A DNA stretch of 64,000 bases, taken from assembly GCF_058153355.1 (NCBI RefSeq), contig NZ_CM177019.1; one strand, 5' to 3'. A program made the position numbers and the translations under genes. Shown piece by piece: positions 1 to 64,000 of the stretch. The notes under the pieces are model-generated. The model saw nothing but the letters and a program-made list of their open reading frames with translations, was not told the origin of the DNA and made no database searches. How positions within the stretch are numbered: the first letter of the stretch is position 1; each line of letters opens with the position of its first letter.

Positions 1-486
1 CCTAACGGTTCGTGGAAGTGATAAGCCACAGTTTCGCTATCAACTTCACTGATCCCACCTTCCTGCGCCCGAATACACGAGGCGAAATAGCGGAAGTGGT
101 CAATCGCCAGCGGTACATCAGCAGCACTGGTTTCGCGAATGGGTTTGCCGTTATCCCAGGTTTCAGCCGTCGCTAAAAGTTCGAGGTTTTGCTCCATTCG
201 ATCGGCAATCTTAAACAGAATCGCCGCGCGATCCTGCACCGAAGTATGCGCCCATTTATCTTTCACTTTATGCGCAGCATCCAGCGCCAGATCGATATCT
301 CGTTTACCCGAAGACGCCACTTCGCACAGTAGCTGCCCGGTCACCGGCGTCAGGTTCTGGTAATACTCGCCGTCGGCGGGCGCGACCCATTCGCCGCCAA
401 TAAAGTTGTCATAGCGGGCTTTTAACTTGAGGGGGAAGCCATACTCGCCGGGCTTAATCTGTGCTGAAGGGGGATTGTTGGTCATG
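1..486 (-). CDS. aldB: aldehyde dehydrogenase B, N-terminal part (gene runs off window start)
   Basis: Reverse complement of 472-486 reads ATG ACC AAC AAT CCC (MTNNP), matching the AldB N-terminus; open frame continues to the window edge; not in the ORF track because it is truncated. Confidence 0.8.
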
Positions 487-685
487 ATCGTCTCCTTGCG
501 GTGTGAGGTATAACAAGGGTAGACGTGACTGGCGAAATCTTCGCCAGCTGGTGATAGCTTTACGACGGCTATCACGAATTTACGGGCAAGGATTACAGAG
601 ATAACTAAAACTCTCTCAAAAATCGCAAATTTTGAGAGAGTTGAAAAAATGGCTGACAATTAGCCAGCCATTGTGGGAATGATGA

Positions 686-1837
686 TTACATCGCCGCGCG
701 ATAAATCGCCACAATTTCTTCGTGAGTTGCCTGAATCGGGTTAGTAAAGCCGCAGGCATCTTTCAGGGCATTGGTCGCCAGTACCGCGAAATCTTCTTCT
801 TTCACGTTCAGGTCACGCAAGCCTGCCGGGATATTCACTTTCTTCGCCAGTTCACGGATGGCATTGATGCAGGCTTCTGCACCTTCCGCGTCGTTTTTAC
901 CTGTCACGTTAACACCCATCGCGGCAGCGCAGTCACGCAAACGTGCAGCAGCGACTTTACTGTTGAATACCTGAACGTGCGGCAGCAGAACGGCGTTACA
1001 TACACCGTGCGGCAGATTGTAGAAACCACCTAACTGGTGCGCCATCGCATGAACATAACCCAGAGACGCATTGTTGAACGCCATACCCGCGAGGAACTGA
1101 GCGTAAGCCATTGCTTCGCGCGCTTTCTCATTGCTGCCATCTTCAACGGCTAAGGGCAGGTTTTCGGCAATCATAGTCACCGCTTTCAGTGCGCAAGCGT
1201 CGGTGATCGGCGTGGCGGCAATAGACACATACGCCTCGATAGCGTGCGTTAAGGCATCCATACCCGTTGCAGCGGTCAGTGACTTCGGCATACCGATCAT
1301 CAGAGAGGAGTCATTGACAGAAAGCAGCGGAGTCACGTGCTTATCCACAATCGCCATTTTGATGTGACGTGCTTCGTCGGTGATGATGCAGAAACGGGTC
1401 ATTTCTGATGCCGTACCCGCCGTGGTGTTGATGGCGATCATCGGCAACTGCGGTTTTGCAGAGCGGTCAACGCCTTCATAATCGCGGATGTCACCGCCGT
1501 TGGCTGCAACCAGCGCAATACCTTTTGCGCAGTCGTGTGGAGAACCACCGCCTAAGGAAATCACGCTATCGCAATTATTTTCTTTAAGTAATTTCAAACC
1601 TGCAGCGACGTTTTCCGTGGTGGGGTTAGGTTGGGTGCCATCATAAATAACGCTAAAAATATTGCGTTCTTCCAGTGCTTTTTGCACATCACCCGCCATA
1701 CCCAATTTCGTTAACATATTGTCAGTGACAATTAAGGTACGGGTAAATCCATAATCTGCCATCATATTCATTGCATCATTCAATGAATCAGCGCCGATAA
1801 CATTCACGGAAGGAATAAAAAAGGTTGAAGCTGCCAT
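686..1837 (-). CDS. yiaY: iron-containing (group III) alcohol dehydrogenase
   Basis: 383-aa ORF with Fe-ADH hallmarks (GGGSPHD glycine-rich NAD motif, conserved His cluster); sits between aldB and selB as in E. coli. Confidence 0.9.
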
Positions 1838-2026
1838 AATACACTCCTGAAAGAGTAAAAAAGGGCCGGCAGCTTACTGAGGATTTTCATTTGAAAATAT
1901 GATCAACATTACCGTTTATTAAAATATTTTTAATAAAAAGCACGTTACATTCATCAAATAACGTGCTTCCTTAACATTAATAAGAACTTTGTATTAATTC
2001 ATATTTATTATGAATTAATCGCTCCC

Positions 2027-3871
2027 TTATTTTTCGGGAAATAATAATGCGTCGCGCAATAAATGATCATTTCCACGGCGACGCGTAAAGCCAATGCGGT
2101 CAAAATATTCCAGGATTTGAATTGCCAGCTTTCGGCCTACGCCTAAGCGATCGCGGAAATCCGCCGCGCAGGTTGAACCACATTCCTGATCGAGATCGCG
2201 GATCATATTGGCAAACTCGACAATCCGATCGTTACGGTAATAACGATCTTTAACGATCGCGGTAATTATCCCCTGTTGGGCCGCCTGGCGTAGCGTCAAA
2301 CGCATTGCCTGCTCGTCGGTTCCCGTCTCTTTTGCCAGGTCACGCACCCACCACGGCTCGTCACCAAACAGCGGCTCCGCTTTTTGCCAGATGGCCTGCT
2401 GCTCTTCGCTGAATCCCGCTTTATGATCCGGCAGATGCAGCCAACCGTGATGACTGAGGATGTCGCCGCTTTCGCGCATCTTTTCAATCAGCAACAGCAC
2501 CAGCGCTTCATCTTCCATTGGCAACGCCATGCGCCGCAGACGCTCGCGCCCAGGACCTGGTTCATCGCGATGTTGCTCATGATAAGTCGCTAATGTGTCG
2601 AGAATTTTCCGCTGCCAGCGAGCGGCAACCGGCGCATTCAACAAGCTATAACCAGCCTGAATATAGCCAGGCTGTTGCAGCAGTTCGCGCATCCCTTCGC
2701 CGTTGAGCTGGCGCGCCCAGGCGAAATCAGCAAGGTTAACCGCTCCGCGTTCCAGATGAATAGCTAACGCATCGGCATCGCTCTGCGCCTGTGCAAGAGA
2801 CGCCAGCCATTGCAGATATTCCGGCTTACGTTTACCGCGACGCGGCGGGTTAAGCATCACCACGCGCGCCCCCGCCAGCGTGTTGCGGGCCGAGATATCG
2901 CGTAGCACTAAGCGATCGTTATCTGCCAGCCACAGCGGCGTGTCGAACACCAACTCGGCAAGGTTATCTTCCAGCAGCGAAACGCGTCCCGTAACGTGGC
3001 TGGCGGCGTGGTGAATATGCAGCGGCTGCCACTGGGTCAACGGTGTATGAGTTTGAAGCTCGACTATCACCCGCGTAAACGGCTCCGGCGGCGCATCGGC
3101 AAGCAACCAGTCCCCACGGTTAATCTGTTCTTTTTCCGCATCACCCGCGATATTAAGCGCAATACGCTGCCCGGCATGAGCTGCATTTGTTGGCTGATTT
3201 TGCGCATGCAGCGCACGCACGCGCATCGGTTTATTTACACCAGTCAGCCAGAGTGAATCGCCTACCTTCACTTCCCCACTTAACGCCGTACCGGTGACGA
3301 CCAGCCCGGCACCTTTTACGGTAAAAGCACGGTCGATAGCGAGGCGGAAGCTATGTTGGCTGGCGTGTTCACGTTCTGGTAACTGAAGCAGATGCTCGCG
3401 CAGGGCATCAATTCCCCGGCCTTCGGTTGCTGCGGTGATAAACAGTTTTGCCTCAGCAAAACCGTATTCCCGCAGCACCTCCTTTACCTGGCGTTCAACC
3501 TCATCAACACGCGCTTCGTCCACGCGATCGGCTTTGGTCAGCGCCACTGTCAGCATCGGGTTACCGGTCAGCTGCAAAATCGCCAGATGCTCACGAGTCT
3601 GTGCCATCACGCCGTCATCGCACGCCACCACCAACAGCGCGTGATCGATACCCCCGACGCCCGCCAGCATGTTGGAAAGAAACTTTTCATGGCCGGGAAC
3701 GTCGATAAAACCCGGAACACGACCATCCGGCTGCGGCCAGTAGGCATAGCCGAGATCGATGGTCATGCCGCGCTTTTTTTCTTCCGGCAGACGGTCGGCA
3801 TTTACGCCAGTAATCGCCTGCAATAAGGTTGTTTTGCCGTGGTCAACGTGTCCGGCAGTCGCAATAATCAT
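2027..3871 (-). CDS. selB: selenocysteine-specific translation elongation factor SelB
   Basis: 614-aa ORF; N-terminal GTPase motifs [11 protein letters not shown] and DVPGHEKF; long C-terminal winged-helix extension; overlaps selA by 4 bp. Confidence 0.95.
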
Positions 3872-5259
3872 TTCAACAACATCTCCAAAAACCGTTGCTC
3901 ATCTTCAAGGCAGCGTAAATCCAGCCACAATCGTCCGTCATAAATACGACCAATCACCGGCACTGGCAATTCACGCCAGCGGGCGGCTAATGACTCAAGG
4001 TGGCTACCGCGTCCATCATGGGGTGTAAACGTTAATGCCGCGCTCGGCAGGCGATCAACCGGCAGCGAACCACTGCCAATCTGCGAAAGACATGGCATAA
4101 CCTGTACCGCGAACTCCGCGCCGTAATGTGCGGCAAGGGGGGCCTGTAAACGTTGTGCCTGGATTTGAATGACCTCTGCGCTGCGGGTAAGCAGACGCAG
4201 GGTCGGTAATTTTTCACTCAGCGCCTCAGGGTGTAAATAAAGACGCAACGTGGCTTCCAGCGCCGCGAGGGTCATTTTATCCGCGCGTAATGCACGCTTC
4301 AGTGGATGGCTTTGCAGGCGGGCGATCATCTCTTTTTTACCAACAATAATTCCTGCCTGCGGCCCGCCTAACAGCTTGTCGCCGGAGAAGCTCACCAGAC
4401 TGACGCCCGCCGCAATCAACTCCTGCGGCATTGGCTCTTTCGGCAAACCGTACTGGCTAAGATCAACCAGCGAGCCACTGCCTAAATCAGTTACTACGGG
4501 AACATCCAGCTCTTTGCCGAGCGCCACCAGTTCCGCTTCATCTATCGCTTTGGTGAATCCCTGAATGCTGTAGTTACTGGTATGTACTTTCATCAACAGC
4601 GCGGTATTTTCATTCACCGCCTGGCGATAATCATTAGCGTGCGTGCGATTGGTGGTCCCCACTTCGTGTAGGGTGCAGCCTGCCTGACGCATGACATCAG
4701 GAATACGAAACGCACCGCCAATCTCCACCAGTTCGCCGCGAGAAACCACAACCTCTTTCCCGCTGGCAGTGGCCGCCAACATCAACAAGACCGCCGCCGC
4801 ATTGTTATTAACGATACAGGCATCTTCCGCCCCCGTAATACGGCACAGCAGCTGCGCCAGCGCCCGATCGCGATGTCCGCGTCCGGCGTCATCCAGATCG
4901 TATTCGAGGGTTACTGGCGAACGCATAGCCTGCGCAACGGCTTCCACCGCGGCTTCCGCCTGTAAAGCTCGCCCAAGGTTGGTATGCAGCACGGTTCCCG
5001 TCAGGTTGATCACCGGACGCAGCGCGCTTTGCGCCTCTTTCGTCAACCGGGCATCAACTTCTTGCGCCCAGTTTTCACACCACGCGGGTAGCGTCTGGCT
5101 GTCACGAATCACTTCTCGCGCTTCGTCAAGCATCTGACGCAGCAACTCCACCACGCGGGTGTGACCATAGGTATCACGCAAAGAAAGGAAAGAGCTATCG
5201 CGCAATAAGCGATCAATAGCCGGAAGTTGACTATAGAGGGAACGCGTTTCGGTTGTCAT
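3868..5259 (-). CDS. selA: L-seryl-tRNA(Sec) selenium transferase SelA
   Basis: 463-aa ORF immediately upstream of and overlapping selB (ATGA), the classic selAB operon arrangement. Confidence 0.93.
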
Positions 5260-5356
5260 AGGAAACCTGGCTGATCAAGGCCCTCTCACACGGAGAAGGG
5301 CGTTTAACATAACCACGGATTGTAACGTGAGATGGGTCAGGAGGACATATCGCGCA

Positions 5357-5965
5357 TCAAGCCTTTGGCGGTTCGGTGCGGGCAAAACTTTCGCGGCTAA
5401 ACAGGTTTTCGACCAGTTTGACTAAGTGTGGGCGGTCGACACACCAGCCTGGCGCAACGCGGCGGAAATTGAGATATCCGACGGCACAGGCAATGGCGAT
5501 AGTCGCCAGATTGACCGTATCGGTTTTGAGCGTGCCATCGACCAGATATCCTTCCAGCACATCCAGACTGCGGTTGATTTTCTCCCGCTGGCGTAATAAT
5601 TCATCTTCAGACTGCTGCGGCGCCGGACGTGCCTGTTCACGCACCGACACCAGCCCGGCATCCATAATGCCATCCGCCAGCGCCTCAATTTTGCGCACCC
5701 GCAACGACTCCAGCGGATCGCGCGGCAACATCGCCGGAGCGACATTCATTAATTCAATATATTCAGCGATGATCGGCGAATCAAACCAACATTCGCCCTC
5801 TTCGGTCACCAGCACCGGCACTTTCCCTAACGGGTTAAATTGCGCCACGCCGTTGTCTGCGTTATAGGGCAGTTCATTAATAAATTCGAAAGTTATGCCC
5901 TTTTCTAACAACAGAATAGAAAGTTTGCGTACAAACGGGCTGGTGTAGCTACCGACGAGTTTCAT
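5357..5965 (-). CDS. yibF: glutathione S-transferase family protein YibF
   Basis: 202-aa ORF with GST N-terminal thioredoxin-like fold signature (SPFVRK...GKVPVL); conserved neighbour of selA. Confidence 0.9.
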
Positions 5966-6180
5966 GCCGAGTCCTTTGTGCGAGGAAAAATATCAGTATG
6001 GCCTGGTGATGGGAAAAAGGGCAGAAAATGTTGATGGTTTGTTACTTCCCAATAAATCACATATTTATCATGGTGATATAAATATTTTCCTAATTGTTCT
6101 TATCTGACAGATATCTCACTTAAGGCTTTCTTATAAATCTGTAGGGTTTGCACCATGAGTGCGGTAGCTATGAGGTTTAT

Positions 6181-8493
6181 ATGTCCTCAGAAGGATTACG
6201 TTTCACGCTGTCGGTGGCCGGTATCGTGGAGATGGCGACGGCGGTGGTGAGCTTCCGTCTGTACCAGCACCACTGCACGCCGTTCATCCTGGATGTGGAT
6301 ATCGCCAGCGGGCTGCCCGACCTGACGGCGGAGGATTTTCTGGAGAAGAGCGCGGTGCTGACGGTCTGGCAGGGTGATATCCCGCAGCGTTACGTCAGCG
6401 GTATCGTGACGGAGGTGCAGCTCGGTGAGAACAACGACTGGCAGATGCGTTATTCCCTGAGCATCAGCCCGCCGCTGTGGCGGGCAGGGTTACGGCAGAA
6501 CTTCCGTATCTTCCAGCAGCAGGACATTCAGACGATATCAGCACAGCTTCTGAGAGAGAACGGGGTGACGGCGTGGATGCCGCTGTTCTATGAGGCGCAC
6601 CCGGCGCGGGAGTTCTGCGTGCAGTACGGGGAGAGCGACCTGGCATTCCTGACCCGGCTGTGGGCGGAGGAAGGTATCTTCTTTTATGAGCGCTGCGGTC
6701 AGGAAGGGCCGGAGCAGAAGCTGGCGGTGTGTGATGACGTGGCGGGGCTGACGGGAATGGGGGCGCTGGCGTTTAACCCGAATACCACGACCGGGGGAAC
6801 GACGGAGTACATCAGTGAGTTTCGTTACCGTGCGCAGATAAGCGTGGCGTCGGTGGAGACGCAGGATTATACGTTCAAAACGCCGGGGTGGCCGGGGTAC
6901 TACAGCCATGACGGGGAGAGCCTGAACGGGCAGGGAACGCAGTACGAGATATTTGATTATCCGGGGCGTTTCAAGGATGAGCAGCATGGCCAGGATTTTG
7001 CGCGTTACCAGACGGAAGGGTGGCGGAACGGGGCGGAGACGGCGAGCGGGGTGTGTAACACGGCGCGGCTGTGGCCGGGAACGCGGTTCCGGCTGACGGG
7101 CCATCCCTCAGAGACGCTGAACCGGGAATGGCAGGTTGTGGGAAGCACACTGCGGGGAGAACAGCCGCAGGCGCTGCACGGGAGTCACGGTGAAGGGACG
7201 ACACTGAGCAATCAGTTTGAGGTGATACCGGCAGACAGGACGTGGCGTCACGCGCCGCTGCCGAAGCCGAAGGTGGACGGCCCGCAGAGTGCCATCGTGA
7301 CCGGGCCGAAGGGTGAGGAGATATTCTGCGACGAGCATGGCCGGGTACGGGTGAAGTTTCACTGGGACCGTTATCACGGGATGACGGAGGAGAGTTCGTG
7401 CTGGATACGGGTGTCGCAGGCATGGGCGGGACCGGGGTTCGGCAATCTGGCGATACCGCGTGTGGGTCAGGAAGTGATAGTGGACTTTCTGAACGGCGAC
7501 CCGGACCAGCCCATTGTGACGGGGCGGACCTACCATGAAGATAACCGTTCACCGGGGGATTTACCGGGCACGCGGACGCAGATGACCATCCGCTCGAAGA
7601 CCTATAAAGGAAGCGGCTTTAATGAACTGCGTTTCGAGGATGCGACGGACAGTGAGCAGGTGTATATCCACGCGCAGAAGAACATGGACACGGAGGTGCT
7701 TAACGACCGGACGACGGACGTGAAGCATGACCATACGGAGACCATCGGTAACGACCAGAAGATAAGGGTGGTGAAGGGGCAGACGGTTGAGGTCGGCACC
7801 AGAAAAGAAGGGGGTCACGACCAGAGTATCACGGTGGCGAACGACCGGCGCATAACGGTACGTAATGACCAGACGCTGAAGGTGACGAATGACCGGACGG
7901 TGAGCGTGAGTCACGATGACGGCCTGTATGTCAGAAACGACCGTAAAGTGACGGTGGAAGGGAAGCAGGAGCATAAGACGACGGGGAACCATATCAGCCT
8001 GGTGGAGGGAAAGCACAGTCTGGAGGTGAAGGGCGACCTGGCGGAGAAGGTGAGTGGCGCGCTGGGGATCAAGGTGGACGGGGATATCGTGCTGGAGAGC
8101 AGCAGCCGGATAAGCCTGAAAGTGGGCGGCTCGTTCGTGGTGATACACTCTGGCGGTGTGGATATTGCGGGGCCGAAGATAAACCTCAACGGGGGAGGCA
8201 GTCCGGGGACGCCAGTACAGACGTTACAACCGGTGGTACTGGAGGCGCTGGAGGATGAGAATGATGATGAGAACCCTGAAAAATATACTCTCCAGTTCCA
8301 TTTTACAGACGATGACGGGATACCGTATTCAGAGACACGCTACATTGCCTTCTTTGAGGACGGCACGCAGACGCGAGGGGAGACGGATGAAAATGGGTAT
8401 ACGGAAACATTCTCCACTGACAGCGAGCAGACAATCGAAGTCAGATTGTTGCATTTGAATATCGATATGATATGGGGAGGGATTAATGAATAG
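6181..8493 (+). CDS. vgrG: T6SS spike protein VgrG (copy 1) with C-terminal transthyretin-like extension
   Basis: N-terminus MSSEGLRFTLSV... typical of VgrG; GAGG RBS 5 nt upstream of the ATG at 6181 (the track ORF start at 6148 is an in-frame upstream ATG); gp27/gp5-like repeats; about 90 aa extension after the PKINLNGGGSPGTP end of the conserved core. Confidence 0.9.
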   Translation: MSSEGLRFTLSVAGIVEMATAVVSFRLYQHHCTPFILDVDIASGLPDLTAEDFLEKSAVLTVWQGDIPQRYVSGIVTEVQLGENNDWQMRYSLSISPPLWRAGLRQNFRIFQQQDIQTISAQLLRENGVTAWMPLFYEAHPAREFCVQYGESDLAFLTRLWAEEGIFFYERCGQEGPEQKLAVCDDVAGLTGMGALAFNPNTTTGGTTEYISEFRYRAQISVASVETQDYTFKTPGWPGYYSHDGESLNGQGTQYEIFDYPGRFKDEQHGQDFARYQTEGWRNGAETASGVCNTARLWPGTRFRLTGHPSETLNREWQVVGSTLRGEQPQALHGSHGEGTTLSNQFEVIPADRTWRHAPLPKPKVDGPQSAIVTGPKGEEIFCDEHGRVRVKFHWDRYHGMTEESSCWIRVSQAWAGPGFGNLAIPRVGQEVIVDFLNGDPDQPIVTGRTYHEDNRSPGDLPGTRTQMTIRSKTYKGSGFNELRFEDATDSEQVYIHAQKNMDTEVLNDRTTDVKHDHTETIGNDQKIRVVKGQTVEVGTRKEGGHDQSITVANDRRITVRNDQTLKVTNDRTVSVSHDDGLYVRNDRKVTVEGKQEHKTTGNHISLVEGKHSLEVKGDLAEKVSGALGIKVDGDIVLESSSRISLKVGGSFVVIHSGGVDIAGPKINLNGGGSPGTPVQTLQPVVLEALEDENDDENPEKYTLQFHFTDDDGIPYSETRYIAFFEDGTQTRGETDENGYTETFSTDSEQTIEVRLLHLNIDMIWGGINE

Positions 8494-8576
8494 AGAGTGA
8501 CCGCCTGTAATTGGCGTGTTTTTGCATAAATGGAACAGGGTTTTGTAGTGAAAACATATTGCTAAGGAGGATTTAT

Positions 8577-9422
8577 ATGGGAGATGGAAAGGGTAGTACG
8601 AGCGGAAAAAGCCAGAGCGGTGAACAGTGTGTAGTTTTAAAGGAGGGAAAAATTACTAATGATTTTAAAATAATGATGAGAGAGGCTCTGAAGGCGCTGA
8701 TGGCTGTATTGAAGAAAAGAGTAGAAGATCTTGGTGATAAATGGGGAGAGGAACAAAATCAGGAGTTTATAAATATATTTGGTATTGATGGAAATACTTA
8801 TATTAAATTAGAGTTCCCTTTCGGGGGGCGTAAGGTTATGTTTCCAGAGAATATAAAGGCAAGGGATTATATGAGAAATGGCGTTACTCGCCTGTATGAG
8901 ATATGTGGGGAATTATCTGTGGAAGGTGATTGTGTAGACGTTACTATTCATGACCATTTCCTCAAACGTGATGCCAATTGTAATCTTGTTCTTAATGACA
9001 AAGGGGGTAATGAATATGTTGACAAAGACGTAATCAGGCCCAAAACCGGTAACTTTGTGAATTGTACAGATAATGACGCTTATGCTGCCAATGTAACTTA
9101 CGATCAGATTTTGGGTGTAAAACCTGGAGGCTTTAAAAGTTTGGTAAGTATAACTATAGGACAAAGATTTATAGATAGGCCACCCACTGGGAAAAACTCT
9201 AAGGCATCGACACTCTGCCATGAACTATCTCACTTTATAAGGTACGGGGATTCATTTAAGTTTGGAGGCATGTGGACGGAAGATATGCCGGTAGATATAG
9301 AGTATAATACAGGTGACGAATATATTGTTCATGCCACTAAATTAAAAAATGATAAAAAATCAGAACTATTTCAGAATGCATATAATATCGAACGTTATTT
9401 CGAGATTCATGTACCATATTGA
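8577..9422 (+). CDS. hypothetical protein with HExxH zinc-metallopeptidase-like motif; candidate VgrG1 cargo effector
   Basis: ATG at 8577 preceded by AAGGAGG RBS; 281 aa; motif CHELSHF (HExxH) near the C-terminus followed by acidic NTGDEY; strongly AT-rich next to GC-rich vgrG; directly downstream of vgrG1. Confidence 0.6.
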   Translation: MGDGKGSTSGKSQSGEQCVVLKEGKITNDFKIMMREALKALMAVLKKRVEDLGDKWGEEQNQEFINIFGIDGNTYIKLEFPFGGRKVMFPENIKARDYMRNGVTRLYEICGELSVEGDCVDVTIHDHFLKRDANCNLVLNDKGGNEYVDKDVIRPKTGNFVNCTDNDAYAANVTYDQILGVKPGGFKSLVSITIGQRFIDRPPTGKNSKASTLCHELSHFIRYGDSFKFGGMWTEDMPVDIEYNTGDEYIVHATKLKNDKKSELFQNAYNIERYFEIHVPY

Positions 9423-9446
9423 TGCTTTTATTTGACGGGGGAGTAT

Positions 9447-10355
9447 ATGCTTGCTAGATGGATTGTTTTTATTGTTTTTTTTGCGCATCCAATATTTGCT
9501 TATGATATCTCTGGCGATTATGCTGTTCATTACAGATATGGGAAGTTATATTGGAATGGAGTAATGGACAAACTTGGTGTCTATCCTCGTGTAGAGCCGA
9601 CAAGGCTTAATTATTATGATTATTATGATGATCTTTCAGCCTATGCTGTTTTTCAATATTATACTATCAGTAAAAATGAGAGTCAGTATAATCAAGATAA
9701 AAATAAAATATATCTTCATCTTTCCGTGCATCAGAAAGAAAATATTGTAGCAGCTGCAGTGGTTTTATCGAATAAAAGCCAGGGATCTTATTTTGTTCAT
9801 CGACTAACTCTTCCTCTTGACGTTAACGGCGGGCCTTACTCTTCCTTGTGTAGTGGTGTGTTTATACCGATAATGGATAACATTCAGTTGGATTTTTTAA
9901 AAAAAACAAAATGTAGCTTTGGTGAATGGAAAAATAAATCCGTTTGGCACGAGATATTAACAGGGAAAGAGCTATCCTTTGATGTCATATTGAACGATTA
10001 TTATGCCTTTTTACCGGGCATTCATCGTTATAATATAGGAACGGTAGAATTTACAATAGTTAATCAAGAGTGGTTTACAGAACAATGTATATATGAGTAT
10101 TTTCTTTCTATTATGAACTGGCGGGCAGAAAGTGAGTGTACTAATCCTATAGATAAAATAAGATATGGTATAGAGGAGTGGCGGGTTTGGAGAATTTGTG
10201 GACCTTATCGTGGGTCAGGTCTATTTCAGGATTTTTTAGCACGCTTTGGCTATCATGGCGGTAATGATAATATATTCAAAATAAGATCAAATCAGGTTGT
10301 GGTTACTATTGATGGGGATAGGGCATCTCCTCCTTATTCGTTGAGGAATTATTAA
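9447..10355 (+). CDS. hypothetical secreted protein (N-terminal signal peptide); candidate immunity or partner of the upstream HExxH protein
   Basis: ATG at 9447 with GGGGGAG RBS; N-terminus MLARWIVFIVFFAHPIFA is a typical Sec signal peptide; Tyr/Trp-rich, AT-rich; starts 25 nt after the stop of the previous gene. Confidence 0.55.
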   Translation: MLARWIVFIVFFAHPIFAYDISGDYAVHYRYGKLYWNGVMDKLGVYPRVEPTRLNYYDYYDDLSAYAVFQYYTISKNESQYNQDKNKIYLHLSVHQKENIVAAAVVLSNKSQGSYFVHRLTLPLDVNGGPYSSLCSGVFIPIMDNIQLDFLKKTKCSFGEWKNKSVWHEILTGKELSFDVILNDYYAFLPGIHRYNIGTVEFTIVNQEWFTEQCIYEYFLSIMNWRAESECTNPIDKIRYGIEEWRVWRICGPYRGSGLFQDFLARFGYHGGNDNIFKIRSNQVVVTIDGDRASPPYSLRNY

Positions 10356-10510
10356 TGTTAACTTATTGTCATGGCTACAATTCGTTGGTTTTCCTGTTGA
10401 GATGATAATATATATGAGAAAAACAGGCAATGAACCAGTGAGAGAATATCAGAAGATACGGTCAACATCGGTTAATTACTTTTTCCTGTAGCGATACCAG
10501 GGAGGTCATC

Positions 10511-12712
10511 ATGTCATTAAAAGGGCTGCGCTTTACGCTGACGGTGGACGGACTGGTGCCGGAGACGTTTGCGGTGGTGGATTTCCGCCTCACGCAGGCA
10601 TACTCATCGCCGTTCGTCCTGGATGTGGACGTTGCCAGCGACTCGTTCCGCCAGACGGCGGAGAAGCTGCTGGAGAAGGGGGCCGTACTGACCATCTGGC
10701 AGGGTGGCACGGCGCTGCGTTATGTGAGCGGTGTGGTGTCGGGGTTCGGCATGAAGGAGCACAACGGCTGGCAGATGCAGTACCACCTTCAGATACGTCC
10801 GCCCCTGTGGCGCAGCGGGCTGCGCCAGAACTACCGAATCTTCCAGCAGCAGGACATTCAGGCCATCTCCGCCACGCTGTTAAACGAGGACGGAGTGACG
10901 CAGTGGACGCCGCGCTTTTATGAGAGCCACCCGGCACGGGAGTTCTGCGTCCAGTACGGTGAAAGCGACATGGCGTTTCTGACCCGGCTGTGGGCGGGGG
11001 AAGGCATCTTCTTTTATGACAGATACGCTGACGACAGCCCGGAGCAGACGCTCACGCTGTGCGATGATGTGGCGGGCCTGCCGGTGTACGGGGAGATACC
11101 GTTTAACCCGAACACCCGTGAGGTGACGACGGCGTGCATCAGCCTGTTCCGCTACCAGGCGCAGGTGCGGCCCTCGCAGGTGCGTTCAAAAGACCACACG
11201 TTTAAGGTGCCGGACTGGCCGGGTATTTACATTGAGGATGCTGAAAACCTCAACGGGCAACTGAAGCAGTACAAAATCCTGGACTGGCCGGGGCGCTACA
11301 AGGACGAGCAGCATGGTCAGGACTTTACCCGCTACCGGCTGGAAGGGCTGCGTAACAGTGCTGAAACCGCCACAGGTATCAGTAACTCCCCGGCGCTGTG
11401 GCCGGGACGGCGGTTCACCTTGACGGGGCATCCGGTACAGGGAGCGAACCCGAACCGTGAGTGGCAGGTGGTGAGCAGCACGCTGACGGGGAGCCAGCCG
11501 CAGGCGCTGCACGGGAGTCACGGTGAAGGGACGACACTGAGCAATCAGTTTGAGGTGATACCGGCAGACAGGACGTGGCGTCACGCGCCGCTGCCGAAGC
11601 CGAAGGTGGACGGCCCGCAGAGTGCCATCGTGACCGGGCCGAAGGGTGAGGAGATATTCTGCGACGAGCATGGCCGGGTACGGGTGAAGTTTCACTGGGA
11701 CCGTTATCACGGGATGACGGAGGAGAGTTCGTGCTGGATACGGGTGTCGCAGGCATGGGCGGGACCGGGGTTCGGCAATCTGGCGATACCGCGTGTGGGT
11801 CAGGAAGTGATAGTGGACTTTCTGAACGGCGACCCGGACCAGCCCATTGTGACGGGGCGGACCTACCATGAAGATAACCGTTCACCGGGGGATTTACCGG
11901 GCACGCGGACGCAGATGACCATCCGCTCGAAGACCTATAAAGGAAGCGGCTTTAATGAACTGCGTTTCGAGGATGCGACGGACAGTGAGCAGGTGTATAT
12001 CCACGCGCAGAAGAACATGGACACGGAGGTGCTTAACGACCGGACGACGGACGTGAAGCATGACCATACGGAGACCATCGGTAACGACCAGAAGATAAGG
12101 GTGGTGAAGGGGCAGACGGTTGAGGTCGGCACCAGAAAAGAAGGGGGTCACGACCAGAGTATCACGGTGGCGAACGACCGGCGCATAACGGTACGTAATG
12201 ACCAGACGCTGAAGGTGACGAATGACCGGACGGTGAGCGTGAGTCACGATGACGGCCTGTATGTCAGAAACGACCGTAAAGTGACGGTGGAAGGGAAGCA
12301 GGAGCATAAGACGACGGGGAACCATATCAGCCTGGTGGAGGGAAAGCACAGTCTGGAGGTGAAGGGCGACCTGGCGAGGAAGATTACCGGTGCGCTGGGA
12401 ATGAAGGTCCGGAATGAAATCGTACTGGAGAGTGGCGGTAAAATCACCCTAAAGGTGGGTGGTTCGTTTGTGGTCATCCATTCAGGGGGCGTGGACATCG
12501 TCGGGCCGAAAATCAATCTCAATAGCGGCGGTAGTCCGGGAACGCCGGTGCCGACGCTACGACCGGCGGTTTTGAAAGCGCTGGCAGATTATGACAATGG
12601 CGGACCTGGAACTGAAGGGGCGGAGCCACCACGGAAAAGTGTACAGGAAGCCTTTGATCCTCCCCAGCAGGATAAGGTACCGCCACAACGGCCGGGAAGA
12701 TTCTCACGATAA
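10511..12712 (+). CDS. vgrG: T6SS spike protein VgrG (copy 2) with short Pro-rich C-terminal tail
   Basis: 733-aa ORF, N-terminus MSLKGLRFTLTVDGL...; central about 0.88 kb is nucleotide-identical to vgrG1; GGAGG RBS upstream. Confidence 0.92.
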   Translation: MSLKGLRFTLTVDGLVPETFAVVDFRLTQAYSSPFVLDVDVASDSFRQTAEKLLEKGAVLTIWQGGTALRYVSGVVSGFGMKEHNGWQMQYHLQIRPPLWRSGLRQNYRIFQQQDIQAISATLLNEDGVTQWTPRFYESHPAREFCVQYGESDMAFLTRLWAGEGIFFYDRYADDSPEQTLTLCDDVAGLPVYGEIPFNPNTREVTTACISLFRYQAQVRPSQVRSKDHTFKVPDWPGIYIEDAENLNGQLKQYKILDWPGRYKDEQHGQDFTRYRLEGLRNSAETATGISNSPALWPGRRFTLTGHPVQGANPNREWQVVSSTLTGSQPQALHGSHGEGTTLSNQFEVIPADRTWRHAPLPKPKVDGPQSAIVTGPKGEEIFCDEHGRVRVKFHWDRYHGMTEESSCWIRVSQAWAGPGFGNLAIPRVGQEVIVDFLNGDPDQPIVTGRTYHEDNRSPGDLPGTRTQMTIRSKTYKGSGFNELRFEDATDSEQVYIHAQKNMDTEVLNDRTTDVKHDHTETIGNDQKIRVVKGQTVEVGTRKEGGHDQSITVANDRRITVRNDQTLKVTNDRTVSVSHDDGLYVRNDRKVTVEGKQEHKTTGNHISLVEGKHSLEVKGDLARKITGALGMKVRNEIVLESGGKITLKVGGSFVVIHSGGVDIVGPKINLNSGGSPGTPVPTLRPAVLKALADYDNGGPGTEGAEPPRKSVQEAFDPPQQDKVPPQRPGRFSR

Positions 12713-12721
12713 GGACTGAAC

Positions 12722-15211
12722 ATGAAAATCAGCCATCCCATCAGGGATAAAGAAGGCAAAGAGTTTCGCTCACTGGATGAGATAATGCGGCTTATTGACA
12801 AAGAAGCGCACGGAACCTGGCTGCTGGGTGGAAACGGGCTGTGGCACGGCGGGATACATATCAGTGACGTGTCTAATCCGTTATCAGCCCTGAAACCGGA
12901 TACCGCCGCTACCGGAGAACCGGTTCCTCTTCAGTTTATGGCCGATGGCACCATTGCGGCGTACCGGATAAATAATGATTACCTGAAAGGCCCCTACAAA
13001 GGGCAGCAACTCCGTTACAGCAGCACATTTGTTCTGGTGAAATCGCAGTGCCAGCCAGACCCGCAAAAAAAAGAAAGCTGGCTGGAATTTTACTGTCTCT
13101 ATATGCATCTGGCCCCGGTGAACGATTATCCCGGCTCCCCCTGCTATAAAGTTAAAACCGGGCATGGTGGCATATTGCTGCACCGATACATCCCGGGAAA
13201 GAACGGCCTTCCCGAGGGGCAGGAAAGCGGAGATCATGCCACGTACTGGATACCCCCGAAAATCAGCGGAAACAGGACACTTAATGCGGGAGATCGGTTT
13301 GTGTCATCCCGGACCGGACGTTTTTACGTGACCAATAACGGCCAGCCGGTCCTGACGACATTCGGACTGGTTCGCCTGCTGGAAGGCAATAAACCGGGGA
13401 ATGAGCAGTACTGGGTGACCCTGGATCCGGATCTGATGGAGTCAGATGGCGAAATACAGATGCTGATGCCTGAGTGGATGCAGAAGGCGAAGGCAAAAGG
13501 CATTTTTGACTCGGTACAGACGGTCGACGAAACGGAAGAGTGGAAAGTCAGTGCCGGAACACCGGTCGGATTTATGGGATGCGAGGATTATCCTGGCGAG
13601 GGAAGCGGTGAGATTGAGCGCGAGTGGTTCGTCCATCTGGAGGTTCTGAGTACAGACCCGAATATGCCAAAGTTCTTATCCAACCCGGCAGGCGTTAAGG
13701 GAGAAAAACGGACTGTTCTGGCACCAAAAGGGATAATTTTATACACCCGGCAGGCCGTTCCGGGACAGGAGGTATTTACCGCAACCGCAGCCACGCTGGG
13801 TGCTCAGCGCGTTCTTCCGCGGGAAGCCACGACACCAGTCACGGATGAATCGCAGCAGTGGTGGTTTAATATCACCGGAACCGGCTGGCTGCCACAAAAG
13901 GATGTTGAAGAGGCCGGACAGTATGATTTACTGAAGCTGGGTTTTCAACCGCTGGAGGAGAACAGCAGCGGTGACATGACGTACAGCCCGTACGAAGGAT
14001 GGGTGCCGGAAGCGTTTGACTCAATAAGCCGTGCCGCAGAACAGGGAGATGAGTGGCTGTATGAGCAGGTACCGCCCTTTTATCGTGAGCTGATGGCGGG
14101 TATGGATCAGGACGGTGATGGAAAAGTGACGGAGGAAGAGATCAGACAGGCGCTGATCGTGCGTGAACCACTGGTGAGAAATGTGGTGAATCATCTGATA
14201 GTTAAACACCACAGCGAATGGTACGGAGGGCGCTCGACAGGGCGGTGGGAAGGATTTTATAAAGATCTGGATACAGAGGAAGTGGCATACTGTGAGAAGT
14301 GGCAGCTGGATCTGGAGTGGATGAGCGGGGTATCTCCGTTTAATAGTGATGATGCTGTGTGGCATTTTCATCCGGTTGTGTTTTTGGACGCTATTAATTC
14401 CAAATCTGTGTGTGCTTGCAACAGAGATATAACATTAGATGAATTAAAAAAAGTTGCTCCTGCAGTAAGTGAAGGTCTTCTCAAAAGGTACCTCTACGAT
14501 ATAAATGCAGGGTTTATTCGGTTTGGTATGACCACTTGTAGAGAAAAAGCCCATTTTCTTGCTCAAATTATTCACGAGAGCGGTTATTTTAGATATACCA
14601 AAGAAATTAATGGTGAATCAGCTTCATATAGTCCGTGGTATGGCCGAGGCTTAATACAAGTTACAGGCGAAAGTAATTACACCGCCTATGGGGAATATAT
14701 CAATGAGGACGTAACATCTTCAGATTCCGCAAGAGATAAACTCATATCCTCCCCACATTGCGTATTATCTGCGTTTTGGTATTTCAATATATTCAAAAGA
14801 ATAAATGAAGATGCTAAAAATGATGATTTTAATAAAATTACAGTAGTGATTAATGGAGGGTATAATCATTATGATGAACGGTTGTCGATATTTAATAAAT
14901 TGGTTACCTCACTTGCTGCCGAGCATTTAAATCAGAAAGAAATGAACGACGATTTCTTGTTTGATGATAGTGACGTATATGATAATAAAGTATATGCTTT
15001 GGGATGGGGGATATGGCATGATCCTGATAGCTCCCGAAGAGGGACGATCAAGAGTAACGAAGAAGCATTAAAAGGTTATAGAAGGGCGAAAGAATTAATT
15101 GACCTGCATCCGTTTCCTCAGGAAGGGCGTGAGGGTGATAGAAAAGTATATGGAATAGAAAAAAGGAATATATCCACATTTGTAGAGAGACGAATAACTG
15201 AACTGGAGTAA
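12722..15211 (+). CDS. modular T6SS effector candidate: unknown N-terminal domain, EF-hand, C-terminal GH19 (chitinase/lysozyme-like) peptidoglycan hydrolase domain
   Basis: 829-aa ORF 9 nt after the vgrG2 stop; canonical EF-hand loop DQDGDGKVTEEE; C-terminal motifs AHFLAQIIHESG and YGRGLIQVTGESNY match GH19-family catalytic signatures; the C-terminal third is AT-rich compared with the N-terminal part. Confidence 0.75.
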   Translation: MKISHPIRDKEGKEFRSLDEIMRLIDKEAHGTWLLGGNGLWHGGIHISDVSNPLSALKPDTAATGEPVPLQFMADGTIAAYRINNDYLKGPYKGQQLRYSSTFVLVKSQCQPDPQKKESWLEFYCLYMHLAPVNDYPGSPCYKVKTGHGGILLHRYIPGKNGLPEGQESGDHATYWIPPKISGNRTLNAGDRFVSSRTGRFYVTNNGQPVLTTFGLVRLLEGNKPGNEQYWVTLDPDLMESDGEIQMLMPEWMQKAKAKGIFDSVQTVDETEEWKVSAGTPVGFMGCEDYPGEGSGEIEREWFVHLEVLSTDPNMPKFLSNPAGVKGEKRTVLAPKGIILYTRQAVPGQEVFTATAATLGAQRVLPREATTPVTDESQQWWFNITGTGWLPQKDVEEAGQYDLLKLGFQPLEENSSGDMTYSPYEGWVPEAFDSISRAAEQGDEWLYEQVPPFYRELMAGMDQDGDGKVTEEEIRQALIVREPLVRNVVNHLIVKHHSEWYGGRSTGRWEGFYKDLDTEEVAYCEKWQLDLEWMSGVSPFNSDDAVWHFHPVVFLDAINSKSVCACNRDITLDELKKVAPAVSEGLLKRYLYDINAGFIRFGMTTCREKAHFLAQIIHESGYFRYTKEINGESASYSPWYGRGLIQVTGESNYTAYGEYINEDVTSSDSARDKLISSPHCVLSAFWYFNIFKRINEDAKNDDFNKITVVINGGYNHYDERLSIFNKLVTSLAAEHLNQKEMNDDFLFDDSDVYDNKVYALGWGIWHDPDSSRRGTIKSNEEALKGYRRAKELIDLHPFPQEGREGDRKVYGIEKRNISTFVERRITELE

Positions 15212-15216
15212 TTGAT

Positions 15217-15627
15217 ATGAAAGTTAATTTATTGGTTTTACTGTTTTGTTTGGTGCCTTGTTGTTTATTGGCTAAACAACAAACAACGGTAGGCTGTTTT
15301 AGCGCTGGGAAAACAAATTTAAAGTTTGTTGAAATATCGTCTGGCGATATTTTTTTAGGTTATGTGATTTATGAGAAATCCTCAAAATTTATACCTCTTG
15401 CGTTTATAAATAAATTAGAAGTGACTTTCGATGACAGGCCTTCTGAATTTTCTTATGCATGGAGCGAGGTTGTAAATGGAAAAATTAATGGGTTGTATGT
15501 TGTTTCCACACAAGGTGCAAGATTTAATTTGTTTCATTATAAATCAATAAGTGGGAAAACAACTGAGTTTGAAGAAAATATTGAGGCATATAATGATGAT
15601 GGTACTGATTGCAAATGGACTGGATGA
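15217..15627 (+). CDS. putative periplasmic immunity protein for the GH19-type effector
   Basis: 136-aa ORF starting 6 nt after the effector stop; N-terminal signal peptide MKVNLLVLLFCLVPCCLLA; AT-rich like the toxin domain. Confidence 0.6.
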   Translation: MKVNLLVLLFCLVPCCLLAKQQTTVGCFSAGKTNLKFVEISSGDIFLGYVIYEKSSKFIPLAFINKLEVTFDDRPSEFSYAWSEVVNGKINGLYVVSTQGARFNLFHYKSISGKTTEFEENIEAYNDDGTDCKWTG

Positions 15628-15789
15628 CCATTGTGCAGTTTTTTATGAAATCGATGCTGTGTTATTAAAATAATAATGCGACTAGGTTGAATTTGTTTAT
15701 TATTAATTTAAATGTTTTATGATTTTAAGTTAGACATGAATAACTGACTGGAAAATTATTTTTGAGGGATATCGTACAGGCAGGCAGGG

Positions 15790-17070
15790 AAAGATCACGT
15801 AACGCTGCTTTTTTGTACTATACAATTCGCATTTTATGTTTGAAAATTGAGATATTCCTCATTACCTGAAGCTGTTTTTTATTGCTTATACATGATCAAA
15901 TACTCCTTACATAATTAAGGAGAACAAAATGGTACTTAAAAAATTGATGGAACATATTTCTATTATCCCCGATTACAGACAAGCCTGGAAAGTGGAACAT
16001 AAATTATCGGATATTCTACTGTTGACTATTTGCGCCGTTATTTCGGGTGCAGAAGGCTGGGAAGATATAGAGGATTTTGGGGAAACACATCTCGATTTTT
16101 TGAAGCAATATGGTGATTTTGAAAATGGTATTCCTGTTCACGATACCATTGTCAGAGTTGTATCCTGTATCAGTCCTGCAAAATTTCACGAGTGCTTTAT
16201 TAACTGGATGCGTGACTGCCATTCTTCAGATGATAAAGGCGTCATTGCAATTGATGGAAAAACGCTCCGGCACTCTTATGACAAGAGTCGCCGCAGGGGA
16301 GCGATTCATGTCATTAGTGCGTTCTCAACAATGCACAGTCTGGTCATCGGACAGATCAAGACGGATGAGAAATCCAATGAGATTACAGCTATCCCAGAAC
16401 TTCTTAACATGCTGGATATTAAAGGAAAAATCATCACAACTGATGCGATGGGTTGCCAGAAAGATATTGCAGAGAAGATACAAAAACAGGGAGGTGATTA
16501 TTTATTCGCGGTAAAAGGAAACCAGGGGCGGCTAAATAAAGCCTTTGAGGAAAAATTTCCGCTGAAAGAATTAAATAATCCAGATCATGACAGTTAAGCG
16601 ATTAGTGAAAAGAGTCACGGCAGAGAAAAAATCCGTCTTCATATTGTTTGCGATGTCCCTGATGAACTTATTGATTTCACGTTTGAATGGAAAGGTCTGA
16701 AGAAATTATGCGTGGCAGTCTCCTTTCGGTTAATAATAGCAGAACAAAAGAAAGAGCCAGAAATGACGGTCAGATATTATATCAGTTCTGCTGATTTAAC
16801 CGCAGAGAAGTTCGCCACAGCAATCCGAAACCACTGGCACGTGGAGAATAAGCTGCACTGGCGTCTGGACGTGGTAATGAATGAAGACGACTGCAAAATA
16901 AGAAGAGGAAACGCCGCAGAATTATTTTCAGGGATACGGCACATCGCTATTAATATTTTAACGAATGATAAGGTATTCAAGGCAGGGTTAAGACGTAAGA
17001 TGCGAAAAGCAGCCATGGACAGAAACTATCTCGCGTCAGTCCTTGCGGGGAGCGGGCTTTCGTAATCTTG
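15790..17070 (+). mobile_element. H-repeat (H-rpt) element, ISAs1 family, nearly full length
   Basis: Encodes the H-repeat-associated transposase-like protein; its 5' end, including about 140 bp upstream of the ATG, recurs at 19865-20290 and in degenerate form at 21975-22635; element boundaries are approximate. Confidence 0.75.
15929..17065 (+). pseudogene. ISAs1-family (H-repeat-associated) transposase, interrupted by a single in-frame TAA
   Basis: ORFs 15929-16597 and 16712-17065 are in the same frame (669 and 114 nt offsets are multiples of 3) and separated only by TAA at 16598-16600; combined length about 378 codons, the size of intact H-rpt proteins. Confidence 0.75.
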
Positions 17071-17075
17071 CCCTG

Positions 17076-19492
17076 GAGGTGATACCGGCGGACAGGACGT
17101 GGCGTCACGCGCCCCTGCCGAAGCCGAAGGTGGACGGCCCGCAGAGTGCCATCGTGACCGGGCCGAAGGGCGAGGAGATATTCTGCGACGAGCATGGCCG
17201 GGTACGGGTGAAGTTTCACTGGGACCGTTATCACGGGATGACGGAGGAGAGTTCATGCTGGATACGGGCGTCGCAGGCATGGGCGGGACCGGGGTTCGGC
17301 AATCTGGCGATACCGCGTGTGGGTCAGGAAGTGATAGTGGACTTTCTGAACGGCGACCCGGACCAGCCCATTGTGACGGGGCGGACATACCATGAGGACA
17401 ACCGTTCACCGGGGGATTTACCGGGCACGCGGACGCAGATGACCATCCGCTCGAAGACCTATAAAGGAAGCGGCTTTAATGAACTGCGTTTCGAGGATGC
17501 GACGGACAGTGAGCAGGTGTATATCCACGCGCAGAAGAACATGGACACGGAGGTGCTTAACGACCGGACGACGGACGTGAAGCATGACCATACGGAGACC
17601 ATCGGTAACGACCAGAAGATAAGGGTGGTGAAGGGGCAGACGGTTGAGGTCGGCACCAGAAAAGAAGGGGGTCACGACCAGAGTATCACGGTGGCGAACG
17701 ACCGGCGCATAACGGTACGTAATGACCAGACGCTGAAGGTGACGAATGACCGGACGGTGAGCGTGAGTCACGATGACGGCCTGTATGTCAGAAACGACCG
17801 TAAAGTGACGGTGGAAGGGAAGCAGGAGCATAAGACGACGGGGAACCATATCAGTCTGGTGGAGGGAACGCACAGTCTGGAGGTGAAGGGCGACCTGGCG
17901 AGGAAGATTACCGGTGCGCTGGGAATGAAGGTCCGGGATGAAATCGTACTGGAGAGTGGTGGTAAAATCACCCTGAAGTGGGTGGCTCGTTTGTGGTCGT
18001 TCATTCTGGTGGTGTGGATATTGTCGGACCGAAAATAAATCTGAATTGCGGGCGCAGTCCGGGGACGCCGATAAATACACTACAACCGGCAGTTATGGAC
18101 GCTCTGGCTGACGAGCAGTATGACAGAGGGAATGCTGGCGGCGGGAATGACGGAGAGCCTAGTGATGAGGATGAATCAGAAGGTGGAGAAGAAGACAAGG
18201 ACGATTCAGATGAACTGGTAATTCCTGTATACGCAAAATCTTGTCTGAAGGAGAAAGGCTGCACTGATGCTGGTACGACCATGGAGCCATCGAAACATTT
18301 TGGTGATATGGCTCTATTTGCCCAGCCAGTGGAGGATGACTGTTGCGGCTATGGTACACACTATCATGACGATGAAGTGGAGCAACTTGCGCAGTCAGCA
18401 AAAAAAACCTCAGGAGCGAACTCACTGACGGGGGAAATGACAGTTGCGTCAGCGGGTGTTGCGGTTCCACTAGCGGCGGAACAGTCTGCGGGAGTTTTAA
18501 CTCGCGTATGGGGAACATTAGGGGCATGGGGTGGAGAAGGTTTTTTAAGTGTATCAAAAACGGTGCCAGCCCTTGGTGTCCTAGTATCAGCACTATATCC
18601 AATACCTGCCGGTGAAGGTAGTGATAAAGTTCCTGGACGGGATGAACAGTGGCTCGAAAATGAGCTACGTCGTAAAGCGCAATCTGGAGAGACGGCAGCT
18701 ACGCGGGCGCGCTTTCTCTTTCAGCGGAATACTGCTGGTGAATTGAGGACATACGGATACCACACACCCGCAGGTTCGGAACTTGAAGGTGTTCGGGTAG
18801 CATTGATGGAGTGGAATAAGGAATTTTCCCGTTATGAATTTTCACCTGTGTCTGATTCGGGACCAAAAATATTTTGGACGCCTGCAAAGCCAGAAGGTTC
18901 AGAGCAGCCCATACACACCGGAACTCCTGTCGAACCAGTTGATCTACCTGATATTTATGTTAATCCGATACCCGATGAAAAAACAGATATCACCACGCCG
19001 CCTTCTCCAATGCCGGAGGAGCGAAATTTTAATGACTGGATACTTGTCTTTCCTGACGGTGCGGAATTAACACCAATATATGTGTATCTGAAAACTGCAA
19101 GGGATGTAGCGGGAACAGTAACAGGTAAGGGGGAGGTGTTAGCAGGTACAGGAAGATGGCTGTCGCAGGCGGGGAAAAGCTTAGGAGTGCCAATTCCACA
19201 ACAGGTCGCAAATAAACTTCGGAGTAAGTCATTTAACAATTTTGATGAATTCATGGCAGCTTTCTGGACTGCTGTAGGTGAATGTCCAGAACTATTGAGC
19301 CAATTTAATAAAGCTAACCAAACGTTGATAAAGCGTGGACGCGCACCTTATACTATATCAAGACAAAGAGTTGGGGGGCGAGGTACATTTGAAATTCATC
19401 ATATTGACGAAATCCAATATGGGGGAGAAGTCTATGATATTGATAATCTTAGAGTAAACACACCTAAAAACCACATACGATTGCATAAATAA
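17076..19492 (+). pseudogene. 5'-truncated, frameshifted vgrG (copy 3) fused to colicin E9-like HNH DNase toxin domain
   Basis: vgrG homology begins abruptly at about 17076, right after the H-rpt end, so the N-terminal half is missing; a 1-nt deletion near 17977 (ctgaagtgggtgg here, ctaaaggtgggtgg in vgrG2) splits the reading frame; C-terminal domain ...GRGTFEIHHIDEIQYGGEVYDIDNLRVNTPKNHIRLHK matches the colicin E9/E7 DNase HNH motif. Confidence 0.8.
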
Positions 19493-19505
19493 AAAGGAGG
19501 TAGTA

Positions 19506-19778
19506 ATGGAGTTTAAAAATAATCTAGAAGATTATACGGAAGATGAATTTATCGAACTTCTAAATAATTTTTTTGAACCACCTGAGGAATTGCATGGCGA
19601 TAAGTTGTCGAAGTTTATTGATGATCTTGTAAGTCATTTTATTAGAATCACTCAGCACCCAGATGGTAGTGATTTGATATTCTATCCATCTGAAGATAGA
19701 GAAGATAGTCCCCAAGGGATTGTTGATGAGTTAAAACGATGGCGAGCATCGCAGGGGCTAGGATGCTTTAAAATATAA
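19506..19778 (+). CDS. colicin DNase-type immunity protein (Im9/Im7-like)
   Basis: 90-aa ORF 14 nt after the DNase stop with GGAGG RBS; MEFKNNLEDYTEDEFIELL...HPDGSDLIFYP...DSPQGIV...RWRASQG aligns with the Im9 family (DYTE.EF, HP.GSDLI.YP, DSP.GIV). Confidence 0.85.
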   Translation: MEFKNNLEDYTEDEFIELLNNFFEPPEELHGDKLSKFIDDLVSHFIRITQHPDGSDLIFYPSEDREDSPQGIVDELKRWRASQGLGCFKI

Positions 19779-19864
19779 TGAAAATAAATACTCATCATAT
19801 TTTATTAAAATGATTGGTGTTTTTGTTATTAACCTTAAACCACTTCCTGAGAAGGTGGTACAGG

Positions 19865-20295
19865 GAAAGATCACCAGAAGTACACTTTTTGTACTAAATA
19901 ATTCGCATTTTATGTTCAATAATTGAGATATTCCTCATTACCTGAGGCTGTTTTTTATTGCTTATACATGATCAAATACTCCTTACATAATTAAGGAGAA
20001 CAAAATGGAACTTAAAAAATTGATGGAACATATTTCTGTTATTCCTGATTACAGACAAGCCTGGAAAGTGGAACATAAATTGTCGGATATTCTACTTTTG
20101 ACTATTTGCTCCGTCATTTCTGGTACAGAAGGCTGGCAAGATATAGAGAATTTTGGGGAAACACATCTCGATTTTTTGAAGCGACATGGTGATTTTTGAA
20201 ATGGTATTCCTGTTCACATACCATTGCCAGAGTTGTATCCTGTATCAGCCCTGCAAAATTTCATGAGTGCTTTATTAAAAGGAAACCAGGGGCGG
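19865..20295 (+). mobile_element. H-repeat 5' fragment (includes truncated 64-codon transposase ORF 20005-20199)
   Basis: Near-identical to 15790-16210 of the full H-rpt; the ORF ends prematurely (GDF then stop); joined through a short internal H-rpt piece (GNQGRL) to effector-derived sequence. Confidence 0.75.
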
Positions 20296-21465
20296 CTTAA
20301 TATCACCGGAACCGGCTGGCTGCCACAAAAGGATGTTGAAGAGGCCGGACAGTATGATTTACTGAAGCTGGGTTTTCAACCGCTGGAGGAGAACAGCAGC
20401 GGTGACATGACGTACAGCCCGTACGAAGGATGGGTGCCGGAAGCGTTTGACTCAATAAGCCGTGCCGCAGAACAGGGAGATGAGTGGCTGTATGAGCAGG
20501 TACCGCCCTTTTATCGTGAGCTGATGGCGGGTATGGATCAGGACGGTGATGGAAAAGTGACGGAGGAAGAGATCAGACAGGCGCTGACCGTGCGTGAACC
20601 ACTGGTGAGAAATGTGGTGAATCGTCTGACAGTCAGACACCACAGCGAGTGGTACGGCGGTCGCTCGACGGGACGCTGGGAAGGGTTTTATAAAGATCTG
20701 GACACCGAGGAAGTGGCATACTGTGAAAAGTGGCAGCTGGATCTGGAGTGGATGAGCGGGGTGTCTCCGTTTAATAGTGATGATGCTGTGTGGCATTTTC
20801 ATCCGGTTGTGTTTTTGAATGCTATTAATAATAGCAATTACCCAAAAACTCCTGTGAATAATGAACTTATTCCATTGGAATTTTTACGATTTTATAACGG
20901 AGATACCATTGATGATGCAGACTATGAAAATGCTGCAAGGACACTACAATGCGAAGTGGCTGCAATTAAAGCTGTTGCAAAAACTGAAACTGGTAGTTCC
21001 GGTAGCTATTTTAAATTTGAACAAGAAGATGATTACGTCCCCTCAATTCTTTTTGAAAGACATCATTTCCATCGATATACGAATGGTGTGTATGATTCTC
21101 AACCTGATATTTCCAACAGCCGTTCTGGCGGTTATGGAACACGATCGGAGCAATATCAAAAATTACTTCGTGCATATGTTTTAGATAAGCAAGCTGCGCT
21201 TAAATCGGCATCGTGGGGTAAATTTCAGATATTGGCTTCAAATTACCAAGCTACCGGGTACTCTTCGCCCGAAGAGTTTATAATATCGATTTCAGAGTTA
21301 GAGAAAAACCATCTGGCGGCATTCATTAACTTCATAAAATCTAATCCTGTATTATTGCGTGCTATTAGAGATAAAGATTGGCTTAACTTTGCTCTATGTT
21401 ATAATGGGCAAAGTCAGCGAGGATATGATGACAGAATAAGGGCTAATTATGAGCAATATAGATAG
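20224..21465 (+). CDS. orphan, N-terminally truncated effector module: conserved EF-hand middle region plus alternative C-terminal N-acetylmuramidase (DUF3380-like) domain
   Basis: Residues from NITGTGWLPQKDVEEAG through HPVVFL are about 95% identical at nucleotide level to 13865-14395 of the 829-aa effector, then diverge into a C-terminus with ILFERHHFHRYT, SWGKFQILASNY and LCYNGQSQ motifs typical of the DUF3380 muramidase family; the first 20 codons derive from H-rpt sequence in another frame. Confidence 0.7.
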   Translation: MPELYPVSALQNFMSALLKGNQGRLNITGTGWLPQKDVEEAGQYDLLKLGFQPLEENSSGDMTYSPYEGWVPEAFDSISRAAEQGDEWLYEQVPPFYRELMAGMDQDGDGKVTEEEIRQALTVREPLVRNVVNRLTVRHHSEWYGGRSTGRWEGFYKDLDTEEVAYCEKWQLDLEWMSGVSPFNSDDAVWHFHPVVFLNAINNSNYPKTPVNNELIPLEFLRFYNGDTIDDADYENAARTLQCEVAAIKAVAKTETGSSGSYFKFEQEDDYVPSILFERHHFHRYTNGVYDSQPDISNSRSGGYGTRSEQYQKLLRAYVLDKQAALKSASWGKFQILASNYQATGYSSPEEFIISISELEKNHLAAFINFIKSNPVLLRAIRDKDWLNFALCYNGQSQRGYDDRIRANYEQYR

Positions 21466-21898
21466 AGCATTAATTTTTATTTTTTTATCTGGAATTCCCT
21501 GGACTCTACACGCAGGAAATAATTATTTTTTATGTAATACATCCAAAGGAACTTTGTCATTAACAAGTTTTGGTGAAACGTTGATTTATGAAATGAATAG
21601 TCAGCATGGGAATAAATTTCAATTCATTTCAGATGGACCAATGTATTCAGGATTTTTTTATAATCATTACTCCAGATTTCAAACGGATTACTTTAGCGTT
21701 AGTTTTATTCAAAGTGGATATAAGTACTCCGTGTTTAGCAATTACGACAACGGTAGTAACATGCGAGGGGTTAGTGTCATTGATATGAAAACAAAAAAAG
21801 AATACGTTTATAATTGCAAAGATTATAAAGTGGACAGGCTTTATAATCTGAAAAAAAAGCTTAAATGTGATATTAATAATGTACTAAGTTGTCAGTAA
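21449..21898 (+). CDS. putative periplasmic immunity protein for the orphan muramidase domain
   Basis: 149-aa ORF overlapping the toxin stop by 17 nt; N-terminal signal peptide (MSNIDRALIFIFLSGIPWTLHA); AT-rich. Confidence 0.55.
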   Translation: MSNIDRALIFIFLSGIPWTLHAGNNYFLCNTSKGTLSLTSFGETLIYEMNSQHGNKFQFISDGPMYSGFFYNHYSRFQTDYFSVSFIQSGYKYSVFSNYDNGSNMRGVSVIDMKTKKEYVYNCKDYKVDRLYNLKKKLKCDINNVLSCQ

Positions 21899-21904
21899 AT
21901 TGTA

Positions 21905-22640
21905 TCTTACAACGTTCGGGCGGTACGATTTACTGAAGCTGGCTTTTCATAGGCTGGAGGAAAACAGCAAGGGTAATAAAGGTAAAGACCATATAACGCC
22001 GATTTTTTGCACTAAACAATTAGCACTAAATGTCCAATAATCAAGATATCCCTTATTATTTAATAAGTGTTTTCATAGCTTATATATATTCAGACACTCC
22101 TTACATAAACAAGGAGAAAAAATGGAACTTAAAAAATTAATGGAGCATATTTCTACTGTCCCGATTACAGACAAGTCTGGAAAGTAGAGTATAAATTATC
22201 AGATATCCTAGTGCTGATTATTTTCGCCATCCTTTCCGGAGCTGAAGGATGGGAAGATATAGAGGATTCTGGTGAGACTCATCTCGATTTGTTGAAGCAA
22301 TATGGTGATTTTTAATATGGTATTCCTATTCACGATATCATTGCCAGAGTTGTGTCCTGTATCAGTCCTGGAAAATTTCACGAGTTCTTTATTAGCTGGA
22401 TGTGTGACTGTCATTCTTCAGATAATAAAACCATCATCGCAATAGATGGAAAAGCACTCCAGCACTTTTTTGATTAGCATCGTCGCAGAGGAACAATTCA
22501 TAATCATTGCGATCTCGACGATGTATAGTCTGATCCTGCGGCAGAACAAGACGGATAAAAAATCTAATGAGAGCACACTCATCAAGAACTTCTCAACCTA
22601 ATGAATATTAAAGAAAAATCATCGCAGCCAATGAAGTAAT
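21905..22640 (+). mobile_element. degenerate third module remnant: effector middle-region fragment plus decayed H-repeat 5' portion
   Basis: 21920-21975 resembles the effector YDLLKLGFQPLEENS coding sequence; 22124-22635 is a diverged H-rpt 5' part with several in-frame stops. Confidence 0.6.
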
Positions 22641-22697
22641 ATGCAAAAATAATTAGTCCTTACAAGGAGCAAAGTTCCATAATCTCCCCCGCCCCCC

Positions 22698-23834
22698 TCA
22701 ATGATCCAAATAAAGATAATGCATCCAACTGGTCATTCTTAGCAGCACTTTCCGCATCACCGAAACATGGCTGAAATGGTCGGAGTAAACCGCCACCTGG
22801 GCGTAGATACCGTCGGGTAAGGCATCAATATCAGCGTTAGGGTCCAGTTCGATGGTTCCCAGCACACCGTCCGTGCCGGGCACGACGGTTAATGATTGCA
22901 GTACCCCTTGCGCCTGATACGAACCACCAGGCACCACCGGCAAGATGCTGGTCAGTTTGCCGTGGAATACCTGCCCAGGTAGCGCGTTAAACACCACTTC
23001 CGCATCATCGCCGGGTTTCAGACGTAACAGCGAGTTCTGCCGAAATTGGGCGACAATTTGCCGTTTTTGCTCGGGGATGAAAACCATCACCGGACGTAGC
23101 GGCAAGGCAGCTGCGTATGTACCTGGGCGGATCAGTACCTGAGTAACGTAGCCATTGCTTGGTGCGCGAATGACAGTCTGCTCAAGGTTATATTTTGCTT
23201 CGGTAAGTTGCGCTCTTAAGCTCACAATCTGCGATTGCTCGCCGTTAACCATACTGTCGAGCTGACTCTGGATCTGCGCCTGCTCCGCCACCGAGCCTTT
23301 CACCAGCGCGTCCTGCGCGAGGAAGTTTTGCCGCGCATCGTCGATGTCACGTTCCGAGAACGGATTCACTGCCGCCTGGCTGCCTTTCAGGTAACGTTGA
23401 TAATTTTTAAACAAGCGGTCACGCTCCGCTGAAACCTGGGTGGTGTTGGCCTGCGCTTCAGTGAGCTGCGCGCGCAGCGTCTTTATATTATGCGTCGCCG
23501 TCATCAGGTCAGCCTGAAGCCTGTCAACTCGCACCTGGTAACGAACCGGGTCGAGTTTAAAAAGCACCTCGCCCTTTTGAATAAGCTGATTATTCTTGTC
23601 AGTGACTTCAGTAACAATTCCCGTCACCTGTGGCGTGATGGGGATCGCTATCACTGCCTTTTGCGCGGTAAAAGTGTAAGGGTGGTTGTAGTTCATCAAC
23701 AAAATCAAACCACTCACCAGAAACACGCCTCCCAGCGCCGCCGTCGCCAGCGTCCACTGATTTACCGGAATGCGGAAGATTTTAAAGACCGCCCACGCCA
23801 GCGCCACGTAAGTTAAAACAATCAATAGATCCAT
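22698..23834 (-). CDS. yibH: HlyD-family membrane fusion / inner membrane protein YibH
   Basis: 378-aa ORF with N-terminal TM helix, coiled-coil middle and beta-barrel C-terminus typical of HlyD/EmrA-like proteins. Confidence 0.85.
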
Positions 23835-23836
23835 AT

Positions 23837-24199
23837 TTAGATCTCCGGGAACGTGGAATAGTCAGTCTTTTTCTCGGCGGCGAGTTGATGCTCCAGCCGG
23901 GAAATTCGGTCAGAAAGTGCGGCGATTTCCGGGTCAGTCGCTTTCTCCTGCGACGCAACATGTGACTGCATACCCCAGCCACGCTCCGGTTGATAGAGCG
24001 TCGCCCAGATCCACAGGAACGGCCAGATAACATGCAGAGTAAACAGGCTCACCCAGCCCGCCGTATGAATAGCGTCGGCATGGGGGTGATTGCGCTTTTT
24101 GGCAATCAGATAAGGGATGTCATGTATCGCGATGATTCCATAAAAAATCACCAGAAAGACGAAGATCAGCACTCCCAACGCGAAATAGTTTAGAAACAT
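23837..24199 (-). CDS. yibI: small inner membrane protein YibI (DUF3302)
   Basis: 120-aa ORF with hydrophobic N-terminal segment, 2 nt upstream of yibH (operon). Confidence 0.8.
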
Positions 24200-24415
24200 A
24201 TCTGCCTCGGATTCACGTTTATCGGTGTTGTTTTTTGGCTGGCAGCCAGAAGGGAGTCAGGCTGATATTTTGACAATAATTCGGGTTCGCGATTCTCGCC
24301 ATAACACCAAAGAATAATTTTTAGAGGTGATGAGTTGCTTAGTTACATAACGATTTTATGACGAAGGCATAACATGCTGCAGATCACATCAGGTGAACGC
24401 CGTAAGAAAATATCT

Positions 24416-24592
24416 TGTGATTCAGATCACAAAGATTCAACAAACTAACAAAACAAAAATGTGACATTACTCACATTTAAATGCCATTTTTAGCGAAAAT
24501 CGCCGTCTTGTTGCTTTTTTACACAAGTATTTTGTGATGCACATCACGTCAATTACCTCTCTACCCCCTATATTTATGTGATCTATATCACA
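24416..24592 (+). promoter_or_regulatory. mtlA promoter region with four TGTGA-N6-TCACA (CRP-type) palindromes
   Basis: Palindromes at 24416-24431 (TGTGAttcagaTCACA), 24460-24475 (TGTGAcattacTCACA), 24533-24548 (TGTGAtgcacaTCACg) and 24577-24592 (TGTGAtctataTCACA), upstream of mtlA. Confidence 0.7.
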
Positions 24593-24735
24593 CAAAAAGC
24601 CGTCGACTGGACAGTTAACCGATTCAGTGCCAGATTTCGCACTATCAACAAGGTCCGGCTACCTCTGCCGCCACATTAACAAAAAACCTCGGGCTTCCAG
24701 CCTGCGCGACAGCAAACATAAGAAGGGGTGTTTTT

Positions 24736-26649
24736 ATGTCATCCGATATTAAGATCAAAGTGCAAAGCTTTGGTCGTTTCCTCAGCAACATGGTGATGCC
24801 AAATATCGGCGCGTTTATCGCGTGGGGTATCATCACCGCGTTATTTATTCCAACAGGGTGGTTACCGAACGAAACGCTGGCGAAGCTGGTCGGGCCGATG
24901 ATCACTTATCTCCTGCCGCTGCTGATCGGTTATACCGGTGGTAAGCTGGTAGGCGGCGAACGTGGCGGCGTAGTCGGTGCCATCACCACCATGGGCGTTA
25001 TCGTCGGCGCAGATATGCCGATGTTCCTCGGTTCTATGATTGCAGGTCCGCTGGGCGGCTGGTGCATTAAGCACTTCGACCGCTGGGTAGACGGTAAGAT
25101 CAAATCCGGTTTTGAGATGCTGGTGAATAACTTCTCCGCTGGCATCATCGGGATGATCCTCGCTATTCTGGCGTTCCTCGGCATTGGCCCAATTGTTGAA
25201 GCCCTGTCCAAAATGCTGGCTGCGGGCGTTAACTTCATGGTTGTCCATGACATGCTGCCGCTGGCGTCTATCTTTGTTGAACCGGCGAAAATCCTGTTCC
25301 TCAACAACGCCATTAACCACGGTATCTTCTCGCCGCTGGGTATTCAGCAGTCCCATGAACTGGGTAAATCCATCTTCTTCCTGATTGAAGCTAACCCAGG
25401 TCCGGGTATGGGTGTTCTGCTGGCGTACATGTTCTTTGGCCGTGGTAGCGCTAAACAGTCTGCGGGCGGTGCGGCAATCATTCACTTCCTGGGGGGTATC
25501 CACGAAATCTACTTCCCGTATGTGCTGATGAATCCGCGTCTGATCCTGGCCGTTATCCTCGGTGGTATGACTGGCGTATTCACGCTGACTATCCTGGGCG
25601 GTGGTCTGGTTTCACCGGCATCTCCGGGTTCTATCCTTGCTGTACTGGCAATGACACCAAAAGGTGCTTACTTCGCTAACATCGCGGGTGTGTGTGCGGC
25701 GATGGCAGTCTCCTTCGTTGTCTCTGCTATTTTGCTGAAAACCAGCAAAGTGAAAGAAGAAGATGACATTGAAGCAGCAACGCGTCGTATGCAGGACATG
25801 AAAGCTGAATCTAAAGGTGCATCTCCGCTGTCTGCTGGCGATGTGACTAACGACCTGAGCCACGTCCGTAAAATCATCGTTGCCTGTGATGCCGGTATGG
25901 GTTCCAGTGCGATGGGCGCAGGTGTGCTGCGTAAGAAAATTCAGGATGCAGGTCTGTCGCAGATTTCTGTTACTAACAGCGCGATCAACAACCTGCCGCC
26001 AGATGTGGACCTGGTCATCACTCACCGTGACCTGACCGAACGCGCTATGCGCCAGGTTCCGCAGGCACAGCATATTTCGCTGACCAACTTCCTCGACAGC
26101 GGCCTGTACACCAGCCTGACCGAACGTCTGGTTGCTGCCCAGCGCCATACTGAAAACGAAGTAAAAGTGAAAGACAGTCTGAAAGACAGCTTTGACGATT
26201 CCAGTGCTAACCTGTTCAAACTGGGCGCGGAGAACATCTTCCTTGGTCGCAAAGCGGCAACCAAAGAAGAAGCGATTCGTTTTGCTGGCGAGCAGCTGGT
26301 GAAAGGCGGTTACGTTGAGCCGGAATACGTTCAGGCGATGCTGGATCGTGAAAAACTGACCCCGACCTATCTGGGTGAGTCTATCGCGGTGCCGCACGGT
26401 ACGGTTGAAGCGAAAGACCGCGTACTGAAAACGGGCGTGGTGTTCTGCCAGTACCCGGAAGGCGTGCGCTTCGGTGAAGAAGAAGATGACATTGCCCGCC
26501 TGGTGATTGGTATTGCTGCCCGTAACAACGAGCACATTCAGGTGATCACCAGCCTGACCAATGCACTGGATGATGAGTCCGTCATCGAGCGTCTGGCGCA
26601 CACCACCAGCGTGGATGAAGTGCTGGAACTGCTGGCAGGTCGTAAGTAA
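24736..26649 (+). CDS. mtlA: PTS mannitol-specific EIICBA component
   Basis: 637-aa ORF; membrane EIIC domain followed by EIIB and EIIA domains; precedes mtlD and mtlR. Confidence 0.95.
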   Translation: MSSDIKIKVQSFGRFLSNMVMPNIGAFIAWGIITALFIPTGWLPNETLAKLVGPMITYLLPLLIGYTGGKLVGGERGGVVGAITTMGVIVGADMPMFLGSMIAGPLGGWCIKHFDRWVDGKIKSGFEMLVNNFSAGIIGMILAILAFLGIGPIVEALSKMLAAGVNFMVVHDMLPLASIFVEPAKILFLNNAINHGIFSPLGIQQSHELGKSIFFLIEANPGPGMGVLLAYMFFGRGSAKQSAGGAAIIHFLGGIHEIYFPYVLMNPRLILAVILGGMTGVFTLTILGGGLVSPASPGSILAVLAMTPKGAYFANIAGVCAAMAVSFVVSAILLKTSKVKEEDDIEAATRRMQDMKAESKGASPLSAGDVTNDLSHVRKIIVACDAGMGSSAMGAGVLRKKIQDAGLSQISVTNSAINNLPPDVDLVITHRDLTERAMRQVPQAQHISLTNFLDSGLYTSLTERLVAAQRHTENEVKVKDSLKDSFDDSSANLFKLGAENIFLGRKAATKEEAIRFAGEQLVKGGYVEPEYVQAMLDREKLTPTYLGESIAVPHGTVEAKDRVLKTGVVFCQYPEGVRFGEEEDDIARLVIGIAARNNEHIQVITSLTNALDDESVIERLAHTTSVDEVLELLAGRK

Positions 26650-26990
<341 letters not shown>

Positions 26991-27012
26991 AACATTGATG
27001 AAGGTTAATACT

Positions 27013-28161
27013 ATGAAAGCATTACATTTTGGCGCAGGTAATATCGGTCGTGGCTTTATCGGTAAACTGCTGGCAGACGCAGGTATCCAACTGACGTTTG
27101 CCGATGTCAATCAGGTGGTACTTGATGCCCTGAATGCCCGTCATAGCTATCAGGTTCATGTGGTCGGTGAAACCGAGCAGGTAGATACCGTTTCTGGCGT
27201 CAATGCTGTCAGCAGCATTGGTGATGATGTCGTTGAGCTGATTGCTCAGGTTGATTTAGTCACTACCGCCGTGGGCCCGGTTGTGCTGGAACGTATTGCT
27301 CCGGCAATCGCCAAAGGGCTGGTGAAACGTAAAGAACAAGGTAATGAATCCCCGCTGAACATTATCGCCTGTGAAAACATGGTACGCGGCACCACGCAGC
27401 TGAAAGGCCATGTGATGAACGCCCTGCCAGAAGACGCCAAAGCGTGGGTAGAAGAACACGTTGGCTTTGTGGACTCTGCCGTTGACCGCATCGTACCGCC
27501 TTCCGCTTCGGCAACGAACGATCCGCTGGAAGTGACAGTCGAAACCTTCAGCGAATGGATTGTCGATAAAACTCAGTTCAAAGGTGCACTGCCGAACATC
27601 CCAGGCATGGAGTTAACCGACAACCTGATGGCATTTGTTGAGCGTAAACTCTTCACCCTGAATACAGGTCATGCTATAACCGCGTACCTCGGAAAACTGG
27701 CGGGTCATCAGACCATTCGTGACGCGATTCTCGACGCGAAAATCCGCGCGGTGGTAAAAGGTGCGATGGAAGAAAGCGGCGCTGTACTGATTAAGCGTTA
27801 CGGTTTTGACGCGGACAAACATGCGGCGTACATCCAGAAAATCCTTGGTCGTTTTGAAAACCCGTATCTGAAAGACGATGTAGAGCGCGTAGGCCGTCAG
27901 CCGCTGCGTAAACTGAGTGCTGGCGACCGTCTGATCAAGCCACTGCTCGGAACGCTGGAATATGGTCTGCCACATAAAAACCTGATTGAAGGTATTGCCG
28001 CTGCAATGCACTTCCGCAGTGAAGATGATCCGCAGGCTCAGGAACTGGCAGCACTGATTGCCGACAAAGGCCCGCAAGCCGCACTGGCGCAGATTTCTGG
28101 CCTTGATGCTAACAGCGAGGTTGTATCCGAGGCGGTAACCGCTTATAAAGCAATGCAATAA
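27013..28161 (+). CDS. mtlD: mannitol-1-phosphate 5-dehydrogenase
   Basis: Starts [15 protein letters not shown] (Rossmann motif) at ATG 27013; the longer track ORF begins inside the REP cluster and is not the real start. Confidence 0.95.
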
Positions 28162-28748
28162 TGGTGGACCAGGCGCAGGACTCCCTGCGCCCGAATAACA
28201 GATTGTCAGATATGCAGGCAACAATGGAACAAACCCAGGCCTTTGAAAACCGTGTGCTTGAGCGTCTGAATGCTGGCAAAACCGTGCGAAGCTTTCTGAT
28301 TACCGCCGTCGAGCTTTTGACCGAGGCGGTAAATCTTCTGGTGCTTCAGGTATTCCGCAAAGACGATTACGCGGTGAAGTATGCTGTAGAACCGTTACTC
28401 GACGGCGATGGCCCGCTGGGCGATCTTTCTGTGCGTTTAAAACTCATTTACGGGTTGGGTGTCATTAACCGCCATGAATATGAAGATGCGGAACTGCTGA
28501 TGGCATTGCGTGAAGAACTAAATCACGACGGCAATGAGTACGCCTTTACCGACGATGAAATTCTTGGCCCCTTTGGTGAGCTGCACTGTGTGGCGGCGTT
28601 ACCACCGCCGCCACAGTTTGAACCCGCAGACTCCAGTTTGTATGCAATGCAAATTCAGCGTTACCAACAGGCTGTGCGATCAACAATGGTCCTTTCACTG
28701 ACAGAGCTGATTTCCAAAATCAGCTTAAAAAAAGCCTTTCAAAAGTAA
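28161..28748 (+). CDS. mtlR: mannitol operon repressor MtlR
   Basis: 195-aa ORF immediately after mtlD. Confidence 0.9.
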   Translation: MVDQAQDSLRPNNRLSDMQATMEQTQAFENRVLERLNAGKTVRSFLITAVELLTEAVNLLVLQVFRKDDYAVKYAVEPLLDGDGPLGDLSVRLKLIYGLGVINRHEYEDAELLMALREELNHDGNEYAFTDDEILGPFGELHCVAALPPPPQFEPADSSLYAMQIQRYQQAVRSTMVLSLTELISKISLKKAFQK

Positions 28749-28758
28749 GTACTTTCGC

Positions 28759-28968
28759 TTACTTCTCCTCTACCTGTTTCGGCCGATAAAGCCGACGATA
28801 ATACTCCAGACGTTGTAGATATAACGGCACGCTTTCATCAGGTATTCCGGACGGAATCGCATTGCGGGGAGGAAGTTTTTTCAGATACTCCCGGAACGCC
28901 TGGCTCGATGCCATGAAATCTACAGCTTTATCGATAAGAAGCGGAACGTTTTCACCTAATTTGCCCAT
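28759..28968 (-). CDS. yibT: small protein YibT
   Basis: 69-aa ORF convergent with mtlR. Confidence 0.75.
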
Positions 28969-29251
28969 GATGATATCTCCGTATTACCCCGCGCCGGGAA
29001 TGCGCGGCCGCCAATTTTAGTTTAGATCCCGGTATAAATGACATTAAGGAAAACGTGCTCAATCCTCAATAATGATCCTCTTCTGTTGTCTATCTTTTTT
29101 CTTTAAATTTCCTAACTAATCAATAGATTGGGTGATTTTCAAACACATTAATGGTTACAATCTGGAACTATTACAATGCCATCTGTTGTGAACAAAGCAC
29201 CTGGTCGCGCATACTAGAGGCTATAAATTTATCTCTATCAGAAGTCATCAC

Positions 29252-29614
29252 ATGAAAGAAGTCGAAAAAAACGAAATCAAACGTCTCAGCGATCGCCTGG
29301 ACGCTATCCGCCATCAGCAGGCTGACCTGTCACTTGTTGAAGCCGCAGATAAATATGCCGAACTGGAAAAAGAAAAAGCCACGCTGGAAGCCGAAATTGC
29401 TCGCCTGCGTGAAGTTCACAGTCAGAAACTCAGTAAAGAAGCGCAAAAACTGATGAAAATGCCCTTCCAGCGCGCGATTACCAAAAAAGAGCAGGCTGAT
29501 ATGGGCAAGCTGAAGAAAAGTGTTCGCGGACTGGTAGTTGTGCATCCGATGACCGCGCTGGGCCGCGAAATGGGCCTGCAAGAGATGACCGGATTCTCTA
29601 AGACCGCATTTTAA
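29252..29614 (+). CDS. yibL: YibL (DUF2810 family, ribosome-associated)
   Basis: 120-aa ORF, highly charged, conserved position upstream of the lld operon. Confidence 0.85.
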
Positions 29615-30187
29615 GTACCTGTCTCACCGCTGTAATCACAGCCTCTCACGATTTACTCGCTCCTGCTGGCACATGCAGGAGCCTGATACCAGATATCGGA
29701 TATCTTTAACATTCTTATCACTATTGCTTCCATCTCACCGGCTCTTTGAAGCGCATATTACAGGCTAAATTCTGAAATTATGGTATGGAATAAAAAAGTG
29801 ATATATAAGCGATAACAATGAATTAATGCACATTAATGCCTGTAACAGCCATTAATTATTTATATTTATCGCTCAGAATCACACACTTCCCAAGAAAACA
29901 TCACCATGCTGAATATTAATATTTCTCCTGGTCGGTGTTTTCATCCGGTGAAACATTTGACATTGATTGACATCGATCATTAAAATCCGCGCGATTAATA
30001 TTATTGGCTACAATCTGAAATTGTCTGACATTTAATGTCATATTCGCACTACCAATTAATACAACAATTAATAGAAAAAGTCTCTTATAAATTTATATAA
30101 CGTATATTTTCCACTCGAATCATTCATAAAAAGGATGATTACGCCGTAACAGTTAACGTATCGGGATCATGAAAAGGAATTCACCCT

Positions 30188-30871
30188 ATGAGCATCAAAA
30201 AAGCACTATTAAGCATGTTGATAACATTGCCACTCTGGGTATTGACTGGGTGTGACTATATTGAGAAAGCGAATCTGATCGACGATCTTGCCAAACAGCA
30301 AGAATTGCAAAAAAGTAAAATAGAGATTCTTGAAAAACAACAAGAACAATATAAAAGAAAAATAGAAATTATTGAAAATCAACAAATTAATATTGCAAAC
30401 ACCACTAAAGTGCTGGCGGGTGTAGTAAAGACGGTCAAAGACAAACAGAACGAATTTGTCTTCACCGAATTTAACCCAGCACAAACAAAATACTTCATTT
30501 TAAACAATGGCTCGGTTGGTTTGGCAGGCCGGGTGCTGTCTATTGATGCAGTTGAAAATGGTAGCGTTATTCGTATTTCGCTGGTCAACCTATTAAGCGT
30601 TCCCGTATCAAATATTGGCTTTCAAGCCACATGGGGCAGTGAAAGACCCACCGATACCAAAGCGCTGTCGAAGTGGCAACAATTACTTTTCAACACCACC
30701 ATGAACTCCACCCTGCAATTAATGCCTGGTCAATGGCAAGACATTAACCTGACATTAAAAGGCGTTTCACCTAATAACCTGAAGTATCTGAAATTGTCCA
30801 TCAATATGGCCAATCTCCAGTTCGACACTGTTCAACCTGCTGAAACTCAGCAGCGGAAAAACAAAAAATAA
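30188..30871 (+). CDS. putative lipoprotein
   Basis: 227 aa; signal peptide with lipobox LTGC (Cys22); coiled-coil-like Q/E/K-rich region; immediately upstream of the adhesin gene. Confidence 0.7.
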   Translation: MSIKKALLSMLITLPLWVLTGCDYIEKANLIDDLAKQQELQKSKIEILEKQQEQYKRKIEIIENQQINIANTTKVLAGVVKTVKDKQNEFVFTEFNPAQTKYFILNNGSVGLAGRVLSIDAVENGSVIRISLVNLLSVPVSNIGFQATWGSERPTDTKALSKWQQLLFNTTMNSTLQLMPGQWQDINLTLKGVSPNNLKYLKLSINMANLQFDTVQPAETQQRKNKK

Positions 30872-30914
30872 ATGCAGCTTCTGCGCTTATATCAAGGAAT
30901 AGAGAACATCAATA

Positions 30915-45091: not shown

Positions 45092-46636
45092 ATGTCGGTT
45101 TCTAAAAAACCTATGGTACTGGTGATTCTGGATGGCTATGGCTATCGCGAAGAACAGCAGGATAACGCCATTTTTAGTGCTAAAACCCCGGTAATGGATG
45201 CACTGTGGGCCAATCGTCCGCATACCCTGATCGACGCTTCCGGTCTGGAAGTCGGTCTGCCTGACCGTCAAATGGGTAACTCCGAAGTAGGCCACGTTAA
45301 CCTGGGTGCCGGCCGCATCGTGTATCAGGACCTGACTCGTCTGGACGTTGAAATCAAAGATCGCGCTTTCTTCGCTAATCCGGTGCTGACTGGTGCGGTA
45401 GATAAAGCGAAAAACGCAGGCAAAGCAGTACACATTATGGGTCTGCTCTCCGCAGGTGGTGTACACAGCCACGAAGATCACATCATGGCGATGGTAGAAC
45501 TGGCAGCGGAACGCGGCGCAGAAAAAATCTACCTGCACGCATTCCTTGACGGTCGCGACACCCCGCCGCGCAGTGCTGAATCCTCGCTGAAAAAATTCGA
45601 AGAGAAATTTGCCGCGCTGGGCAAAGGCCGCGTAGCGTCCATCATTGGTCGTTACTACGCAATGGACCGCGACAATCGTTGGGATCGCGTTGAAAAAGCG
45701 TATGACCTGCTGACGCTGGCGCAGGGCGAATTCCAGGCCGACACCGCTGTTGCCGGTTTGCAGGCTGCTTATGCTCGCGACGAAAACGACGAATTCGTGA
45801 AAGCGACCGTTATCCGTGCTGAAGGCCAGCCAGACGCGGCAATGGAAGATGGCGATGCGCTGATTTTCATGAACTTCCGTGCTGACCGCGCGCGTGAAAT
45901 CACTCGTGCTTTCGTGAACGCTGATTTCGACGGCTTCGCGCGTAAGAAAGTGGTTAACATCGATTTCGTGATGCTGACCGAATACGCCGCTGATATCAAA
46001 ACTGCGGTTGCTTACCCGCCAGCTTCTCTGGTTAACACCTTCGGCGAGTGGATGGCGAAAAACGACAAAACTCAACTGCGTATTTCCGAAACCGAAAAAT
46101 ATGCCCACGTTACTTTCTTCTTCAACGGTGGCGTAGAAGAGTCGTTCAAAGGCGAAGATCGCATTCTGATCAACTCACCAAAAGTGGCTACCTACGATCT
46201 GCAACCGGAAATGAGCTCCGCAGAGCTGACCGAAAAACTGGTTGCGGCAATCAAGAGCGGCAAATACGACACCATTATCTGTAACTATCCGAACGGCGAC
46301 ATGGTTGGTCACACCGGGGTGATGGAAGCGGCGGTTAAAGCGGTTGAAGCGCTGGATCACTGCGTGGAAGAAGTCGCGAAAGCGGTTGAGTCCGTGGGTG
46401 GACAACTGCTGATCACCGCTGACCACGGTAACGCTGAACAGATGCGCGATCCGGCAACGGGTCAGGCACACACGGCACACACCAACCTGCCTGTTCCGCT
46501 GATTTACGTTGGCGATAAGAACGTGAAAGCGGTTGAAGGCGGCAAACTTTCTGACATCGCGCCAACCATGTTGTCGCTGATGGGTATGGAAATCCCGCAA
46601 GAGATGACTGGTAAGCCGCTGTTCATCGTGGAATAA
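45092..46636 (+). CDS. gpmM: 2,3-bisphosphoglycerate-independent phosphoglycerate mutase
   Basis: Starts [19 protein letters not shown] at ATG 45092; the track ORF is N-terminally over-extended. Confidence 0.95.
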
Positions 46637-46669
46637 TCCCTCCCCATGAGGGGAAAGGCGATTAATACC

Positions 46670-47929
46670 ATGACACGGGCCGTGAAACCGCGCAGGTTTG
46701 CAATCAGGCCCATCATCTACGCCAGCGTTCTTAGCGCTGGCGTATTGTTGTGCGCCTTTTCCGCCCACGCGGATGATCGCGACCAACTCAAATCTATTCA
46801 GGCCGATATCGCCGCGAAAGAGCGCGCGGTACGCCAAAAGCAACAACAACGCGCAAGCCTGCTCGCACAATTGAAAAAGCAGGAAGAAGCGATCTCTGAA
46901 GCCACTCGAAAGCTGCGCGAAACGCAAAACACACTCAATCAACTGAATAAACAGATTGATGAGATGAACGCGTCGATTGCCAAACTGGAGCAGCAAAAAG
47001 CCGCTCAGGAACGCAGCCTCGCCGCGCAACTGGATGCCGCGTTTCGTCAGGGCGAGCATACCGGTATTCAGCTGATTCTCAGCGGTGAAGAAAGCCAGCG
47101 TGGTCAGCGTTTACAGGCTTATTTCGGTTATCTCAACCAGGCGCGACAAGAAACCATTACTCAGTTGAAACAAACGCGTGAAGAAGTCGCTATGCAACGC
47201 GCCGAGCTGGAAGAGAAACAGAGCGAGCAACAAACACTGTTATATGAGCAGCGCGCCCAACAGGCGAAGCTGACCCAGGCGCTTAACGAGCGTAAAAAGA
47301 CGCTGGCTGGGCTAGAGTCTTCCATCCAGCAAGGTCAACAACAGTTGAGCGAGCTGCGCGCCAACGAATCTCGTCTGCGTAACAGCATTGCCCGTGCGGA
47401 AGCGGCGGCGAAAGCGCGTGCTGAACGTGAGGCGCGCGAAGCCCAGGCGGTTCGCGACCGTCAGAAAGAAGCGACGCGCAAAGGCACCACCTACAAACCG
47501 ACCGAAAGCGAAAAATCGCTGATGTCCCGAACTGGTGGCCTGGGCGCGCCGCGTGGTCAGGCATTCTGGCCGGTTCGCGGGCCGACGCTGCATCGTTATG
47601 GCGAGCAGCTACAGGGTGAGCTGCGCTGGAAAGGGATGGTGATTGGTGCTTCTGAAGGTACTGAAGTTAAAGCGATTGCCGACGGTCGGGTGATTCTGGC
47701 TGACTGGCTGCAAGGCTACGGTCTGGTGGTGGTGGTTGAGCATGGTAAAGGCGACATGAGTCTTTACGGCTATAATCAAAGCGCGCTGGTGAGCGTTGGT
47801 TCGCAGGTTCGTGCGGGCCAGCCAATTGCACTGGTGGGCAGCAGTGGTGGTCAGGGCAGACCTTCACTCTATTTTGAGATTCGTCGCCAGGGTCAGGCCG
47901 TCAATCCACAGCCGTGGTTGGGAAGATAA
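46670..47929 (+). CDS. envC: murein hydrolase activator EnvC (coiled-coil plus degenerate LytM/M23 domain)
   Basis: Starts MTRAVKPRRFAIRP with signal peptide; long Q/E/A-rich coiled coil; C-terminal M23-like domain. Confidence 0.93.
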   Translation: MTRAVKPRRFAIRPIIYASVLSAGVLLCAFSAHADDRDQLKSIQADIAAKERAVRQKQQQRASLLAQLKKQEEAISEATRKLRETQNTLNQLNKQIDEMNASIAKLEQQKAAQERSLAAQLDAAFRQGEHTGIQLILSGEESQRGQRLQAYFGYLNQARQETITQLKQTREEVAMQRAELEEKQSEQQTLLYEQRAQQAKLTQALNERKKTLAGLESSIQQGQQQLSELRANESRLRNSIARAEAAAKARAEREAREAQAVRDRQKEATRKGTTYKPTESEKSLMSRTGGLGAPRGQAFWPVRGPTLHRYGEQLQGELRWKGMVIGASEGTEVKAIADGRVILADWLQGYGLVVVVEHGKGDMSLYGYNQSALVSVGSQVRAGQPIALVGSSGGQGRPSLYFEIRRQGQAVNPQPWLGR

Positions 47930-47932
47930 GTT

Positions 47933-48892
47933 TTGTTTCCATTTCGTCGTAACGTTCTTGCATTTGCCGCTCTGTTGGCGCTCTCCTCCCCCGTACTTGC
48001 TGGCAAACTTGCCATCGTCATTGATGATTTTGGGTATCGCCCGCACAACGAAAACCAGGTGCTGGCGATGCCCTCCGCTATCTCCGTCGCTGTATTACCC
48101 GATTCACCGCACGCCAGAGAGATGGCGACCAAAGCGCATAACAGCGGTCACGAAGTGTTGATTCATCTGCCAATGGCACCGTTGAGTAAACAGCCGCTGG
48201 AGAAAAATACGCTGCGCCCGGAGATGAGCAGCGACGAAATTGAGCGCATTATTCGTAGTGCGGTCAATAACGTGCCCTATGCCGTGGGGATCAACAACCA
48301 CATGGGTAGCAAGATGACCTCTAACCTGTTTGGTATGCAGAAAGTGATGCAGGCACTGGCGCGTTACAATCTTTACTTCCTCGACAGCGTAACCATCGGT
48401 AATACCCAGGCGATGCGCGCCGCGCAAGGCACTGGCGTGAAGGTTATTAAACGGAAGGTGTTCCTCGACGATTCACAGAACGAAGCAGACATCCGTGTGC
48501 AGTTTAATCGTGCAATTGACCTGGCGCGTCGCAACGGTTCGACCATTGCCATTGGGCATCCTCACCCTTCAACGGTACGCGTGTTGCAACAGATGGTTTA
48601 TAACCTGCCGCCAGACATTACACTGGTGAAAGCCAGCAGCTTGCTGAATGAACCGCAGGTTGATACTTCTACACCGCCGAAAAACGCTGTGCCTGATGCA
48701 CCGCATAATCCGTTCCGTGGCGTGAAACTGTGTAAACCGAAGAAACCGCTGGAACCGGTTTATGCTAATCGCTTCTTTGAAGTATTAAGCGAAAGCATCA
48801 GCCAGAGCACGCTGATCGTTTACTTCCAGCATCAGTGGCAAGGCTGGGGCAAGCAGCCCGAAGCGGCAAAACTTAACGCTAGCGCAAATTAA
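47933..48892 (+). CDS. yibQ: divergent polysaccharide deacetylase family protein YibQ
   Basis: 319-aa ORF with signal peptide, directly after envC. Confidence 0.85.
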
Positions 48893-49913
48893 AGGCGCTA
48901 CGCGTAATGCGATGGTGCGACCGCGTTTTGTCGCGCCATTGCCATAAGCGGAAAGACCACAGTAACGCCTGATAACCCACCTTTATGCTGCGTACATTGG
49001 AAATCAGGCGCTTATACATACCGGAAGTAAATATCTCAGCAATCATCCGTTGGCGGGTAATAATATCTGGCTCTTTACGTACCGCATGGCAAACACGTAA
49101 TGCTTCGTAAGTTATTTGTTGATGAAATTCCGGGTGAATCACTATTCTGTCTGCGTAATCGCGATTTAACTTTTCCAACAGTCGGGTAATCTTAATATAG
49201 TGGCGTTGATAATTAAGGTTTTTATTTCCCTGTCTATTCAATCGGCTCACTGACGTATTATGCAAATAATATTTATATAACGATTGCTCGGTATATCGCA
49301 CGCGTTGCGCGTTAAACATAAATTCTGTTGTCCAGACAATATCTTGATGATGTAATCCGGCAATAAATTTAATGTTATTTTTAACAATGACATCACGACG
49401 ATAAATGCCCATCCAGACAACATGAGTCCAACGACGGGAAGAAAGCCCCATTCGCAGCCAGTCCGGGCCGGTTAATACGCCGGTTGAGCGAAGGCGATCG
49501 CTGGGGATGGATTGCCAGGTTTCTCCCGTTTCACGAAAACACCAGTCAGCATTGCACTGCGCCACGTCAAGGTCATCATCTAACGCCATGGTCATCAGCG
49601 TTTCGTACATGGTGGGATAGACCTCATCGTCAGCATCGACAAAAGCGACATATTTGCCCGTCGCTGCCTCGATCCCACGATTACGCGCTACCGATGCGCC
49701 AGAATTCGCCTGATGCAACAAACGAACATGCGGATAGTTTTCCGCGTAATGCTTTGCTATTTCAACAGAATTATCCGTTGAACCATCGTTAATAATAATG
49801 ATTTCCAGAGCAGTCCAGGTTTGCGTAATTAAAGATTCCATACAAGTGCGGAAATCATCGCCCGCATTATATAACGGGATAATAACACTGAGTTTATTGG
49901 TGCTGTTCATCAT
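48879..49913 (-). CDS. waaH: family 2 glycosyltransferase WaaH (YibD)
   Basis: 344-aa ORF with GT2 signature [10 protein letters not shown]...INDGSTD...DADD. Confidence 0.88.
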
Positions 49914-50173
49914 AAATACCGACGACCTCTGAAGTTATCCTGATGTTTTACAGGCTTTGTATTAAGAAACCATTAAGCCTGTGAGATATTATTTTTACAG
50001 GTGAGAGAGTCACTTCAGGGTAGAGAGATAATGAGAGCAGCTATATAAGAGATCAGCACAATTACGAACTCTTTATTACACTGACAGGATTTTACATATT
50101 TAACAGATTATCCTCAGATAAAAGGGCTGGTATTTTGGATTTTCAGATTGTAGACCAAGTGCGCTTTGTTTAT

Positions 50174-51377
<1,204 letters not shown>

Positions 51378-51602
51378 AAATCGCGGAAGGGATGAAACAA
51401 CAGCGCCTGACGGCGCTGTGTCTGGCATGCCTGCAATCCGGGAGACTGGACCAGGAAAAAACTTGCAGGCCGTAACAGTATCTACCAAATTGTGCAGATT
51501 TAATATTTTGCAGGAACCGCGTAGGCATGATAAGCGTAGCGCATCAGGCAATTTTGTGTTTGCCATCAGCTTCAAGGGCTGGTATTCCAGCCCTTGTTCG
51601 TG

Positions 51603-52628
51603 TTAATCCCAGCTCAGAATAACTTTCCCGGACTGGCCCGAACGCATGGCATCAAAGCCTTTCTGGAAATCATCGATAGAGAAACGATGGGTAATGATCG
51701 GCGAGAGATCGAGGCCAGACTGAATCAGCGCCGCCATCTTGTACCAGGTTTCAAACATCTCACGACCGTAAATACCTTTAATGAACAAGCCTTTAAAGAT
51801 CACTTTGGTCCAGTCGATAGACATATCAGACGGCGGAATACCCAACATCGCAATGCGACCGCCGTGGTTCATGGTGTCGAGCATGGTACGAAACGCTGGC
51901 GGCGCACCGGACATTTCCAGACCGACATCAAAGCCTTCGGTCATGCCTAACTCCGCCATCACGTCATTGAGATTTTCTTTGGCGACGTTAACCGCACGGG
52001 TGATACCCATTTTACGCGCCAGCTCAAGGCGGTATTCATTAACATCCGTGATCACCACGTTGCGTGCACCGACGTGTTTCGCCACCGCCGCAGCCATAAT
52101 ACCTATCGGACCTGCACCAGAAACCAGCACATCTTCGCCCACCAGATCAAACGACAGCGCGGTATGCACGGCGTTACCGAAGGGATCAAAAATGGAAGCC
52201 AGGTCGTCGGAGATATTGTCGGGGATTTTGAAGGCGTTGAACGCCGGAATCACCAGATATTCTGCGAAGCAGCCCGGACGGTAAACACCGACACCGATCG
52301 TGTTGCGGCACAAATGGGTACGGCCACCACGACAGTTGCGGCAATGACCACAAGTGATATGGCCTTCGCCAGAAACGCGATCGCCGATCTTGAAGCCTTT
52401 CACTTCCTGACCGATGCCAACCACCTCACCGACATATTCATGGCCTACAACCATCGGTACTGGGATGGTTTTTTGCGACCACTCATCCCAGTTATAGATG
52501 TGAACGTCAGTCCCGCAGATGGCTGTTTTACGGATTTTAATCAGCAGATCGTTATGTCCGAGTTCCGGTTCAGGAACGTCGGTCATCCAGATGCCCTCTT
52601 CCGCTTTCAGTTTGGATAACGCTTTCAT
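51603..52628 (-). CDS. tdh: L-threonine 3-dehydrogenase
   Basis: 341-aa zinc-dependent MDR-family dehydrogenase. Confidence 0.95.
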
Positions 52629-52641
52629 CTCACATCCTCAC

Positions 52642-53838
52642 TCAGGCGATTACGCCCAGTTGTTTACCAATACGCGTGAACGCTTCTACCGCACGCGTAA
52701 TTTGCTCAGGGGTATGCGCCGCAGACATCTGGGTACGAATACGCGCCTGACCTTTCGGAACGACCGGATAGAAGAAACCGGTGACGTAAATGCCCTCTTT
52801 TTGCAGTTCACGTGCAAATTTTTGCGCCACTACAGCATCGCCAAGCATGACCGGAATAATGGCGTGATCGGCACCCGCCAGAGTAAAGCCCGCCGCCGAC
52901 ATTTGCTCACGGAACTGACGCGCGTTCGCCCACAGACGGTCACGAAGCTCGCTACCCGCTTCAACCATCTCCAGCACTTTGATGGAAGCGGCAACAATGG
53001 CCGGTGCCAACGAGTTGGAGAACAGGTACGGACGAGAACGCTGGCGCAGCCACTCAACCACTTCTTTGCGCGCCGCGGTATAACCACCAGAAGCCCCGCC
53101 CAGCGCTTTACCGAGCGTGCCGGTGATAATATCGACCCGGCCCATCACATCGCAGTATTCATGGGAACCACGACCATTTTCACCGACAAAACCAACGGCG
53201 TGGGAGTCGTCTACCATCACCAGGGCATCGTATTTATCTGCCAGATCGCAAACACCTTTCAGGTTGGCAATCACGCCGTCCATCGAGAACACACCATCGG
53301 TGGCAATCAGCACATGACGCGCACCGGCTTCACGCGCTTCTTTCAGACGAGCTTCAAGCTCCTGCATATCGTTGTTGGCATAGCGATAGCGTTTAGCTTT
53401 GCACAGACGCACACCATCAATAATAGACGCGTGGTTCAGTGCGTCGGAGATAATGGCGTCTTCCGCGCCCAACAGCGTTTCGAACAGGCCACCGTTAGCA
53501 TCAAAGCAGGAAGAGTAGAGAATCGCATCTTCCATCCCCAGGAAGGCCGCCAGTTTTTGTTCAAGCTCTTTATGGCTGTCCTGAGTGCCGCAAATAAAAC
53601 GCACCGAAGCCATGCCGAAACCGTGAGAATCCATTCCCGCCTTTGCCGCCGCAATCAGATCCGGATGATTCGCCAGTCCGAGATAGTTATTGGCACAAAA
53701 GTTAATGACGTGGCTTCCATCAGCCACCGTGATGTCTGCTTGCTGTGCAGACGTAATAATGCGCTCTTCTTTAAACAACCCTTCCGCCCTTGCGGTTTCC
53801 AGATCGTTGGTTAACTGCTGATAAAATTCTCCACGCAT
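52642..53838 (-). CDS. kbl: 2-amino-3-ketobutyrate CoA ligase (glycine C-acetyltransferase)
   Basis: 398-aa PLP-dependent aminotransferase class II ORF, upstream of tdh in the kbl-tdh operon. Confidence 0.95.
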
Positions 53839-54051
53839 TGCGATTCTCCAGACAGGGCAAATTCCAGCACATATTACCCAAACTTATAGGTTGCGACGAG
53901 ATGACGCGTTAACACTTCTGCAAAATTCAGGATAAATAACGTCCATCAATCTCACTTTTGGCGAATGGCTGAAGCGAACGCCGTGTAGTGATATGATGGA
54001 AGCATTCGTGTCTGAGATTGTCTCTGACTCCATAATTCGAAGGTTACAGTT

Positions 54052-54984
54052 ATGATCATCGTTACCGGCGGCGCGGGCTTTATCGGCAGCAACATCGTTA
54101 AGGCCCTGAATGATAAAGGCATCACCGATATTCTGGTGGTGGACAACCTGAAAGACGGCACCAAGTTTGTGAACCTGGTGGATCTGAATATCGCGGACTA
54201 TATGGATAAGGAAGACTTCCTGATCCAGATTATGGCTGGCGAAGAGTTCGGCGATGTCGAAGCGATTTTCCACGAAGGCGCGTGCTCTTCCACCACCGAG
54301 TGGGATGGCAAGTATATGATGGATAACAACTATCAATACTCCAAAGAGCTGCTGCACTACTGTCTGGAACGCGAAATCCCGTTCCTGTATGCCTCTTCCG
54401 CGGCCACTTACGGCGGTCGCACCTCCGACTTTATTGAATCCCGCGAGTACGAAAAACCGTTGAACGTCTACGGTTACTCAAAATTCCTGTTTGATGAATA
54501 TGTTCGCCAAATCCTGCCAGAAGCGAACTCGCAGATTGTTGGCTTCCGCTATTTCAACGTTTATGGACCGCGTGAAGGCCATAAAGGCAGCATGGCGAGC
54601 GTCGCTTTCCATCTCAACACCCAGCTCAACAATGGTGAATCGCCGAAACTGTTCGAAGGTAGCGAGAACTTTAAACGCGACTTCGTCTACGTGGGTGATG
54701 TGGCAGATGTGAATCTGTGGTTCCTGGAAAATGGCGTATCCGGCATCTTCAACCTCGGTACCGGTCGTGCAGAATCCTTCCAGGCAGTAGCGGATGCTAC
54801 GCTTGCTTATCACAAGAAAGGCCAGATCGAATACATTCCGTTCCCGGATAAACTTAAAGGCCGCTATCAGGCGTTCACTCAGGCGGATCTGACGAATCTG
54901 CGCGCGGCGGGTTACGATAAACCGTTCAAAACCGTTGCCGAAGGCGTAACGGAATATATGGCCTGGCTGAATCGCGACGCATAA
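54052..54984 (+). CDS. hldD: ADP-L-glycero-D-manno-heptose 6-epimerase
   Basis: 310-aa ORF starting [16 protein letters not shown] (Rossmann). Confidence 0.95.
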
Positions 54985-54993
54985 GAGCTCTGC

Positions 54994-56040
54994 ATGAAAA
55001 TACTGGTGATCGGCCCGTCTTGGGTTGGCGACATGATGATGTCGCAAAGTCTCTATCGCACGCTCCAGGCGCGCTATCCCCAGGCGATAATCGACGTGAT
55101 GGCACCGGCATGGTGCCGTCCGTTATTATCGCGGATGCCGGAAGTTAACGAAGCTATCCCTATGCCTCTCGGTCACGGAGCGCTGGAAATCGGCGAACGC
55201 CGCAAACTGGGTCATAGTCTGCGTGAAAAGCGCTACGACCGCGCCTACGTCTTACCCAACTCCTTCAAGTCCGCATTAGTGCCTTTCTTCGCGGGTATTC
55301 CTCATCGCACCGGCTGGCGCGGCGAGATGCGCTACGGTTTACTTAACGATGTACGCGTGCTCGATAAAGAAGCCTGGCCGCTAATGGTGGAACGCTATGT
55401 CGCGCTAGCCTATGACAAAGGCATTATGCGTACCGCACAAGATCTGCCGCAGCCATTGTTATGGCCGCAGTTGCAGGTGAGCGAAGGTGAAAAATCATAT
55501 ACCTGTAATCAATTTTCGCTCTCATCAGAACGTCCGATGATTGGCTTTTGCCCCGGAGCGGAGTTTGGTCCGGCAAAACGCTGGCCACACTACCACTATG
55601 CGGAGCTGGCAAAGCAGCTGATTGATGAAGGTTATCAGGTGGTTCTGTTTGGCTCGGCGAAAGATCATGAAGCGGGCAATGAGATTCTTGCCGCTTTGAA
55701 TACCGAGCAGCAGGCATGGTGCCGGAACCTGGCGGGGGAAACACAGCTTGATCAAGCGGTTATCCTGATTGCAGCCTGTAAAGCCATTGTCACTAACGAT
55801 TCTGGCCTGATGCACGTTGCGGCGGCGCTCAATCGTCCTTTGGTTGCCCTGTATGGTCCGAGTAGCCCGGACTTCACACCGCCACTATCCCATAAAGCGC
55901 GCGTGATCCGCCTGATTACCGGCTATCACAAAGTGCGTAAAGGTGATGCTGCGGAGGGTTATCACCAGAGCTTGATCGACATTACTCCCCAGCGCGTACT
56001 GGAAGAACTCAACGCGCTATTGTTACAAGAGGAAGCCTGA
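54994..56040 (+). CDS. waaF: ADP-heptose:LPS heptosyltransferase II
   Basis: 348-aa GT9-family ORF. Confidence 0.93.
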   Translation: MKILVIGPSWVGDMMMSQSLYRTLQARYPQAIIDVMAPAWCRPLLSRMPEVNEAIPMPLGHGALEIGERRKLGHSLREKRYDRAYVLPNSFKSALVPFFAGIPHRTGWRGEMRYGLLNDVRVLDKEAWPLMVERYVALAYDKGIMRTAQDLPQPLLWPQLQVSEGEKSYTCNQFSLSSERPMIGFCPGAEFGPAKRWPHYHYAELAKQLIDEGYQVVLFGSAKDHEAGNEILAALNTEQQAWCRNLAGETQLDQAVILIAACKAIVTNDSGLMHVAAALNRPLVALYGPSSPDFTPPLSHKARVIRLITGYHKVRKGDAAEGYHQSLIDITPQRVLEELNALLLQEEA

Positions 56041-56043
56041 CGG

Positions 56044-57024
56044 ATGCGGGTTTTGATCGTTAAAACATCGTCGATGGGCGATGTTCTCCATACGTTGCCC
56101 GCACTCACTGATGCCCAGCAGGCAATCCCGGGGATTAAGTTTGACTGGGTGGTGGAAGAAGGGTTCGCACAAATTCCTTCCTGGCACGCCGCCGTTGAGC
56201 GAGTTATTCCTGTGGCAATACGTCGCTGGCGTAAAGCCTGGTTCTCGGCCCCCATAAAAGCTGAACGGAAAGCGTTTCGTGAAGCGCTACAAGCAGAGAA
56301 CTATGACGCAATTATCGACGCTCAGGGGCTGGTAAAAAGCGCGGCGCTGGTGACGCGTCTGGCGCATGGCGTAAAGCATGGAATGGACTGGCAAACCGCT
56401 CGCGAACCTTTAGCCAGCCTGTTTTACAATCGTAAACATCATATTGCAAAACAGCAGCACGCCGTAGAACGCACCCGCGAACTGTTTGCCAAAAGTCTGG
56501 GCTATAGCAAACCGCAGACTCAGGGCGATTATGCTATTGCGCAGCATTTCCTGACGAACCTGCCAACAGATGCTGGCGAATATGCCGTATTTCTTCATGC
56601 AACAACCCGTGATGATAAACACTGGCCGGAAGCACACTGGCGAGAGTTGATTGGTTTACTGGCAGATTCAGGGATTCGCATTAAACTTCCGTGGGGCGCG
56701 CCGCATGAAGAAGAGCGGGCAAAAAGACTGGCGGAAGGATTTGCTTATGTTGAAGTATTGCCGAAGATGAGTCTGGAAGGCGTTGCCCGCGTGCTGGCCG
56801 GGGCTAAATTTGTGGTGTCGGTGGATACGGGGTTAAGCCATTTAACGGCGGCACTGGATAGACCCAATATCACGGTTTATGGACCTACTGATCCGGGATT
56901 AATTGGTGGGTATGGGAAGAATCAGATGGTTTGTAGGGCTCCGGGGAATGAGTTGTCTCAATTGACAGCAAATGCTGTTAAGCAATTCATTGAAGAAAAC
57001 GCTGAAAAAGCTGCCATGATTTAA
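56044..57024 (+). CDS. waaC: ADP-heptose:LPS heptosyltransferase I
   Basis: 326-aa GT9-family ORF. Confidence 0.93.
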   Translation: MRVLIVKTSSMGDVLHTLPALTDAQQAIPGIKFDWVVEEGFAQIPSWHAAVERVIPVAIRRWRKAWFSAPIKAERKAFREALQAENYDAIIDAQGLVKSAALVTRLAHGVKHGMDWQTAREPLASLFYNRKHHIAKQQHAVERTRELFAKSLGYSKPQTQGDYAIAQHFLTNLPTDAGEYAVFLHATTRDDKHWPEAHWRELIGLLADSGIRIKLPWGAPHEEERAKRLAEGFAYVEVLPKMSLEGVARVLAGAKFVVSVDTGLSHLTAALDRPNITVYGPTDPGLIGGYGKNQMVCRAPGNELSQLTANAVKQFIEENAEKAAMI

Positions 57025-57056
57025 ATTACAACTCTTTAATAGATAATTTTGAAATA

Positions 57057-57084
57057 AAATCAGCTTCCTTGCTGATTTTATTTC
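57057..57084. terminator. putative bidirectional rho-independent terminator between convergent waaC and waaL
   Basis: Hairpin aaaatcagc-ttcctt-gctgatttt flanked by A-run on one side and T-run on the other. Confidence 0.6.
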
Positions 57085-57093
57085 ACATATTCA

Positions 57094-58347
57094 TTACTTA
57101 TCTAATAAACATTGGTCCGATTGTGCTTTAAAATAAGCACAAAGCAATATTATGGTGACAAACACAGCAGTCGGAACCGGTTTAGAAAAGAGTATTACAT
57201 CACTTAGGCCTACTACCAGTAGTGAAAAAAGCAAGATTAAAATATAAGGTTCTTTAGCAGTTCTTAAGGCATATATGAATATTGCTGAAAAGGCTAAAAT
57301 TGTTAATACTACTCCAGGAATACCACGCGTTGATAACGTATCTATGAGATCGTTATGCAAATGAGAATCTACAAAGGGTAAAGCGCCACTTAATCTAGGC
57401 TCTTTCTCTTCTAGTTCATGTATTTTTTCCGCGCGTTTTTCCAGTGATTGTCCTATTGGAGAATATGTTTTTAAACCAACTTCATACATTGCCAGACGGG
57501 CACCGACTGAAGTTCTGGTGTTATCATGCGAATAATTAACTAAATCCCTATTTAAGTCATTCATTCTCGTAAGTAATGTATCTTTAAAAGAAAATACACC
57601 TGCTAATAATGCAATCGCAATAAAACAATATAACTTATAATTAATTCGCTTATTAATATAACTATCCATTACGATTAATAGTAACGCAAAGAATGGAAAC
57701 ACTAATATGGCTGCACGCGTTTCAGTTACTATAACAGCACATAAGCTAAGCATGAAGTTAATTGTATATAATGTTGTTTTATGTCTAAAGTCGGATTTTA
57801 AAATGAGAATTGATGCCAGTAAAGAAGGGAAAAGGATGATGTAGCCTGCTGTTGTAGCGTGGGAAGCTGATAATGCAACACGGTCGACGTTTAAATAGAA
57901 ATGTTGCCACATGGCATGCGCAAAAAAAAGTAACTGCGTTGCCAGGGATGCGAACAGAATTAGTTTCCCAAATTTTATTTTGGTTCTCATCTCATCTTTA
58001 GCAAAAAGAACTAAGAAAATAAAAGCACTACACAAGGCAATTTTTCCAGTTTCCATTGGGCCACGATATGCATTGGTATAAACCGAGCCTGAAACTTTAT
58101 AATGTGAATACCAGATGATATTAACGATACCCAAAAGACATAATGAGATGAAAATTAACAACGTAGGATTATTAGTTATTGTTTTTTTTGGTGTCGCTAG
58201 AAAATATAATGCAGATATAATTCCAGCTGCATGAAGAAACTTTGTTGCAACATCATCCCACAAAGACAAAGTCATTAAAGACAACATACATAATATGAGA
58301 GTTAAAGACTTGACACCAGAGTTAATTTCATTCCAACAAAACGACAT
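57094..58347 (-). CDS. waaL: O-antigen ligase WaaL
   Basis: 417-aa polytopic membrane protein, convergent with waaC; exact start codon uncertain. Confidence 0.85.
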   Translation of the reverse strand: MSFCWNEINSGVKSLTLILCMLSLMTLSLWDDVATKFLHAAGIISALYFLATPKKTITNNPTLLIFISLCLLGIVNIIWYSHYKVSGSVYTNAYRGPMETGKIALCSAFIFLVLFAKDEMRTKIKFGKLILFASLATQLLFFAHAMWQHFYLNVDRVALSASHATTAGYIILFPSLLASILILKSDFRHKTTLYTINFMLSLCAVIVTETRAAILVFPFFALLLIVMDSYINKRINYKLYCFIAIALLAGVFSFKDTLLTRMNDLNRDLVNYSHDNTRTSVGARLAMYEVGLKTYSPIGQSLEKRAEKIHELEEKEPRLSGALPFVDSHLHNDLIDTLSTRGIPGVVLTILAFSAIFIYALRTAKEPYILILLFSLLVVGLSDVILFSKPVPTAVFVTIILLCAYFKAQSDQCLLDK

Positions 58348-58392
58348 ATAATTTCAACCTATGCTACGAGGATGGGTTATTTAATGGAAGAC

Positions 58393-59376
58393 CTAACGTT
58401 TATTCTTTTTTCTATTTACCAGTCTTACCATCCTCCAGAGAATATAGTTTTTTGATGCTAATATTTTTGCTCGCCTCTTATCTCTCTTGCCAAGAAGATT
58501 ACAATCTTTCAATTCTTTTTCATTGCTTTCAACTAATTGATTTAATAATTCAAAATCGCCATTAAGTAGAACATTCCATAAATAACGAGTTTTATGATAA
58601 GTTCTATTTTTACTCAATAATGTATGAATTTCTTCTTTCCGGTTACCTTTGTATAACTGCATCACAGAAGAGTAGATTCTTTCGTGCGCAAATGACTCAT
58701 GTCGATAATGAGTGATGGTTCTACATGAGTTCATTAAGGAATTTTCTCTATAGTTATGCTTATACATATAATATGGAACCGCATACATATCGCATGTAAT
58801 TAGCAGTCGATAGATAAAATCCAGATCTTCTCCTAGTCTTAAATCTTCATCAAAAAAAAGATTATTATCTTCCAGGAGTTGTTTTCTTATAAACAAGCAC
58901 CCTATATGGAATCTGACCTTTTTATAAAAAAAGTCGAAAAGTAAAGACCCTTCATTAAACTCTGTATTTATAGGTGAGTAAGTAACACCATTTTTTATAT
59001 GATGGCCATAAAGCCCACAATAAATCGCATCCCCTCCCGTCTCATGTTGTCTGGAATACATCTTCAGCAGATAGTTAGGATCTATCTCATCATCATCATC
59101 CATAAAACATATAAACTGTCCTTGCGCCTTGCGGATACCTGTATTCCTGGCAGACGAAACACCGCCATTTTCTTTATTGATAATAATTAATTGCGAGTGG
59201 GTTAACCCATACTCTCTCAAAACGTTTGATGTGTTATCTTTAGAACCATCATTAACAATAACAATTTCAAAATTTGGGTAAGTTTGTTTTTCTAATTTCG
59301 TTAGAGTTTCAGTAATGTAATCAGATGAATTATACGTCGGTATTATTATGGATACTAAAGGGTAATCATTGCTCAT
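58393..59376 (-). CDS. waaV: family 2 glycosyltransferase of the outer core (WaaV-like)
   Basis: 327-aa ORF with GT2 motif VSIIIPTYNSS...VNDGSKD...DDDD; position after waaL as in R1-type core loci. Confidence 0.65.
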   Translation of the reverse strand: MSNDYPLVSIIIPTYNSSDYITETLTKLEKQTYPNFEIVIVNDGSKDNTSNVLREYGLTHSQLIIINKENGGVSSARNTGIRKAQGQFICFMDDDDEIDPNYLLKMYSRQHETGGDAIYCGLYGHHIKNGVTYSPINTEFNEGSLLFDFFYKKVRFHIGCLFIRKQLLEDNNLFFDEDLRLGEDLDFIYRLLITCDMYAVPYYMYKHNYRENSLMNSCRTITHYRHESFAHERIYSSVMQLYKGNRKEEIHTLLSKNRTYHKTRYLWNVLLNGDFELLNQLVESNEKELKDCNLLGKRDKRRAKILASKNYILWRMVRLVNRKKNKR

Positions 59377-59454
59377 CGTGTTCTCTTGCCTGAACTAATA
59401 AAATATGATAGTACTCATCCTTAATTATTATTGTAACTCAGACATCCATGATTT

Positions 59455-60483
59455 TTATTGCCCAAATAGTTTTCTTTTATACTTATTTAATTTGAATTTA
59501 ATGAAGTAAATGAAAGCGTTAAACGTATCACCATTTTTCTTTGCATGTTGGTATTTCACTTGATACTGCTTTTCATTCGTGGCTGGAATAAACGCCACAT
59601 CATTCCAGCAAGAAGCCTGATAAGCCTCATTAAAATACTTCTGGCAGGGATAATTTGTCCAGTCGTTCCAGGGCTTCGTTACGCCAACATAATGAATCAG
59701 CTTAGTATCATCGGTAATGGTCTTTTTATAATCTTCATTGCTTTTATTTTTTAACTCATAGTCAATGCCATAAAAGCAATCATAATCGCCGCTAATAAAA
59801 ATACAATGACCAAAGAACAGAATATTTAAAATATCCTGATCAAGGCATTTATATTTCGTGTGCTGCGGGTCACTTGCCAGCATAGCAATGGCTTTGTTCA
59901 TAAAATCATTTTTCGACCATGCTTCAAGCTGCAGATATACTACACCAGCGTTGAAATAATTCCCTGGAAGTCCCTCTATAGCCAGACGCTTCGCTGGTTT
60001 TTCCTGCATAAAAGGCACATCTTTAATAACAGCTGCAAACTTATCGCCGTCAAAATTAATATCAAGCAATCCAGCTAATGAGCCTTTACAGATGACATCA
60101 GCATCGATATATAACAGATTTTCAATAGTTTCACTCAGATACTGGAACGCAACTAAACGGAAGAATGTTGCATAAGACCACTGTTTCAGGCTGGGGAAGA
60201 TATCAATAAAGGCACTGGAGACTTTATAAATTCTTACTTCAACGTTAGCATTTTTGCTGGTAAAAGCGTTAACACGTTGTAGATAATCTTCATCAATGTA
60301 GTCGGTAAAGAGATGAAACTTAACCGCAAGGTCCGGGTTATGCATAACAACTGATTGCATAGATACTGCCGCACCAAATAAAAAATTACGGTCAATACCG
60401 TAAGCGATATTTAACACACGATCGGTGTTAGCAATTTCCCCAGAGACAGCGACTTCAGTAATACTCTCAGCTAATAAATCCAT
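59455..60483 (-). CDS. waaW: GT8-family LPS glycosyltransferase (WaaW-like)
   Basis: 342-aa ORF paralogous to the two GT8 ORFs at 61211-62206 and 62223-63239 (shared NIAYGID.NFL and DxD-containing regions). Confidence 0.65.
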   Translation of the reverse strand: MDLLAESITEVAVSGEIANTDRVLNIAYGIDRNFLFGAAVSMQSVVMHNPDLAVKFHLFTDYIDEDYLQRVNAFTSKNANVEVRIYKVSSAFIDIFPSLKQWSYATFFRLVAFQYLSETIENLLYIDADVICKGSLAGLLDINFDGDKFAAVIKDVPFMQEKPAKRLAIEGLPGNYFNAGVVYLQLEAWSKNDFMNKAIAMLASDPQHTKYKCLDQDILNILFFGHCIFISGDYDCFYGIDYELKNKSNEDYKKTITDDTKLIHYVGVTKPWNDWTNYPCQKYFNEAYQASCWNDVAFIPATNEKQYQVKYQHAKKNGDTFNAFIYFIKFKLNKYKRKLFGQ

Positions 60484-60508
60484 GTTGGTTCCGTTTTGAC
60501 TGTGTGGT

Positions 60509-61201
60509 TTACGCTTTGCCTTTTAATTTTTTAATAAATTTGCGTAGTTTGGTTCTGTAGATTACTGAATAGTAGCCATAATCTTTTATTTCGTTGGCAA
60601 TACCCAGGTGACGTTCCATGGCCAGACGATCACGGGCTTTCCGCTCTGCCGTACAGCTTTTACCGGATAGGTCAATTATCCTGACACCATCTTTACTAAC
60701 GATAAAGTTACCCCGGTGTGGGTCGCCCGATAGCATATTTAAGGCATGCAATTTTTCCATTGAAGCCTTAATTTCTGCTTTAACATTTTCTGGAATAATC
60801 GGCATATCATTGAGCTCTACGCCCTCGACATACTCGATAAGCATGATAAAAACACTGGCATAGTTGAAAATTTTACGCTCAGCCAGAAAATAAAAATCAT
60901 TAGGAAAAGTAAGACCTGCACTTCTGACACGATCGGTTTCAACGATCAAATTCTGATAGTAGTCACCTTTTACAAAAGATTTTAAAAAACGTTCATTCCT
61001 TTTCGTTTTCGGGGCAAAGACTTTAAAAACATAGCGACCATATTTCGTATCAATCAACGATACTTTGGTATCATCAATATTACGTAATACTTTTACTGTT
61101 TTAAAATTATAGGCCAGTATTTCATCAAAGATTTCTTTATATTTATTATCGTTATCTTTGTAATAAAATGAGAAGCCGCGATAGCGTATACTTGTAATCA
61201 T
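60509..61201 (-). CDS. waaY: LPS core heptose(II) kinase WaaY
   Basis: 230-aa kinase-like ORF. Confidence 0.85.
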   Translation of the reverse strand: MITSIRYRGFSFYYKDNDNKYKEIFDEILAYNFKTVKVLRNIDDTKVSLIDTKYGRYVFKVFAPKTKRNERFLKSFVKGDYYQNLIVETDRVRSAGLTFPNDFYFLAERKIFNYASVFIMLIEYVEGVELNDMPIIPENVKAEIKASMEKLHALNMLSGDPHRGNFIVSKDGVRIIDLSGKSCTAERKARDRLAMERHLGIANEIKDYGYYSVIYRTKLRKFIKKLKGKA

Positions 61202-61210
61202 AAGAGTAAT

Positions 61211-62206
61211 TTATTTCTTAAGCTTGTACTTAATTAATGAAGTTATACCTTTAATATACTCACCATGGGCAAACAGATGCTTATATTGTTTCTGCATTTC
61301 TGCAACAGTCCGCGCCTCTTTAAGAGGATATTTCTTCCAGGGAGATTGTTCACGCGCGATATTAAAGTATGATACAGACGGATATCCAGCCCAGCTATGC
61401 CATGGTTTAGTTATCCCTGTATAGTGAATCAATACTGTTTTATCGGTAATGGTTTGCTGATACTTTCGATGACTACGATCATGAAGTTCGTTTTTCAGGG
61501 TATAAATAGTATCAAAATCCTTCGCGAGGTAGATATTATTCATATTAAATGCGATATTCAACGCATCCTGATCTAAATATTTAAGAGAGCCATATTTAGT
61601 TTCCCCTCGTAAAAGCGTGAGTAAATACGGTGTCAAATTTGCTTCATGCCATTTTTTAAGATTGACATAGATAACGCCTGCATTGAAATAACGTCCATTC
61701 ATTTCGGGAATGTTAAGACGTTTTGCACATGCCGCCTGAGTACTATCATTGTCAGGAATAACCGCAGCAAACTCATCTTTAAATATAATTTTTGTGAGAG
61801 GTTTCAGACTTCCTTTACAAACGACATCGGCATCCAGATACAGCAGTGTGGAAATACTTTCACTCAGATATTCAAAGGACAATACCCTGAAGTATGTCGC
61901 GTACGACCAAAACTGTGACGTCGGCAGATCAGCAAAGTATTTTGGGTCAATTAAATATACAATAATTGAGGTATTAAATTGTTTTGCTGTTTCATTAAAT
62001 GACTTTAAATAATCATCATCCACATAATCAGTGAAAACATGAAAGACAAAATTAATATCTGAATTATTAATCAAAACGGAAGAAATTGAAACGCCAGCAC
62101 CATACAAAAAATTCTTATCGATACCGTAGGAAACATTTAGCTCTGGGACGTTTTCTTTTTTATTATCTGCTAAATACGAAAACCGTTCTTTTATAAATTC
62201 ATTCAT
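61211..62206 (-). CDS. waaT: GT8-family LPS glycosyltransferase (WaaT-like)
   Basis: 331-aa GT8 ORF; the specific name is inferred from the order O-T-Y-W-V-L. Confidence 0.65.
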   Translation of the reverse strand: MNEFIKERFSYLADNKKENVPELNVSYGIDKNFLYGAGVSISSVLINNSDINFVFHVFTDYVDDDYLKSFNETAKQFNTSIIVYLIDPKYFADLPTSQFWSYATYFRVLSFEYLSESISTLLYLDADVVCKGSLKPLTKIIFKDEFAAVIPDNDSTQAACAKRLNIPEMNGRYFNAGVIYVNLKKWHEANLTPYLLTLLRGETKYGSLKYLDQDALNIAFNMNNIYLAKDFDTIYTLKNELHDRSHRKYQQTITDKTVLIHYTGITKPWHSWAGYPSVSYFNIAREQSPWKKYPLKEARTVAEMQKQYKHLFAHGEYIKGITSLIKYKLKK

Positions 62207-62222
62207 TTAAATTTTCTCAATG

Positions 62223-63239
62223 TCATTTTATTATCTTTAAATAAAAATAATAAATATAATTCATTATCCCGTTAATTGGTTTATTTTGTTTAAAATTATG
62301 CTTAGCGCAATAACGAGCATAATTTGAGTTAATTGGCCGCATTAACGGTTCATTTTTCCATGGCGATGCTTCTTTGGCTTTGATAAATGGCTGCGCGCTT
62401 GGATAACCGGCCCAGTAATGCCAGGGTTTTGTCGGGCCGACATAATGAATTAATACGGTTTCATCATTAATTGGACAAATAAATGATTTTTTTAATTCAT
62501 AATTTAAACTAAATTGCGTATTGTATTTAGCATCAATGAATTTAACTTTCCCTAACAGGATAAGATTTAGTATATCTTGATCCATATAGGTTAAACGGGA
62601 AACTACGGCTTTATCAGCAAGCATCGACATCGCTTTAGCAGAAACGGACTCCTGCGCCCACGCAAGTGTATTAATTAACAGGACACCTGAATTAAAGTAA
62701 CCCTTTTCAAGTTCATTACACTGCAGACTTTGAGCCCGTAACGACCACCAGTTAGCATCGCGTTCAGTAACAACAGCAGCAACGTTATTGGCAAGATCCA
62801 TTGTTATCAGCGGTTTTAAGGTTCCCTGACAGGCGATATCAGCATCCAGGTACAGGATCTTATCTTGTTGATCAATAAAGTAATCTGCAATTACAAAACG
62901 GAAATACATGGCAATAGACCAATTTTTGGTCGTCGGTAATACCTTAAGCCGTTCACAATTTACCAGATGGATCTGGATACAGGTATGATAGCTTTTCGCC
63001 AATTGGGATAAACGCTGGATATCGGCGTCAGGGATATCATCAATAAAAACGTGGAAGACAAAACTCACGTCGTTGTTATGTAACAAAACTGACGTGATTG
63101 AAACACCACAACCAAAAAGAAAGTTCTGATCAATGCCATAAGCAACATGGAATGATGATGCCACTGACGCCTCTGGCCTTTCATCGAAGATGATTGTCTT
63201 ATTGATCATCTCTTGTGGATTAAAATAGTGGGCACTCAT
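62223..63239 (-). CDS. waaO: GT8-family LPS alpha-1,3-glucosyltransferase (WaaO/WaaI-like)
   Basis: 338-aa GT8 ORF adjacent to waaP. Confidence 0.7.
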   Translation of the reverse strand: MSAHYFNPQEMINKTIIFDERPEASVASSFHVAYGIDQNFLFGCGVSITSVLLHNNDVSFVFHVFIDDIPDADIQRLSQLAKSYHTCIQIHLVNCERLKVLPTTKNWSIAMYFRFVIADYFIDQQDKILYLDADIACQGTLKPLITMDLANNVAAVVTERDANWWSLRAQSLQCNELEKGYFNSGVLLINTLAWAQESVSAKAMSMLADKAVVSRLTYMDQDILNLILLGKVKFIDAKYNTQFSLNYELKKSFICPINDETVLIHYVGPTKPWHYWAGYPSAQPFIKAKEASPWKNEPLMRPINSNYARYCAKHNFKQNKPINGIMNYIYYFYLKIIK

Positions 63240-63254
63240 ATTTCTCTCCGGAAA

Positions 63255-64000
63255 TTACAACGATTTTCTAATCGTTCTTTCCCTGATTTTTGTGGCTTTT
63301 GCTTCTGCTTGCGACAGCAGCCCTTGTTCCTGCTTGAGAATGTCTTTAAGCGGGGCAGCAAAATACACCTTCATGAACCGCCAGATATCCCGCTGAGTCA
63401 GGCCAATATTCATCGAAGAAAAATAAAGCCCAATAAGATCTTTATCGCGCCAACGACGTGGAACGCGCGTGCGAAGCTGCGCCCGGTGCAGGTCAATTAC
63501 TGAAATTTTTAACTCCTCTTCCTTACCGGAAAAAGGCAAGTGCAGCAGGAAATGACAGATATAACAGTCACGGTGGTTAATGCCCGCAGCATGCATATCG
63601 CGCACCATCATCGCGACACGCTTAATAATCATACGCTTTACGCGAACATCTGGAGGGTTAGTCGCCCAGTCAGCACAGTAATCTTCCAGACTGATGGTTG
63701 GTGTCAGATCTTCGGTTATAATAAACGAGGTTCTGGTCAGCGGATTAATGCCTTTTTCGCCGAATGCCACCCCATACATAGTATCAACGCCGACATCCCG
63801 CAGTCGATGAATCGCATTCCATTCGCGGTCTGCACCTAATACTGGCATCCGCAATGAGAGTAAATTTTTGATTATCTCTTTCAGGGTCGTGCCGCGATGC
63901 CATTTGAGAAAATAGCTTTTGCCCGCCATTTCAAAGCGCAGAGTGCGGCGAGTTTCCAGTTCACGAAATACCTCACCCTGCAAGGTTTTAACTTCCTCAA
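63255..64000 (-). CDS. waaP: LPS core heptose(I) kinase WaaP (C-terminal part; start lies beyond window end)
   Basis: Open frame continues to the window edge; the translated part matches WaaP minus about 23 N-terminal residues. Confidence 0.9.

Follow-up and report, generated by a model that had tools for sequence, protein, structure and literature searches.

Which element fills the interval between yibF and yibH in this E. coli chromosome, and could the proteins it encodes be delivered by a T6SS? Within the 64-kb stretch of DNA that we analyzed (hereafter the window), homology to K-12 on the yibF side stops at position 6149, 44 bp short of the K-12 rhsA start position. The following ~16.5 kb (6181-22626) fill exactly the place of the RhsA element of K-12, and the two share a terminal H-rpt remnant, as the 3' part of ISAs1 fragment C (from 22403) is common to the K-12 pseudogene yibU at the right edge of RhsA. 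Among 5426 complete E. coli genomes, yibF is adjoined by rhsA in 3591 and by a vgrG gene in 3. Our reading, to which we give a probability of about 0.85, is that an auxiliary ("orphan") T6SS spike-and-effector island has replaced the RhsA element between yibF and yibH.

An earlier note on this DNA had described, between these same flanks, three vgrG genes (two intact, one decayed), at least four toxin/immunity-like cassettes and three H-repeat copies, and our analysis bears out this inventory (Table 1). The island contains two intact vgrG genes, a third that is truncated and frameshifted, four toxin/immunity cassettes recognized by domain and structure matches, and three ISAs1 (H-rpt) copies, namely copy A and fragments B and C. 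The alternation of GC-rich vgrG with AT-rich cargo pointed out in that note was also found (GC of 0.53-0.65 in vgrG regions vs 0.31-0.38 in cargo regions); inside effector 2, GC falls from 0.54 to 0.34 where the WHIX domain gives way to the C-terminal toxin domain. A promoter scan was uninformative (36 sites against 28.6±4.7 expected); expression of the island genes is presumed.

Table 1. Features of the yibF-yibH interval (window coordinates).
Feature	Position	Strand	Size	Basis or remark
yibF	5357..5965	-		left flank
vgrG-1, intact T6SS spike	6181..8493	+	770 aa	TIGR03361, PF05954, PF04717, PDB 4mtk
Cargo effector 1, HExxH zinc metallopeptidase with M35 (aspzincin) fold	8577..9422	+	281 aa	motifs, AF2, Foldseek
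Putative immunity protein for effector 1	9447..10355	+	302 aa	position and sequence
vgrG-2, intact spike	10511..12712	+	733 aa	TIGR03361, PF05954, PF04717
Cargo effector 2, WHIX + EF-hand + GH19-type lysozyme-like C-terminus	12722..15211	+	829 aa	
Putative immunity protein for effector 2, signal-peptide-like N-terminus	15217..15627	+	136 aa	position, sequence
ISAs1 (H-rpt) copy A	15785..17075	+	about 1.29 kb	NF033564
vgrG-3' pseudogene, C-terminus Pyocin_S + colicin/pyocin HNH DNase	17076..19492	+		profile and gene alignment
DNase immunity gene	19506..19778	+	90 aa	exact-sequence match; precomputed PF01320 Colicin_Pyocin
ISAs1 fragment B, 5' part of element	19861..20278	+	418 bp	91.6% identical to copy A
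Orphan effector fragment: 3' part of WHIX, EF-hand, N-acetylmuramidase C-terminus	20287..21465	+		
Putative immunity protein for orphan muramidase, signal-peptide-like N-terminus	21449..21898	+	149 aa	position, sequence
WHIX mid-region remnant	21917..21969	+	53 nt	85% identical to 13915-13967 and 20346-20398
ISAs1 fragment C	21980..22626	+		repeat comparison
yibH	22698..23834	-		right flank

Both long vgrG ORFs carry the gp27/gp5 domains whose presence had been set beforehand as the decisive check, with matches to PF05954 (E 4e-75 for VgrG-1 and 3e-74 for VgrG-2) and PF04717 (E about 5e-14 for each). Against TIGR03361 (cutoff 186 bits) they score 589 and 587 bits, respectively, and the third vgrG covers only the 3' two-thirds of the model. 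VgrG-1 also matches PDB 4mtk (E 9e-93). Since VgrG shares ancestry with phage gp27 and gp5, such genes could in principle be remnants of a prophage, a tailocin or an extracellular contractile-injection system, and VgrG-1 does weakly match T4 gp5 and Afp8. Nevertheless, T6SS VgrGs are the best matches by far, and neither the island nor the window contains genes for a sheath, tube or baseplate, or any other phage gene. A PHROGs search assigned no family to either effector or to the 302-aa protein, its sole match being an unannotated family for the C-terminal 87 aa of VgrG-1. We regard a phage-derived origin of this kind as effectively refuted.

The first module pairs VgrG-1 with a putative zinc peptidase. 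VgrG-1 ends in an acidic linker followed by a ~80-aa C-terminal domain weakly resembling the TTR domain of EAEC VgrG; the single PDB match of the C-terminal 87 aa is a weak one, to residues 773-830 of 6sjl (E 0.034). Effector 1 has no match in Pfam or NCBIfam and belongs to a small protein family (8 homologues found), and among its homologues (n=9) the motifs CHELSH...GG.x.xD and NAYNIERYF are invariant. Its AF2 model (pLDDT 84.8) was compared with the PDB using Foldseek, and significant matches were confined to AsaP1 and GfMEP, both M35 enzymes (E about 1e-4, probability 1.00). The downstream ORF encodes a 302-aa protein without a match in family searches, whose hydrophobic, signal-peptide-like N-terminus (MLARWIVFIVFFAHPIFA) and position suggest that it is the cognate immunity protein. 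VgrG-1 would load the M35-fold peptidase through its TTR-like extension, the peptidase would act in the prey periplasm, and the signal-peptide protein would guard the producer. This module looks functional.

In the second module, VgrG-2 has a Pro-rich C-terminal tail ending in ...KVPPQRPGRFSR. The same tail motif is found in Citrobacter, Klebsiella and Enterobacter, on VgrGs whose genes precede those of WHIX homologues; there, as in the island, 9 bp separate the vgrG stop from the WHIX effector start. Effector 2 has the WHIX signature WHGGIH at aa 41-46, with conservation extending to about aa 560, and shares its N-terminal 565 aa with 279 proteins that bear many different peptidoglycan-hydrolase C-termini; Fridman et al. 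(2025) list its ortholog WP_000703217.1 in their WHIX dataset. An EF-hand was also detected (E 9e-4), and the C-terminus matches GH19 endolysins (9ms7, E 2e-13; 4ok7, E 8e-10). WHIX domains are reported to dock on the tail at the C-terminus of the VgrG encoded upstream (PMC12135965). By analogy, the WHIX cavity may cap the conserved VgrG-2 tail (...VPPQRPGRFSR), so that VgrG-2 carries the effector and the GH19 lysozyme-like C-terminus cuts prey peptidoglycan. The small downstream protein, predicted to be periplasmic, had no match in family searches; its position and N-terminal hydrophobicity point to a role as immunity protein. This spike, effector and immunity set likewise looks functional.

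The other two modules are broken. The vgrG-3' pseudogene matches an intact gene of 3456 nt from nt 1039 to nt 3456 at 98.3% identity; it lacks the first 1038 nt (346 codons), and a 1-nt deletion near 17979 shifts its frame. Its toxin domains are clearly recognizable (Pyocin_S, E 8e-32; Col-Pyo_DNase, E 4e-49), and other E. coli have the intact 1151-aa VgrG-DNase at the kdp/RhsC slot; the protein encoded after such intact genes is 100% identical to the 90-aa immunity protein of the island. The orphan effector fragment, whose ORF was called from 20224, retains a muramidase domain (PF11860, E 4e-44). It is followed by a 149-aa protein without a family match, a putative immunity protein by its position and hydrophobic N-terminus, and then by the 53-nt WHIX remnant, which in sequence is the scar of a further displaced copy. 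We propose that the DNase and muramidase modules are displaced leftovers, each 5'-truncated with its immunity gene intact, and that the retained immunity genes probably still shield the cell from kin firing those toxins.

Alternatively, ISAs1 could have been the active agent, the DNase module having transposed from the kdp/RhsC slot in the manner of a composite transposon rather than having been displaced in situ. Directly repeated ISAs1 sequence (copy A and fragment B) does bracket the module, and three relatives have this DNase and immunity DNA (99.5% identical) at their kdp slot, beside ISAs1 fragments. However, the transposase ORF of copy A is disrupted (15929-16597 and 16712-17065; 270 and 103 bits with NF033564), and fragment B is just 418 bp long, with an internal deletion followed by a microhomology junction to the effector fragment. 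Moreover, vgrG-3' begins exactly at the end of copy A, whose limits were placed where the repeats start and where vgrG homology sets in, and simple A×B homologous recombination accounts for the structure in relatives. Transposition is in our view improbable.

Recombination between repeats has left traces in relatives. The ISAs1 fragment of relative N96 is an A/B hybrid and so marks a deletion; the shorter island of relatives is the product of an A×B deletion. The orphan fragment contains a 543-bp WHIX repeat 96% identical to 13856-14398, and one in-silico crossover yields a 770-aa ORF that is 98.1% identical to P0002, a natural 749-aa WHIX-muramidase, over the full length of P0002. The ISAs1 and effector repeats are thus real recombination substrates. 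Together with the vgrG 3' regions, which are near-identical (93-96% over about 1 kb), they provide portable homology by which modules can be lost, exchanged or reactivated, in the way that C-terminal displacement works in Rhs elements.

As the earlier note had stated, the window is devoid of T6SS core genes: tblastn with 16 core/accessory T6SS proteins, DUF4123 and Tle1 gave nothing at E<=1e-3 within its 64 kb. VgrG-1 and VgrG-2 would then both be fired by a T6SS encoded elsewhere, and the source genome presumably possesses one. All three complete genomes carrying the island have a full tssA-M/hcp/clpV cluster at aspV, and over residues 1-514 VgrG-1 shares 97.9% identity with the VgrG of this cluster in MFDS1019527. 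The firing system is most likely this aspV-linked cluster, as judged from the island-carrying relatives. A less favorable view is that the host has no compatible T6SS and that the island, its vgrG and effector genes turning into pseudogenes, is mainly a defensive or decaying relic, retained for the protection that its four immunity genes give against neighbors firing these toxins. In favor of this view, truncation has already struck two of the four modules, only 552 of the 5426 complete genomes (about 10%) have the matching tssBC type, the DNase immunity gene is fully conserved despite its broken toxin gene, and protective orphan immunity genes are documented (PMC6730261). Against this, the ORFs of VgrG-1, VgrG-2 and the two cargo effectors are all full-length and share 95-99% identity with the versions in relatives, and the T6SS accompanies the island in every complete genome that has it. 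We consider the relic scenario unlikely and retain the auxiliary spike-and-effector island as our reading.

The arrangement had also been likened to that of Rhs elements, though built on VgrG instead. The Rhs parallel is stronger than first noted, given the shared K-12 slot and yibU remnant, but a carrier with a fused toxin is seen only in the decayed third vgrG. VgrG as a general toxin-fused carrier does not hold, as VgrG-1 and VgrG-2 have separate cargo effectors, and in cassettes 2 and 4 the WHIX effector, not VgrG, is the polymorphic unit. E. coli Rhs elements such as RhsA of K-12, with their H-rpt and their orphan pairs of C-terminal toxin (CT) and immunity gene (Poole et al., 2011; PMC3150448), have the slot and the terminal H-rpt remnant in common with the island. 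They also follow one plan: the carrier is conserved, the toxin at its C-terminus varies, an immunity gene comes next, and orphan pairs lie displaced behind H-rpt. Unlike them, the island has no YD-repeat Rhs core at all, its carriers being VgrG and WHIX.

The descriptions of WHIX effectors (Fridman et al., 2025; PMC12135965) and of Aeromonas dhakensis TseP (Wang et al., 2025; PMC11893102) match effector 2 in the WHxxxH-containing N-terminal WHIX, the EF-hand, the variable peptidoglycan-hydrolase C-terminus, the downstream signal-peptide immunity gene and a vgrG with a short C-terminal docking tail immediately upstream. On the N-terminal domain itself they differ, with amidase activity claimed for TseP and the Awe1 WHIX reported as non-toxic. 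The island goes beyond these systems in having, behind an ISAs1 fragment, a second, 5'-truncated muramidase allele with its immunity gene and a third, 53-nt remnant; the accessible parts of both papers make no mention of orphan WHIX cassettes like these.

The DNase module resembles VgrG-NucSe1 (SARI_02603) of Salmonella arizonae SPI-21 (PMC12992299), with a VgrG body, Pyocin_S, an HNH DNase and a colicin/pyocin immunity protein, although vgrG-3' is a frameshifted copy from which the first 346 codons are missing. Effector 1, by published descriptions, resembles the M35 toxin of the E. coli PAR VgrG/DUF2345/M35/immunity locus (PMC10673891) and the C-terminal metallopeptidase of P. aeruginosa VgrG2b (PMC6899460), in which an HExxH zinc peptidase follows VgrG, acts in the periplasm and is neutralized by the product of a downstream gene, as may also be the case in the island. 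Experiments have tested the E. coli toxin together with its immunity protein (PMC10673891); that locus has a separate DUF2345 adaptor gene, which the island lacks.

Finally, as in E. coli vgrG islands (Ma et al., 2018, as summarized in PMC6730261; EHEC, PMC7216683), vgrG lies outside a core cluster and needs a distant T6SS. By that summary, the VT modules likewise have an AT-rich cargo toxin of peptidase or lysozyme-like type behind the vgrG, and then an immunity gene. The present island differs from them in its two tandem vgrG-effector-immunity modules with two displaced modules, and in its RhsA-slot location, where vgrG was found in 3 of 5426 complete genomes. All its component families, including vgrG islands, WHIX/TseP, M35 effectors and VgrG-pyocin proteins, are already published; it is a vgrG island in a rare location, the RhsA slot, with toxin and carrier families that have all been described before.

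The interval between yibF and yibH has the layout of an auxiliary vgrG island, with vgrG genes followed by effector/immunity pairs at a distance from the tss core genes (see table). VgrG/TssI spikes were recognized by a gp27-like hub (PF05954), an OB-fold (PF04717), a gp5 beta-helix and a TIGR03361 score above the cutoff (186). VgrG-1 and VgrG-2, the two intact spikes, scored 589 and 587 bits on TIGR03361, and in Pfam both matched PF05954 (E about 1e-74) and PF04717 (E about 5e-14), in agreement with the earlier note on these long ORFs; their nearest solved structure is P. aeruginosa VgrG1 (E 9e-93). The content described in that note, including a third, decayed vgrG (vgrG-3'), is present, as is the proposed alternation of GC-rich vgrG genes (0.53-0.65) with AT-rich cargo (0.31-0.38). 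The absence of tss core genes was also borne out, since tblastn with 16 core/accessory T6SS proteins as well as DUF4123 and Tle1 gave no match in the 64-kb window. Elsewhere the window has ordinary backbone genes (mtlADR, a YadA-like adhesin, lldPRD, cysE, gpsA, secB, gpmM, envC and the beginning of the waa region).

Table. Features annotated in the yibF-yibH interval and elsewhere in the window
Feature	Coordinates	Strand	Remarks
yibF	5357-5965	-	left flank
vgrG-1	6181-8493		VgrG spike, intact
M35-like cargo effector, 281 aa	8577-9422		after vgrG-1
Putative immunity protein, cassette 1	9447-10355		signal-peptide-like N-terminal segment; next ORF after effector
vgrG-2	10511-12712		VgrG spike, intact
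WHIX cargo effector, 829 aa	12722-15211		starts nine bases past vgrG-2
Putative immunity protein, 136 aa	15217-15627		signal-peptide-like N-terminus
ISAs1 copy A	15785-17075		transposase ORF broken
vgrG-3'	17076-19492		decayed; starts exactly at end of ISAs1 copy A
ISAs1 fragment B	19861-20278		starts at same IS end as C
Orphan effector fragment	20224-21465		3' part of WHIX + N-acetylmuramidase (PF11860, E 4e-44)
Signal-peptide ORF	21449-21898		after orphan muramidase fragment
WHIX remnant, 53 nt	21917-21969		
ISAs1 fragment C	21980-22626		starts at same IS end as B
yibH	22698-23834	-	right flank
Trimeric autotransporter adhesin, 1571 aa	30915-35630	+	YadA/Ata/EmaA-like repeats
IS110-family transposase ORF, 326 aa	35882-36862	+	NF033542, about 254 bits
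IS110-family transposase ORF, 326 aa	50397-51377	+	NF033542, about 254 bits

Homology to K-12 stops at position 6149, 44 bp upstream of the rhsA start, and restarts at 22403, within the H-rpt pseudogene yibU; these breakpoints indicate that the island has allelically replaced the RhsA element. A blastn comparison with K-12 rhsA-yibU hit the flanks and the H-rpt remnant only, with no ORF for the YD-repeat Rhs core, and no island protein matched an Rhs family. Among 5426 complete genomes, yibF is adjoined by rhsA in 3591 and by vgrG in three; the module of the WHIX effector (WHIX being a class of T6SS effector secretion domain) with a GH19 C-terminus occurs in three genomes and the DNase module in four. 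Identity to N96, one of the island carriers, is a mosaic of 93-100% in flanks and island alike, giving no sign of recent inter-species transfer. A non-coli Escherichia source, which the mean identity of 93% to E. coli across 24000-48000 could suggest, was rejected, since a windowed comparison showed flanks with a 95-100% mosaic, as in an ordinary E. coli; the adhesin region probably lowers the mean of 24000-48000 to about 93%.

Each of the three complete genomes with the island (N96, MFDS1022581 and MFDS1019527) also has a complete T6SS core cluster, on which an orphan vgrG island would depend. In MFDS1019527 this cluster lies at aspV and comprises two hcp genes, tssB, C, E, F, G, tagH, tssJ, K, L, H, vasI, tssA, M and vasL, together with an IS21-split vgrG. 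Its tssBC sequence is 100% identical across the three carriers and occurs in 552/5426 genomes. Residues 1-514 of VgrG-1 are 97.9% identical to the VgrG of the aspV cluster, and VgrG-2 is 76% identical to it.

The 281 amino acid cargo protein of cassette 1 is predicted to be an M35-fold (aspzincin) peptidase. Foldseek searches with its AlphaFold2 model (pLDDT 84.8) returned the M35 aspzincins AsaP1 and GfMEP as the sole significant matches (E about 1e-4, probability 1.00; target-normalised TM up to 0.75). A CHELSH...GGxxTxD...NAYNIERYF signature is invariant across nine known relatives, and the HExxH zinc motif is kept unchanged as CHELSH in the nine homologues; an invariant Asp lies 17 residues past the second His, within GGMxTxD, which differs from the canonical aspzincin GTxDxxYG. 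Sequence searches gave nothing in Pfam better than a hit to M43 at E 0.09, no match in NCBIfam, and 1g12 as the sole match in the PDB (E 0.04). The next ORF putatively encodes the immunity protein for this toxin. M35 toxins with downstream immunity have been experimentally validated at E. coli vgrG loci (PMC10673891). The annotation of N96 (L001 6276-8060) fuses toxin and putative immunity protein into a single ORF of 594 amino acids, and the window (8577-10355) and MFDS1022581 have a separate gene for each; going by the annotation, both frames are in phase, which implies that N96 has lost the stop codon. Only VgrG-1 has an additional domain at its C-terminus, whose one PDB match is a weak hit to the TTR region of the EAEC VgrG (E 0.034), a weak but specific lead to a candidate cargo-binding site.

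The 829 amino acid effector of cassette 2 is assigned on sequence to the WHIX effectors described by Fridman et al. (2025). Counterparts of the first ~565 residues occur in 279 database proteins of E. coli, Salmonella, Citrobacter, Klebsiella, Enterobacter, Cronobacter and others, and this shared N-terminus is joined to at least seven different kinds of peptidoglycan-hydrolase C-terminus (GH19, PF11860 muramidase, GH108, M23+lysozyme, CHAP, pesticin-like and GH24). The WHxxxH motif of the first WHIX region reads WHGGIH (residues 41-46), and WP_000703217.1, the MFDS1022581 ortholog at the same locus (99% DNA identity), appears in the C-terminal-extension file and tree of the WHIX authors. The C-terminus matches GH19-type endolysins (E 2e-13), and GC drops from 0.54 to 0.34 where WHIX gives way to the toxin domain, which fits a swapped C-terminal tip. 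The earlier note had proposed a secreted carrier with a C-terminal toxin; this does not apply to VgrG-1 and VgrG-2, which have separate cargo effectors, and the Rhs-like polymorphic unit is in part the WHIX effector. The 136 amino acid protein encoded next would be the cognate immunity protein of the WHIX-GH19 effector.

In Aeromonas, WHIX is reported to cap the final residues of the upstream VgrG, and a 14-residue deletion to abolish delivery (PMC12135965). VgrG-2 ends in ...KVPPQRPGRFSR, and this type of tail is found on VgrGs directly upstream of WHIX homologues in Citrobacter (...VPPQIQRIFSR), Klebsiella (...VPPQRRGRISR) and Enterobacter (...IPAQRRGRFSR), each locus with a 9-bp gap between vgrG and effector gene. 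The consensus ...PPQRxGR(F/I)SR spans four genera; VgrG-1 does not carry it. Its conservation lends indirect support to the proposal that secretion of the WHIX effector may depend on a T6SS and on the VgrG-2 tail. Two papers of 2025 are at odds over the conserved N-terminal domain: one describes TseP-N as a Zn-dependent amidase acting through the HxxxH histidines (PMC11893102), and the other reports that Awe1's WHIX domain, by itself, is non-toxic in the periplasm (PMC12135965). The window effector keeps WHGGIH.

Cassettes 3 and 4 are displaced remnants. In cassette 3, vgrG-3' matches TIGR03361 at model positions 337-513 only (the 3' third) and aligns to nt 1039-3456 of an intact 3456-nt gene with 98.3% identity; its reading frame is broken, with nt 1-1038 missing and a 1-nt deletion near 17979. 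The encoded domains include Pyocin_S (E 8e-32) and a colicin/pyocin HNH DNase (E 4e-49). The 90 amino acid PF01320 immunity protein encoded downstream at 19506-19778 is 100% identical to the one that follows intact 1151 amino acid VgrG-DNase genes of other E. coli at the kdp-phr locus, which we take to be the K-12 RhsC slot. Effectors of this VgrG-pyocin DNase type have been validated in Salmonella arizonae as VgrG-NucSe1 (PMC12992299); the window copy has the same Pyocin_S, HNH DNase and downstream PF01320 immunity, but not an intact frame.

In cassette 4, the orphan fragment shares a 543-bp repeat (96% identical) with the intact 829 amino acid effector. Joining the effector up to 14398 with the orphan from 20830 in silico gave a single 770 amino acid ORF, which matches P0002, a natural 749 amino acid WHIX-muramidase, at 98.1% over the full length of P0002. 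A 415 amino acid 'CHAP' ORF downstream of a WHIX effector in Enterobacter was considered as another orphan WHIX fragment and discarded, as blastp found no WHIX homology. Three of the four putative immunity proteins of the island had no match in Pfam or NCBIfam.

The ORF pieces of ISAs1 copy A score 270 and 103 bits on the transposase model NF033564 (cutoff 70), and copy A is probably inactive since this ORF is broken. Positions 16203-19861 are missing from the three island-carrying genomes, whose lone ISAs1 fragment is A-like at 33/39 informative sites and B-like at its 3' end; this switch indicates that their structure is the product of homologous recombination between A and B in a window-like ancestor. 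At the kdp slot, the same genomes carry a DNase module 99.5% identical to that of the window. In other E. coli, the kdp slot (L004-L011) contains an intact VgrG-DNase, its immunity gene, a piece of ISAs1, an orphan fragment of an M23/lysozyme effector together with immunity, a group II intron and ISAs1. At the aspV T6SS end (L013 12487-16309), ISAs1 pseudogenes and a group II intron come after Tle1. Both slots follow the same grammar as the window island.

We tentatively propose, with a probability of roughly 0.3, that WHIX effectors and evolved VgrGs in E. coli undergo the same C-terminal displacement and orphan-cassette storage as Rhs and CdiA toxins, that ISAs1 links the Rhs slots into one network exchanging toxin/immunity cassettes, and that orphans can be reactivated. 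ISAs1/H-rpt would serve as shared portable homology joining RhsA (yibF), RhsC (kdp) and the aspV T6SS end. The muramidase orphan could be reactivated by a single crossover in the 543-bp WHIX repeat, and the DNase orphan by a crossover within the final ~130 bp of the vgrG repeat, bypassing the frameshift.

Other readings of the island were rejected. An anti-phage defence role had no PADLOC match among seven island proteins (four putative immunity proteins, two ISAs1 fragments and the M35-like effector), and for a phage origin PHROGs gave no family for the two effector sequences or the 302 amino acid protein of cassette 1; its sole match was an unannotated family for the C-terminal 87 amino acids of VgrG-1. 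A promoter/terminator scan gave counts near the shuffled expectation. Elsewhere in the window, the first IS110 ORF lies between the adhesin gene and lldP, at a site empty in E. coli D10, and the second adjoins a waaH-like glycosyltransferase gene. Downstream of mtlA (26660-26945), sequences of ~150 bp align to the N96 locus in more than one register (95-97% identity) and are probably REP/BIME-type intergenic repeats.

Overall, the observation and interpretation of the earlier note stand with two refinements, namely the separate cargo effectors and WHIX as a partial polymorphic unit. The locus is rare and tidy and reveals no new type of system: all its components come from published families, and orphan vgrG islands are already established in E. 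coli (PMC6730261, PMC7216683). The M35-fold toxin family in it is small and uncharacterised. The locus is most useful as a worked case of displacement and recombination, and because it supplies VgrG-cargo pairings on which rules of effector loading can be tested (the VgrG-2 tail with WHIX, and the TTR-like domain of VgrG-1 with the M35 toxin). It is a clear natural example of how E. coli reshuffles interbacterial weapons: toxins borne by VgrG occupy a classical Rhs slot, older toxin tips are retained as silent spares whose antidotes are probably live, and whole modules are lost or gained through IS copies. Unlike Rhs elements, the island is without the YD-repeat core; like them, it has the chromosomal slot, the H-rpt and displaced C-terminal toxin/immunity pairs.

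Follow-up and report, generated by a model that had tools for sequence, protein, structure and literature searches.

Between yibF and yibH of an E. coli-like chromosome, an interval that we take to be the rhsA locus of E. coli K-12, the window (the whole stretch of 64,000 nucleotides that was analysed) carries an array of orphan T6SS vgrG-effector-immunity cassettes, and no T6SS core genes were found within these 64 kb. The features considered here are the following.

6181-8493, plus strand: vgrG1, a 770-aa T6SS spike with a Gp5_trimer_C-type backbone without DUF2345
7162-8043, plus strand: tract of exact identity, 882 bp, aa 328-621, equal to 11495-12376 of vgrG2
8251-8283, plus strand: acidic linker of the VgrG1 tail, aa 691-701, EDENDDENPEK, from the alignment of homologues
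8284-8451, plus strand: TTR-like beta-sandwich core of the tail, aa 702-757 (56 aa), YTLQFHF…EVRLL, proposed cargo-docking module
8452-8490, plus strand: terminal 13-aa peptide of VgrG1, HLNIDMIWGGINE, co-varying with the effector subtype
8577-9422, plus strand: eff1, 281-aa cargo effector, predicted zinc metallopeptidase of M35/aspzincin fold
9447-10355, plus strand: imm1, 302 aa, putative periplasmic immunity protein with N-terminal signal peptide MLARWIVFIVFFAHPIFA
10511-12712, plus strand: vgrG2, a 733-aa spike paralogue by TIGR03361 and its Pfam domains
12584-12709, plus strand: VgrG2-specific tail, 42 aa (aa 692-733) with 8 Pro, ending in PPQRPGRFSR, proposed linear docking motif for eff2
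12722-15211, plus strand: eff2, 829-aa polymorphic cargo toxin, starting 10 nt past the vgrG2 stop
15217-15627, plus strand: imm2, 136-aa putative immunity protein with a signal peptide, its position conserved in strain N96
15929-17070, plus strand: ISAs1-family insertion sequence (DDE_Tnp_1_assoc and DDE_Tnp_1 in Pfam), its transposase split into two ORFs
17075-19492, plus strand: vgrG3 pseudogene, a gp5/OB remnant (to about 17977) and then an out-of-frame toxin ORF
19506-19778, plus strand: colicin/pyocin DNase immunity protein (PF01320, E 1.5e-32)
20224-21898, plus strand: orphan module with a 5'-truncated eff2 paralogue, an N-acetylmuramidase tip and a putative immunity ORF (21449-21898)

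Both VgrG1 and VgrG2 are clearly TssI/VgrG proteins, scoring 589 and 587 bits against TIGR03361 (cutoff 186) and carrying Phage_GPD, Phage_base_V and Gp5_trimer_C in Pfam, and the best PDB match of VgrG1 is P. aeruginosa VgrG1 (E 9e-93); a Pfam search of vgrG1 gave no match to the DUF2345-type families PF10106 and PF13296. A preliminary description of this DNA had ascribed an identical core to the two spikes. This holds for the 882-bp tract, which covers the OB fold and most of the gp5 beta-helix and is 100% identical in DNA by exact-match extension, but not for the gp27-like N-terminal 327 aa (about 65-75% DNA identity) or for the last beta-helix turns (8044-8250, about 67-70%); the whole proteins are 79% identical, and identity of the whole core is ruled out by its confinement to the tract. 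The windowed comparison covered the window and strain N96, with five vgrG copies in all; in N96 the left boundary of the identical tract is a different one. An exact 882-bp match amid flanks with 30-50% mismatches is not to be expected by chance and indicates probable gene conversion between tandem vgrG paralogues. Downstream of an LQPxVLxAL motif the two proteins diverge wholly, and past about nt 8251 in vgrG1 and nt 12584 in vgrG2 the tails are unrelated in sequence; the description of the C-terminal tails as different was thus borne out, and the tail sequences quoted for both proteins were correct.

Each of these two spike genes is followed by a different cargo gene, as had also been described, and by an immunity gene, according to the ORF translations and the Pfam and NCBIfam searches. 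The third copy was said to continue into a fused toxin, which would be true only after repair: as it stands, vgrG3 has lost its 5' half, with the ISAs1 element (ending near 17070) in its place, and, compared with vgrG1 and vgrG2, one nucleotide is missing at about 17978. The Pyocin_S + colicin-DNase ORF (17978-19492) is thereby in a different frame from the gp5/OB remnant, and no single ORF runs from a gp27 domain to the toxin. Truncation and deletion together rule out a functional evolved VgrG; vgrG3 is a pseudogene, the remnant of an evolved VgrG. The eff2 paralogue of the orphan module is 95% identical to eff2 aa 382-562.

One might extend this picture to the whole array and regard the cassettes as decaying orphans without working cargo selection, the tail differences being recombination leftovers in an IS-ridden island. 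The state of vgrG3 and of the broken ISAs1 transposase, the 5'-truncated orphan toxin module and the lack of T6SS core genes in the window would all fit, as would the joining of the effector and immunity ORFs through a lost stop codon in N96 and the rarity of these exact cassettes, which occur in 3 of 5426 complete E. coli genomes. We nevertheless consider such general decay quite unlikely, because vgrG1, eff1, imm1, vgrG2, eff2 and imm2 each retain an intact ORF of full length, eff1 has a good ribosome-binding site and intact catalytic residues, and the cassettes are 92-99% conserved between strains.

The tail specific to VgrG1 (8251-8490, aa 691-770) has a pI of 4.05, with 22 D+E against 4 K+R. 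It had been presented as a roughly 90-aa acidic extension; acidic it is, but its length is 80 aa, the span 8140-8493 taking in about 37 aa of shared beta-helix. The linker at its start is of low pLDDT in the models, and in homologous tails the linkers are rich in D, E, G and S and vary in length up to about 60 aa. Behind this flexible linker VgrG1 carries a C-terminal TTR-like beta-sandwich, so that the transthyretin-like resemblance suggested earlier found support in structure prediction. By sequence and geometry, the nearest PDB match of the sandwich is the TTR domain of EAEC VgrG1 (6SJL), the sole match at the sequence level in the PDB and the one with the lowest rmsd, although the phmmer match to 6SJL_A residues 772-830 is weak (E 0.033 only). 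The tail matched no family in Pfam at E<=10 or in NCBIfam, and a Foldseek search of the tail model against the PDB gave nothing significant but generic beta-sandwiches, with 6SJL at rank 16. Instead of a cargo adaptor, the tail could be an Ig-like domain binding a surface or a target, or an accessory of the spike tip. We give this very little credence: the structural matches that it would rely on are only 9-15% identical, with larger rmsd than the EAEC VgrG1 TTR, and it would leave unexplained the strict synteny and co-variation of the tail with one effector family described below.

The effector eff1 has an aspzincin fold with a HELSH motif at 9219-9233 and an invariant Asp236 downstream at about 9282; across 74 sequences H215, E216, H219 and D236 show no variation, and D236 would probably be the third zinc ligand. 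No match of eff1 to PF14521 was obtained, its homologues reaching 20-25 bits against a cutoff of 30 bits, and eff1 is, to judge from its sequence, a divergent subfamily of M35. Compared with the M35 peptidases 1G12 (peptidyl-Lys metalloendopeptidase), 2X3A (AsaP1) and 1EB6 (deuterolysin), eff1 falls below the PF14521 cutoff, is a putative T6SS cargo with a dedicated immunity protein, and adds a conserved N-terminal module, whose approximately 70 aa (8577-8790) we propose to be the docking region. We found no literature linking aspzincins with T6SS. A homologue of imm1 stands behind the effector in those loci for which the downstream ORF was translated, and a gene of similar size in the remaining loci; imm1 and imm2 had no match in Pfam or NCBIfam. 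The annotation of eff1 and imm1 as one gene, as in N96 (594 aa), is ruled out here by the window's stop codon and the signal-peptide start of imm1. The gap between vgrG1 and eff1 is 83 nt, and in other cassettes tail and effector usually overlap by 8 nt.

A word-indexed homologue search with the VgrG1 tail returned 21 short fragments and no full-length VgrGs, and genomic context was therefore recovered through effector homologues; a profile scan of genome contigs with the effector alignment confirmed three loci, and the rest came from exact-protein look-ups. All 14 of the 14 aspzincin-type effector cassettes examined, from 9 genera, lie directly behind a VgrG with a homologous TTR-like tail, the cognate cargo being directly downstream of the tail and co-inherited with it. 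This arrangement was seen in E. coli N96, DA61218, A24, 33E, PAR (with two cassettes) and MOD1-EC7003, and elsewhere in Buttiauxella, Rahnella, Enterobacter, Phytobacter, Citrobacter, Cronobacter, Salmonella and Franconibacter. The VgrGs bearing these tails have two unrelated C-terminal types, Gp5_trimer_C and T6SS_Vgr+DUF2345, which are at most 20% identical over 200 aa (120-320 residues from the C-terminus), whereas the tails are 40-69% identical. In Mantel tests, tail similarity went with effector similarity (r=0.39, p=0.002), the correlation being strongest for the first 75 aa of the effector (r=0.59, p=0.0004); backbone and effector similarity were not correlated (r=0.05, p=0.30). The paired alignment comprises just 13 rows. 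The sandwich core is nearly invariant, and it is the 13-aa end peptide that varies with effector subtype: the tail ends in NIDMxxGGxxE when the effector is 246-281 aa long, and the ends …DYYIFEVNCNEHQ, …EGHYGR(E) and …EYLDPAWEGNHG go with effector subtypes of 195-204 aa and 267-268 aa. The gene behind a more distant TTR-type tail (locus L002, 45% identical) encodes an unrelated protein of 349 aa, from which it follows that the fold is generic and that specificity must be in the sequence detail.

The M35 effector of E. coli PAR has been studied experimentally: it is toxic, its immunity protein counteracts it, and a C-terminal fragment of its VgrG was co-precipitated with it. That study credited the binding to DUF2345 and not to the TTR-like part (PMC10673891). 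The PAR effector (locus L023, 8631-9419) is 50% identical to eff1, and its VgrG ends in a homologous tail, …RLLNQNIDMILGGVHE; this VgrG belongs to the T6SS-1/DUF2345 type, and a frameshift divides it into two ORFs, neither feature applying to vgrG1 of the window. The PAR authors compared their toxin to P. aeruginosa VgrG2b (PMC10673891), which PMC6899460 assigns to the gluzincins, whereas the fold in the window matches aspzincins. The locus tags AKO63_2953-2955 belong, we infer, to these PAR RefSeq genes. Taking that study at its word, specificity could reside in the spike body, at the beta-helix end or in DUF2345, or else in a separate adaptor, with the tail merely co-inherited and the breakpoint lying upstream of it; the EAEC gp5-like needle does make further contacts with Tle1 (PMC10715212), and the last beta-helix turns of vgrG1 and vgrG2 differ as well. 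However, the tail forms part of the PAR 'DUF2345' fragment, one and the same tail-effector family is shared by two unrelated backbones, one of them without DUF2345, backbone similarity does not track effector similarity, and Pfam and NCBIfam searches found no DUF4123, DUF1795 or DUF2169 adaptor gene in the cassette. Specificity outside the tail therefore seems to us unlikely.

The reading we favour, at a probability of roughly 75%, is that the VgrG tails are cassette-specific built-in adaptors for the downstream cargo, combined with exchange of tail-toxin-immunity units and gene conversion of the core; tail-encoded effector selection, as first suggested, has comparative, structure-prediction and literature evidence on its side. 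In each VgrG, a conserved spike would bear a C-terminal tail that is particular to its cassette and serves the cargo encoded next downstream. The most likely partner of the VgrG1 tail is the conserved N-terminal region of eff1, bound probably by beta-strand (fold) complementation as in EAEC VgrG1-Tle1, with one effector per VgrG protomer. Once delivered by a T6SS whose genes lie beyond the window, eff1 would act in the periplasm as a metallopeptidase, and the signal-peptide protein imm1 would neutralise it. Tail, effector and immunity gene would travel as a unit, with recombination occurring where the spike beta-helix ends, and gene conversion would homogenise the spike core between tandem copies.

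The proposed geometry has precedents, as the N-terminal strand of Tle1 complements the TTR of EAEC VgrG1 (PMC10715212) and VgrG17 and Tae17 make contact by strands lying edge-to-edge (PMC11796386). An AF2 model of a tail-linker-eff1 fusion (mean pLDDT 83.6, pTM 0.78) places both parts confidently; by our estimate, eff1 alone would account for a pTM of at most about 0.69-0.72. In this model strands form at eff1 residues 7-11 and 20-25 (pLDDT about 81), together with a TTR-like sandwich of 79 residues, as would be expected if the N-terminus of the cargo were bound by fold complementation. In EAEC Sci-1 VgrG1-Tle1 (6SJL/6SK0), the C-terminal TTR loads a cargo phospholipase in this way; VgrG1 of the window differs in its backbone, which is without DUF2345, and its cargo is an M35-fold metallopeptidase rather than a Tle1 lipase. 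The DUF2345 beta-helix extension before the TTR, absent in VgrG1 and present for the homologous tails on the other backbone, belongs to the EAEC protein and is arguably dispensable for the mechanism. If the reading is confirmed, the tail aa 691-770 and eff1 aa 1-70 would offer a concrete pair for strand-complementation loading of a non-lipase effector.

The 13-aa end peptide is not placed confidently by AF2 (pLDDT about 51). By analogy with VgrG of the Tle1 system, which inhibits its cargo, the peptide could touch the peptidase domain and keep it inactive until delivery. That the TTR-like tail without DUF2345 suffices as a portable docking module for an entire family of M35-fold T6SS toxins in enterobacteria, with the peptide holding the peptidase inactive, is a doubtful proposition at present, but if it is true, docking by the tail alone would revise the credit given to DUF2345 in 2023. 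As the same tail-toxin unit sits on two unrelated backbones, the element for spike engineering would be the approximately 70-aa tail rather than DUF2345. The principle of tail-based cargo choice is already established and the locus is an ordinary example of it, leaving the current picture of T6SS cargo selection unchanged; if confirmed, it would be a clean natural case of T6SS spike re-arming, in which a portable tail-toxin-immunity unit is grafted onto gene-converted spikes.

The second cassette pairs a different kind of tail with a different kind of toxin. The tail of VgrG2 is short and Pro-rich, as had been stated, and it matched no family in Pfam or NCBIfam; its PPQRPGRFSR end most likely acts as a linear motif on which the conserved N-domain of eff2 docks. 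The terminal motif, PPxQRxGRFSR, is found also in Salmonella (L016, …VPPQLRRIFSR) and in Enterobacter cloacae (L020, …QPPMQRRGRFSR), where it rides on a DUF2345-type backbone, and in these two and the window it lies 10 nt upstream of the same eff2-type N-domain; a relic of a VgrG2-type tail is present in Leclercia (L018). The toxin itself comprises the conserved N-domain (about aa 1-330), an EF-hand at about 14105, which is its only Pfam/NCBIfam match, and a GH19/endolysin-like domain (about aa 600-730). The C-terminal domain is homologous in sequence to GH19-type lysins, with phmmer matches in the PDB to the PWe2 endolysin (2.3e-13), endolysin 4OK7 (7.6e-10) and, more weakly, chitinases; RefSeq names the N96 orthologue 'chitinase', and homologues of the N-domain bear other toxin tips. 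We thus predict eff2 to be a polymorphic peptidoglycan-hydrolase toxin.

In Agrobacterium tumefaciens, the C-termini of VgrG1 and VgrG2 reportedly choose the downstream cargo. [quoted passage not shown] The VgrG2 tail has no detectable sequence relation to either and, unlike them, consists of 42 aa rich in Pro, with GRFSR conserved at its end and no predicted fold. The cargos chosen by VgrG C-termini of the A. baumannii and A. tumefaciens type include a peptidoglycan hydrolase.

In the E. coli-like chromosome of the window, the interval between yibF and yibH, which in E. coli K-12 we take to hold rhsA, is an array of T6SS cassettes, flanked on the left by yiaY, selB, selA and yibF and on the right by yibH, yibI and mtlA. 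The flanks are matched in 5,425 of 5,426 complete E. coli genomes (identity up to 98.5%), and the same vgrG1 and vgrG2 cassettes occur in just three of them (N96, MFDS1022581 and MFDS1019527). VgrG1 and VgrG2 are canonical TssI/VgrG proteins (TIGR03361, 589 and 587 bits), and no T6SS core genes lie within the window. Downstream of the mtl genes there is a 1571-aa ORF (30915-35630, plus strand). The array comprises:

6181-8493, vgrG1
8577-9422, eff1, cargo gene
9447-10355, imm1, putative immunity gene
10511-12712, vgrG2
12722-15211, eff2, cargo gene
15217-15627, imm2, putative immunity gene
15929 to ~17070, broken ISAs1 element
17075-19492, vgrG3 remnant with Pyocin_S and colicin DNase parts, out of frame
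19506-19778, immunity gene of the vgrG3 toxin
20224-21898, orphan eff2 paralogue, 5'-truncated, with a muramidase tip and a putative immunity ORF of its own

The proposal of the preliminary description that the tails of VgrG1 and VgrG2 select their cargos is supported by cassette linkage and, for VgrG1, by tail-effector covariation. The tail sequences it quoted for both proteins are correct. The VgrG1-specific extension (aa 691-770) is acidic as described (pI 4.05, 22 acidic versus 4 basic residues) but 80 aa long, not roughly 90, and the span 8140-8493 assigned to it also takes in ~37 aa of the beta-helix end common to vgrG2. Alignment of tail homologues divides it into a variable linker, acidic and rich in Gly, of 11 to ~60 aa, an almost invariant core of 56 aa (YTLQFHFTDDDGIPYSETRYIAFFEDGTQTRGETD…) and a variable terminal peptide of ~13-18 aa. 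The tail has a transthyretin-like (TTR) fold, in agreement with the original description; at the level of sequence the likeness is weak, since no Pfam profile recognises the tail and its sole PDB sequence match is the TTR domain of EAEC VgrG1 (6SJL_A residues 772-830, E 0.033).

The cargo eff1 has an M35 fold. It has a strong Shine-Dalgarno sequence and a HELSH motif but itself no Pfam match; its homologues match Aspzincin_M35 below threshold, and H215, E216, H219 and D236 are invariant in 74 family members. The signal peptide of imm1 implies a periplasmic target. An 8-nt overlap of the effector ATG with the vgrG stop codon is seen in almost all related loci. In the window (8480-8576) the corresponding ATG gives rise to just four codons, a relic (ATGAATAGAGAGTGA, MNRE*); eff1 begins 83 nt downstream, behind an AAGGAGG Shine-Dalgarno sequence of its own, and its N-terminal dozen residues differ from those of related loci. 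The eff1 5' end has thus been remodelled. In N96 (L001, 16576-18360) the effector has lost the stop codon that separates it from the signal-peptide immunity gene, so that the single 594-aa "M35 family metalloendopeptidase" of RefSeq is a read-through effector-immunity fusion.

The upstream VgrG was recovered for effector homologues of E. coli DA61218, A24, 33E, PAR (two cassettes) and MOD1-EC7003, Buttiauxella izardii, Rahnella rivi, Enterobacter sp., Phytobacter ursingii, Citrobacter farmeri, Cronobacter sakazakii, Salmonella enterica and Franconibacter helveticus, and in all of these loci the effector starts at, or a few bases from, the stop codon of a VgrG bearing a homologous tail. The VgrG backbones fall into two classes, Gp5_trimer_C-type (that of the window) and T6SS_Vgr+DUF2345-type, which are at most 20% identical over 200 aa taken 120-320 residues from the C-terminus, whereas the tails are 40-69% identical. 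In Mantel tests on 12 pairs, the tail correlated with the effector (r 0.39, p 0.002), more so with its N-terminal 75 aa (r 0.59, p 0.0004), while the backbone did not (r 0.05, p 0.30). The tail/eff1 query was matched in 722 of 5,426 E. coli genomes, and in the sampled matches the VgrG adjoins an M35 peptidase. Tail, effector and immunity gene together make up a portable cassette. The type of terminal peptide follows the effector subtype, NIDMxxGGxxE going with 246-281-aa effectors and other endings with the 195-204-aa and 267-268-aa types. A more distant TTR-type tail (L002, 45% identical) precedes an unrelated 349-aa protein, which suggests that the TTR fold is a generic docking scaffold with specificity residing in details of sequence. 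Salmonella (L016, 1082-7807) and Rahnella (L010, 1468-7492) likewise have an eff2-family toxin after a VgrG(TTR tail)-M35 effector-immunity unit, so the two-cassette arrangement of the window predates E. coli.

An AF2 fusion of the last 82 aa of VgrG1, a (GGGGS)6 linker and eff1, run on an alignment of 13 paired and 61 unpaired effector rows, gave a mean pLDDT of 83.6 and a pTM of 0.78. We estimate that, were the tail unplaced, the 281 effector residues of the 393-residue chain would yield a pTM of at most ~0.69-0.72; the tail is thus positioned with moderate confidence. Only ~58 tail residues are ordered, and the terminal 13 aa have no confident placement. The Gly/Ser-rich eff1 N-terminus forms two strands (residues 7-11 and 20-25, pLDDT ~81), and the most economical reading of the model is that these would complete the tail sandwich. 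Loading of eff1 onto the VgrG1 tail would then probably proceed by strand complementation.

Comparable arrangements have been described. In EAEC VgrG1 the TTR domain, which is complemented by the N-terminal strand of Tle1, is suspended on a flexible linker (PMC10715212), and the C-terminal TTR region of VgrG17 makes edge-to-edge strand contacts with the Tae17 N-terminus (PMC11796386). In E. coli PAR, where VgrG, "DUF2345" and M35 were studied, M35 has a toxicity that its own immunity protein neutralises, and it co-precipitates with a DUF2345 fragment and not with an N-terminal VgrG piece (PMC10673891). We located this locus (L023), matching the published locus tags to its RefSeq genes by inference; it holds two tandem VgrG(TTR tail)-M35-immunity cassettes in the T6SS-1 cluster (1771-5637 and 6121-10430). 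A frameshift in the second VgrG accounts for "VgrG" and "DUF2345" being separate genes in that study; this VgrG ends in …FLFTDDDGLPYANTKYIACFSDGTQKEGITDENGYTENFNTDSKQTIDVRLLNQNIDMILGGVHE, and its effector is 50% identical to eff1. The published binding fragment would therefore include a homologous tail. That VgrG1 of the window has this tail but lacks DUF2345 argues for the tail as the common determinant. The principle of tail-based loading and one close homologue are already published; possible additions are sufficiency of the tail without DUF2345 and regulation of the peptidase by the subtype-specific terminal peptide.

The VgrG2 tail is short and Pro-rich, as noted initially, with 8 prolines in 42 aa and the ending PPQRPGRFSR. 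Similar ends occur in Salmonella (…VPPQLRRIFSR), in Enterobacter cloacae on a DUF2345-type backbone (L020, …QPPMQRRGRFSR) and as a relic in Leclercia (L018, …PAQRRGSFSR). A gap of 10 nt separates the tail from a downstream effector starting MK(I)xxPIRxxxGxEFRSLDE… in the window, in Salmonella and in E. cloacae, and the gap is about equal in the Leclercia relic. The ~330-aa N-domain of eff2 is common to polymorphic toxins with differing tips, GH19-like in eff2, M23+lysozyme and pesticin elsewhere, and muramidase in the orphan copy of the window. Here too the linkage is cassette-like across backbones. In Salmonella (L016) a truncated VgrG with a Pro-rich tail stands between the M35 cassette and the eff2-family toxin. 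The orphan tip at 20224-21898 matches eff2 aa 382-562, EF-hand included, at 95% identity before switching to an N-acetylmuramidase domain; it is reminiscent of the orphan C-terminal modules found in rhs/cdi loci.

The "identical core" ascribed to vgrG1 and vgrG2 is real but narrower than claimed: 7162-8043 and 11495-12376 are exactly identical over 882 bp (aa 328-621), whereas identity is ~60-85% per 100-bp window in the 5' 1 kb and ~67-70% over 8044-8250, no alignable sequence follows beyond ~8251/12584, and the whole proteins are 79% identical. An exact match inside strongly divergent flanks is a signature of gene conversion, and the N96 paralogues (14182-16494 and 18516-20717), which share the tract with a different left boundary, suggest that conversion has been recurrent. 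The tract would also readily allow cassettes to be deleted or duplicated. The tract comparison also takes in a vgrG3 segment (17075-17977). vgrG3 had been described as continuing into a fused toxin; instead, its 5' half is replaced by ISAs1 with a split transposase, and immediately ahead of Pyocin_S and colicin DNase it has lost 1 nt relative to vgrG1 and vgrG2 (CTGAA-GTGGG), which puts the toxin part out of frame. Within 15929-19778, vgrG3 is thus a dead "evolved VgrG", followed by an intact colicin/pyocin immunity gene (PF01320).

Follow-up and report, generated by a model that had tools for sequence, protein, structure and literature searches.

An 882-bp segment in the middle of vgrG2 was identical, base for base, to the corresponding part of vgrG1. 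Comparison with related genomes showed that vgrG1 had converted 828-882 bp of vgrG2 in this lineage, on top of an older tract that the two genes already shared. We interpret the identity as the result of a recent, non-reciprocal, intrachromosomal gene conversion of vgrG1 over vgrG2, with a probability of approximately 0.85. Both genes lie in the 64,000-nucleotide stretch analyzed here (the window; contig NZ_CM177019.1 of RefSeq assembly GCF_058153355.1), which holds an E. coli T6SS-1-type vgrG effector island between yibF and yibH. The island contains two intact vgrG-effector-immunity modules and a decayed third module (Table 1).

Table 1. Features of the vgrG effector island and its borders (positions in the window)
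Feature	Position	Strand	Basis or remark
yibF, glutathione S-transferase	5357..5965	-	ORF; RefSeq annotation of colinear locus; left chromosomal border
vgrG1, 770 aa	6181..8493	+	maximal ORF starts with TTG at 6148
core copy 1, donor	7162..8043	+	882 bp identical to copy 2; vgrG1 codons (residues) 328-621
cargo 1, putative M35-like metallopeptidase effector	8511..9422	+	HELSH motif
putative immunity protein 1	9432..10355	+	ORF, position downstream of cargo 1
vgrG2, 733 aa	10511..12712	+	Pfam/NCBIfam architecture as vgrG1
core copy 2, recipient	11495..12376	+	tract minimum 11518-12345, maximum 11495-12376
cargo 2, 829-aa effector, EF-hand and C-terminal endolysin/GH19-like domain	12722..15211	+	Pfam and PDB matches
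putative immunity protein 2	15217..15627	+	ORF; conserved in MFDS1022581 and N96 islands
ISAs1-family element (H-repeat), full-length, transposase frame broken	15785..17075	+	NF033564, DDE_Tnp_1; right end adjoins vgrG3
vgrG3 remnant	17076..19492	+	5'-truncated VgrG core fused to Pyocin_S and colicin/pyocin DNase domain (Pfam)
core copy 3	17076..17900	+	825 bp, 10 SNPs vs copies 1 and 2
vgrG2-type patch in vgrG3, second conversion tract	17901..17972	+	left limit somewhere in 17400-17901
colicin/pyocin DNase immunity gene, intact, effectively orphan	19506..19778	+	Pfam Colicin_Pyocin, E 1.5e-32
ISAs1 5' fragment	19861..20278	+	direct repeat of 15785-16203, 91.6%
N-terminally truncated effector, EF-hand and N-acetylmuramidase	20287..21465	+	Pfam
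putative muramidase-effector immunity protein	21449..21898	+	ORF; conserved in MFDS1022581 and N96 islands
third ISAs1 fragment	21980..22626	+	80% identical to 15786-16438
yibH, HlyD family	22698..23834	-	right chromosomal border of the island

The shared core and its conversion

The longest exact match between vgrG1 and vgrG2 had an offset of 4333. A preliminary description of the window had placed this repeat at 7165-8045 and 11495-12375; an exact repeat does exist there, but the first interval had been shifted by 3, and pairing 7165 with 11495 (offset 4330) aligned strings that were just 28% identical. In the correct register 7165-8045 was 99.8% rather than fully identical, positions 8044-8045 already being different. 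The core started exactly at the end of the gp27-like domain and its edges were sharp. In the 5' part, the nucleotide identity of the two genes was 58-88% and the protein identity 63%, lower than the approximately 75% first given for the 5' thirds of the proteins. The 3' ends had been called unrelated; this held for the tails beyond about 8270/12600, but the 3'-proximal 200 bp were approximately 70% identical. The dS between vgrG1 and vgrG2 was 0 in the core, compared to 0.87 in the 5' flank and 1.96 in the 3' flank, showing that the divergence of the flanks is old. In a Sawyer-type run test, 127 consecutive polymorphic sites were concordant, whereas the maximum in 10,000 permutations was 17. 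Given these dS values and the length of this run, the 882-bp identity is not due to chance.

The third copy differed from 7219-8043 and from 11552-12376 at 10 sites in 825 bp (98.8% identity), in agreement with the few SNPs reported earlier for 17076-17910, though its extent here was 17076-17900. The homology of vgrG3 to the core set in abruptly at 17076. The near-identity of vgrG2 and vgrG3 continued for 58 bp past the core (12377-12434 and 17901-17958), so that the 3' breakpoints differ between the paralog pairs.

Three related complete E. coli genomes with the same yibF-yibH island, including MFDS1022581 and N96, were used for comparison, and alleles of strain ET350 served as outgroups in the polarity table. 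Among 5426 complete E. coli genomes, just 3 had N-termini of vgrG1 and vgrG2 at 95% identity or more. In the three related genomes, vgrG2 differed from vgrG1 at 29 tabulated sites in the tract; for MFDS1022581 and N96 these were 25 sites within 7185-7257, plus 7314, 7815, 7998 and 8012 (vgrG1 coordinates). Window vgrG2 carried the vgrG1 base at all of them, and many of the sister-strain vgrG2 states were common to the ET350 alleles. Further, a derived G at site 7398 (11731 in vgrG2) was found in vgrG1 and vgrG2 of the window only, with A in the 8 other alleles examined. The 29 vgrG1-type sites and the SNP confined to the window pair demonstrate conversion from vgrG1 to vgrG2 in this lineage, bearing out the gene conversion that the preliminary description had proposed; the alignment of vgrG alleles across strains that it had suggested thus delimited the tract and identified its donor.

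Window vgrG1 was the same as vgrG1 of MFDS1022581 and N96 across 7162-7985 except at site 7398. The donor was therefore unchanged apart from this site while vgrG2 had lost 29 ancestral states, showing that the transfer was non-reciprocal, with polarity ambiguous in the last ~60 bp of the tract because of the patchy history of 7986-8043, where vgrG1 of MFDS1022581 and N96 carried 5 SNPs, 4 of them common to ET350 vgrG-A. When exact sharing was compared, the window paralogs shared 882 bp, the vgrG1 orthologs of the window and MFDS1022581 shared 587 bp and their vgrG2 orthologs 416 bp. Within the tract, paralogs of one genome were thus more alike than orthologs between genomes, as expected from gene conversion. 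The cores of vgrG1 and vgrG2 in MFDS1022581 differed at 34 nucleotides (dS 0.115). The older near-identity at 7263-7985, also present in the sister strains, fits conversion as well as it fits duplication with later replacement of the flanks. Chi sites were ruled out as the cause of the tract, since none occurred in the island and all 5 in the window were located at 26.6-33.6 kb.

Modules of the island and the vgrG3 remnant

Pfam domains in VgrG1 were Phage_GPD (residues 33-328, E 2.6e-75), Phage_base_V (385-451) and Gp5_trimer_C (from 468); in VgrG2, Phage_GPD covered residues 30-329 (E 2e-74). Phage_base_V plus Gp5_trimer_C/Gp5_C were found in all three vgrG copies. The TIGR03361 scores of vgrG1 and vgrG2 were 589 and 587 bits, respectively, compared to a cutoff of 186, and VgrG1 matched P. 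aeruginosa VgrG1 (4MTK) with an E value of 9e-93 over residues 35-536. No tss core genes were found in the window. A vgrG with 82% identity in strain 04-00955 lies beside hcp and tssBCEFG, a layout classed as T6SS-1 (PMC10711316). The GC content was 55-62% in the vgrG genes and 32-38% in the cargo.

Each vgrG was followed by a toxin and an immunity candidate: the M35-like and the endolysin-like effector each preceded an ORF for a putative immunity protein, and the pyocin DNase preceded a Colicin_Pyocin immunity gene. Searches of the cargo and immunity ORFs against Pfam and NCBIfam mostly gave no matches. Cargo 1 had no Pfam match and matched PDB 1G12 weakly (E 0.048); its orthologue in N96 is annotated as 'M35 family metalloendopeptidase'. 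The N-terminus of putative immunity protein 1 looks, by eye, like a signal peptide, and the protein had no family match in Pfam or NCBIfam. Residues 605-732 of cargo 2, which RefSeq names 'chitinase', matched the PDB endolysins 9MS7 and 4OK7, and a Pfam EF-hand was also present. We infer the immunity role in modules 1 and 2 from gene position only.

The preliminary description had counted vgrG3 as a third vgrG copy; it proved to be a 5'-truncated, frameshifted remnant adjoining an ISAs1 element. Phage_GPD (the gp27-like hub) was absent, and a 1-nt deletion at ~17977 (AAGGTGGG to AAGTGGG) split the gene; its sequence was colinear, at 98.3%, with that of the N96 locus, where vgrG-pyocin is full-length. 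The adjoining element and a complete ISAs1 copy of ET350 shared 95% identity across 1266 bp, and the ISAs1 right end seen at 17075 occurred in several loci. The first 543 bp of the truncated muramidase effector were 96% identical to 13856-14398 of cargo 2; the putative immunity protein for this effector had no family match. The 5'-truncated vgrG3, the truncated muramidase effector and three ISAs1 pieces downstream give the island an Rhs-type organization. The vgrG core was rejected as the entry site of vgrG3 because ISAs1 sequence (15785-16203 and 19861-20278) brackets the insertion and the first position of vgrG3 directly follows the right end of ISAs1. The vgrG3 module was the sole module gain seen, and its entry relied on ISAs1 homology rather than on the vgrG core.

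At 8044-8115 (vgrG1 coordinates), vgrG3 of the window was vgrG2-type whereas N96 vgrG3 and ET350 vgrG-A were vgrG1-type. This pattern marks a second, shorter conversion, in which 72 bp or more of vgrG2 sequence was copied into the vgrG3 pseudogene.

Alternative explanations for the identity

The core could have been kept identical with no recombination at all, by purifying selection acting on the OB-fold and the beta-helix, possibly combined with codon or RNA constraints. The core is indeed the most conserved part of vgrG among distant E. coli alleles, which were 80-95% identical in the core and 60-80% in the flanks. However, a difference of 5-20% in the core of these alleles shows that general conservation does not yield 100% identity. 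Synonymous sites were identical too (dS 0, against 0.87-1.96 in the flanks), and the 34 differences in the same tract between the paralogs of the sister strain already refute this explanation, whose probability we regard as negligible. The idea that a structured RNA or a non-coding element of another kind lies in the core was rejected, as no Rfam match was obtained anywhere in the window. An error of assembly or polishing, by which a collapsed or homogenized repeat was written over copies that truly differ, is very improbable. Exact repeats of 882 bp are of the kind that short-read polishing can homogenize. In addition, the exact VgrG1 and VgrG2 proteins of the window had no match in public collections and a 73-mer spanning the vgrG2 junction was absent from metagenome contigs, leaving the converted allele without an independent sighting. 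By contrast, the arrangement of two vgrG genes recurred in three independent complete genomes, where 500 bp were exact and identity was approximately 99% over 0.72 kb. The assembly retained the 10 SNPs of copy 3, and at each edge the sequence passed cleanly into a flank specific to the copy. The flanks of each copy were unique, colinear and matched independent genomes. Moreover, 25 of the differences from the sister vgrG2 were packed in 73 bp, where reads would map uniquely, and 7398G occurred in no possible template except the window's own vgrG1.

Import from another strain, in which a foreign vgrG1-like core replaced that of vgrG2 and nothing was copied from the resident vgrG1, would fit the population-wide mosaicism of E. 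coli vgrG alleles: N96 vgrG3 has a vgrG1 N-terminus (88-100% per 90-bp window, mostly 94% or more), and the first 360-450 bp of ET350 vgrG-B and PapRG-04-4 vgrG were 97-99% identical to vgrG1. We consider import quite unlikely. The tract equalled the resident vgrG1 down to the private 7398G, and since these alleles are so rare among the complete genomes (3/5426), a donor already present in the genome at a distance of 4.3 kb is by far the more parsimonious source. A recent duplication of a whole vgrG, followed by exchange of its 5' and 3' parts for foreign alleles, would likewise leave an identical middle between diverged flanks, the core being an untouched remnant. Such a duplication is possible for the older layer at 7263-7985, which the sister strains also have. 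For the full tract it is as unlikely as import, leaving unexplained both the shared derived SNP and the loss from window vgrG2 of 29 states kept in sister strains and outgroups, and requiring two or more additional imports whose breakpoints lie on either side of a single tract.

Probable course of the conversion and related systems

In the conversion that we favor, resident vgrG1 overwrote vgrG2, 4.3 kb downstream, with limits at 7162-7185 and 8012-8043 (vgrG1 coordinates). The conversion probably began in the ~0.72-kb tract that an earlier exchange had made nearly identical, and then ran ~100 bp further 5' into sequence just ~75% identical; RecA-dependent heteroduplex formation and repair is the presumed mechanism. 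The converted segment is the cargo-neutral middle of the spike, comprising the gp5 OB-fold and most of the beta-helix, while the gp27-like N-terminal domain, the last ~75 helix residues and the tail stay allele-specific. Where a conversion extends into the cargo-specifying C-terminus of a functional vgrG, selection may remove it. Direct repeats can mediate deletions and duplications by RecA-dependent recombination, and on this general ground repeat-mediated deletion at the vgrG cores is plausible. The repeats would be substrates for deletions of 4,333, 5,524 or 9,857 bp, each of which would join the N-terminus of one copy to the C-terminus and cargo of another. Deletion variants were not observed, but these alleles were present in just 3 of the 5426 complete E. 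coli genomes.

It is conceivable, though doubtful, that the shared core is a standing switch region between vgrG1/vgrG2, as the expressed genes, and a silent, 5'-truncated vgrG3-pyocin cassette, and that mixed trimers form in addition. If so, RecA-mediated crossover or conversion would create subpopulations loading a different toxin on the spike, by analogy with the activation of orphan Rhs toxins in Salmonella or with pilin cassette variation. Conversion from vgrG2 could then also mend the 1-nt frameshift of vgrG3, and the identical OB-fold and beta-helix could permit VgrG1/VgrG2 trimers with two cargoes per spike.

In V. cholerae, vgrG-3 and its effector-immunity modules undergo recombinational reshuffling, which was detected with GENECONV-type tests (Kirchberger et al. 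2017, PMC5361080). As in the island here, homology is anchored in the conserved part of vgrG, exchange or displacement affects the variable 3' end together with the effector and immunity genes, and partial vgrG and orphan immunity genes remain downstream (PMC5361080). However, work on Vibrio stresses transfer from strain to strain, into vgrG loci present as single copies, whereas donor and recipient here are tandem paralogs on one chromosome and the tract homogenizes mid-gene sequence while the cargo stays in place. A process of this same kind has also been described for Pantoea T6SS loci (10.1101/2023.03.17.533219). E. coli vgrG islands with VT effector/immunity modules (Ma et al. 2018), as far as they are summarized in PMC6730261 and PMC10711316, resemble this one in that their vgrG genes lie as orphans away from the T6SS core cluster and each precede a toxin gene and an immunity gene, in their M35-like peptidase, lysozyme-like or muramidase, and DNase cargo, and in the T6SS-1-type vgrG family. 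These summaries catalogue cargo, and neither nucleotide-identical cores nor tandem vgrG conversion was found described in them. C-terminal displacement and arrays of orphan toxins are known from Rhs elements (Jackson 2009 and Koskiniemi 2014, as cited in PMC5361080). These elements share with this island a GC-rich conserved core, AT-rich variable tips and cargo, H-repeat/ISAs1 elements, truncated orphan modules downstream and core repeats that act as recombination substrates. The repeated gene here is vgrG and not rhs, with no YD repeats; orphan activation by recombination has been shown for Salmonella Rhs, whereas in this island it would be hypothetical.

A literature search on vgrG together with concerted evolution returned nothing relevant. 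The tufA/tufB genes and rRNA operons are examples of concerted evolution of bacterial paralogs by gene conversion. They have in common with vgrG1 and vgrG2 the non-reciprocal copying between paralogs, whether tandem or dispersed, a likeness within the genome that exceeds that of orthologs, and shared derived SNPs. Unlike in those genes, an internal segment alone was homogenized here and both ends stayed divergent.

Recombinational mosaicism is known from vgrG and Rhs effector islands, and this conversion is an ordinary example of it. There is no novelty at the level of mechanism, and this mode of evolution of toxin-delivery islands is already familiar. The island does provide a clean and datable case in which one tandem vgrG paralog converted another and the donor, the recipient and the ends of the tract are all resolved. 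Homogenization of the cargo-neutral spike middle, while the N-terminal hub domain and cargo-specifying C-terminus stay distinct, helps to account for E. coli effector islands remaining recombinogenic. For annotators and assemblers, the case is a caution that exact repeats of 0.9 kb within vgrG islands are real. The yibF-yibH site is occupied by rhsA in K-12, and sister modules were located at the rhsC and rhsE sites.

Conversion of vgrG2 by vgrG1

The vgrG1/vgrG2 repeat was real, with a longest exact match of 882 bp (7162-8043 = 11495-12376, offset 4333). The first interval in the preliminary description lay 3 bases off, and its pairing as written (offset 4330) compared strings that were 28% identical; in true register 7165-8045 was 99.8% identical to copy 2 because 8044-8045 already differ. 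The third copy was near-identical as claimed (10 SNPs, 98.8%); it covered 17076-17900, aligned to 7219-8043. Its homology began abruptly at 17076. Near-identity between vgrG2 and vgrG3 continued for a further 58 bp (12377-12434 = 17901-17958), showing that the 3' edges differ between pairs. On the 5' side of the tract, vgrG1 and vgrG2 shared 58-88% nucleotide identity, and N-terminal protein identity was 63%, not the approximately 75% first estimated. The 3' ends were indeed unrelated beyond ~8270/12600, but the first ~200 bp after the tract were ~70% identical. The tract was in frame in both genes (codons 328-621 of vgrG1), started at the exact end of the gp27-like domain (residue 328), took in the OB-fold together with most of the beta-helix, and ended ~75 codons short of the conserved helix end.

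Over the 294 core codons, Nei-Gojobori dS between vgrG1 and vgrG2 was 0; it reached 0.87 across the 326 N-terminal codons and 1.96 in the stretch of 69 codons that follows the tract. A Sawyer-type run test (600 polymorphic sites, eight alleles, 10,000 permutations) gave 127 consecutive concordant sites for this pair and a permutation maximum of 17; the core identity exceeds chance. Compared with vgrG1, distant E. coli alleles showed 80-95% identity across the core but 60-80% in the flanks, indicating that 100% identity is not explained by general conservation. Purifying selection alone fails as an explanation, since synonymous sites were identical too and the paralogs of the sister strains differed in the core.

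Of 5426 complete E. coli genomes, only three carried both genes at 95% identity or more, namely MFDS1022581, MFDS1019527 and N96, each time in the same island; dS in flanking housekeeping genes between the window and these relatives was 0.035-0.11. Alleles from the window, the sister strains MFDS1022581 and N96, and the outgroup ET350 were aligned. In the sister strains, vgrG2 differed from vgrG1 at 25 sites within 7185-7257 and at 7314, 7815, 7998 and 8012; the vgrG2 of the window carried the vgrG1 base at all 29. Many of the sister vgrG2 states were common to ET350 alleles and hence ancestral. Site 7398 was G in vgrG1 and vgrG2 of the window and A in its vgrG3, in both sister vgrG1 and both sister vgrG2 genes, in N96 vgrG3 and in both ET350 alleles, indicating a lineage-private substitution common to two paralogs. 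Across 7162-7985, 7398 was the sole difference between the vgrG1 of the window and that of the sisters. Exact shared lengths were 882 bp for the window paralogs, 587 bp for vgrG1 orthologs and 416 bp for vgrG2 orthologs. The 29 sites, the shared 7398G, the unchanged donor and the greater likeness of paralogs than of orthologs show that resident vgrG1 was copied non-reciprocally into vgrG2 once this lineage had separated from the sister strains, supporting the gene conversion reading originally proposed. The tract measured between 828 bp (7185-8012) and 882 bp (7162-8043), with ambiguous polarity in 7986-8043. These last 60 bp were patchy: the sister vgrG1 genes carried five SNPs, four of them common to ET350 vgrG-A.

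In the sister strains, vgrG1 and vgrG2 shared 500 bp exactly and differed at only 9 nucleotides across 7264-8043, indicating that the new conversion overlies an older homogenised tract and adds ~100 bp into ~75%-identical sequence. For that older layer only, duplication followed by flank replacement is possible. The repeat is unlikely to have arisen in assembly or polishing: the converted allele had no independent sighting in public collections including metagenome contigs (exact VgrG1/VgrG2 proteins, vgrG2-junction 73-mer), but the architecture is common to independent complete genomes, copy 3 retains its own SNPs, the change includes the dense cluster of 25 differences, and 7398G has no other template. 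That private SNP, and the rarity of these vgrG alleles, also disfavour import of the core from another strain. Conversion from vgrG1 would depend on RecA, with the direct repeats pairing into heteroduplex that is then repaired; no Chi sites were found within the island. Crossovers between the repeats could delete 4,333 bp (vgrG1-vgrG2), 5,524 bp (vgrG2-vgrG3) or 9,857 bp (vgrG1-vgrG3) and would yield chimeric spikes. Mixed VgrG trimers may form, because the OB-fold and helix are identical.

The vgrG3 remnant and vgrG mosaicism

As a third gene vgrG3 was rejected; it is a remnant with a 5' truncation at an ISAs1 end and a split reading frame. With its onset at the ISAs1 right end it lacks the entire gp27 domain, and a 1-nt deletion at ~17977 (AAGGTGGG to AAGTGGG) split the frame. 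The sequence runs on into Pyocin_S and colicin/pyocin DNase domains. This VgrG-pyocin DNase fusion was broken at different places in 3/3 loci: at the 1-nt deletion in the window, ~240 bp further 3' in N96 (6963-10418 of its VgrG-pyocin locus), and in ET350 (4964-8418 of its locus), where it is annotated as frameshifted. The immunity gene was intact in all three, a pattern suggesting that the toxic module decayed independently in each locus while its immunity was kept.

The vgrG3 module was absent from the yibF site in the three related genomes, which carried a full-length version at ybfA-ybgA (the rhsC site in K-12); in ET350 a full-length module of this type occupied yncG-pptA (the rhsE site in K-12). 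In the window it was flanked by duplicated ISAs1 5' sequence (15785-16203 and 19861-20278, 91.6% identical), and 17076-20400 was colinear with the N96 ybfA locus at 98.3%. The module came in through ISAs1 homology. The vgrG core was rejected as entry point because the ISAs1 duplication brackets the module and vgrG3 begins exactly at the ISAs1 right end.

At 8044-8115 in vgrG1 coordinates (window 17901-17972), vgrG3 of the window was of vgrG2 type; N96 vgrG3 (otherwise 98% identical) and ET350 vgrG-A were of vgrG1 type. These alleles are most simply read as a patch copied from vgrG2 into vgrG3, 72 bp or longer, with its left limit between 7543 and 8044 in vgrG1 coordinates. It sits in the C-proximal region left unconverted between the two intact genes, a position consistent with, but no proof of, selection that would protect cargo-specifying sequence in working genes and not in a pseudogene. 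Two directional conversion tracts with a resident donor, and a domain-level map of homogenised and kept parts, were shown.

Mosaicism of vgrG is population-wide in E. coli. N96 vgrG3 joined a vgrG1 N-terminus (88-100% per 90-bp window, mostly at least 94%) to a different C-terminus; in ET350 vgrG-B and the PapRG-04-4 allele, likeness to vgrG1 was limited to the first 360-450 bp (97-99%). PapRG-04-4 also carried a 5'-truncated vgrG fragment downstream of an M35 module. In V. cholerae, conserved vgrG sequence serves as a recombination anchor, leaving partial vgrG and orphan immunity genes (PMC5361080), and intrachromosomal recombination occurs in T6SS variable regions of Pantoea (10.1101/2023.03.17.533219). 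Ma 2018, as related in PMC6730261 and PMC10711316, catalogued vgrG islands of E. coli that carry VT modules, and Rhs C-terminal displacement and orphan activation, cited in PMC5361080, are classic examples. Our literature search found no paper on this tandem-paralog vgrG conversion in E. coli; the case is new, the type of process is not.

The island and its cargo

The window is E. coli chromosome in the order yiaY-selB-selA-yibF, island, yibH-yibI-mtlADR; the yibF-yibH interval is the rhsA site in K-12. By domain content, the predicted vgrG1 and vgrG2 products are bona fide VgrG/TssI proteins, with P. aeruginosa VgrG1 as nearest solved structure (4MTK, E 9e-93). In strain 04-00955, an 82%-identical vgrG allele adjoined hcp and tssBCEFG, a layout classed as T6SS-1 (PMC10711316), with DUF4123 and Tle1-like cargo.

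Features of the window
Feature	Position	Remarks
vgrG1	6181-8493	Phage_GPD, Phage_base_V, Gp5_trimer_C; TIGR03361 589 bits (cutoff 186)
vgrG2	10511-12712	Phage_GPD, Phage_base_V, Gp5_trimer_C; TIGR03361 587 bits (cutoff 186)
ISAs1 (H-repeat), full-length	~15785-17075	exact right end is vgrG3 start
vgrG3 immunity gene	19506-19778	Colicin_Pyocin; intact
Tandem duplication	26660-26945	~135 bp, 94.7% identical
YadA-like trimeric autotransporter adhesin	30915-35630	1571 aa
Adhesin internal tandem repeats	32226-33843	~250 bp, 71-85% identical
IS110-family element, ~1.3 kb	35678-36971, 50194-51485	two copies, 97% identical
326-aa ORF	35882-36862	DEDD_Tnp_IS110, Transposase_20

vgrG1 was followed by an ORF for a putative M35-like peptidase, as tentatively suggested by the RefSeq name of an orthologue and a PDB 1G12 match (E 0.048), and then by a second ORF. 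The effector and downstream region (8511-10355) formed two ORFs in the window and MFDS1022581; its N96 counterpart (4276-6060 of the N96 island) was annotated as a single 594-aa 'M35 family metalloendopeptidase', either a fusion or stop difference between strains or an annotation artefact. Downstream of vgrG2 lay an 829-aa protein (EF-hand; endolysin/GH19-like C-terminus) and a small ORF. GC content was 55-62% in vgrG genes and 32-38% in cargo, the classic composition of Rhs-type elements. The EF-hand region in the middle of the 829-aa effector (13856-14398) recurred at 20287-20829 (543 bp, 96% identical) as the start of a truncated muramidase effector, joined to an ISAs1 fragment at ~20278-20287, indicating that island effectors have a common internal module and different catalytic C-termini (GH19-like vs Muramidase PF11860). 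Insertions in the sister islands were lineage-specific: ISEc62 (IS21 family) split yibH in MFDS1022581 (32477-35741 of its region), and ISCro1 (IS66 family) split the muramidase gene in N96 (12992-15607 of its island). In all strains examined, the island had been targeted by IS elements.

Outside the island, one copy of the IS110-family element directly followed the YadA-like adhesin gene. By eye the element resembles IS621; the colinear MFDS1022581 region had no IS or transposase annotation at either position. The MFDS1022581 adhesin orthologue was annotated as 4977 bp, indicating that repeat number differs between strains. The tandem duplication just downstream of mtlA, also present in MFDS1022581 (38569-38853 of its region), is probably a REP/BIME-type intergenic repeat.

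Follow-up and report, generated by a model that had tools for sequence, protein, structure and literature searches.

What is encoded by the two AT-rich genes that directly follow vgrG1 in the 64,000-nucleotide stretch of DNA analysed here (GCF_058153355.1, NZ_CM177019.1; hereafter, the window), and do their products belong to a known effector family? The initial annotation regarded them as an undescribed effector-immunity pair, consisting of a metallopeptidase-type toxin and a periplasmic partner. The explanation that best accounts for the data, and which we consider highly probable, is that gene 1 encodes a T6SS cargo effector of the M35 family carried on VgrG1, and gene 2 a propeptide-like immunity protein inhibiting it in trans, the two proteins representing the halves of a split zymogen.

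Organization of the cassette

The cassette consists of two intact genes located directly downstream of vgrG1, as initially described.

8577..9422, plus strand: effector gene (gene 1), 281 aa, no signal peptide, N-terminal 23 residues disordered
9447..10355, plus strand: immunity gene (gene 2), 302 aa, predicted to be exported, modelled as a beta-sandwich similar to a propeptide, plus an N-terminal extension and an insertion

The GC content of gene 1 (0.374) and gene 2 (0.349) is low relative to that of vgrG1 (0.590), vgrG2 (0.598) and the whole window (0.488). Gene 1 is preceded by the ribosome-binding site AAGGAGG (8564-8570), and gene 2 by GGGGGAG, 5 nt upstream. ORF inspection confirmed the C-proximal CHELSHF sequence of the 281-aa protein (residues 214-220) and showed its N-terminus to be Gly/Ser/Lys-rich; residues 1-23 have a pLDDT <50 in the AlphaFold model. 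Identical copies of both proteins are deposited at NCBI as EGO8355110.1 (gene 1, named “peptidase [Escherichia coli]”) and EGO8355111.1 (gene 2). An Rfam search of positions 8300-10700 gave no useful match and revealed no SECIS element or riboswitch, and a promoter and terminator scan gave nothing above shuffled expectation.

Gene 1 encodes a predicted M35 peptidase

Gene 1 had been described as not assignable by eye to any known effector family, with a motif reminiscent of aspzincins; the first statement has to be abandoned, and the aspzincin hunch proved right. A profile of the effector family (A2), when compared with PDB sequences, matched GfMEP (1g12, E=4.2e-5) and AsaP1 (E=4.5e-4). The AlphaFold2 model of the protein (pLDDT 82.3) has the fold of an M35 catalytic domain according to Foldseek. 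Every PDB match with E<=1.3e-3 was GfMEP or AsaP1 (probability 1.0), the TM score for GfMEP being 0.74 on the target, and the next match had an E value of 0.6. The window effector did not match Pfam PF14521 (Aspzincin_M35) even at E<=10, nor any NCBIfam model. Searches of both cassette proteins against Pfam, NCBIfam, PHROGs and PADLOC returned nothing useful, the sole match being a chance-level hit to Peptidase_M43 (E=0.09). PF14521 is present on fragments of effector relatives, and relatives are named “M35 family metalloendopeptidase” or “peptidase M35” by PGAP and UniRef. As judged from the family profile and the predicted fold, the gene 1 product is a divergent M35/aspzincin peptidase of a subfamily lying outside the current Pfam model. 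The near-uniqueness of the effector suggested by the first single-sequence search (best match, 59% identity) was rejected as a clustering artefact, because fused 594-aa ORFs on record (WP_000502244.1 and WP_249822542.1) had merged both proteins of the pair in a single 90% cluster, with a partner sequence as representative.

Three segments of gene 1 were aligned with canonical M35 sequences.

9219..9233, plus strand: HELSH codons (H215, E216, H219), predicted to supply two zinc ligands and the catalytic base; aligned with GfMEP H117/E118/H121
9276..9284, plus strand: T234-E235-D236 (within WTEDMP), corresponding to GTxD of the aspzincins, with D236 as the predicted third zinc ligand
9375..9404, plus strand: NAYNIERYFE, residues 267-276, corresponding to the NADNHEYF helix at the C-terminus of M35 enzymes

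The HExxH sequence (HELSH, residues 215-219) is invariant in 14/14 relatives. In the family alignment, D236 is invariant and T234 nearly so; the two residues align with T128/D130 of GfMEP, with GTDD of AsaP1 and with GTED of the L015 protein. The family consensus GGMGTDDMP contains GTDD, and its Gly is replaced by Trp in the window allele. An Asp in the third-ligand position is thus predicted from the alignment in WTEDMP, and not in the NTGDEY segment initially singled out as aspzincin-like, which is not conserved. The Tyr of GTxDxxYG, which serves in transition-state stabilisation, is absent, as the residue at D236+3 is Val in the window allele and Thr or Ile in relatives; Y269 or Y274 might replace it.

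Residues Y269, N270, E272, Y274 and F275 are invariant in the enterobacterial effector family, and E272 alone is still invariant when canonical M35 peptidases are added to the alignment. E272 aligns with GfMEP E157, the S1' determinant of Lys specificity, whereas Y269 stands in place of GfMEP D154. In GfMEP, the zinc ligands are H117, H121 and D130, and D154 is hydrogen-bonded to His117 (PMC3268031). E157 is the P1'-Lys specificity residue, and the E157D change widens specificity to Arg (PMC11985622). Since the equivalent of this acidic S1' residue is retained, the effector is likely to have a peptidyl-Lys-type specificity. Its activity or specificity could differ from that of LysN enzymes, since the GTxDxxYG Tyr is missing and the second-shell D154 is changed to Tyr.

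Two ideas on the active site were rejected. The replacement of D154 by Y269 was considered as an altered S1' pocket co-varying with the loss of a “KR” motif in the partner; this was discarded because D154 contacts His117 as a second-shell ligand, and it is E157, kept as E272, that sets specificity. Membership in the VgrG2b/DUF4157 group was dismissed since the predicted third ligand is Asp, Pfam gave no DUF4157 match, and neither the profile search of the PDB nor Foldseek returned the VgrG2b structure.

The partner is related to an M35 propeptide

Two segments of the gene 2 product are relevant to its export and its origin.

9447..9500, plus strand: Sec-type signal peptide (MLARWIVFIVFFAHPIFA, followed by cleavage and YD), judged by eye and by alignment
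9672..10064, plus strand: partner residues 76-206, core domain, a homologue of the M35 (AsaP1) propeptide according to hhalign and Foldseek

The long partner family, to which the window protein belongs, was linked to AsaP1 by sequence profiles through shorter relatives. The partner profile A3 aligned by hhalign with A5, the profile of the short relatives, over query residues 76-206 (probability 99.65, E=5.3e-25), and A5 matched AsaP1 residues 31-149 (E=1.7e-14). The direct link of the long family is weak when taken alone, as its profile A4 matched AsaP1 residues 31-125 with E=0.052 (the sole PDB match), and is strong only via the short relatives and the predicted fold. In the Foldseek search of the partner AlphaFold2 model (pLDDT 80.5), the four best PDB matches were chains of the AsaP1 precursor, with E values from 5.6e-6 to 2.6e-5 and an rmsd of 2.3-3.1 A, and AFDB50 returned full-length “Lysine-specific metallo-endopeptidase” precursors at about 5e-8. 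The partner is thus akin to the propeptide both in sequence and in predicted fold, a homology that appears to be new to the literature. Pfam searches of 78 members of the partner family gave nothing useful. The short partner relatives adjoin canonical Pfam Aspzincin_M35 genes, which lie behind DUF4123 and vgrG-like genes.

Kinship of the partner to the M35 propeptide had been missed in the initial annotation.

Bogdanovic et al. reportedly found in 2016 that the AsaP1 propeptide inhibits AsaP1. Since the partner is homologous to that propeptide, effector and partner look like a split zymogen, as far as can be judged from profiles and models.

The length of the second protein and its Sec signal peptide, both noted at the outset, held up on inspection and alignment. 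The hydrophobic N-terminus is kept in partner homologues and is modelled as a helix (residues 2-12). C135, C156, C231 and C251 are conserved in the alignment and, together with the signal, suggest an exported protein. In the loci examined, the partner-family gene is always located downstream of the M35-like gene. In addition, orphan tandem partner copies occur in L008, where no effector gene is found, and a second, divergent partner paralogue is present in L018. These features, and the analogy with the related pair described below, support a role of the partner as a periplasmic immunity protein.

A homologous pair has been tested in E. coli PAR

The two proteins of the window belong to families of which members have been studied. 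M35^PAR (AKO63_2955) and AKO63_2956 of E. coli PAR were tested in 2023 as a T6SS effector and its immunity protein (Commun Biol; PMC10673891). M35^PAR is toxic when expressed from pET22b, which targets it to the periplasm, AKO63_2956 rescues the cells, and the toxin binds a C-terminal VgrG fragment (PMC10673891). The same paper ascribed loading to DUF2345 and equated the toxin with the VgrG2b domain, calling both “M35” (PMC10673891).

We took the L005 gene pair as the AKO63_2955/2956 type on the basis of the published primers. The AKO63_2955 forward primer is an exact match at L005:10357, and three further primers of PMC10673891, translated by hand, encode ERYFEID*, LYSSMQ* and LGGVHE*, which are the C-termini of the L005 effector, partner and VgrG tail. 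Because PAR carries a different allele, two published reverse primers have no match in L005 within 2-3 mismatches; they match at the protein level. The window effector is 46% identical to that of L005 (E=4e-81), and the window partner 44% identical (E=3e-84). Homology of both genes to a tested pair agrees with the toxin and periplasmic-partner roles originally suggested, given the HExxH M35 sequence and the predicted export of the partner. It also means that the pair can no longer be called undescribed, as M35^PAR/AKO63_2956, 46%/44% identical, were tested in PMC10673891.

VgrG1 carries a C-terminal module shared by cargo-associated VgrGs

6181..8493, plus strand: vgrG1, T6SS spike of the Gp5_trimer_C type, 770 aa from the ATG at 6181; the ORF call extends to a TTG at 6148
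8281..8490, plus strand: C-terminal ~70-aa module of VgrG1 (YTLQFHFTDDDGIPYSETRYIAFFEDGTQTRGETDENGYTETFSTDSEQTIEVRLLHLNIDMIWGGINE), proposed M35 cargo-docking domain, conserved across cargo VgrGs

VgrG1 matched NCBIfam TIGR03361 (E=7e-177) and the Pfam domains Phage_GPD, Phage_base_V and Gp5_trimer_C, with DUF2345 being non-significant (E=0.31); vgrG1 genes 96-97% identical to it are annotated tssI by PGAP. Pfam identified no domain within residues ~672-770. The module was surveyed in VgrGs whose 3' end was available upstream of members of the effector family, and all 8 VgrGs or VgrG fragments so examined end with it. It occurs on both Gp5_trimer_C-type and DUF2345-type VgrGs and is absent from VgrG2 of the window. 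In the window, as in these loci, a vgrG with such an extension is directly upstream of the effector gene. The suspected tie between the C-terminal extension of VgrG1 and its cargo is hence reinforced by their co-occurrence. A phmmer comparison with the TTR region of EAEC VgrG1 (PDB 6sjl, residues 770-830) gave a weak match (E=0.03), so that the transthyretin-like label given initially to the VgrG1 tail is weakly supported, and the module may resemble a TTR domain. From its distribution, we infer that the module is the docking domain for the M35 cargo. A common C-terminal module of VgrGs with or without DUF2345 appears to be new to the literature.

The possible role of the module suggests that the published conclusion that DUF2345 loads M35 merits re-examination, because the PAR construct also held the C-terminal module, and the module alone accompanies the cargo on a VgrG lacking DUF2345.

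Distribution of the cassette and alternative explanations

Homologous gene pairs are found after vgrG in Escherichia, Salmonella, Buttiauxella, Enterobacter and Citrobacter. The pair lies directly 3' of vgrG in L003, L005 (twice), L011, L012, L013, L014 and L018, and several of these pairs are followed by a PAAR gene. The window cassette itself is rare, as it was found in 3/5426 complete E. coli genomes. The island is a mosaic, in which ISAs1 and a truncated vgrG lie downstream of the cassette, and no T6SS core genes were found within the 64-kb window. Rarity and context, together with fusion by stop-codon loss in relatives and a relaxed dN/dS of the effector gene, would suit a decaying or unused relic in an IS-shaped orphan vgrG island, with neither delivery nor activity left in this strain. 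This we regard as unlikely. Both ORFs and vgrG1 are intact and have good ribosome-binding sites, and the catalytic and family-invariant residues are all retained. Relative to the 96%-identical L002 allele, gene 1 has a dN/dS of 0.55 and gene 2 one of 0.23, values based on only 29 substitutions per gene; being <1 in both, they indicate that the two genes are under constraint, and 0/18 substitutions fall on catalytic or invariant residues.

The main targets of the peptidase might alternatively be proteins of a eukaryotic host or predator, with the partner only guarding against accidental periplasmic exposure. The closest solved relatives include the fish toxin AsaP1, labelled “extracellular toxic endopeptidase” in PDB entries, and VgrG2b, an unrelated metallopeptidase, has been suggested to act across kingdoms. 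The immunity gene, however, is dedicated, periplasmic by prediction and co-diversifying, orphan immunity arrays exist, and toxicity of the homologue in E. coli depends on the periplasm. These points argue for interbacterial use and make a mainly eukaryotic target quite improbable; a dual role would still be compatible with them.

The kinship of the partner to a propeptide raises the question of whether it is a folding chaperone or activator of the peptidase acting in trans, the producer being protected by other means. Protease propeptides are often intramolecular chaperones. In M35 enzymes, they assist both folding and expression (PMC11985622). We give this interpretation little credence. The partner has a Sec signal and conserved cysteines, whereas the effector is signal-less and would be loaded on VgrG in the cytoplasm, and hence the two would not meet while the effector folds. 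Moreover, orphan partner genes occur in L008 with no peptidase gene, and the homologous AKO63_2956 neutralised toxicity.

The two genes share one reading frame and are separated by a single stop codon, a point absent from the initial annotation.

9420..9422, plus strand: single in-frame TGA between effector and partner; changed to TTA in E. coli N96, where the two genes form one ORF of 594 aa

Production of a single ~590-aa protein by read-through of this TGA or by selenocysteine insertion (selAB are neighbours), which the annotation of N96 and the two 594-aa ORFs could suggest, is scarcely credible and was rejected: the N96 fusion is a simple TGA>TTA point change, the stop is kept in the window and in 2/3 matching complete genomes, the partner is in another frame in 4/8 related pairs, with a spacer of 50-170 nt in most loci (from gene coordinates), the partner has its own ribosome-binding site and signal peptide, and no Rfam or SECIS-like match was obtained.

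Proposed mode of action

According to the split-zymogen explanation, gene 1 would encode a cytoplasmic, signal-less zinc endopeptidase of the M35/aspzincin family, with H215, H219 and D236 as predicted zinc ligands and E216 as the putative base. It would be loaded non-covalently on the VgrG1 spike, most probably via the ~70-aa C-terminal module, and injected into the periplasm of nearby Gram-negative bacteria, in which it may cleave envelope proteins. The gene 2 product, carrying four conserved cysteines, would be exported by Sec to the periplasm and protect the producer and its kin. There, it could bind the incoming peptidase in trans and block the active-site cleft as the AsaP1 propeptide reportedly does in cis; we infer such a blockade from the AsaP1 propeptide and from rescue by AKO63_2956. 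The catalytic domain would thereby have become a toxin, and the prodomain its antidote.

We lean towards a broader proposition, taken as a whole, in which an M35 prodomain was separated from its peptidase, acquired its own signal peptide and became an immunity protein acting by active-site blockade, in which a wider superfamily, including DUF4123-loaded canonical Aspzincin_M35 proteins with propeptide-like partners of ~130-190 aa, has gone unrecognised, and in which the TTR-like ~70-aa VgrG module, rather than DUF2345, recruits the effector. In a literature survey of incomplete coverage, no paper was found stating split-zymogen immunity or recruitment by the module instead of DUF2345.

Conversion of a prodomain into a trans inhibitor makes the origin and mechanism of immunity testable, as it predicts both the place where the partner binds and the surfaces that co-evolve. 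The data also point to an endopeptidase that is directed at lysine and acts in the periplasm of Gram-negative bacteria. Propeptide-like partners could be used as a search handle for further protease effectors.

Comparison with known systems

Stand-alone inhibitors derived from propeptides are known, as exemplified by streptococcal Spi, related to the SpeB propeptide, and by MEROPS families I9 and I29. The window partner resembles them in being a free-standing prodomain homologue that would act as a trans inhibitor for self-protection; the proteases concerned are of different clans. To our knowledge, no inhibitor of this kind serves in T6SS immunity or stems from the prodomain of an M35 enzyme.

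AsaP1 of Aeromonas salmonicida (PDB 2x3a-c) and GfMEP/LysN of Grifola frondosa (1g12/1ge5-7), both of MEROPS family M35, share with the window effector the fold, HExxH, the Thr-x-Asp third ligand, the NA(D/Y)NxE(Y/R)(F/Y) helix and the S1' Glu, and the window partner matches the AsaP1 propeptide. In contrast, sequence identity of the effector to the two enzymes is 15-18%, and separate genes encode the catalytic domain and the pro-domain. The effector is signal-less, with predicted T6SS delivery instead of general secretion, features a ~90-residue beta-rich insertion (residues ~75-165), lacks the Tyr of GTxDxxYG and carries Y269 for D154. The partner differs from the AsaP1 propeptide by an N-terminal extension and a ~70-residue insertion.

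The C-terminal extension of EAEC VgrG1 (TTR domain, loading Tle1; PDB 6sjl) recruits a specific cargo encoded directly downstream, as is proposed for the window module, and the two modules show a weak similarity (E=0.03). The EAEC cargo, however, is a phospholipase, and the similarity is marginal.

The C-terminal HExxH zinc peptidase of P. aeruginosa VgrG2b is delivered by VgrG and shows toxicity in the periplasm only; PA0261, which has a signal peptide and a disulfide, neutralises it (PMC6899460). VgrG2b is a thermolysin-like gluzincin, with E983 as additional zinc ligand, and is annotated DUF4157 (PMC6899460). A periplasmic zinc-peptidase toxin and an exported immunity protein are also proposed for the window pair. 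Yet the VgrG2b peptidase is of another family and forms part of the VgrG polypeptide instead of being a cargo, and PA0261 is small and unrelated to the window partner.

M35^PAR/AKO63_2956 is the closest system. Both proteins belong to the same families (46%/44% identity over full length), and the genes are arranged alike, after a vgrG with the same module at its C-terminus. The window carries a different allele at another site, i.e., a yibF-side vgrG island instead of the PAR T6SS-1 cluster, and its VgrG1 is a Gp5_trimer_C-type spike lacking DUF2345. Neither DUF2345 loading nor equivalence with VgrG2b, as claimed in PMC10673891, fits the window data, and what kind of protein the immunity partner is receives no discussion there. 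Rather than a new toxin class, the cassette is a rare allele of an M35 effector-immunity family that already has a database label and has been tested in one paper.

Organization and distribution of the cassette

Two genes are located directly downstream of vgrG1 (6181-8493, + strand) and upstream of vgrG2:

8577-9422, + strand: gene 1, encoding 281 residues, with the ribosome-binding site (RBS) AAGGAGG upstream
9447-10355, + strand: gene 2, encoding 302 residues, with a GGGGGAG site 5 nt upstream

The GC content of genes 1 and 2 is 0.374 and 0.349, respectively, versus 0.590 in vgrG1, 0.598 in vgrG2 and 0.488 in the whole window. Protein 1 features a Gly/Ser/Lys-rich N-terminus, residues 1-23 being disordered in the AlphaFold model, and the sequence CHELSHF at residues 214-220. 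Protein 2 begins with MLARWIVFIVFFAHPIFA followed by YD, and by inspection carries a Sec-type signal. ORFs, GC values and sequence inspection confirm the initial annotation of two AT-rich genes at these positions, with an HExxH motif in the first product and a Sec-type signal in the second.

The backbone of the host is that of E. coli, as selA, yibF and other genes match 5425 of the 5426 complete genomes with ~96-98% identity. The cassette is rare, being found in three of these 5426 genomes (96% identity), where it occupies the same yibF-side position in each. In the majority of E. coli genomes, an rhs element takes the place of the island there. Proteins identical to proteins 1 and 2 are deposited at NCBI as EGO8355110.1 ('peptidase [Escherichia coli]') and EGO8355111.1.

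Relatives of gene 1 are always found directly 3' of a vgrG gene, the stop codon of which often overlaps their start codon (L003, L005, L011-L014, L018). A partner-family gene (227-315 aa) comes next, followed in several loci by a PAAR gene.

Comparison loci carrying relatives of the pair
L003: Buttiauxella
L005: E. coli, two pairs within a T6SS cluster
L011: Enterobacter
L012: Citrobacter
L013, L014: metagenomes
L018: Salmonella

Remnants of decayed modules are also found. The Citrobacter farmeri pair is followed by a vgrG truncated to 391 aa and by a fragment of 121 aa weakly matching Pfam Aspzincin_M35 (L012 7826-9594), and E. coli commonly carries short 'peptidase M35' fragments (P0082-P0087, 107-200 aa, up to 344 member sequences). 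In the metagenomic loci L015 (1782-3916) and L016, a vgrG-like gene is followed by a DUF4123 adaptor gene and then, in turn, by genes for a 141-aa protein, a canonical Aspzincin_M35 peptidase (206 aa) and a propeptide-like partner (182 aa), the partner gene overlapping the 3' end of the peptidase gene. These loci suggest a broader superfamily of T6SS M35 effectors with a different loading route.

Protein 1 is a predicted M35 metallopeptidase

Searches with the single sequence of protein 1 were nearly silent. Pfam returned M43 at chance level only, NCBIfam returned no match, and phmmer against the PDB retrieved the Grifola peptidyl-Lys metalloendopeptidase GfMEP at E=0.04. The profile of a 14-member family alignment matched in the PDB both GfMEP (E=4.2e-5) and the Aeromonas toxin AsaP1 (E=4.5e-4). 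The AlphaFold model built from the same alignment (pLDDT 82.3) had, in the PDB, Foldseek matches with E<=1.3e-3 solely to GfMEP (TM 0.74 on target) and AsaP1, the next match having E=0.6. Residues were mapped in an alignment including two canonical T6SS-linked M35 proteins and AsaP1, to which the GfMEP numbering was added.

Residues of protein 1 and GfMEP counterparts, by alignment
H215, E216, H219: GfMEP H117, E118, H121; zinc ligands and catalytic base
T234, D236: GfMEP T128, D130
Y269: GfMEP D154
E272: GfMEP E157

In GfMEP, D130 is the third zinc ligand and D154 the second-shell partner of His117 (PMC3268031), and the E157D substitution broadens the specificity for Lys to Arg (PMC11985622). 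D236 and E272 are invariant in the alignment, in which protein 1 lacks the Tyr of the textbook aspzincin motif GTxDxxYG. The NTGDEY segment, initially regarded as reminiscent of the aspzincin motif, is part of a loop that is not conserved and does not represent this motif. Despite the near-silent single-sequence searches, family profile, fold matches and residue mapping indicate that protein 1 is a divergent aspzincin outside the current Pfam model. The suspected metallopeptidase is thus supported by profile and by the Foldseek comparison. By eye it had not been assigned to a known effector family, but its relatives already bear the database names 'M35 family metalloendopeptidase', 'Lysine-specific metallo-endopeptidase domain-containing protein' or 'peptidase M35'. 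At 90% identity, the family falls into 82 clusters, and all source-named organisms are Enterobacteriaceae.

C214 (window 9216-9218) directly precedes the first of the catalytic His residues (LCHELSHF) and does not vary across the 14 sequences of the enterobacterial alignment. Cys is also present at this position in the canonical T6SS-linked M35 protein of L015 and is replaced by Ala in L016; it is found in neither AsaP1 nor GfMEP.

Fused genes

Genes 1 and 2 share one frame and are separated by a single TGA (9420-9422), and we considered whether the functional product is a read-through fusion of the two. In E. coli N96 (L001, ~13020), a change of TGA to TTA creates a 594-aa ORF, named 'M35 family metalloendopeptidase' by PGAP, and at least two different fused proteins have database entries (WP_000502244.1, also from Escherichia sp. 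TW15838, and WP_249822542.1). However, the stop is kept in the window and in two of the three matching complete genomes, and gene coordinates place the partner in another frame in 4/8 related pairs and an intergenic spacer of 50-170 nt between effector and partner genes in most loci. As the partner gene also has its own RBS, and no Rfam or SECIS signal was detected at the cassette, the fusion is regarded as derived. The immunity protein may still be made in N96, because the internal RBS and start of its gene remain. The fused ORFs place effector and partner in one 90%-identity cluster, represented by the immunity sequence P0014, which hid near-identical effector relatives in the first homology search (best match 59%).

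The partner family and the M35 propeptide

No Pfam match was found in any of 78 partner-family members. Four cysteines (C135, C156, C231 and C251) are conserved in the family alignment, and identity to the window partner tracks that of the neighbouring effector (effector/partner: 59/66% in Salmonella, 46/44% in the PAR type, ~33-40/31-34% in others). L018 carries a second, divergent partner paralogue behind the cognate one. An enterobacterial metagenome contig (L008 8001-11034) features, between ycfJ and comR, two partner-family genes in tandem (304 and 312 aa) alongside two small unknown genes encoding 165 and 158 aa, but neither vgrG nor peptidase genes, and looks like an immunity-only island. 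Signal peptide, conserved cysteines, co-varying identity, orphans and paralogue all fit a periplasmic immunity protein. That the partner is instead a chaperone was also considered.

An exhaustive profile search yielded 148 partner-family representatives at 50% identity, including ~60 full-length proteins and many 130-190-aa proteins matching only profile positions ~83-200. Four lines of evidence, from profiles and models, link the partner family with the M35 propeptide. The profile built from all representatives had one PDB match, residues 31-125 of AsaP1, within the propeptide, at E=0.052. The short-protein profile matched AsaP1 residues 31-149 (E=1.7e-14) and, by hhalign, the long enterobacterial family (probability 99.65%, E=5e-25; window-partner residues 76-206). 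For the AlphaFold model of the window partner (pLDDT 80.5), the top four Foldseek PDB matches were AsaP1 precursor structures (E=5.6e-6 to 2.6e-5, rmsd 2.3-3.1 A, ~112 columns), and the first extra-family matches in AFDB50 included full-length 'Lysine-specific metallo-endopeptidase' precursors (~5e-8). As the partner has no catalytic domain, the precursor matches can only be to the pro-region. A short relative, P0189, is encoded directly after the canonical Aspzincin_M35 gene of L015, itself 3' of the DUF4123 adaptor and vgrG-like genes; the product of this peptidase gene matches the AsaP1 catalytic domain at E=4e-22.

The loop around C156 (residues 152-164, nt ~9900-9938) is Lys-rich (KKTKCSFGEWKNK) and aligns with a 'KR' conserved in short relatives and AsaP1; no single Lys of this loop is conserved in the long family. 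The loop may be a pseudo-substrate segment of a Lys-specific peptidase.

A conserved module at the VgrG C-terminus

The C-termini of nine VgrGs were aligned, eight of which precede a family member, the ninth being the window VgrG2. All eight end in one conserved ~70-aa module, with the consensus (Y/F)N(I/L)QFxFxDDDG(I/V)PY...G(I/V)TDExGxTExF...(I/V)(E/D)VRLLxQNIDMIxGGVNE, which is absent from VgrG2, associated with different cargo. The module is found on Gp5_trimer_C-type spikes (window VgrG1, L003, L011, L012) and on DUF2345-type spikes (both L005 genes). The feature that tracks M35 cargo is the module and not DUF2345, and we infer that it is the docking site for the effector. The tail of VgrG1 had been described as transthyretin (TTR)-like: a conserved C-terminal module is present, but its likeness to the TTR region of EAEC VgrG1 (6sjl residues 770-830) is weak (E=0.03), and Pfam identifies no domain in the region, DUF2345 not being significant in VgrG1 (E=0.31).

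Other modules in the island

10511-15627: second cargo module, with vgrG2 and genes for 829-aa and 136-aa proteins
15929-19492: apparent third module, with an ISAs1-family transposase ORF, a vgrG 3' fragment and a 504-aa ORF

VgrG2 (733 aa) has a Pro-rich tail without the TTR-like module. Pfam detects an EF-hand in the 829-aa protein (E=9e-4), the C-terminal region of which is weakly GH19/chitinase-like (E=0.07); PGAP calls this protein 'chitinase' in N96. The 136-aa protein has, by eye, an apparent N-terminal signal peptide. The two are probably a peptidoglycan-hydrolase effector and its immunity protein. The third vgrG (17043-18035) matches no more than the final third of the VgrG model, and the C-terminal part of the 504-aa ORF matches a VPA1263-type T6SS antibacterial DNase (NF047924, E=5e-65, below cutoff); the region looks like an IS-truncated third spike-effector module. 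Past the island, the 24736-36862 interval hosts mtlA-mtlD-mtlR, the ORF of a trimeric autotransporter adhesin of 1571 aa (30915-35630) and, at 35882-36862, a transposase of the IS110 family.

Proposed mode of action

We consider it highly probable that the cassette encodes an effector-immunity pair; that it is a decaying relic, or that the effector has a eukaryotic target, was also considered. The effector would be made in the cytoplasm, dock on the VgrG1 tail and be fired by the T6SS into the periplasm of a neighbour, where it would act as a zinc endopeptidase on envelope proteins, probably Lys-directed. In kin cells, the exported partner would neutralise it by blocking the active-site cleft in the manner of a propeptide, the two genes in effect encoding a split zymogen. 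Mode of inhibition and effector specificity are proposed with less confidence than the effector-immunity assignment. In the searchable literature, neither a propeptide origin for the immunity protein nor module-based loading appears to have been described, and both lend the locus moderate interest.

Comparison with known systems

The E. coli PAR proteins AKO63_2955 (M35^PAR) and AKO63_2956 have been tested (PMC10673891, Commun Biol 2023). M35^PAR was toxic when expressed from pET22b, i.e., with periplasmic targeting, growth was restored by co-expression of AKO63_2956, and VgrG was bound only via a protein named DUF2345^PAR by the authors (PMC10673891). A forward primer in the supplement of that report matches L005:10357 exactly; three further primers, translated by hand, encode ERYFEID*, LYSSMQ* and LGGVHE*. 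In L005, the second effector, its partner and its VgrG end in these respective peptides, which identifies the PAR genes as L005-type. As the window proteins are 46% (effector) and 44% (partner) identical to this pair over their full length, they represent a new allele of an already tested effector-immunity family. The initial interpretation consequently stands for the kind of pair, a toxin with a periplasmic partner, but not for its being undescribed.

The DUF2345^PAR construct (AKO63_2954) starts at ~residue 604 of an L005b-type VgrG, corresponding to the last ~235 residues (L005 9657-10364), and the PAR vgrG therefore looks split. Since the construct ends in LGGVHE, the module was included, and the reported DUF2345-M35 interaction may be a module-M35 interaction.

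M35^PAR has been equated with the VgrG2b C-terminal domain (PMC10673891). This domain (DUF4157) is a gluzincin of the thermolysin-like type, in which a Glu, E983, serves as additional zinc ligand (PMC6899460). It was never among the PDB matches of the protein 1 profile or fold searches; kinship of protein 1 and M35^PAR with it was therefore rejected. VgrG2b-Cter and the window effector are alike in action but belong to different families.

Follow-up and report, generated by a model that had tools for sequence, protein, structure and literature searches.

The closest described systems include several T6SS effectors. WHIX was described in PLoS Biol 2025 as a T6SS secretion domain, represented by Awe1 of Aeromonas jandaei and WP_005373349.1 of Vibrio alginolyticus, and was viewed as a non-toxic domain whose deep cavity caps the tail of VgrG. 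In the Awe1/VgrG4 pair, the last 11–14 residues of VgrG were needed for WHIX binding, and a ‘chitinase-like’ C-terminal toxin is the commonest WHIX type, with 2,242 of 4,434 proteins (PMC12135965). TseP of Aeromonas dhakensis SSU was reported in eLife 2025: VgrG2 is bound by both parts of the protein, of which TseP-C (PDB 8XCL) has lysozyme activity and TseP-N, modelled on the M23 protein 3SLU, is a Zn amidase; TsiP neutralises both activities (PMC11893102). The conserved residues of TseP-N are H19, H23, H109, H339, H359 and E539, and one E. coli protein stands in both the TseP-N and the TseP-C Foldseek lists of that study (PMC11893102). Further, SARI_02625/SARI_02624 from SPI-21 of Salmonella enterica subsp. 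arizonae was presented as a novel effector, with no mention of TseP; its C-terminal region was toxic in the periplasm and the immunity protein gave partial rescue (PMC12992299). A Pantoea paper was also considered as a possible match and rejected, since its subject is a VgrG-glucosaminidase.

The stretch of DNA analysed here (the window) comprises 64,000 nucleotides of contig NZ_CM177019.1 (assembly GCF_058153355.1). A preliminary description of it had placed an 829-aa ORF after vgrG2, followed by a gene for a 136-aa signal-peptide protein, and had proposed a VgrG-linked antibacterial T6SS pair in which a C-terminal GH19/lysozyme-like toxin is matched by an exported immunity protein. The layout was found as described, and homology and gene context support the pair:

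10511..12712, + strand: vgrG2, 733 aa, spike protein and predicted effector carrier (TIGR03361 VgrG, E = 3e-176)
12722..15211, + strand: effector ORF, 829 aa, assigned to WHIX subclass I, C-terminal toxin of GH19 type
15217..15627, + strand: 136-aa ORF, predicted periplasmic immunity protein (signal peptide aa 1–19; Cys27 and Cys132 conserved)

We conclude that the 829-aa protein is very probably a subclass I WHIX T6SS cargo effector and the 136-aa protein its immunity protein; the anatomy, homology, fold, gene context and cassette boundaries of the pair were established in this work. All three genes are full-length, intact and tightly coupled, with 9 nt between the vgrG2 stop and the effector ATG, 5 nt between the effector and the immunity ORF, and a GGAG 8 nt ahead of the ATG of the latter. 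The N-terminus of the effector is hydrophilic and carries no Sec signal. GC content was 0.535 for aa 1–420, 0.508 for aa 421–563, 0.367 for aa 564–829 and 0.324 for the immunity gene (GC3 of 0.59, 0.53, 0.29 and 0.24, respectively), in line with the AT-rich C-terminal domain of the preliminary description.

The effector gene is rare in E. coli (3 of 5426 complete genomes), and its product is 99% identical in three strains from different sources; WP_000703217.1 matches the 829-aa effector at 824 of 829 positions. The present copy is located in the vgrG island at yibF-mtlA. Neither the effector nor the immunity protein was matched in NCBIfam or PADLOC, and the 829-aa protein is not described in the in silico EHEC/STEC effector papers or in the Klebsiella and Salmonella surveys.

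The preliminary description had divided the effector into three parts, with an uncharacterised N-terminal region of about 380 aa followed by a middle region containing an EF-hand. This division did not hold, as the two regions form one bipartite WHIX domain spanning aa 1 to about 560, so that the protein has two parts. Neither is the domain uncharacterised, being the published WHIX domain (PMC12135965), reported in TseP as a Zn-dependent amidase and VgrG-binding module (PMC11893102). The EF-hand itself was found, with a canonical 12-residue loop. The WHIX domain contains the following features:

12842..12859, + strand: WHxxxH motif (W41 H42 G G I H46), origin of the name WHIX
12818..13126, + strand: WHIX region 1, aa ~33–135, first half of the M23/LytM-like fold, including Y127-M-H129-L
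13127..13543, + strand: beta-rich insert separating WHIX regions 1 and 2, aa ~136–274
13544..14401, + strand: WHIX region 2, aa ~275–560, with AGxxxGxxG...V-H305-L-E307-V, the EF-hand, KHHSEW (496–500) and WHFHP (547–551)
14105..14140, + strand: EF-hand Ca-binding loop DQDGDGKVTEEE, aa 462–473 (Pfam EF-hand_1, E = 8.7e-4, aa 455–478)

BLASTP aligned aa 2–562 with WP_097513094.1, an example from Table 1 of the WHIX paper, at 7e-55; the comparison was made by BLASTP and not with the PSSM of the WHIX authors, whose homology criteria were E ≤ 1e-6 and at least 70% coverage (PMC12135965). Further, WP_000703217.1 is present in the sequence file and tree of that paper. In an alignment of 85 diverse relatives, H42, H46, H305 and E307 were invariant; H496, H497, S498, E499, W500, W547, H548, H550 and P551 were invariant in a separate alignment of relatives, and WHGGIH was near-universal among the 150 representatives listed. 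The 829-aa effector retains all family-invariant residues. Pfam assigned no family to the N-domain, either here or in single scans of the 85 relatives, and the EF-hand was the sole match in the effector. Judged by sequence, the 829-aa protein is a WHIX/TseP-class effector; the gene pair is thus real but not new, because this class was published in 2025.

The VgrG encoded directly upstream ends in a tail similar to those of other WHIX-linked VgrGs:

12677..12709, + strand: VgrG2 C-terminal tail VPPQRPGRFSR, predicted WHIX docking peptide

In Cronobacter and in two species of Klebsiella, the VgrGs that precede WHIX effectors carry similar tails (..RRNRFSR, ..RRGRISR). The GR[FI]SR tail occurred on the WHIX-linked VgrGs of four of five enterobacterial loci and was common to VgrGs with differing bodies, while the E. 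hormaechei VgrG upstream of a WHIX effector, as called, has a different end without it. The tail was also absent from two VgrGs with no WHIX effector behind them. A VgrG gene lay directly upstream of the WHIX effector in all six complete loci examined; a seventh, the Aeromonas locus L003, begins at a contig end within a VgrG-like ORF. The Cronobacter orthologue lies inside a T6SS core cluster, and the genes downstream of the WHIX effectors in these loci all encode signal-peptide proteins, which differ with the toxin type. By analogy with Awe1/VgrG4, we infer that the WHIX domain docks on the VgrG2 tail (...VPPQRPGRFSR) and is secreted on the spike.

The N-domain of the effector has an M23/LytM beta-sheet fold with non-canonical motifs: HGGIH reads HxxxH instead of HxxxD, and in F-V-H305-L-E a Phe replaces the first His of HxH. 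As the canonical HxxxD and HxH motifs are missing, the effector was not filed as an M23 member. At the sequence level, the family profile did not reach M23 when compared with PDB sequences, Pfam M23 gave no match for the effector, and an hhalign comparison with a profile of six canonical M23 domains taken from relatives was not significant (Prob 5.8). In that non-significant alignment, the HLHFE motif fell on H305 and E307, which we record as a lead only.

Degenerate, non-catalytic LytM domains mostly lose their metal ligands. Here, H42, H46 and H305, which correspond to M23 metal-ligand positions, are kept together with E307 across the 85 diverged relatives. Stem peptides are released from peptidoglycan by TseP-N and by the corresponding domains of two homologues, in a Zn-dependent manner that is lost in His/Glu mutants (PMC11893102). 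Together with the M23/LytM fold, this would suit a true bifunctional TseP-type effector, in which an active Zn-dependent N-acetylmuramoyl-L-alanine amidase in the N-domain adds to killing. Such a function would extend the main explanation and is a serious possibility, although we place it somewhat below even chances. Against it stand the HxxxH and FVH motifs, the family profile without an M23 match, the absence of toxicity when the WHIX domain of Awe1 was present alone in the periplasm (PMC12135965), and the loss of TseP periplasmic toxicity by mutating the lysozyme domain only (PMC11893102). Further, binding of a structural metal, or a place in the wall of a pocket for the VgrG tail, could explain the invariant histidines equally well.

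The WHIX and TseP-N views need not conflict, since the cavity may correspond to an M23-type active-site groove. The basic, proline-rich VgrG tail might then act as a pseudo-substrate in the groove lined by H42, H46, H305 and E307; such binding would serve for loading and would also hold the amidase inactive up to the release of the effector in prey. We consider this proposal rather unlikely, but it fits the M23 fold, the invariant histidines at ligand positions and the recurrence of one tail on VgrGs whose bodies differ. With the common tail motif and the M23-like fold, the two published accounts of WHIX can be brought together in a concrete way.

The C-terminal part of the effector comprises a toxin domain and a tail:

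14411..14926, + strand: GH19-type endolysin-like peptidoglycan glycoside hydrolase domain, aa 564–735, assigned from PHROG, PDB and Foldseek matches
14576-14578 (E619) and 14603-14605 (E628), + strand: predicted catalytic dyad, from alignments
14927..15208, + strand: C-terminal helical tail of 94 aa, aa 736–829

Both GH19 signatures of the preliminary description are present, AHFLAQIIHESG at aa 610–621 and YGRGLIQVTGESNY at aa 640–653. In its proposed check against Pfam PF00182, the Pfam model matched weakly and without significance (i-Evalue 0.074, aa 634–677 only), and reached E ≤ 0.001 in 11 of the 85 relatives, whereas the relationship to GH19-type endolysins was clear from sequence (PHROG 181, endolysin, 5e-32; 9ms7, 2e-13) and from fold (prob 1.00). 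Further PDB sequence matches were 4ok7 (8e-10) and 8XCL, that is, TseP-C (7.3e-8). Foldseek gave prob 1.00 to the endolysins 9ms7, 4ok7, 9eoi and 8p8e and to the GH19 chitinase 7f88, with TM(target) of 0.55–0.75, and also prob 1.00 to 8XCL (1.5e-4). E619 and E628 align to the catalytic Glu pair of TseP (E654/655, E663). The 94-aa tail has only seven homolog clusters, every time joined to this GH19 subtype, and its pLDDT by 10-residue block was mostly 71–95, dropping to 58 at aa 741–750. From these matches, the GH19-type domain is predicted to cut peptidoglycan glycan strands in the recipient periplasm.

The names ‘chitinase’ and ‘glycoside hydrolase family 19 protein’, given by RefSeq (one copy) and UniRef, and low-scoring matches to GH19 chitinases of plants and bacteria would suit an enzyme for nutrition or against fungi or hosts rather than one for bacterial killing. 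However, peptidoglycan-degrading GH19 endolysins and TseP-C ranked far ahead of chitinases (2e-13 vs 0.02, with the PHROG endolysin at 5e-32). A chitinase of this kind also agrees poorly with the missing Sec signal, the fusion to a T6SS secretion domain, the position after vgrG and the exported product of the following gene, a typical companion of periplasm-acting toxins, which leaves it very improbable. The matches to phage endolysin families could instead reflect a prophage endolysin or tail-lysin fragment lying beside vgrG by chance, a reading to which we give practically no credence: no phage genes flank the locus, the domain forms one protein with a T6SS-specific WHIX module of 560 aa, and the same arrangement after VgrG recurs across many genera. 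Both the chitinase and the phage endolysin were rejected on gene context and the ranking of matches.

With regard to the 136-aa product, it begins with MKVNLLVLLFCLVPCCLLA followed by KQ, and its N-terminus is hydrophobic (mean Kyte-Doolittle 2.0–2.7 for 15-residue windows starting in the first seven residues), which agrees with the signal peptide claimed in the preliminary description. The protein has no Pfam family, and its homologs form only 12 clusters, in E. coli, Citrobacter and Cronobacter, so that the immunity family is small; it is also undescribed. The Cronobacter orthologue is 60% identical and occupies the same place behind the orthologous effector. No similarity was detectable to the signal-peptide protein encoded downstream of the Aeromonas TseP orthologue. 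The predicted role of the 136-aa protein, drawn from position, co-inheritance and the signal peptide, is that of a Sec-exported protein which neutralises the toxin in sibling cells.

The boundary between the WHIX domain and the toxin coincides with a recombination junction, which also occurs in an orphan copy downstream:

14360..14401, + strand: recombination junction WHFHPVVFLDAIN, aa 547–560, at which C-terminal toxins are swapped
19886-20278: ISAs1 remnant cutting the 5' end of the orphan cassette
20287..21465, + strand: orphan cassette, WHIX 3' end and N-acetylmuramidase toxin with the same junction (tblastn, blastn)
21449..21898, + strand: ORF of 149 aa, N-terminus signal-peptide-like, predicted to encode the immunity protein of the orphan muramidase (from position; GC 0.296)

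Identity to relatives with other C-termini ended at aa 559–562 in 8 of the 10 full-length relatives compared, nucleotide identity to the orphan copy ended at 14398, and the GC drop begins at the junction WHFHPVVFL (aa ~559). The orphan WHIX part (543 bp) is 96.1% identical at the nucleotide level to 13856-14398, its toxin part is identical at 220 of 224 positions to the toxin of a relative, P0005 (PF11860), and the whole orphan cassette with its putative immunity ORF spans 20287-21898. C-termini found on the same N-part include GH19, pesticin-like, GH24, GH108, muramidase, CHAP and glucosaminidase domains, among others. As read from these alignments, the toxin and immunity genes are a low-GC cassette joined at WHFHPVVFL, where related effectors exchange cassettes. 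The anatomy of the cassette is unusually clear, with a sharp junction, a 17-point GC drop and an orphan that retains 543 bp of 96%-identical homology.

The island is rich in ISAs1 remnants and in truncated vgrG and effector fragments. ISAs1 copies or remnants lie at 15929-17065 and 19886-20278, and, besides the orphan WHIX fragment, the island contains a truncated vgrG joined to a DNase toxin. These features, along with the rarity of the gene and a cursory look at the ORFs of the window, in which no T6SS core genes were seen, would agree with a decaying, non-functional remnant whose pair is neither expressed nor delivered. This is improbable in our judgement, as vgrG2, the effector and the immunity gene are intact and tightly coupled, the effector is nearly unchanged in three strains of different sources, and the family-invariant residues are all kept.

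For the WHIX effector and immunity pair, we infer secretion, VgrG-tail docking, enzymatic activities and immunity from homologues. The WHIX domain, with its M23/LytM-derived fold and WHxxxH motif, would dock on the C-terminal tail of the VgrG2 encoded upstream, and the docked effector would therefore leave the producer cell on the spike. In the recipient periplasm, the GH19-type domain would cleave peptidoglycan glycan strands through the E619/E628 dyad, and the exported 136-aa protein would protect sibling cells from the toxin. The WHIX part may also act as a Zn-dependent N-acetylmuramoyl-L-alanine amidase, by analogy with TseP.

Compared with the WHIX class, the effector shares the WHxxxH motif, the bipartite N-terminal domain of ~550 aa, the subclass I layout, the ‘chitinase-like’ toxin and the gene neighbours, with VgrG directly before the effector and a signal-peptide immunity gene behind it. 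It differs in being only ~30% identical to the listed example of the WHIX paper that was compared and, unlike the ‘double-blade’ effectors, has no N-terminal second toxin. The WHIX paper treats the domain as non-toxic and does not describe the M23-like fold or the EF-hand (PMC12135965). What seemed a new 380-aa N-terminal domain is the WHIX/TseP-N module published in March 2025, of which the WHIX catalogue holds a 99%-identical protein, and the 829-aa effector is a rare E. coli instance of the class.

TseP itself was not among the retrieved proteins (none had His19 and His23 or 845 aa), nor did a contig scan with an Aeromonas proxy find it, and the comparison with TseP-N was made through that proxy, P0227. 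The C-terminus of P0227 matches 8XCL at 6e-79, and the protein aligns to both halves of the effector (3e-31 and 3e-26). The HxxxH spacing of the effector agrees with that of TseP-N. Like TseP, the effector has a similar length (829 vs 845 aa), an EF-hand, an HxxxH pair in the N-domain, a C-terminal GH19-type lysozyme with a Glu dyad 8–9 residues apart, a VgrG2 carrier upstream, a signal-peptide immunity gene downstream and a higher GC content in the N-part than in the C-part. In contrast, it is only 25–35% identical to the closest Aeromonas proxy, its immunity protein is unrelated in sequence to that of the TseP orthologue, its GC contrast is 17 points vs ~10 in TseP, it carries the extra 94-aa C-terminal tail, and its amidase is proposed by analogy only.

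SARI_02625/SARI_02624 is likewise an enterobacterial T6SS effector, in which an EF-hand is followed by peptidoglycan hydrolase domains, with a signal-peptide immunity protein. By description, the SARI effector differs in its C-terminus, a canonical M23 and a GH24-type endolysin domain instead of GH19, and in size (1,032 aa with a 276-aa immunity protein vs 829 and 136 aa here); relatives with a SARI-type M23+GH24 C-terminus were 63–78% identical to the N-part of our effector. The M23/LytM peptidases (LytM, lysostaphin, Csd3 and NMB0315) and the LytM domains of EnvC and NlpD differ from the effector, which has HxxxH, lacks the first His of HxH, gives no sequence-level M23 match and has a fold split by an insert of ~140 aa. 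Finally, the GH19-type phage endolysins (SPN1S 4OK7, PWe2 9MS7, 9EOI and KTN6 gp46 8P8E) share the catalytic fold and the motifs HES...E and GRGxIQxTG, but are stand-alone lysis enzymes of ~180–220 aa that work from inside the cell, whereas here the GH19-type domain is the predicted warhead of a secreted 829-aa effector with a dedicated immunity protein.

The 829-aa open reading frame downstream of vgrG2 and the 136-aa frame that follows it had been read in a preliminary description as a type VI secretion system (T6SS) toxin–immunity pair. This reading is supported: a VgrG gene precedes the pair, the effector matches GH19-type enzymes and the downstream product carries a signal peptide. The frames were recovered just as had been described:

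10511-12712: vgrG2, 733 aa (TIGR03361, E=3e-176)
12722-15211: effector, 829 aa, starting 9 nt past the vgrG2 stop
15217-15627: predicted immunity protein, 136 aa, starting 5 nt past the effector stop, with GGAG 8 nt upstream

The sequence features ascribed to the pair were also found, namely the GH19 strings AHFLAQIIHESG (aa 610-621) and YGRGLIQVTGESNY (aa 640-653), the EF-hand loop DQDGDGKVTEEE (aa 462-473; Pfam EF-hand_1, E=8.7e-4) and an AT-rich effector C-terminus, whose GC was 0.367 (aa 564-829) vs. 0.535 (aa 1-420) and 0.508 (aa 421-563). GC of the immunity gene was 0.324, and GC3 fell along the effector and into the immunity gene from 0.59 to 0.29 and 0.24. The effector N-terminus is hydrophilic; that of the 136-aa product is hydrophobic, its signal peptide ending between LLA and KQ. 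The locus corresponds to the yibF-mtlA vgrG island of E. coli, and a search of 5426 complete E. coli genomes found the N-terminal part of the effector, or its C-terminal part with the immunity gene, in 3 only. In RefSeq, the effector protein is named either ‘hypothetical protein’ or ‘chitinase’.

With regard to the toxin domain, the suggested comparison with Pfam PF00182 gave only a weak match (E=0.074), while the endolysin branch of GH19 was matched clearly, by PHROG 181 (5e-32) and, among PDB sequences, by 9ms7 (2e-13), the SPN1S endolysin 4ok7 (8e-10) and 8XCL, the C-domain of Aeromonas dhakensis TseP (7e-8). When a full-length AF2 model of the effector (pLDDT 73 overall, about 85 in the GH19-type domain) was searched with Foldseek, these PDB structures again ranked first, at probability 1.00, and a GH19 chitinase came next. 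E619 (in HES) and E628 (in TKEI) aligned to the Glu pair of GH19-type endolysins and to E654/655 and E663 of TseP. Since sequence and fold thus agree on GH19-type endolysins and the Glu pair is aligned, the proposed GH19/lysozyme-like identity stands. This particular GH19 subtype (aa 564-735) is confined to 8 clusters, and it is followed by a helical extension, modeled with mostly good confidence:

14927-15208: 94-aa tail of the effector, aa 736-829

Homologs of this tail were confined to 7 clusters, each carrying the same GH19 subtype, and no match was detected in PDB or Pfam. It may form an extra toxin lobe or a surface that binds the immunity protein.

The N-terminal domain, by contrast, is not uncharacterized as had been supposed. 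A homolog search with the effector returned 277 clusters; across Enterobacterales, identity over the first ~560 aa is 60-80%, while the C-terminus varies (GH19, PF11860 muramidase, GH108, M23+GH24, CHAP or pesticin-like). An exhaustive search with aa 1-560 yielded 677 clusters (at 50% identity, E<=1e-3), nearly all with WHGGIH, and a Pfam scan of 85 diverse relatives extended the range of C-termini to glucosaminidase, VgrG3-like C, SLT, Anthrax_toxA and Ntox44; the N-terminal part of these 85 fell in no Pfam family. H42, H46, H305, E307, P6, G76, R82, F103 and L105 are invariant throughout the 85 sequences, as are H496, H497, S498, E499, W500, W547, H548, H550 and P551 in closer relatives.

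The domain made up of these 560 residues is WHIX, described by Salomon and co-workers as a bipartite domain that takes its name from the WHxxxH motif and was counted in 4,434 proteins, 2,242 of them with ‘chitinase-like’ C-termini (PMC12135965). Membership is direct: WP_000703217.1, the orthologue in strain MFDS1022581 (824/829 identical to the effector), stands in the supplementary sequence file and tree of that paper. Of its Table 1 examples, WP_097513094.1 falls in a matched cluster (BLASTP 7e-55 over aa 2-562) and the cluster of WP_200891482.1 was also matched. The class, its commonest architecture and the effector protein itself are already in the 2025 literature. Among the relatives, which include E. 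coli proteins of 883 aa, a few are armed with toxins directed at something other than peptidoglycan (Anthrax_toxA-like adenylyl cyclase, Ntox44); others have an extra domain N-terminal to WHIX (canonical M23, NlpC/P60-like or other) and are ‘double-blade’ subclass II effectors.

WHIX was reported to be enough to direct secretion by the T6SS; a deep cavity in the domain is predicted to cap the VgrG C-terminal tail, and binding needs the last 11-14 VgrG residues (PMC12135965). The VgrG proteins upstream of WHIX effectors ended as follows:

E. coli (window 12677-12709): ...VPPQRPGRFSR
Cronobacter: ...VQPSRRNRFSR
K. variicola: ...VPPRRRGRISR
K. quasipneumoniae: ...VPPQRRGRISR
Aeromonas: ...PPKPKAFFLFSE

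The basic tail VPP(Q/R)R(P/R)GR(F/I)SR is common to the enterobacterial proteins (E. coli and the three Cronobacter and Klebsiella loci), although the C-terminal region of the E. coli VgrG is unlike that of the other three. It is lacking in vgrG1 of the window and in a second Klebsiella VgrG, neither of which is followed by a WHIX effector; the exception is the E. hormaechei VgrG, which, as called, ends differently. This shared tail fits the published tail-capping model. By analogy with homologs, the effector would be loaded through WHIX onto the VgrG2 tail and fired with the spike, the GH19-type domain would cut the glycan strands of the prey's peptidoglycan in its periplasm, and kin would be protected by the exported 136-aa protein. 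Anatomy, homology, fold and context of the pair were observed here, secretion, activity and immunity being deduced from homologs, and we regard this scheme as highly probable.

The WHIX part was also compared with M23 peptidases. A model of aa 1-418 built from the 85-sequence alignment (pLDDT 93.4, pTM 0.87) retrieved nothing from the PDB with Foldseek. A compact 690-aa relative from E. coli ETEC6335, with SWHGGVHL, YMHL, FHFQIF, a VWHFDP junction and a GH19-like C-terminus, matched Pfam Peptidase_M23 over residues 42-155 (E=3.3e-4) and links the family to M23 at the sequence level. Its gene (4812-6884 of that locus), annotated ‘M23 family metallopeptidase’, follows a frameshifted vgrG in an island different from that of the window; VT1 (Ma et al. 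2018), as summarized in a review (PMC6730261), is a NAM-L-Ala amidase of an ETEC vgrG island. Because the motifs of the N-domain are non-canonical (HxxxH for HxxxD, and only the second His of HxH, in F-V-H305-L-E307) and a ~140-aa insert splits its fold, we describe it as M23-like rather than as an M23 member. The invariant His residues at ligand positions favor a retained metal site, but the non-canonical motifs speak against a major toxic role, as does the non-toxic WHIX domain of Awe1, the periplasmic WHIX domain being harmless by itself (PMC12135965). Amidase activity of the WHIX part, of the kind reported for TseP, is conceivable, if somewhat doubtful. The WHIX cavity may be an M23-type groove with the VgrG tail as pseudo-substrate.

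The toxin and immunity genes behave as a cassette. In 8 of 10 full-length relatives compared, alignment to carriers of other toxins ended at aa 559-562, just past WHFHPVVFL(D/N)AIN and at the site of the GC drop (nt ~14400), and relatives with other toxins had unrelated signal-peptide proteins downstream. The immunity family comprised 12 clusters only (E. coli, Citrobacter and Cronobacter); in Cronobacter, an orthologue 64% identical to the effector precedes a 60%-identical immunity homolog with both cysteines kept, within a TssK-TssL-OmpA-VgrG-...-PAAR-TssM cluster. A second WHIX end lies further downstream:

19886-20278: ISAs1 remnant, truncating the second WHIX gene at its 5' end
20287-20829: orphan WHIX 3' end (543 bp), 96.1% identical to 13856-14398
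21449-21898: 149-aa frame with a signal-peptide-like N-terminus, after the orphan muramidase toxin

At the same WHFHPVVFLNAIN junction, the orphan end continues into an N-acetylmuramidase toxin that shares 220/224 residues with the C-terminus of an effector homolog (P0005), and the whole (19886-21898) resembles a cassette that has been displaced or is kept in reserve and could recombine with the intact gene.

Two further sets flank the pair, one of them a second VgrG–effector set upstream of vgrG2:

within 6148-10355: vgrG1, 781 aa, with a different C-terminal domain
within 6148-10355: 303-aa frame after vgrG1, with an HExxH motif (TLCHELSHFI)
within 6148-10355: 307-aa frame after the 303-aa frame, with a signal-peptide-like N-terminus
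15929-16597 and 16712-17065: ISAs1 transposase, split in two frames, adjoining a truncated vgrG
17043-18038: 5'-truncated vgrG, with a frame change into the 504-aa frame
17978-19492: 504-aa frame ending in an HNH/colicin-DNase-like motif
19506-19778: 90-aa frame (PHROG 37357, 2.7e-24)

In strain N96, the stretch corresponding to the vgrG1 set is annotated as a single 594-aa M35 family metalloendopeptidase; loci related to 15929-19778 are annotated ‘S-type pyocin domain’ and ‘bacteriocin immunity protein’.

A further comparison is with TseP (845 aa), for which Zn-dependent NAM-L-Ala amidase activity is reported in residues 1-603 (model template the M23 protein 3SLU; conserved H19, H23, H109, H339, H359 and E539) and lysozyme activity in the C-domain, and whose EF-hand could be mutated without phenotype; VgrG2, encoded upstream, is bound by each of the two halves, TsiP, encoded downstream, neutralizes both, and GC of the N-part is ~10% above that of the C-part (PMC11893102). 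This layout is the architecture described for our effector. An Aeromonas homolog (P0227) served as proxy for TseP, its C-terminus matching 8XCL at 6e-79; it aligned with the effector over aa 1-193 (3e-26, 35% identity) and over aa 276-727 (3e-31), which suggests that the two N-domains are related. The published H19/H23 numbering is at odds with H42/H46 in all Aeromonas relatives retrieved. Three recent papers, on TseP as a chimeric amidase-lysozyme (PMC11893102), on WHIX as a secretion domain (PMC12135965) and on SARI_02625 as a novel effector (PMC12992299), left their conclusions unconnected to one another; on the present data, they describe members of one family.

Follow-up and report, generated by a model that had tools for sequence, protein, structure and literature searches.

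TseP of Aeromonas dhakensis SSU is a chimeric T6SS amidase-lysozyme effector, whose C-domain is represented by PDB 8XCL (Wang et al., eLife 2025, PMC11893102). Its amidase and VgrG-loading functions reside in the N-domain, TseP-N, which binds both TsiP and VgrG2 (PMC11893102). An EF-hand in TseP has already been published; neither toxicity nor T6SS assembly was critically affected by mutations in it, Zn2+ but not Ca2+ brought back amidase activity after EDTA stripping, and the authors raised the possibility of a role for the motif in Ca2+-stringent conditions (PMC11893102). SARI_02625, encoded in SPI-21 of Salmonella enterica subsp. arizonae, is another T6SS effector, in which PROSITE places an EF-hand at aa 555-588 (Front Microbiol 2026, PMC12992299).

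Single EF-hands are also described in other cell-wall enzymes. Slt35/MltB of E. coli and family-3 lytic transglycosylases have one, the site in Slt35 being regarded as structural, and the binding of SltB1 to PBP2 depends on Ca2+ and may involve the EF-hand of SltB1 (PMC12547810). The T6SS muramidase Tse3 of P. aeruginosa has an EF-hand-type site, Ca3, a 12-residue loop that lies away from the catalytic Glu and that is also connected by water to immunity-protein Glu103 (PMC3792639).

The effector gene and its relatives

The window examined is a stretch of 64,000 nucleotides (contig NZ_CM177019.1 of RefSeq assembly GCF_058153355.1). It encodes an 829-aa protein that is, judged from its sequence, a TseP-family T6SS peptidoglycan-hydrolase effector with predicted dual activity, comprising an M23-fold N-domain, a conserved EF-hand module and a GH19-like lysozyme C-domain. 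The gene and its immediate neighbors are as follows.

10511..12712, + strand: VgrG (TssI) spike gene directly upstream of the effector (Pfam Phage_GPD 2e-74, Gp5_trimer_C, Phage_base_V)
12722..15211, + strand: TseP-like T6SS effector, 829 aa (translation, Pfam, PDB matches, homologues, Aeromonas TseP-type alignments)
12722..13855, + strand: N-terminal part of the effector, aa 1-378, M23/LytM-like core with beta-rich SH3-like inserts
13856..14398, + strand: conserved module of about 180 aa (aa 379-559) that holds the EF-hand, with 96.1% nucleotide identity to 20287-20829
14399..15211, + strand: C-terminal GH19-like lysozyme (chitinase-fold) toxin domain (PDB matches; GC 0.37)
15217..15627, + strand: candidate immunity protein, 136 aa, N-terminal signal peptide, starting MKVNLLVLLFCLVPCCLLA (GC 0.32)

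The counterpart of the 10511-12712 gene in E. coli N96 is annotated TssI/VgrG in RefSeq. Invariant residues of the M23/LytM-like core are H42, H46, H305 and E307, and AlphaFold2 (AF2) models the 575-aa N-domain as compact (pTM 0.89). The C-domain matched three PDB entries in phmmer searches, PWe2 endolysin 9ms7 (4.8e-15), endolysin 4ok7 (1.5e-11) and TseP-C 8xcl_A (1.6e-9), with which its HES catalytic-Glu motif aligns. The product of 15217-15627, to which Pfam and NCBIfam assign no family, is a presumptive immunity protein from the position of its gene. The peptidoglycan-hydrolase C-domain, together with immunity candidates that have signal peptides, points to the periplasm as the probable site of action.

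Comparison with TseP was made through proxies for the full-length protein, A. salmonicida P0354 and an A. simiae homologue; when the 109-aa 8XCL fragment was used as protein-search query for full-length TseP, the best match did not exceed 56% identity. The P0354 C-domain shares 73% identity with the fragment of 8XCL. The effector aligns end to end with these Aeromonas TseP-type effectors (BLASTP 2e-60 and 7e-27 against the A. simiae homologue, 1e-38 and 7e-27 against P0354), with every column of the EF loops in register; the loop reads DTDSNGELSSEE in P0354 and DTNKDGKLSSAE in A. simiae. Shared with the TseP family are an N-domain homologous to TseP-N with a putative M23/LytM-like Zn site, an EF-hand helix-loop-helix within that domain, a C-terminal lysozyme-type glycoside hydrolase domain, and a vgrG directly upstream with a candidate immunity gene next, an order found also at the A. 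simiae locus (L071). However, identity to the Aeromonas clade is just 24-38%, the C-domain belongs to another GH19-like subtype, nearer the phage endolysins 9ms7 and 4ok7 than 8XCL, and the window adds an orphan module-muramidase cassette. The residues published for TseP (H19, H23, H109, H339, H359, E539, E663) gave no coherent match with the homologues.

SARI_02625 likewise has peptidoglycan-hydrolase domains after its EF-hand, and an immunity protein with a signal peptide, but is longer (1032 aa), with M23 and GH24-type endolysin C-domains, and the counterpart of the module in proteins of its type is only about 30% identical to ours. The module search recovered a 1018-aa protein of related architecture (P0193), and a module copy is present in a genome of the S. 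arizonae species (L055). Relatives are named 'EF-hand domain-containing protein' in RefSeq. The effector is an ordinary additional member of the known TseP-type effectors, with an inherited, already reported EF-hand. For calcium biology it has little import, the motif having been published for the TseP family, annotated by RefSeq and negative in the mutant test, the one experiment made on the homologous motif.

The EF-hand loop and its conservation

The motif and its second copy in the window are placed as follows.

14075..14155, + strand: EF-hand helix-loop-helix, aa 452-478 (AF2 helices; Pfam EF-hand_1 at 455-478)
14105..14140, + strand: 12-residue EF-hand loop DQDGDGKVTEEE, aa 461-472 (exact PS00018 match; ligands conserved in homologues)
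20536..20571, + strand: second copy of the EF-hand loop, 36 nt identical (PS00018 scan)

The loop DQDGDGKVTEEE is encoded in frame at 14105-14140 on the + strand, as residues 461-472 of the 12722-15211 ORF. The original prediction, of a canonical 12-residue EF-hand loop in the conserved middle region of a T6SS effector, was right about the motif and its setting, where ligand positions are kept across many homologues; its coordinates (14086-14121) lay 19 nt too far left, on a span encoding RELMAGMDQDGD. The peptide and the Ile that follows match PROSITE PS00018 exactly (D-x-[DNS]-{ILVFYW}-[DENSTG]-[DNQGHRK]-{GP}-[LIVMC]-[DENQSTAGC]-x(2)-[DE]-[LIVMFYW]), DQDGDGKVTEEEI satisfying all 13 positions. 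The only other match in the six-frame translation of the window is at 20536-20571, where the same loop had been claimed for an orphan copy at 'about 20535' and where we found the identical 36 nt. A chance motif is ruled out by family conservation and by 200 mononucleotide shuffles of the window, which gave a mean of 0.08 PS00018 matches and a maximum of 1.

Pfam EF-hand_1 (PF00036) matches effector residues 455-478 with E = 2.8e-5, its 23.8 bits narrowly missing the gathering cutoff of 25.4; for the orphan copy the score is 22.3 bits, and EF-hand_6 reaches 19 against a cutoff of 25. In the AF2 model predicted helices at 452-460 and 471-478 flank the loop at 461-470, in a region that is exposed and flexible, with pLDDT only 57-68 across the helix-loop-helix (aa 452-478). 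The motif is single, with no partner EF-hand and no four-helix paired EF-hand domain, and the isolated module matched no PDB fold and no solved EF-hand fold.

The strict loop is kept in 101 of the 120 closest homologues, which are enterobacterial relatives, and in 115 of 117 Aeromonas homologues. Among the former, loop positions 1, 3, 5, 6 (Gly), 8 (hydrophobic) and 12 are fixed while 2, 4 and 10 vary freely, and the ligand codons vary synonymously across species (GAT/GAC, GAA/GAG, GGN). Synonymous turnover at fixed ligands, combined with free non-ligand positions, is on this comparative evidence the apparent signature of selection for metal ligation and not just for a turn. The loop is also frequently lost: 39 of 95 cluster representatives (about 40%) have degenerate or indel-bearing loops with the flanking invariant motifs intact, and related enterobacterial loops of the D-x-N-x-D-G-x-Y type fail strict PS00018 at position 8. 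MGQDG--KISGEE and ENSQFHVVNE are examples of naturally degenerate loops. Such frequent loss is equally compatible with a motif of low function.

That pattern of repeated degeneration and indels in an otherwise intact module, the negative TseP mutant (PMC11893102), the sub-threshold Pfam scores, the unpaired hand and the want of an EF-hand fold match are all accommodated if the helix-loop-helix is only a structural element and its EF-like sequence persists by descent, with no useful calcium binding. We consider this vestigial status unlikely, since several deep clades retain the ligand positions through synonymous turnover while non-ligand positions are free, and since the strict pattern is so prevalent in both the Aeromonas and enterobacterial sets.

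Possible roles of calcium

The module carries invariant KH(x)SEW and WH(x)HP motifs and is the final conserved segment before the variable toxin domain; its His residues include H496, H548 and H550, and the EF loop lies about 25 residues upstream of KHxSEW. An earlier suggestion that the loop may be part of a linker domain fails, because the region belongs to the compact N-domain (pTM 0.89) and is flanked by invariant His/Trp motifs; a flexible linker is excluded on the same grounds.

The reading we favor, with moderate confidence, is that the loop forms a single, true calcium site of EF-hand type, inherited with the module, whose role is accessory and structural, and that it is found in the orphan by way of a homology arm. 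The effector would run from an M23/LytM-fold, Zn-dependent N-domain through the module to an exchangeable domain of lysozyme or muramidase type. In the target cell, whose periplasm is rich in calcium, Ca2+ would be ligated by D461, D463, D465, E472 (bidentate) and the K467 backbone carbonyl, and may rigidify the surface-exposed helix-loop-helix upstream of KHxSEW, conferring extra stability with no catalytic or secretion role. There would be a parallel in the single EF-hand of Slt35 and the Ca3 site of Tse3, each, like the site predicted here, one unpaired helix-loop-helix Ca2+ site in a periplasmic peptidoglycan-degrading enzyme. Those two enzymes have the SLT-domain fold, whereas the effector has an unrelated M23-like domain and a module that matched no PDB fold; loops of 15-17 residues occur in Slt35 and SltB, compared to the canonical 12 in the effector; and Ca2+ has been seen crystallographically in Slt35 and Tse3, while in the effector it is predicted.

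The proposal that calcium is coupled to toxin activity found no support: the EF-hand mutant of TseP was negative, Zn2+ and not Ca2+ restores its amidase (PMC11893102), and the loop is degenerate in about 40% of clusters. These observations also weigh against a calcium-gated compartment switch, in which sub-micromolar Ca2+ in the producer cytoplasm would keep the effector inactive or incompletely folded, aiding VgrG loading and protecting the producer, until it folds or is activated in the Ca2+-rich target periplasm. Such a switch would suit an effector that acts in the periplasm, with its loop close before KHxSEW in an N-domain whose TseP counterpart has the amidase and VgrG-loading functions, and it would fit the Ca2+-stringent conditions suggested by the TseP authors (PMC11893102); another T6SS cell-wall effector, TseH, is cited there as depending on environmental Mg2+/Ca2+. 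Yet Zn2+ alone sufficed for the EDTA-stripped TseP amidase, the TseP EF-hand mutant assembled its T6SS and killed normally (PMC11893102), family clusters often lack a competent loop, and a lone EF-hand in a compact 575-aa domain is improbable as a global folding switch. We regard the switch as decidedly unlikely. A version in which the EF-hand is a compartment sensor is, in our judgment, very doubtful: empty in the producer cytoplasm, it would leave the module beside KHxSEW/WHxHP loose for VgrG loading and self-protection, and after delivery to the calcium-rich periplasm would lock the N-domain in an active or stable state. Loop-less lineages would then have replaced this control by other means, and the negative TseP result would reflect calcium-replete assay conditions.

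The exposed, flexible position of the loop in the AF2 model would also suit a Ca2+-dependent protein-protein interface, the loaded loop meeting a partner, for instance the C-terminal extension of VgrG, the immunity protein or a cell-wall enzyme of the target. Precedents are the water-mediated contact of Tse3 Ca3 with immunity Glu103 (PMC3792639), the Ca2+-dependent binding of SltB1 to PBP2, possibly through its EF-hand (PMC12547810), and the binding of both TsiP and VgrG2 to TseP-N (PMC11893102). T6SS assembly and secretion were still supported by the TseP EF-hand mutant (PMC11893102), however, and immunity proteins change with the C-domain while the loop is constant, so that we hold an interface role to be highly improbable. 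The natural EF-hand-plus and EF-hand-minus variants of the family would allow a clean comparative test of a single bacterial EF-hand in a secreted cell-wall enzyme.

The orphan module and toxin cassettes

Downstream of the effector the module recurs in a second cassette.

20224..21465, + strand: orphan ORF, 413 aa, in which a copy of the module is joined to a PF11860 N-acetylmuramidase domain (translation, Pfam)
20287..20829, + strand: orphan module copy (blastn 96.1% over 543 nt, gapless)
21449..21898, + strand: candidate immunity protein of the orphan muramidase, 149 aa, signal peptide, starting MSNIDRALIFIFLSGIPWTLHA (GC 0.30)
21917..21969, + strand: 53-nt remnant of the module 5′ part, 85% identical to 13915-13967 (blastn)

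The orphan is without the M23-like N-terminal part, and its Pfam Muramidase match (3.7e-44) covers aa 244-412. Its module is 95% identical in amino acid sequence to effector aa 382-562, the two copies differing by 12 synonymous and 8 non-synonymous codon changes. Precisely where the 96.1% nucleotide identity stops, at the module 3′ end, GC drops from 0.51 to 0.37. Gene position again suggests an immunity role for the 21449-21898 product, and the 53-nt remnant is probably the stub of another orphan. The locus has the features of an orphan cassette: a 5′-truncated copy, a shared toxin-adjacent segment, and a different toxin with its own candidate immunity gene.

The arrangement resembles Rhs/CDI (CdiA-CT) orphans, where the 5′-truncated copy likewise lies downstream with the last conserved segment, an alternative toxin and its own immunity gene, where there is a similarly sharp GC break at the junction, and where the arrangement recurs in many genomes. 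Within the module family, 16 of 102 module copies (in 81 loci) lack the N-terminus, mostly with a full-length gene 1.6-6 kb upstream. The conserved arm here is an enzyme module of about 540 nt, in contrast to the Rhs core or the VENN/PxxxxDPxGL junction; unlike those of Rhs/CDI, the toxins of the module family are all peptidoglycan hydrolases; and orphan recombination is putative here.

The module could serve as a homology arm through which alternative toxin-immunity cassettes replace the resident C-terminus. Among homologues the same N-domain bears many different C-terminal hydrolase domains, and this diversity, with the GC break, would point to recombination of orphans into the expressed gene. 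We infer that the orphan retains the loop solely because the 96%-identical module acts as a homology arm in the exchange of toxin-immunity cassettes, its retention probably marking a recent recombination tract and not independent selection. The orphan loop was dismissed as independent evidence of selection, given its 96% nucleotide identity to the resident module. The module, with its EF-hand and invariant His/Trp motifs, marks the exact junction of putative toxin-immunity cassette exchange.

A rare E. coli island is found here to carry a TseP-family effector; it occurs in 3 of 5426 complete genomes. The window also encodes a truncated VgrG-colicin/pyocin DNase, a type of protein that SPI-21 encodes as well.

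The effector gene and its EF-hand loop

The TseP-like type VI secretion (T6SS) effector is in an island at the yibF-yibH/mtlA site of the E. coli chromosome, and only 3 of the 5426 complete genomes of this species carry it (98.8% identity). RefSeq names the full gene "chitinase" and its partial copy, here termed the orphan, "EF-hand domain-containing protein." Its parts and close neighbors are:

10511-12712, VgrG gene directly 5′ of the effector (Pfam Phage_GPD, 2e-74)
12722-15211, + strand, effector, 829 aa (translation)
12845-12859, 13634-13642, 14207-14221 and 14363-14374, non-canonical M23-like and distal module motifs
13856-14398, module, effector residues 379-559
14105-14140, + strand, EF-hand loop DQDGDGKVTEEE, effector aa 461-472 (translation)
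directly 3′ of the effector, ORF of 136 aa with signal peptide, immunity candidate
20536-20571, second EF-hand loop, all 36 nt identical, in the orphan ORF 20224-21465

The EF-hand motif is genuine, and chance is ruled out. The loop together with the next Ile satisfies all positions of PROSITE PS00018, and six-frame translation of the window yields the two loop copies as the only matches, versus a mean of 0.08 in 200 shuffles of the window. The original prediction was thus right about the consensus and about its retention in the orphan, while its placement of the loop at 14086-14121 was 19 nt too far left. Pfam EF-hand_1 matches residues 455-478 (E = 2.8e-5; 23.8 bits, slightly below the gathering score of 25.4), and AlphaFold2 (81 homologues) predicts flanking helices at 452-460 and 471-478. 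The module has one EF loop only and the Pfam pair model reaches 15 bits; it is therefore a single embedded motif, and a calmodulin-like EF-hand domain was rejected.

The last 270 aa of the effector have hits to GH19-type endolysins (9ms7, 4.8e-15; 4ok7, 1.5e-11) and to PDB 8XCL (1.6e-9), the C-domain of Aeromonas dhakensis TseP, deposited as "EF-hand domain-containing protein." H42, H46, H305 and E307, in motifs WHGGIH and VHLEV, are invariant across the family, as are W500 and P551; H496, S498, H548 and H550 are almost so. Comparison with lysostaphin and LytM motifs suggests that the WHGGIH and VHLEV residues are the counterparts of HxxxD and of the second HxH histidine. This M23-like signature is non-canonical family-wide: WHGGIH has HxxxH for HxxxD, and FVHLE has another residue at the first His position of HxH. 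Judging from sequence, the distal module His/Glu of KH(x)SEW and WH(x)HP may complete the active site, and such completion might be the reason for amidase rather than endopeptidase chemistry.

Conservation of the module and proposed cassette exchange

Exhaustive HMMER search over 1.84 billion representatives yielded 226 module relatives at E ≤ 1e-3. KH(x)SEW, WH(x)HP and several Trp are invariant among 95 representatives spanning the whole module, so that the loop region is a conserved module and not the linker domain offered as an alternative. The strict PS00018 loop is found in 101 of the 120 closest homologues (Escherichia, Salmonella, Citrobacter, Enterobacter, Klebsiella, Cronobacter and others) and in 115 of 117 from Aeromonas. 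Among those 120, D1, D/N3, D5, G6, V/I/L8 and E12 are fixed while positions 2, 4, and 10 are highly variable; in species-representative genomes the ligand codons change synonymously (GAT/GAC, GAA/GAG, GGN), leaving the residues unchanged. The loop is not universal: it is strict in 42/95 cluster representatives and present in 56/95 by a relaxed pattern that takes in a D-x-N-x-D-G-x-Y clade, and 39/95 show lost ligands or indels (for example MGQDG--KISGEE and ENSQFHVVNE). These patterns suggest an ancestral metal-binding loop under selection, repeatedly dispensable. A vestigial motif, for which the losses would speak and the unchanged ligand residues would not, is unlikely.

The orphan fuses a module copy to a PF11860 muramidase domain, without the M23-like N-terminal part. 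Effector/orphan homology begins at 13856/20287 and stops at 14398/20829; the two modules are 96.1% identical in nt and 95% in aa, with 12 synonymous and 8 non-synonymous codon differences, none within the loop. GC content declines along the locus, with VgrG at 0.60, the N-domain at 0.54, the module at 0.51-0.53, the C-domains at 0.37 and the immunity candidates at 0.30-0.32; the step to 0.37 falls exactly at the module 3′ end in both copies (junctions at 14399 and 20830), and these steps resemble those reported for TseP (PMC11893102). Depending on strain, the same N-domain bears a GH19, PF11860, GH108, GH73, pesticin-like, CHAP, GH104 or M23+GH24 C-domain. We found 102 module copies in 81 loci (71 with the N-terminal part, 16 without, 15 cut by contig ends); across these loci, copies without the N-terminus are mostly 1.6-6 kb 3′ of a full-length gene that has the same orientation. 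The module probably acts as the homology arm of a polymorphic-toxin system, and the EF-hand of the orphan would be a passenger.

Right after the orphan's immunity candidate, 53 nt (21917-21969) are 85% identical to the module 5′ part (13915-13967), and look like what is left of a third cassette, truncated still further. Module loci labelled Chryseobacterium sp. 18061 (L021), Martelella alba (L024/L034/L070) and a Bacteroidales MAG (L068) probably reflect contaminated or wrongly labelled assemblies and not the real range of the module; all other module hits in genome contigs are from Enterobacterales or Aeromonas.

Relation to TseP and proposed role

The effector was compared with TseP through two proxies, A. 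salmonicida P0354 and an A. simiae effector. The P0354 C-domain is 73% identical to an 8XCL fragment, and P0354 aligns with the effector over aa 1-149 (38%, 7e-27) and 276-737 (1e-38), the EF loops in register. For the A. simiae effector, the alignment E-values are 2e-60 and 7e-27; PAAR and VgrG genes precede it, and a 5′-truncated second copy with a different C-domain follows. That copy (L071, 10141-12495), placed after the first effector-immunity pair, is missing just the first 68 codons or so and is near-identical through the module end; Aeromonas orphans therefore keep far more N-domain than the E. coli orphan.

SARI_02625 of Salmonella arizonae SPI-21 has a PROSITE EF-hand upstream of M23 and endolysin domains (PMC12992299, 2026); the species genome also has a module copy (L055), which may be SARI_02625 itself. 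Single EF-hands are known in periplasmic cell-wall enzymes: Slt35 and family-3 lytic transglycosylases (PMC12547810), and the T6SS muramidase Tse3, at its Ca3 site (PMC3792639). Given these precedents and the TseP paper, the effector is a further member of a known family with a known motif.

TseP N-domain amidase is abolished by EDTA and restored by Zn2+, not Ca2+ (PMC11893102, eLife 2025), leaving the suggested calcium control of toxin activity unsupported; a calcium-gated switch of folding or activation is accordingly quite improbable. TseP-N binds VgrG2, and is the structural part required for T6SS assembly (PMC11893102). A calcium-dependent interface with a partner is the least probable reading. 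We lean toward an accessory structural Ca2+ site. Ca2+ is far higher in the periplasm than in the cytoplasm; bound at the loop there, it would stabilize an exposed N-domain helix-loop-helix, and the predicted site would be dispensable for catalysis and secretion.

Other genes in the window

6148-8493, first VgrG
15929-16597 and 16712-17065, ISAs1-type transposase, split in two ORFs
17043-18038, VgrG, 5′-truncated; a frame change leads into the DNase domain
17978-19492, S-type pyocin/colicin DNase domain, joined to the truncated VgrG by that frame change
19506-19778, colicin-type immunity gene
30915-35630, trimeric autotransporter adhesin, 1571 aa (ESPR signal, YadA head and stalk repeats, YadA anchor)

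The adhesin has no relation to the EF-hand finding. In E. coli N96 the first VgrG is followed by a single "M35 family metalloendopeptidase" gene (594 aa); its counterpart here (8571-10355) has an internal stop at codon 284, leaving two ORFs (8511-9422 and 9432-10355), neither with a Pfam family, and is probably a pseudogene. The transposase, VgrG-DNase and colicin-type immunity genes (15929-19778) lie between the effector-immunity pair and the orphan. Nothing collinear with 16204-19860 is present in N96, where matches to this segment come from its VgrG part and are to the N96 VgrG genes; the VgrG-DNase is similar in architecture to SARI_02603 of S. arizonae SPI-21.
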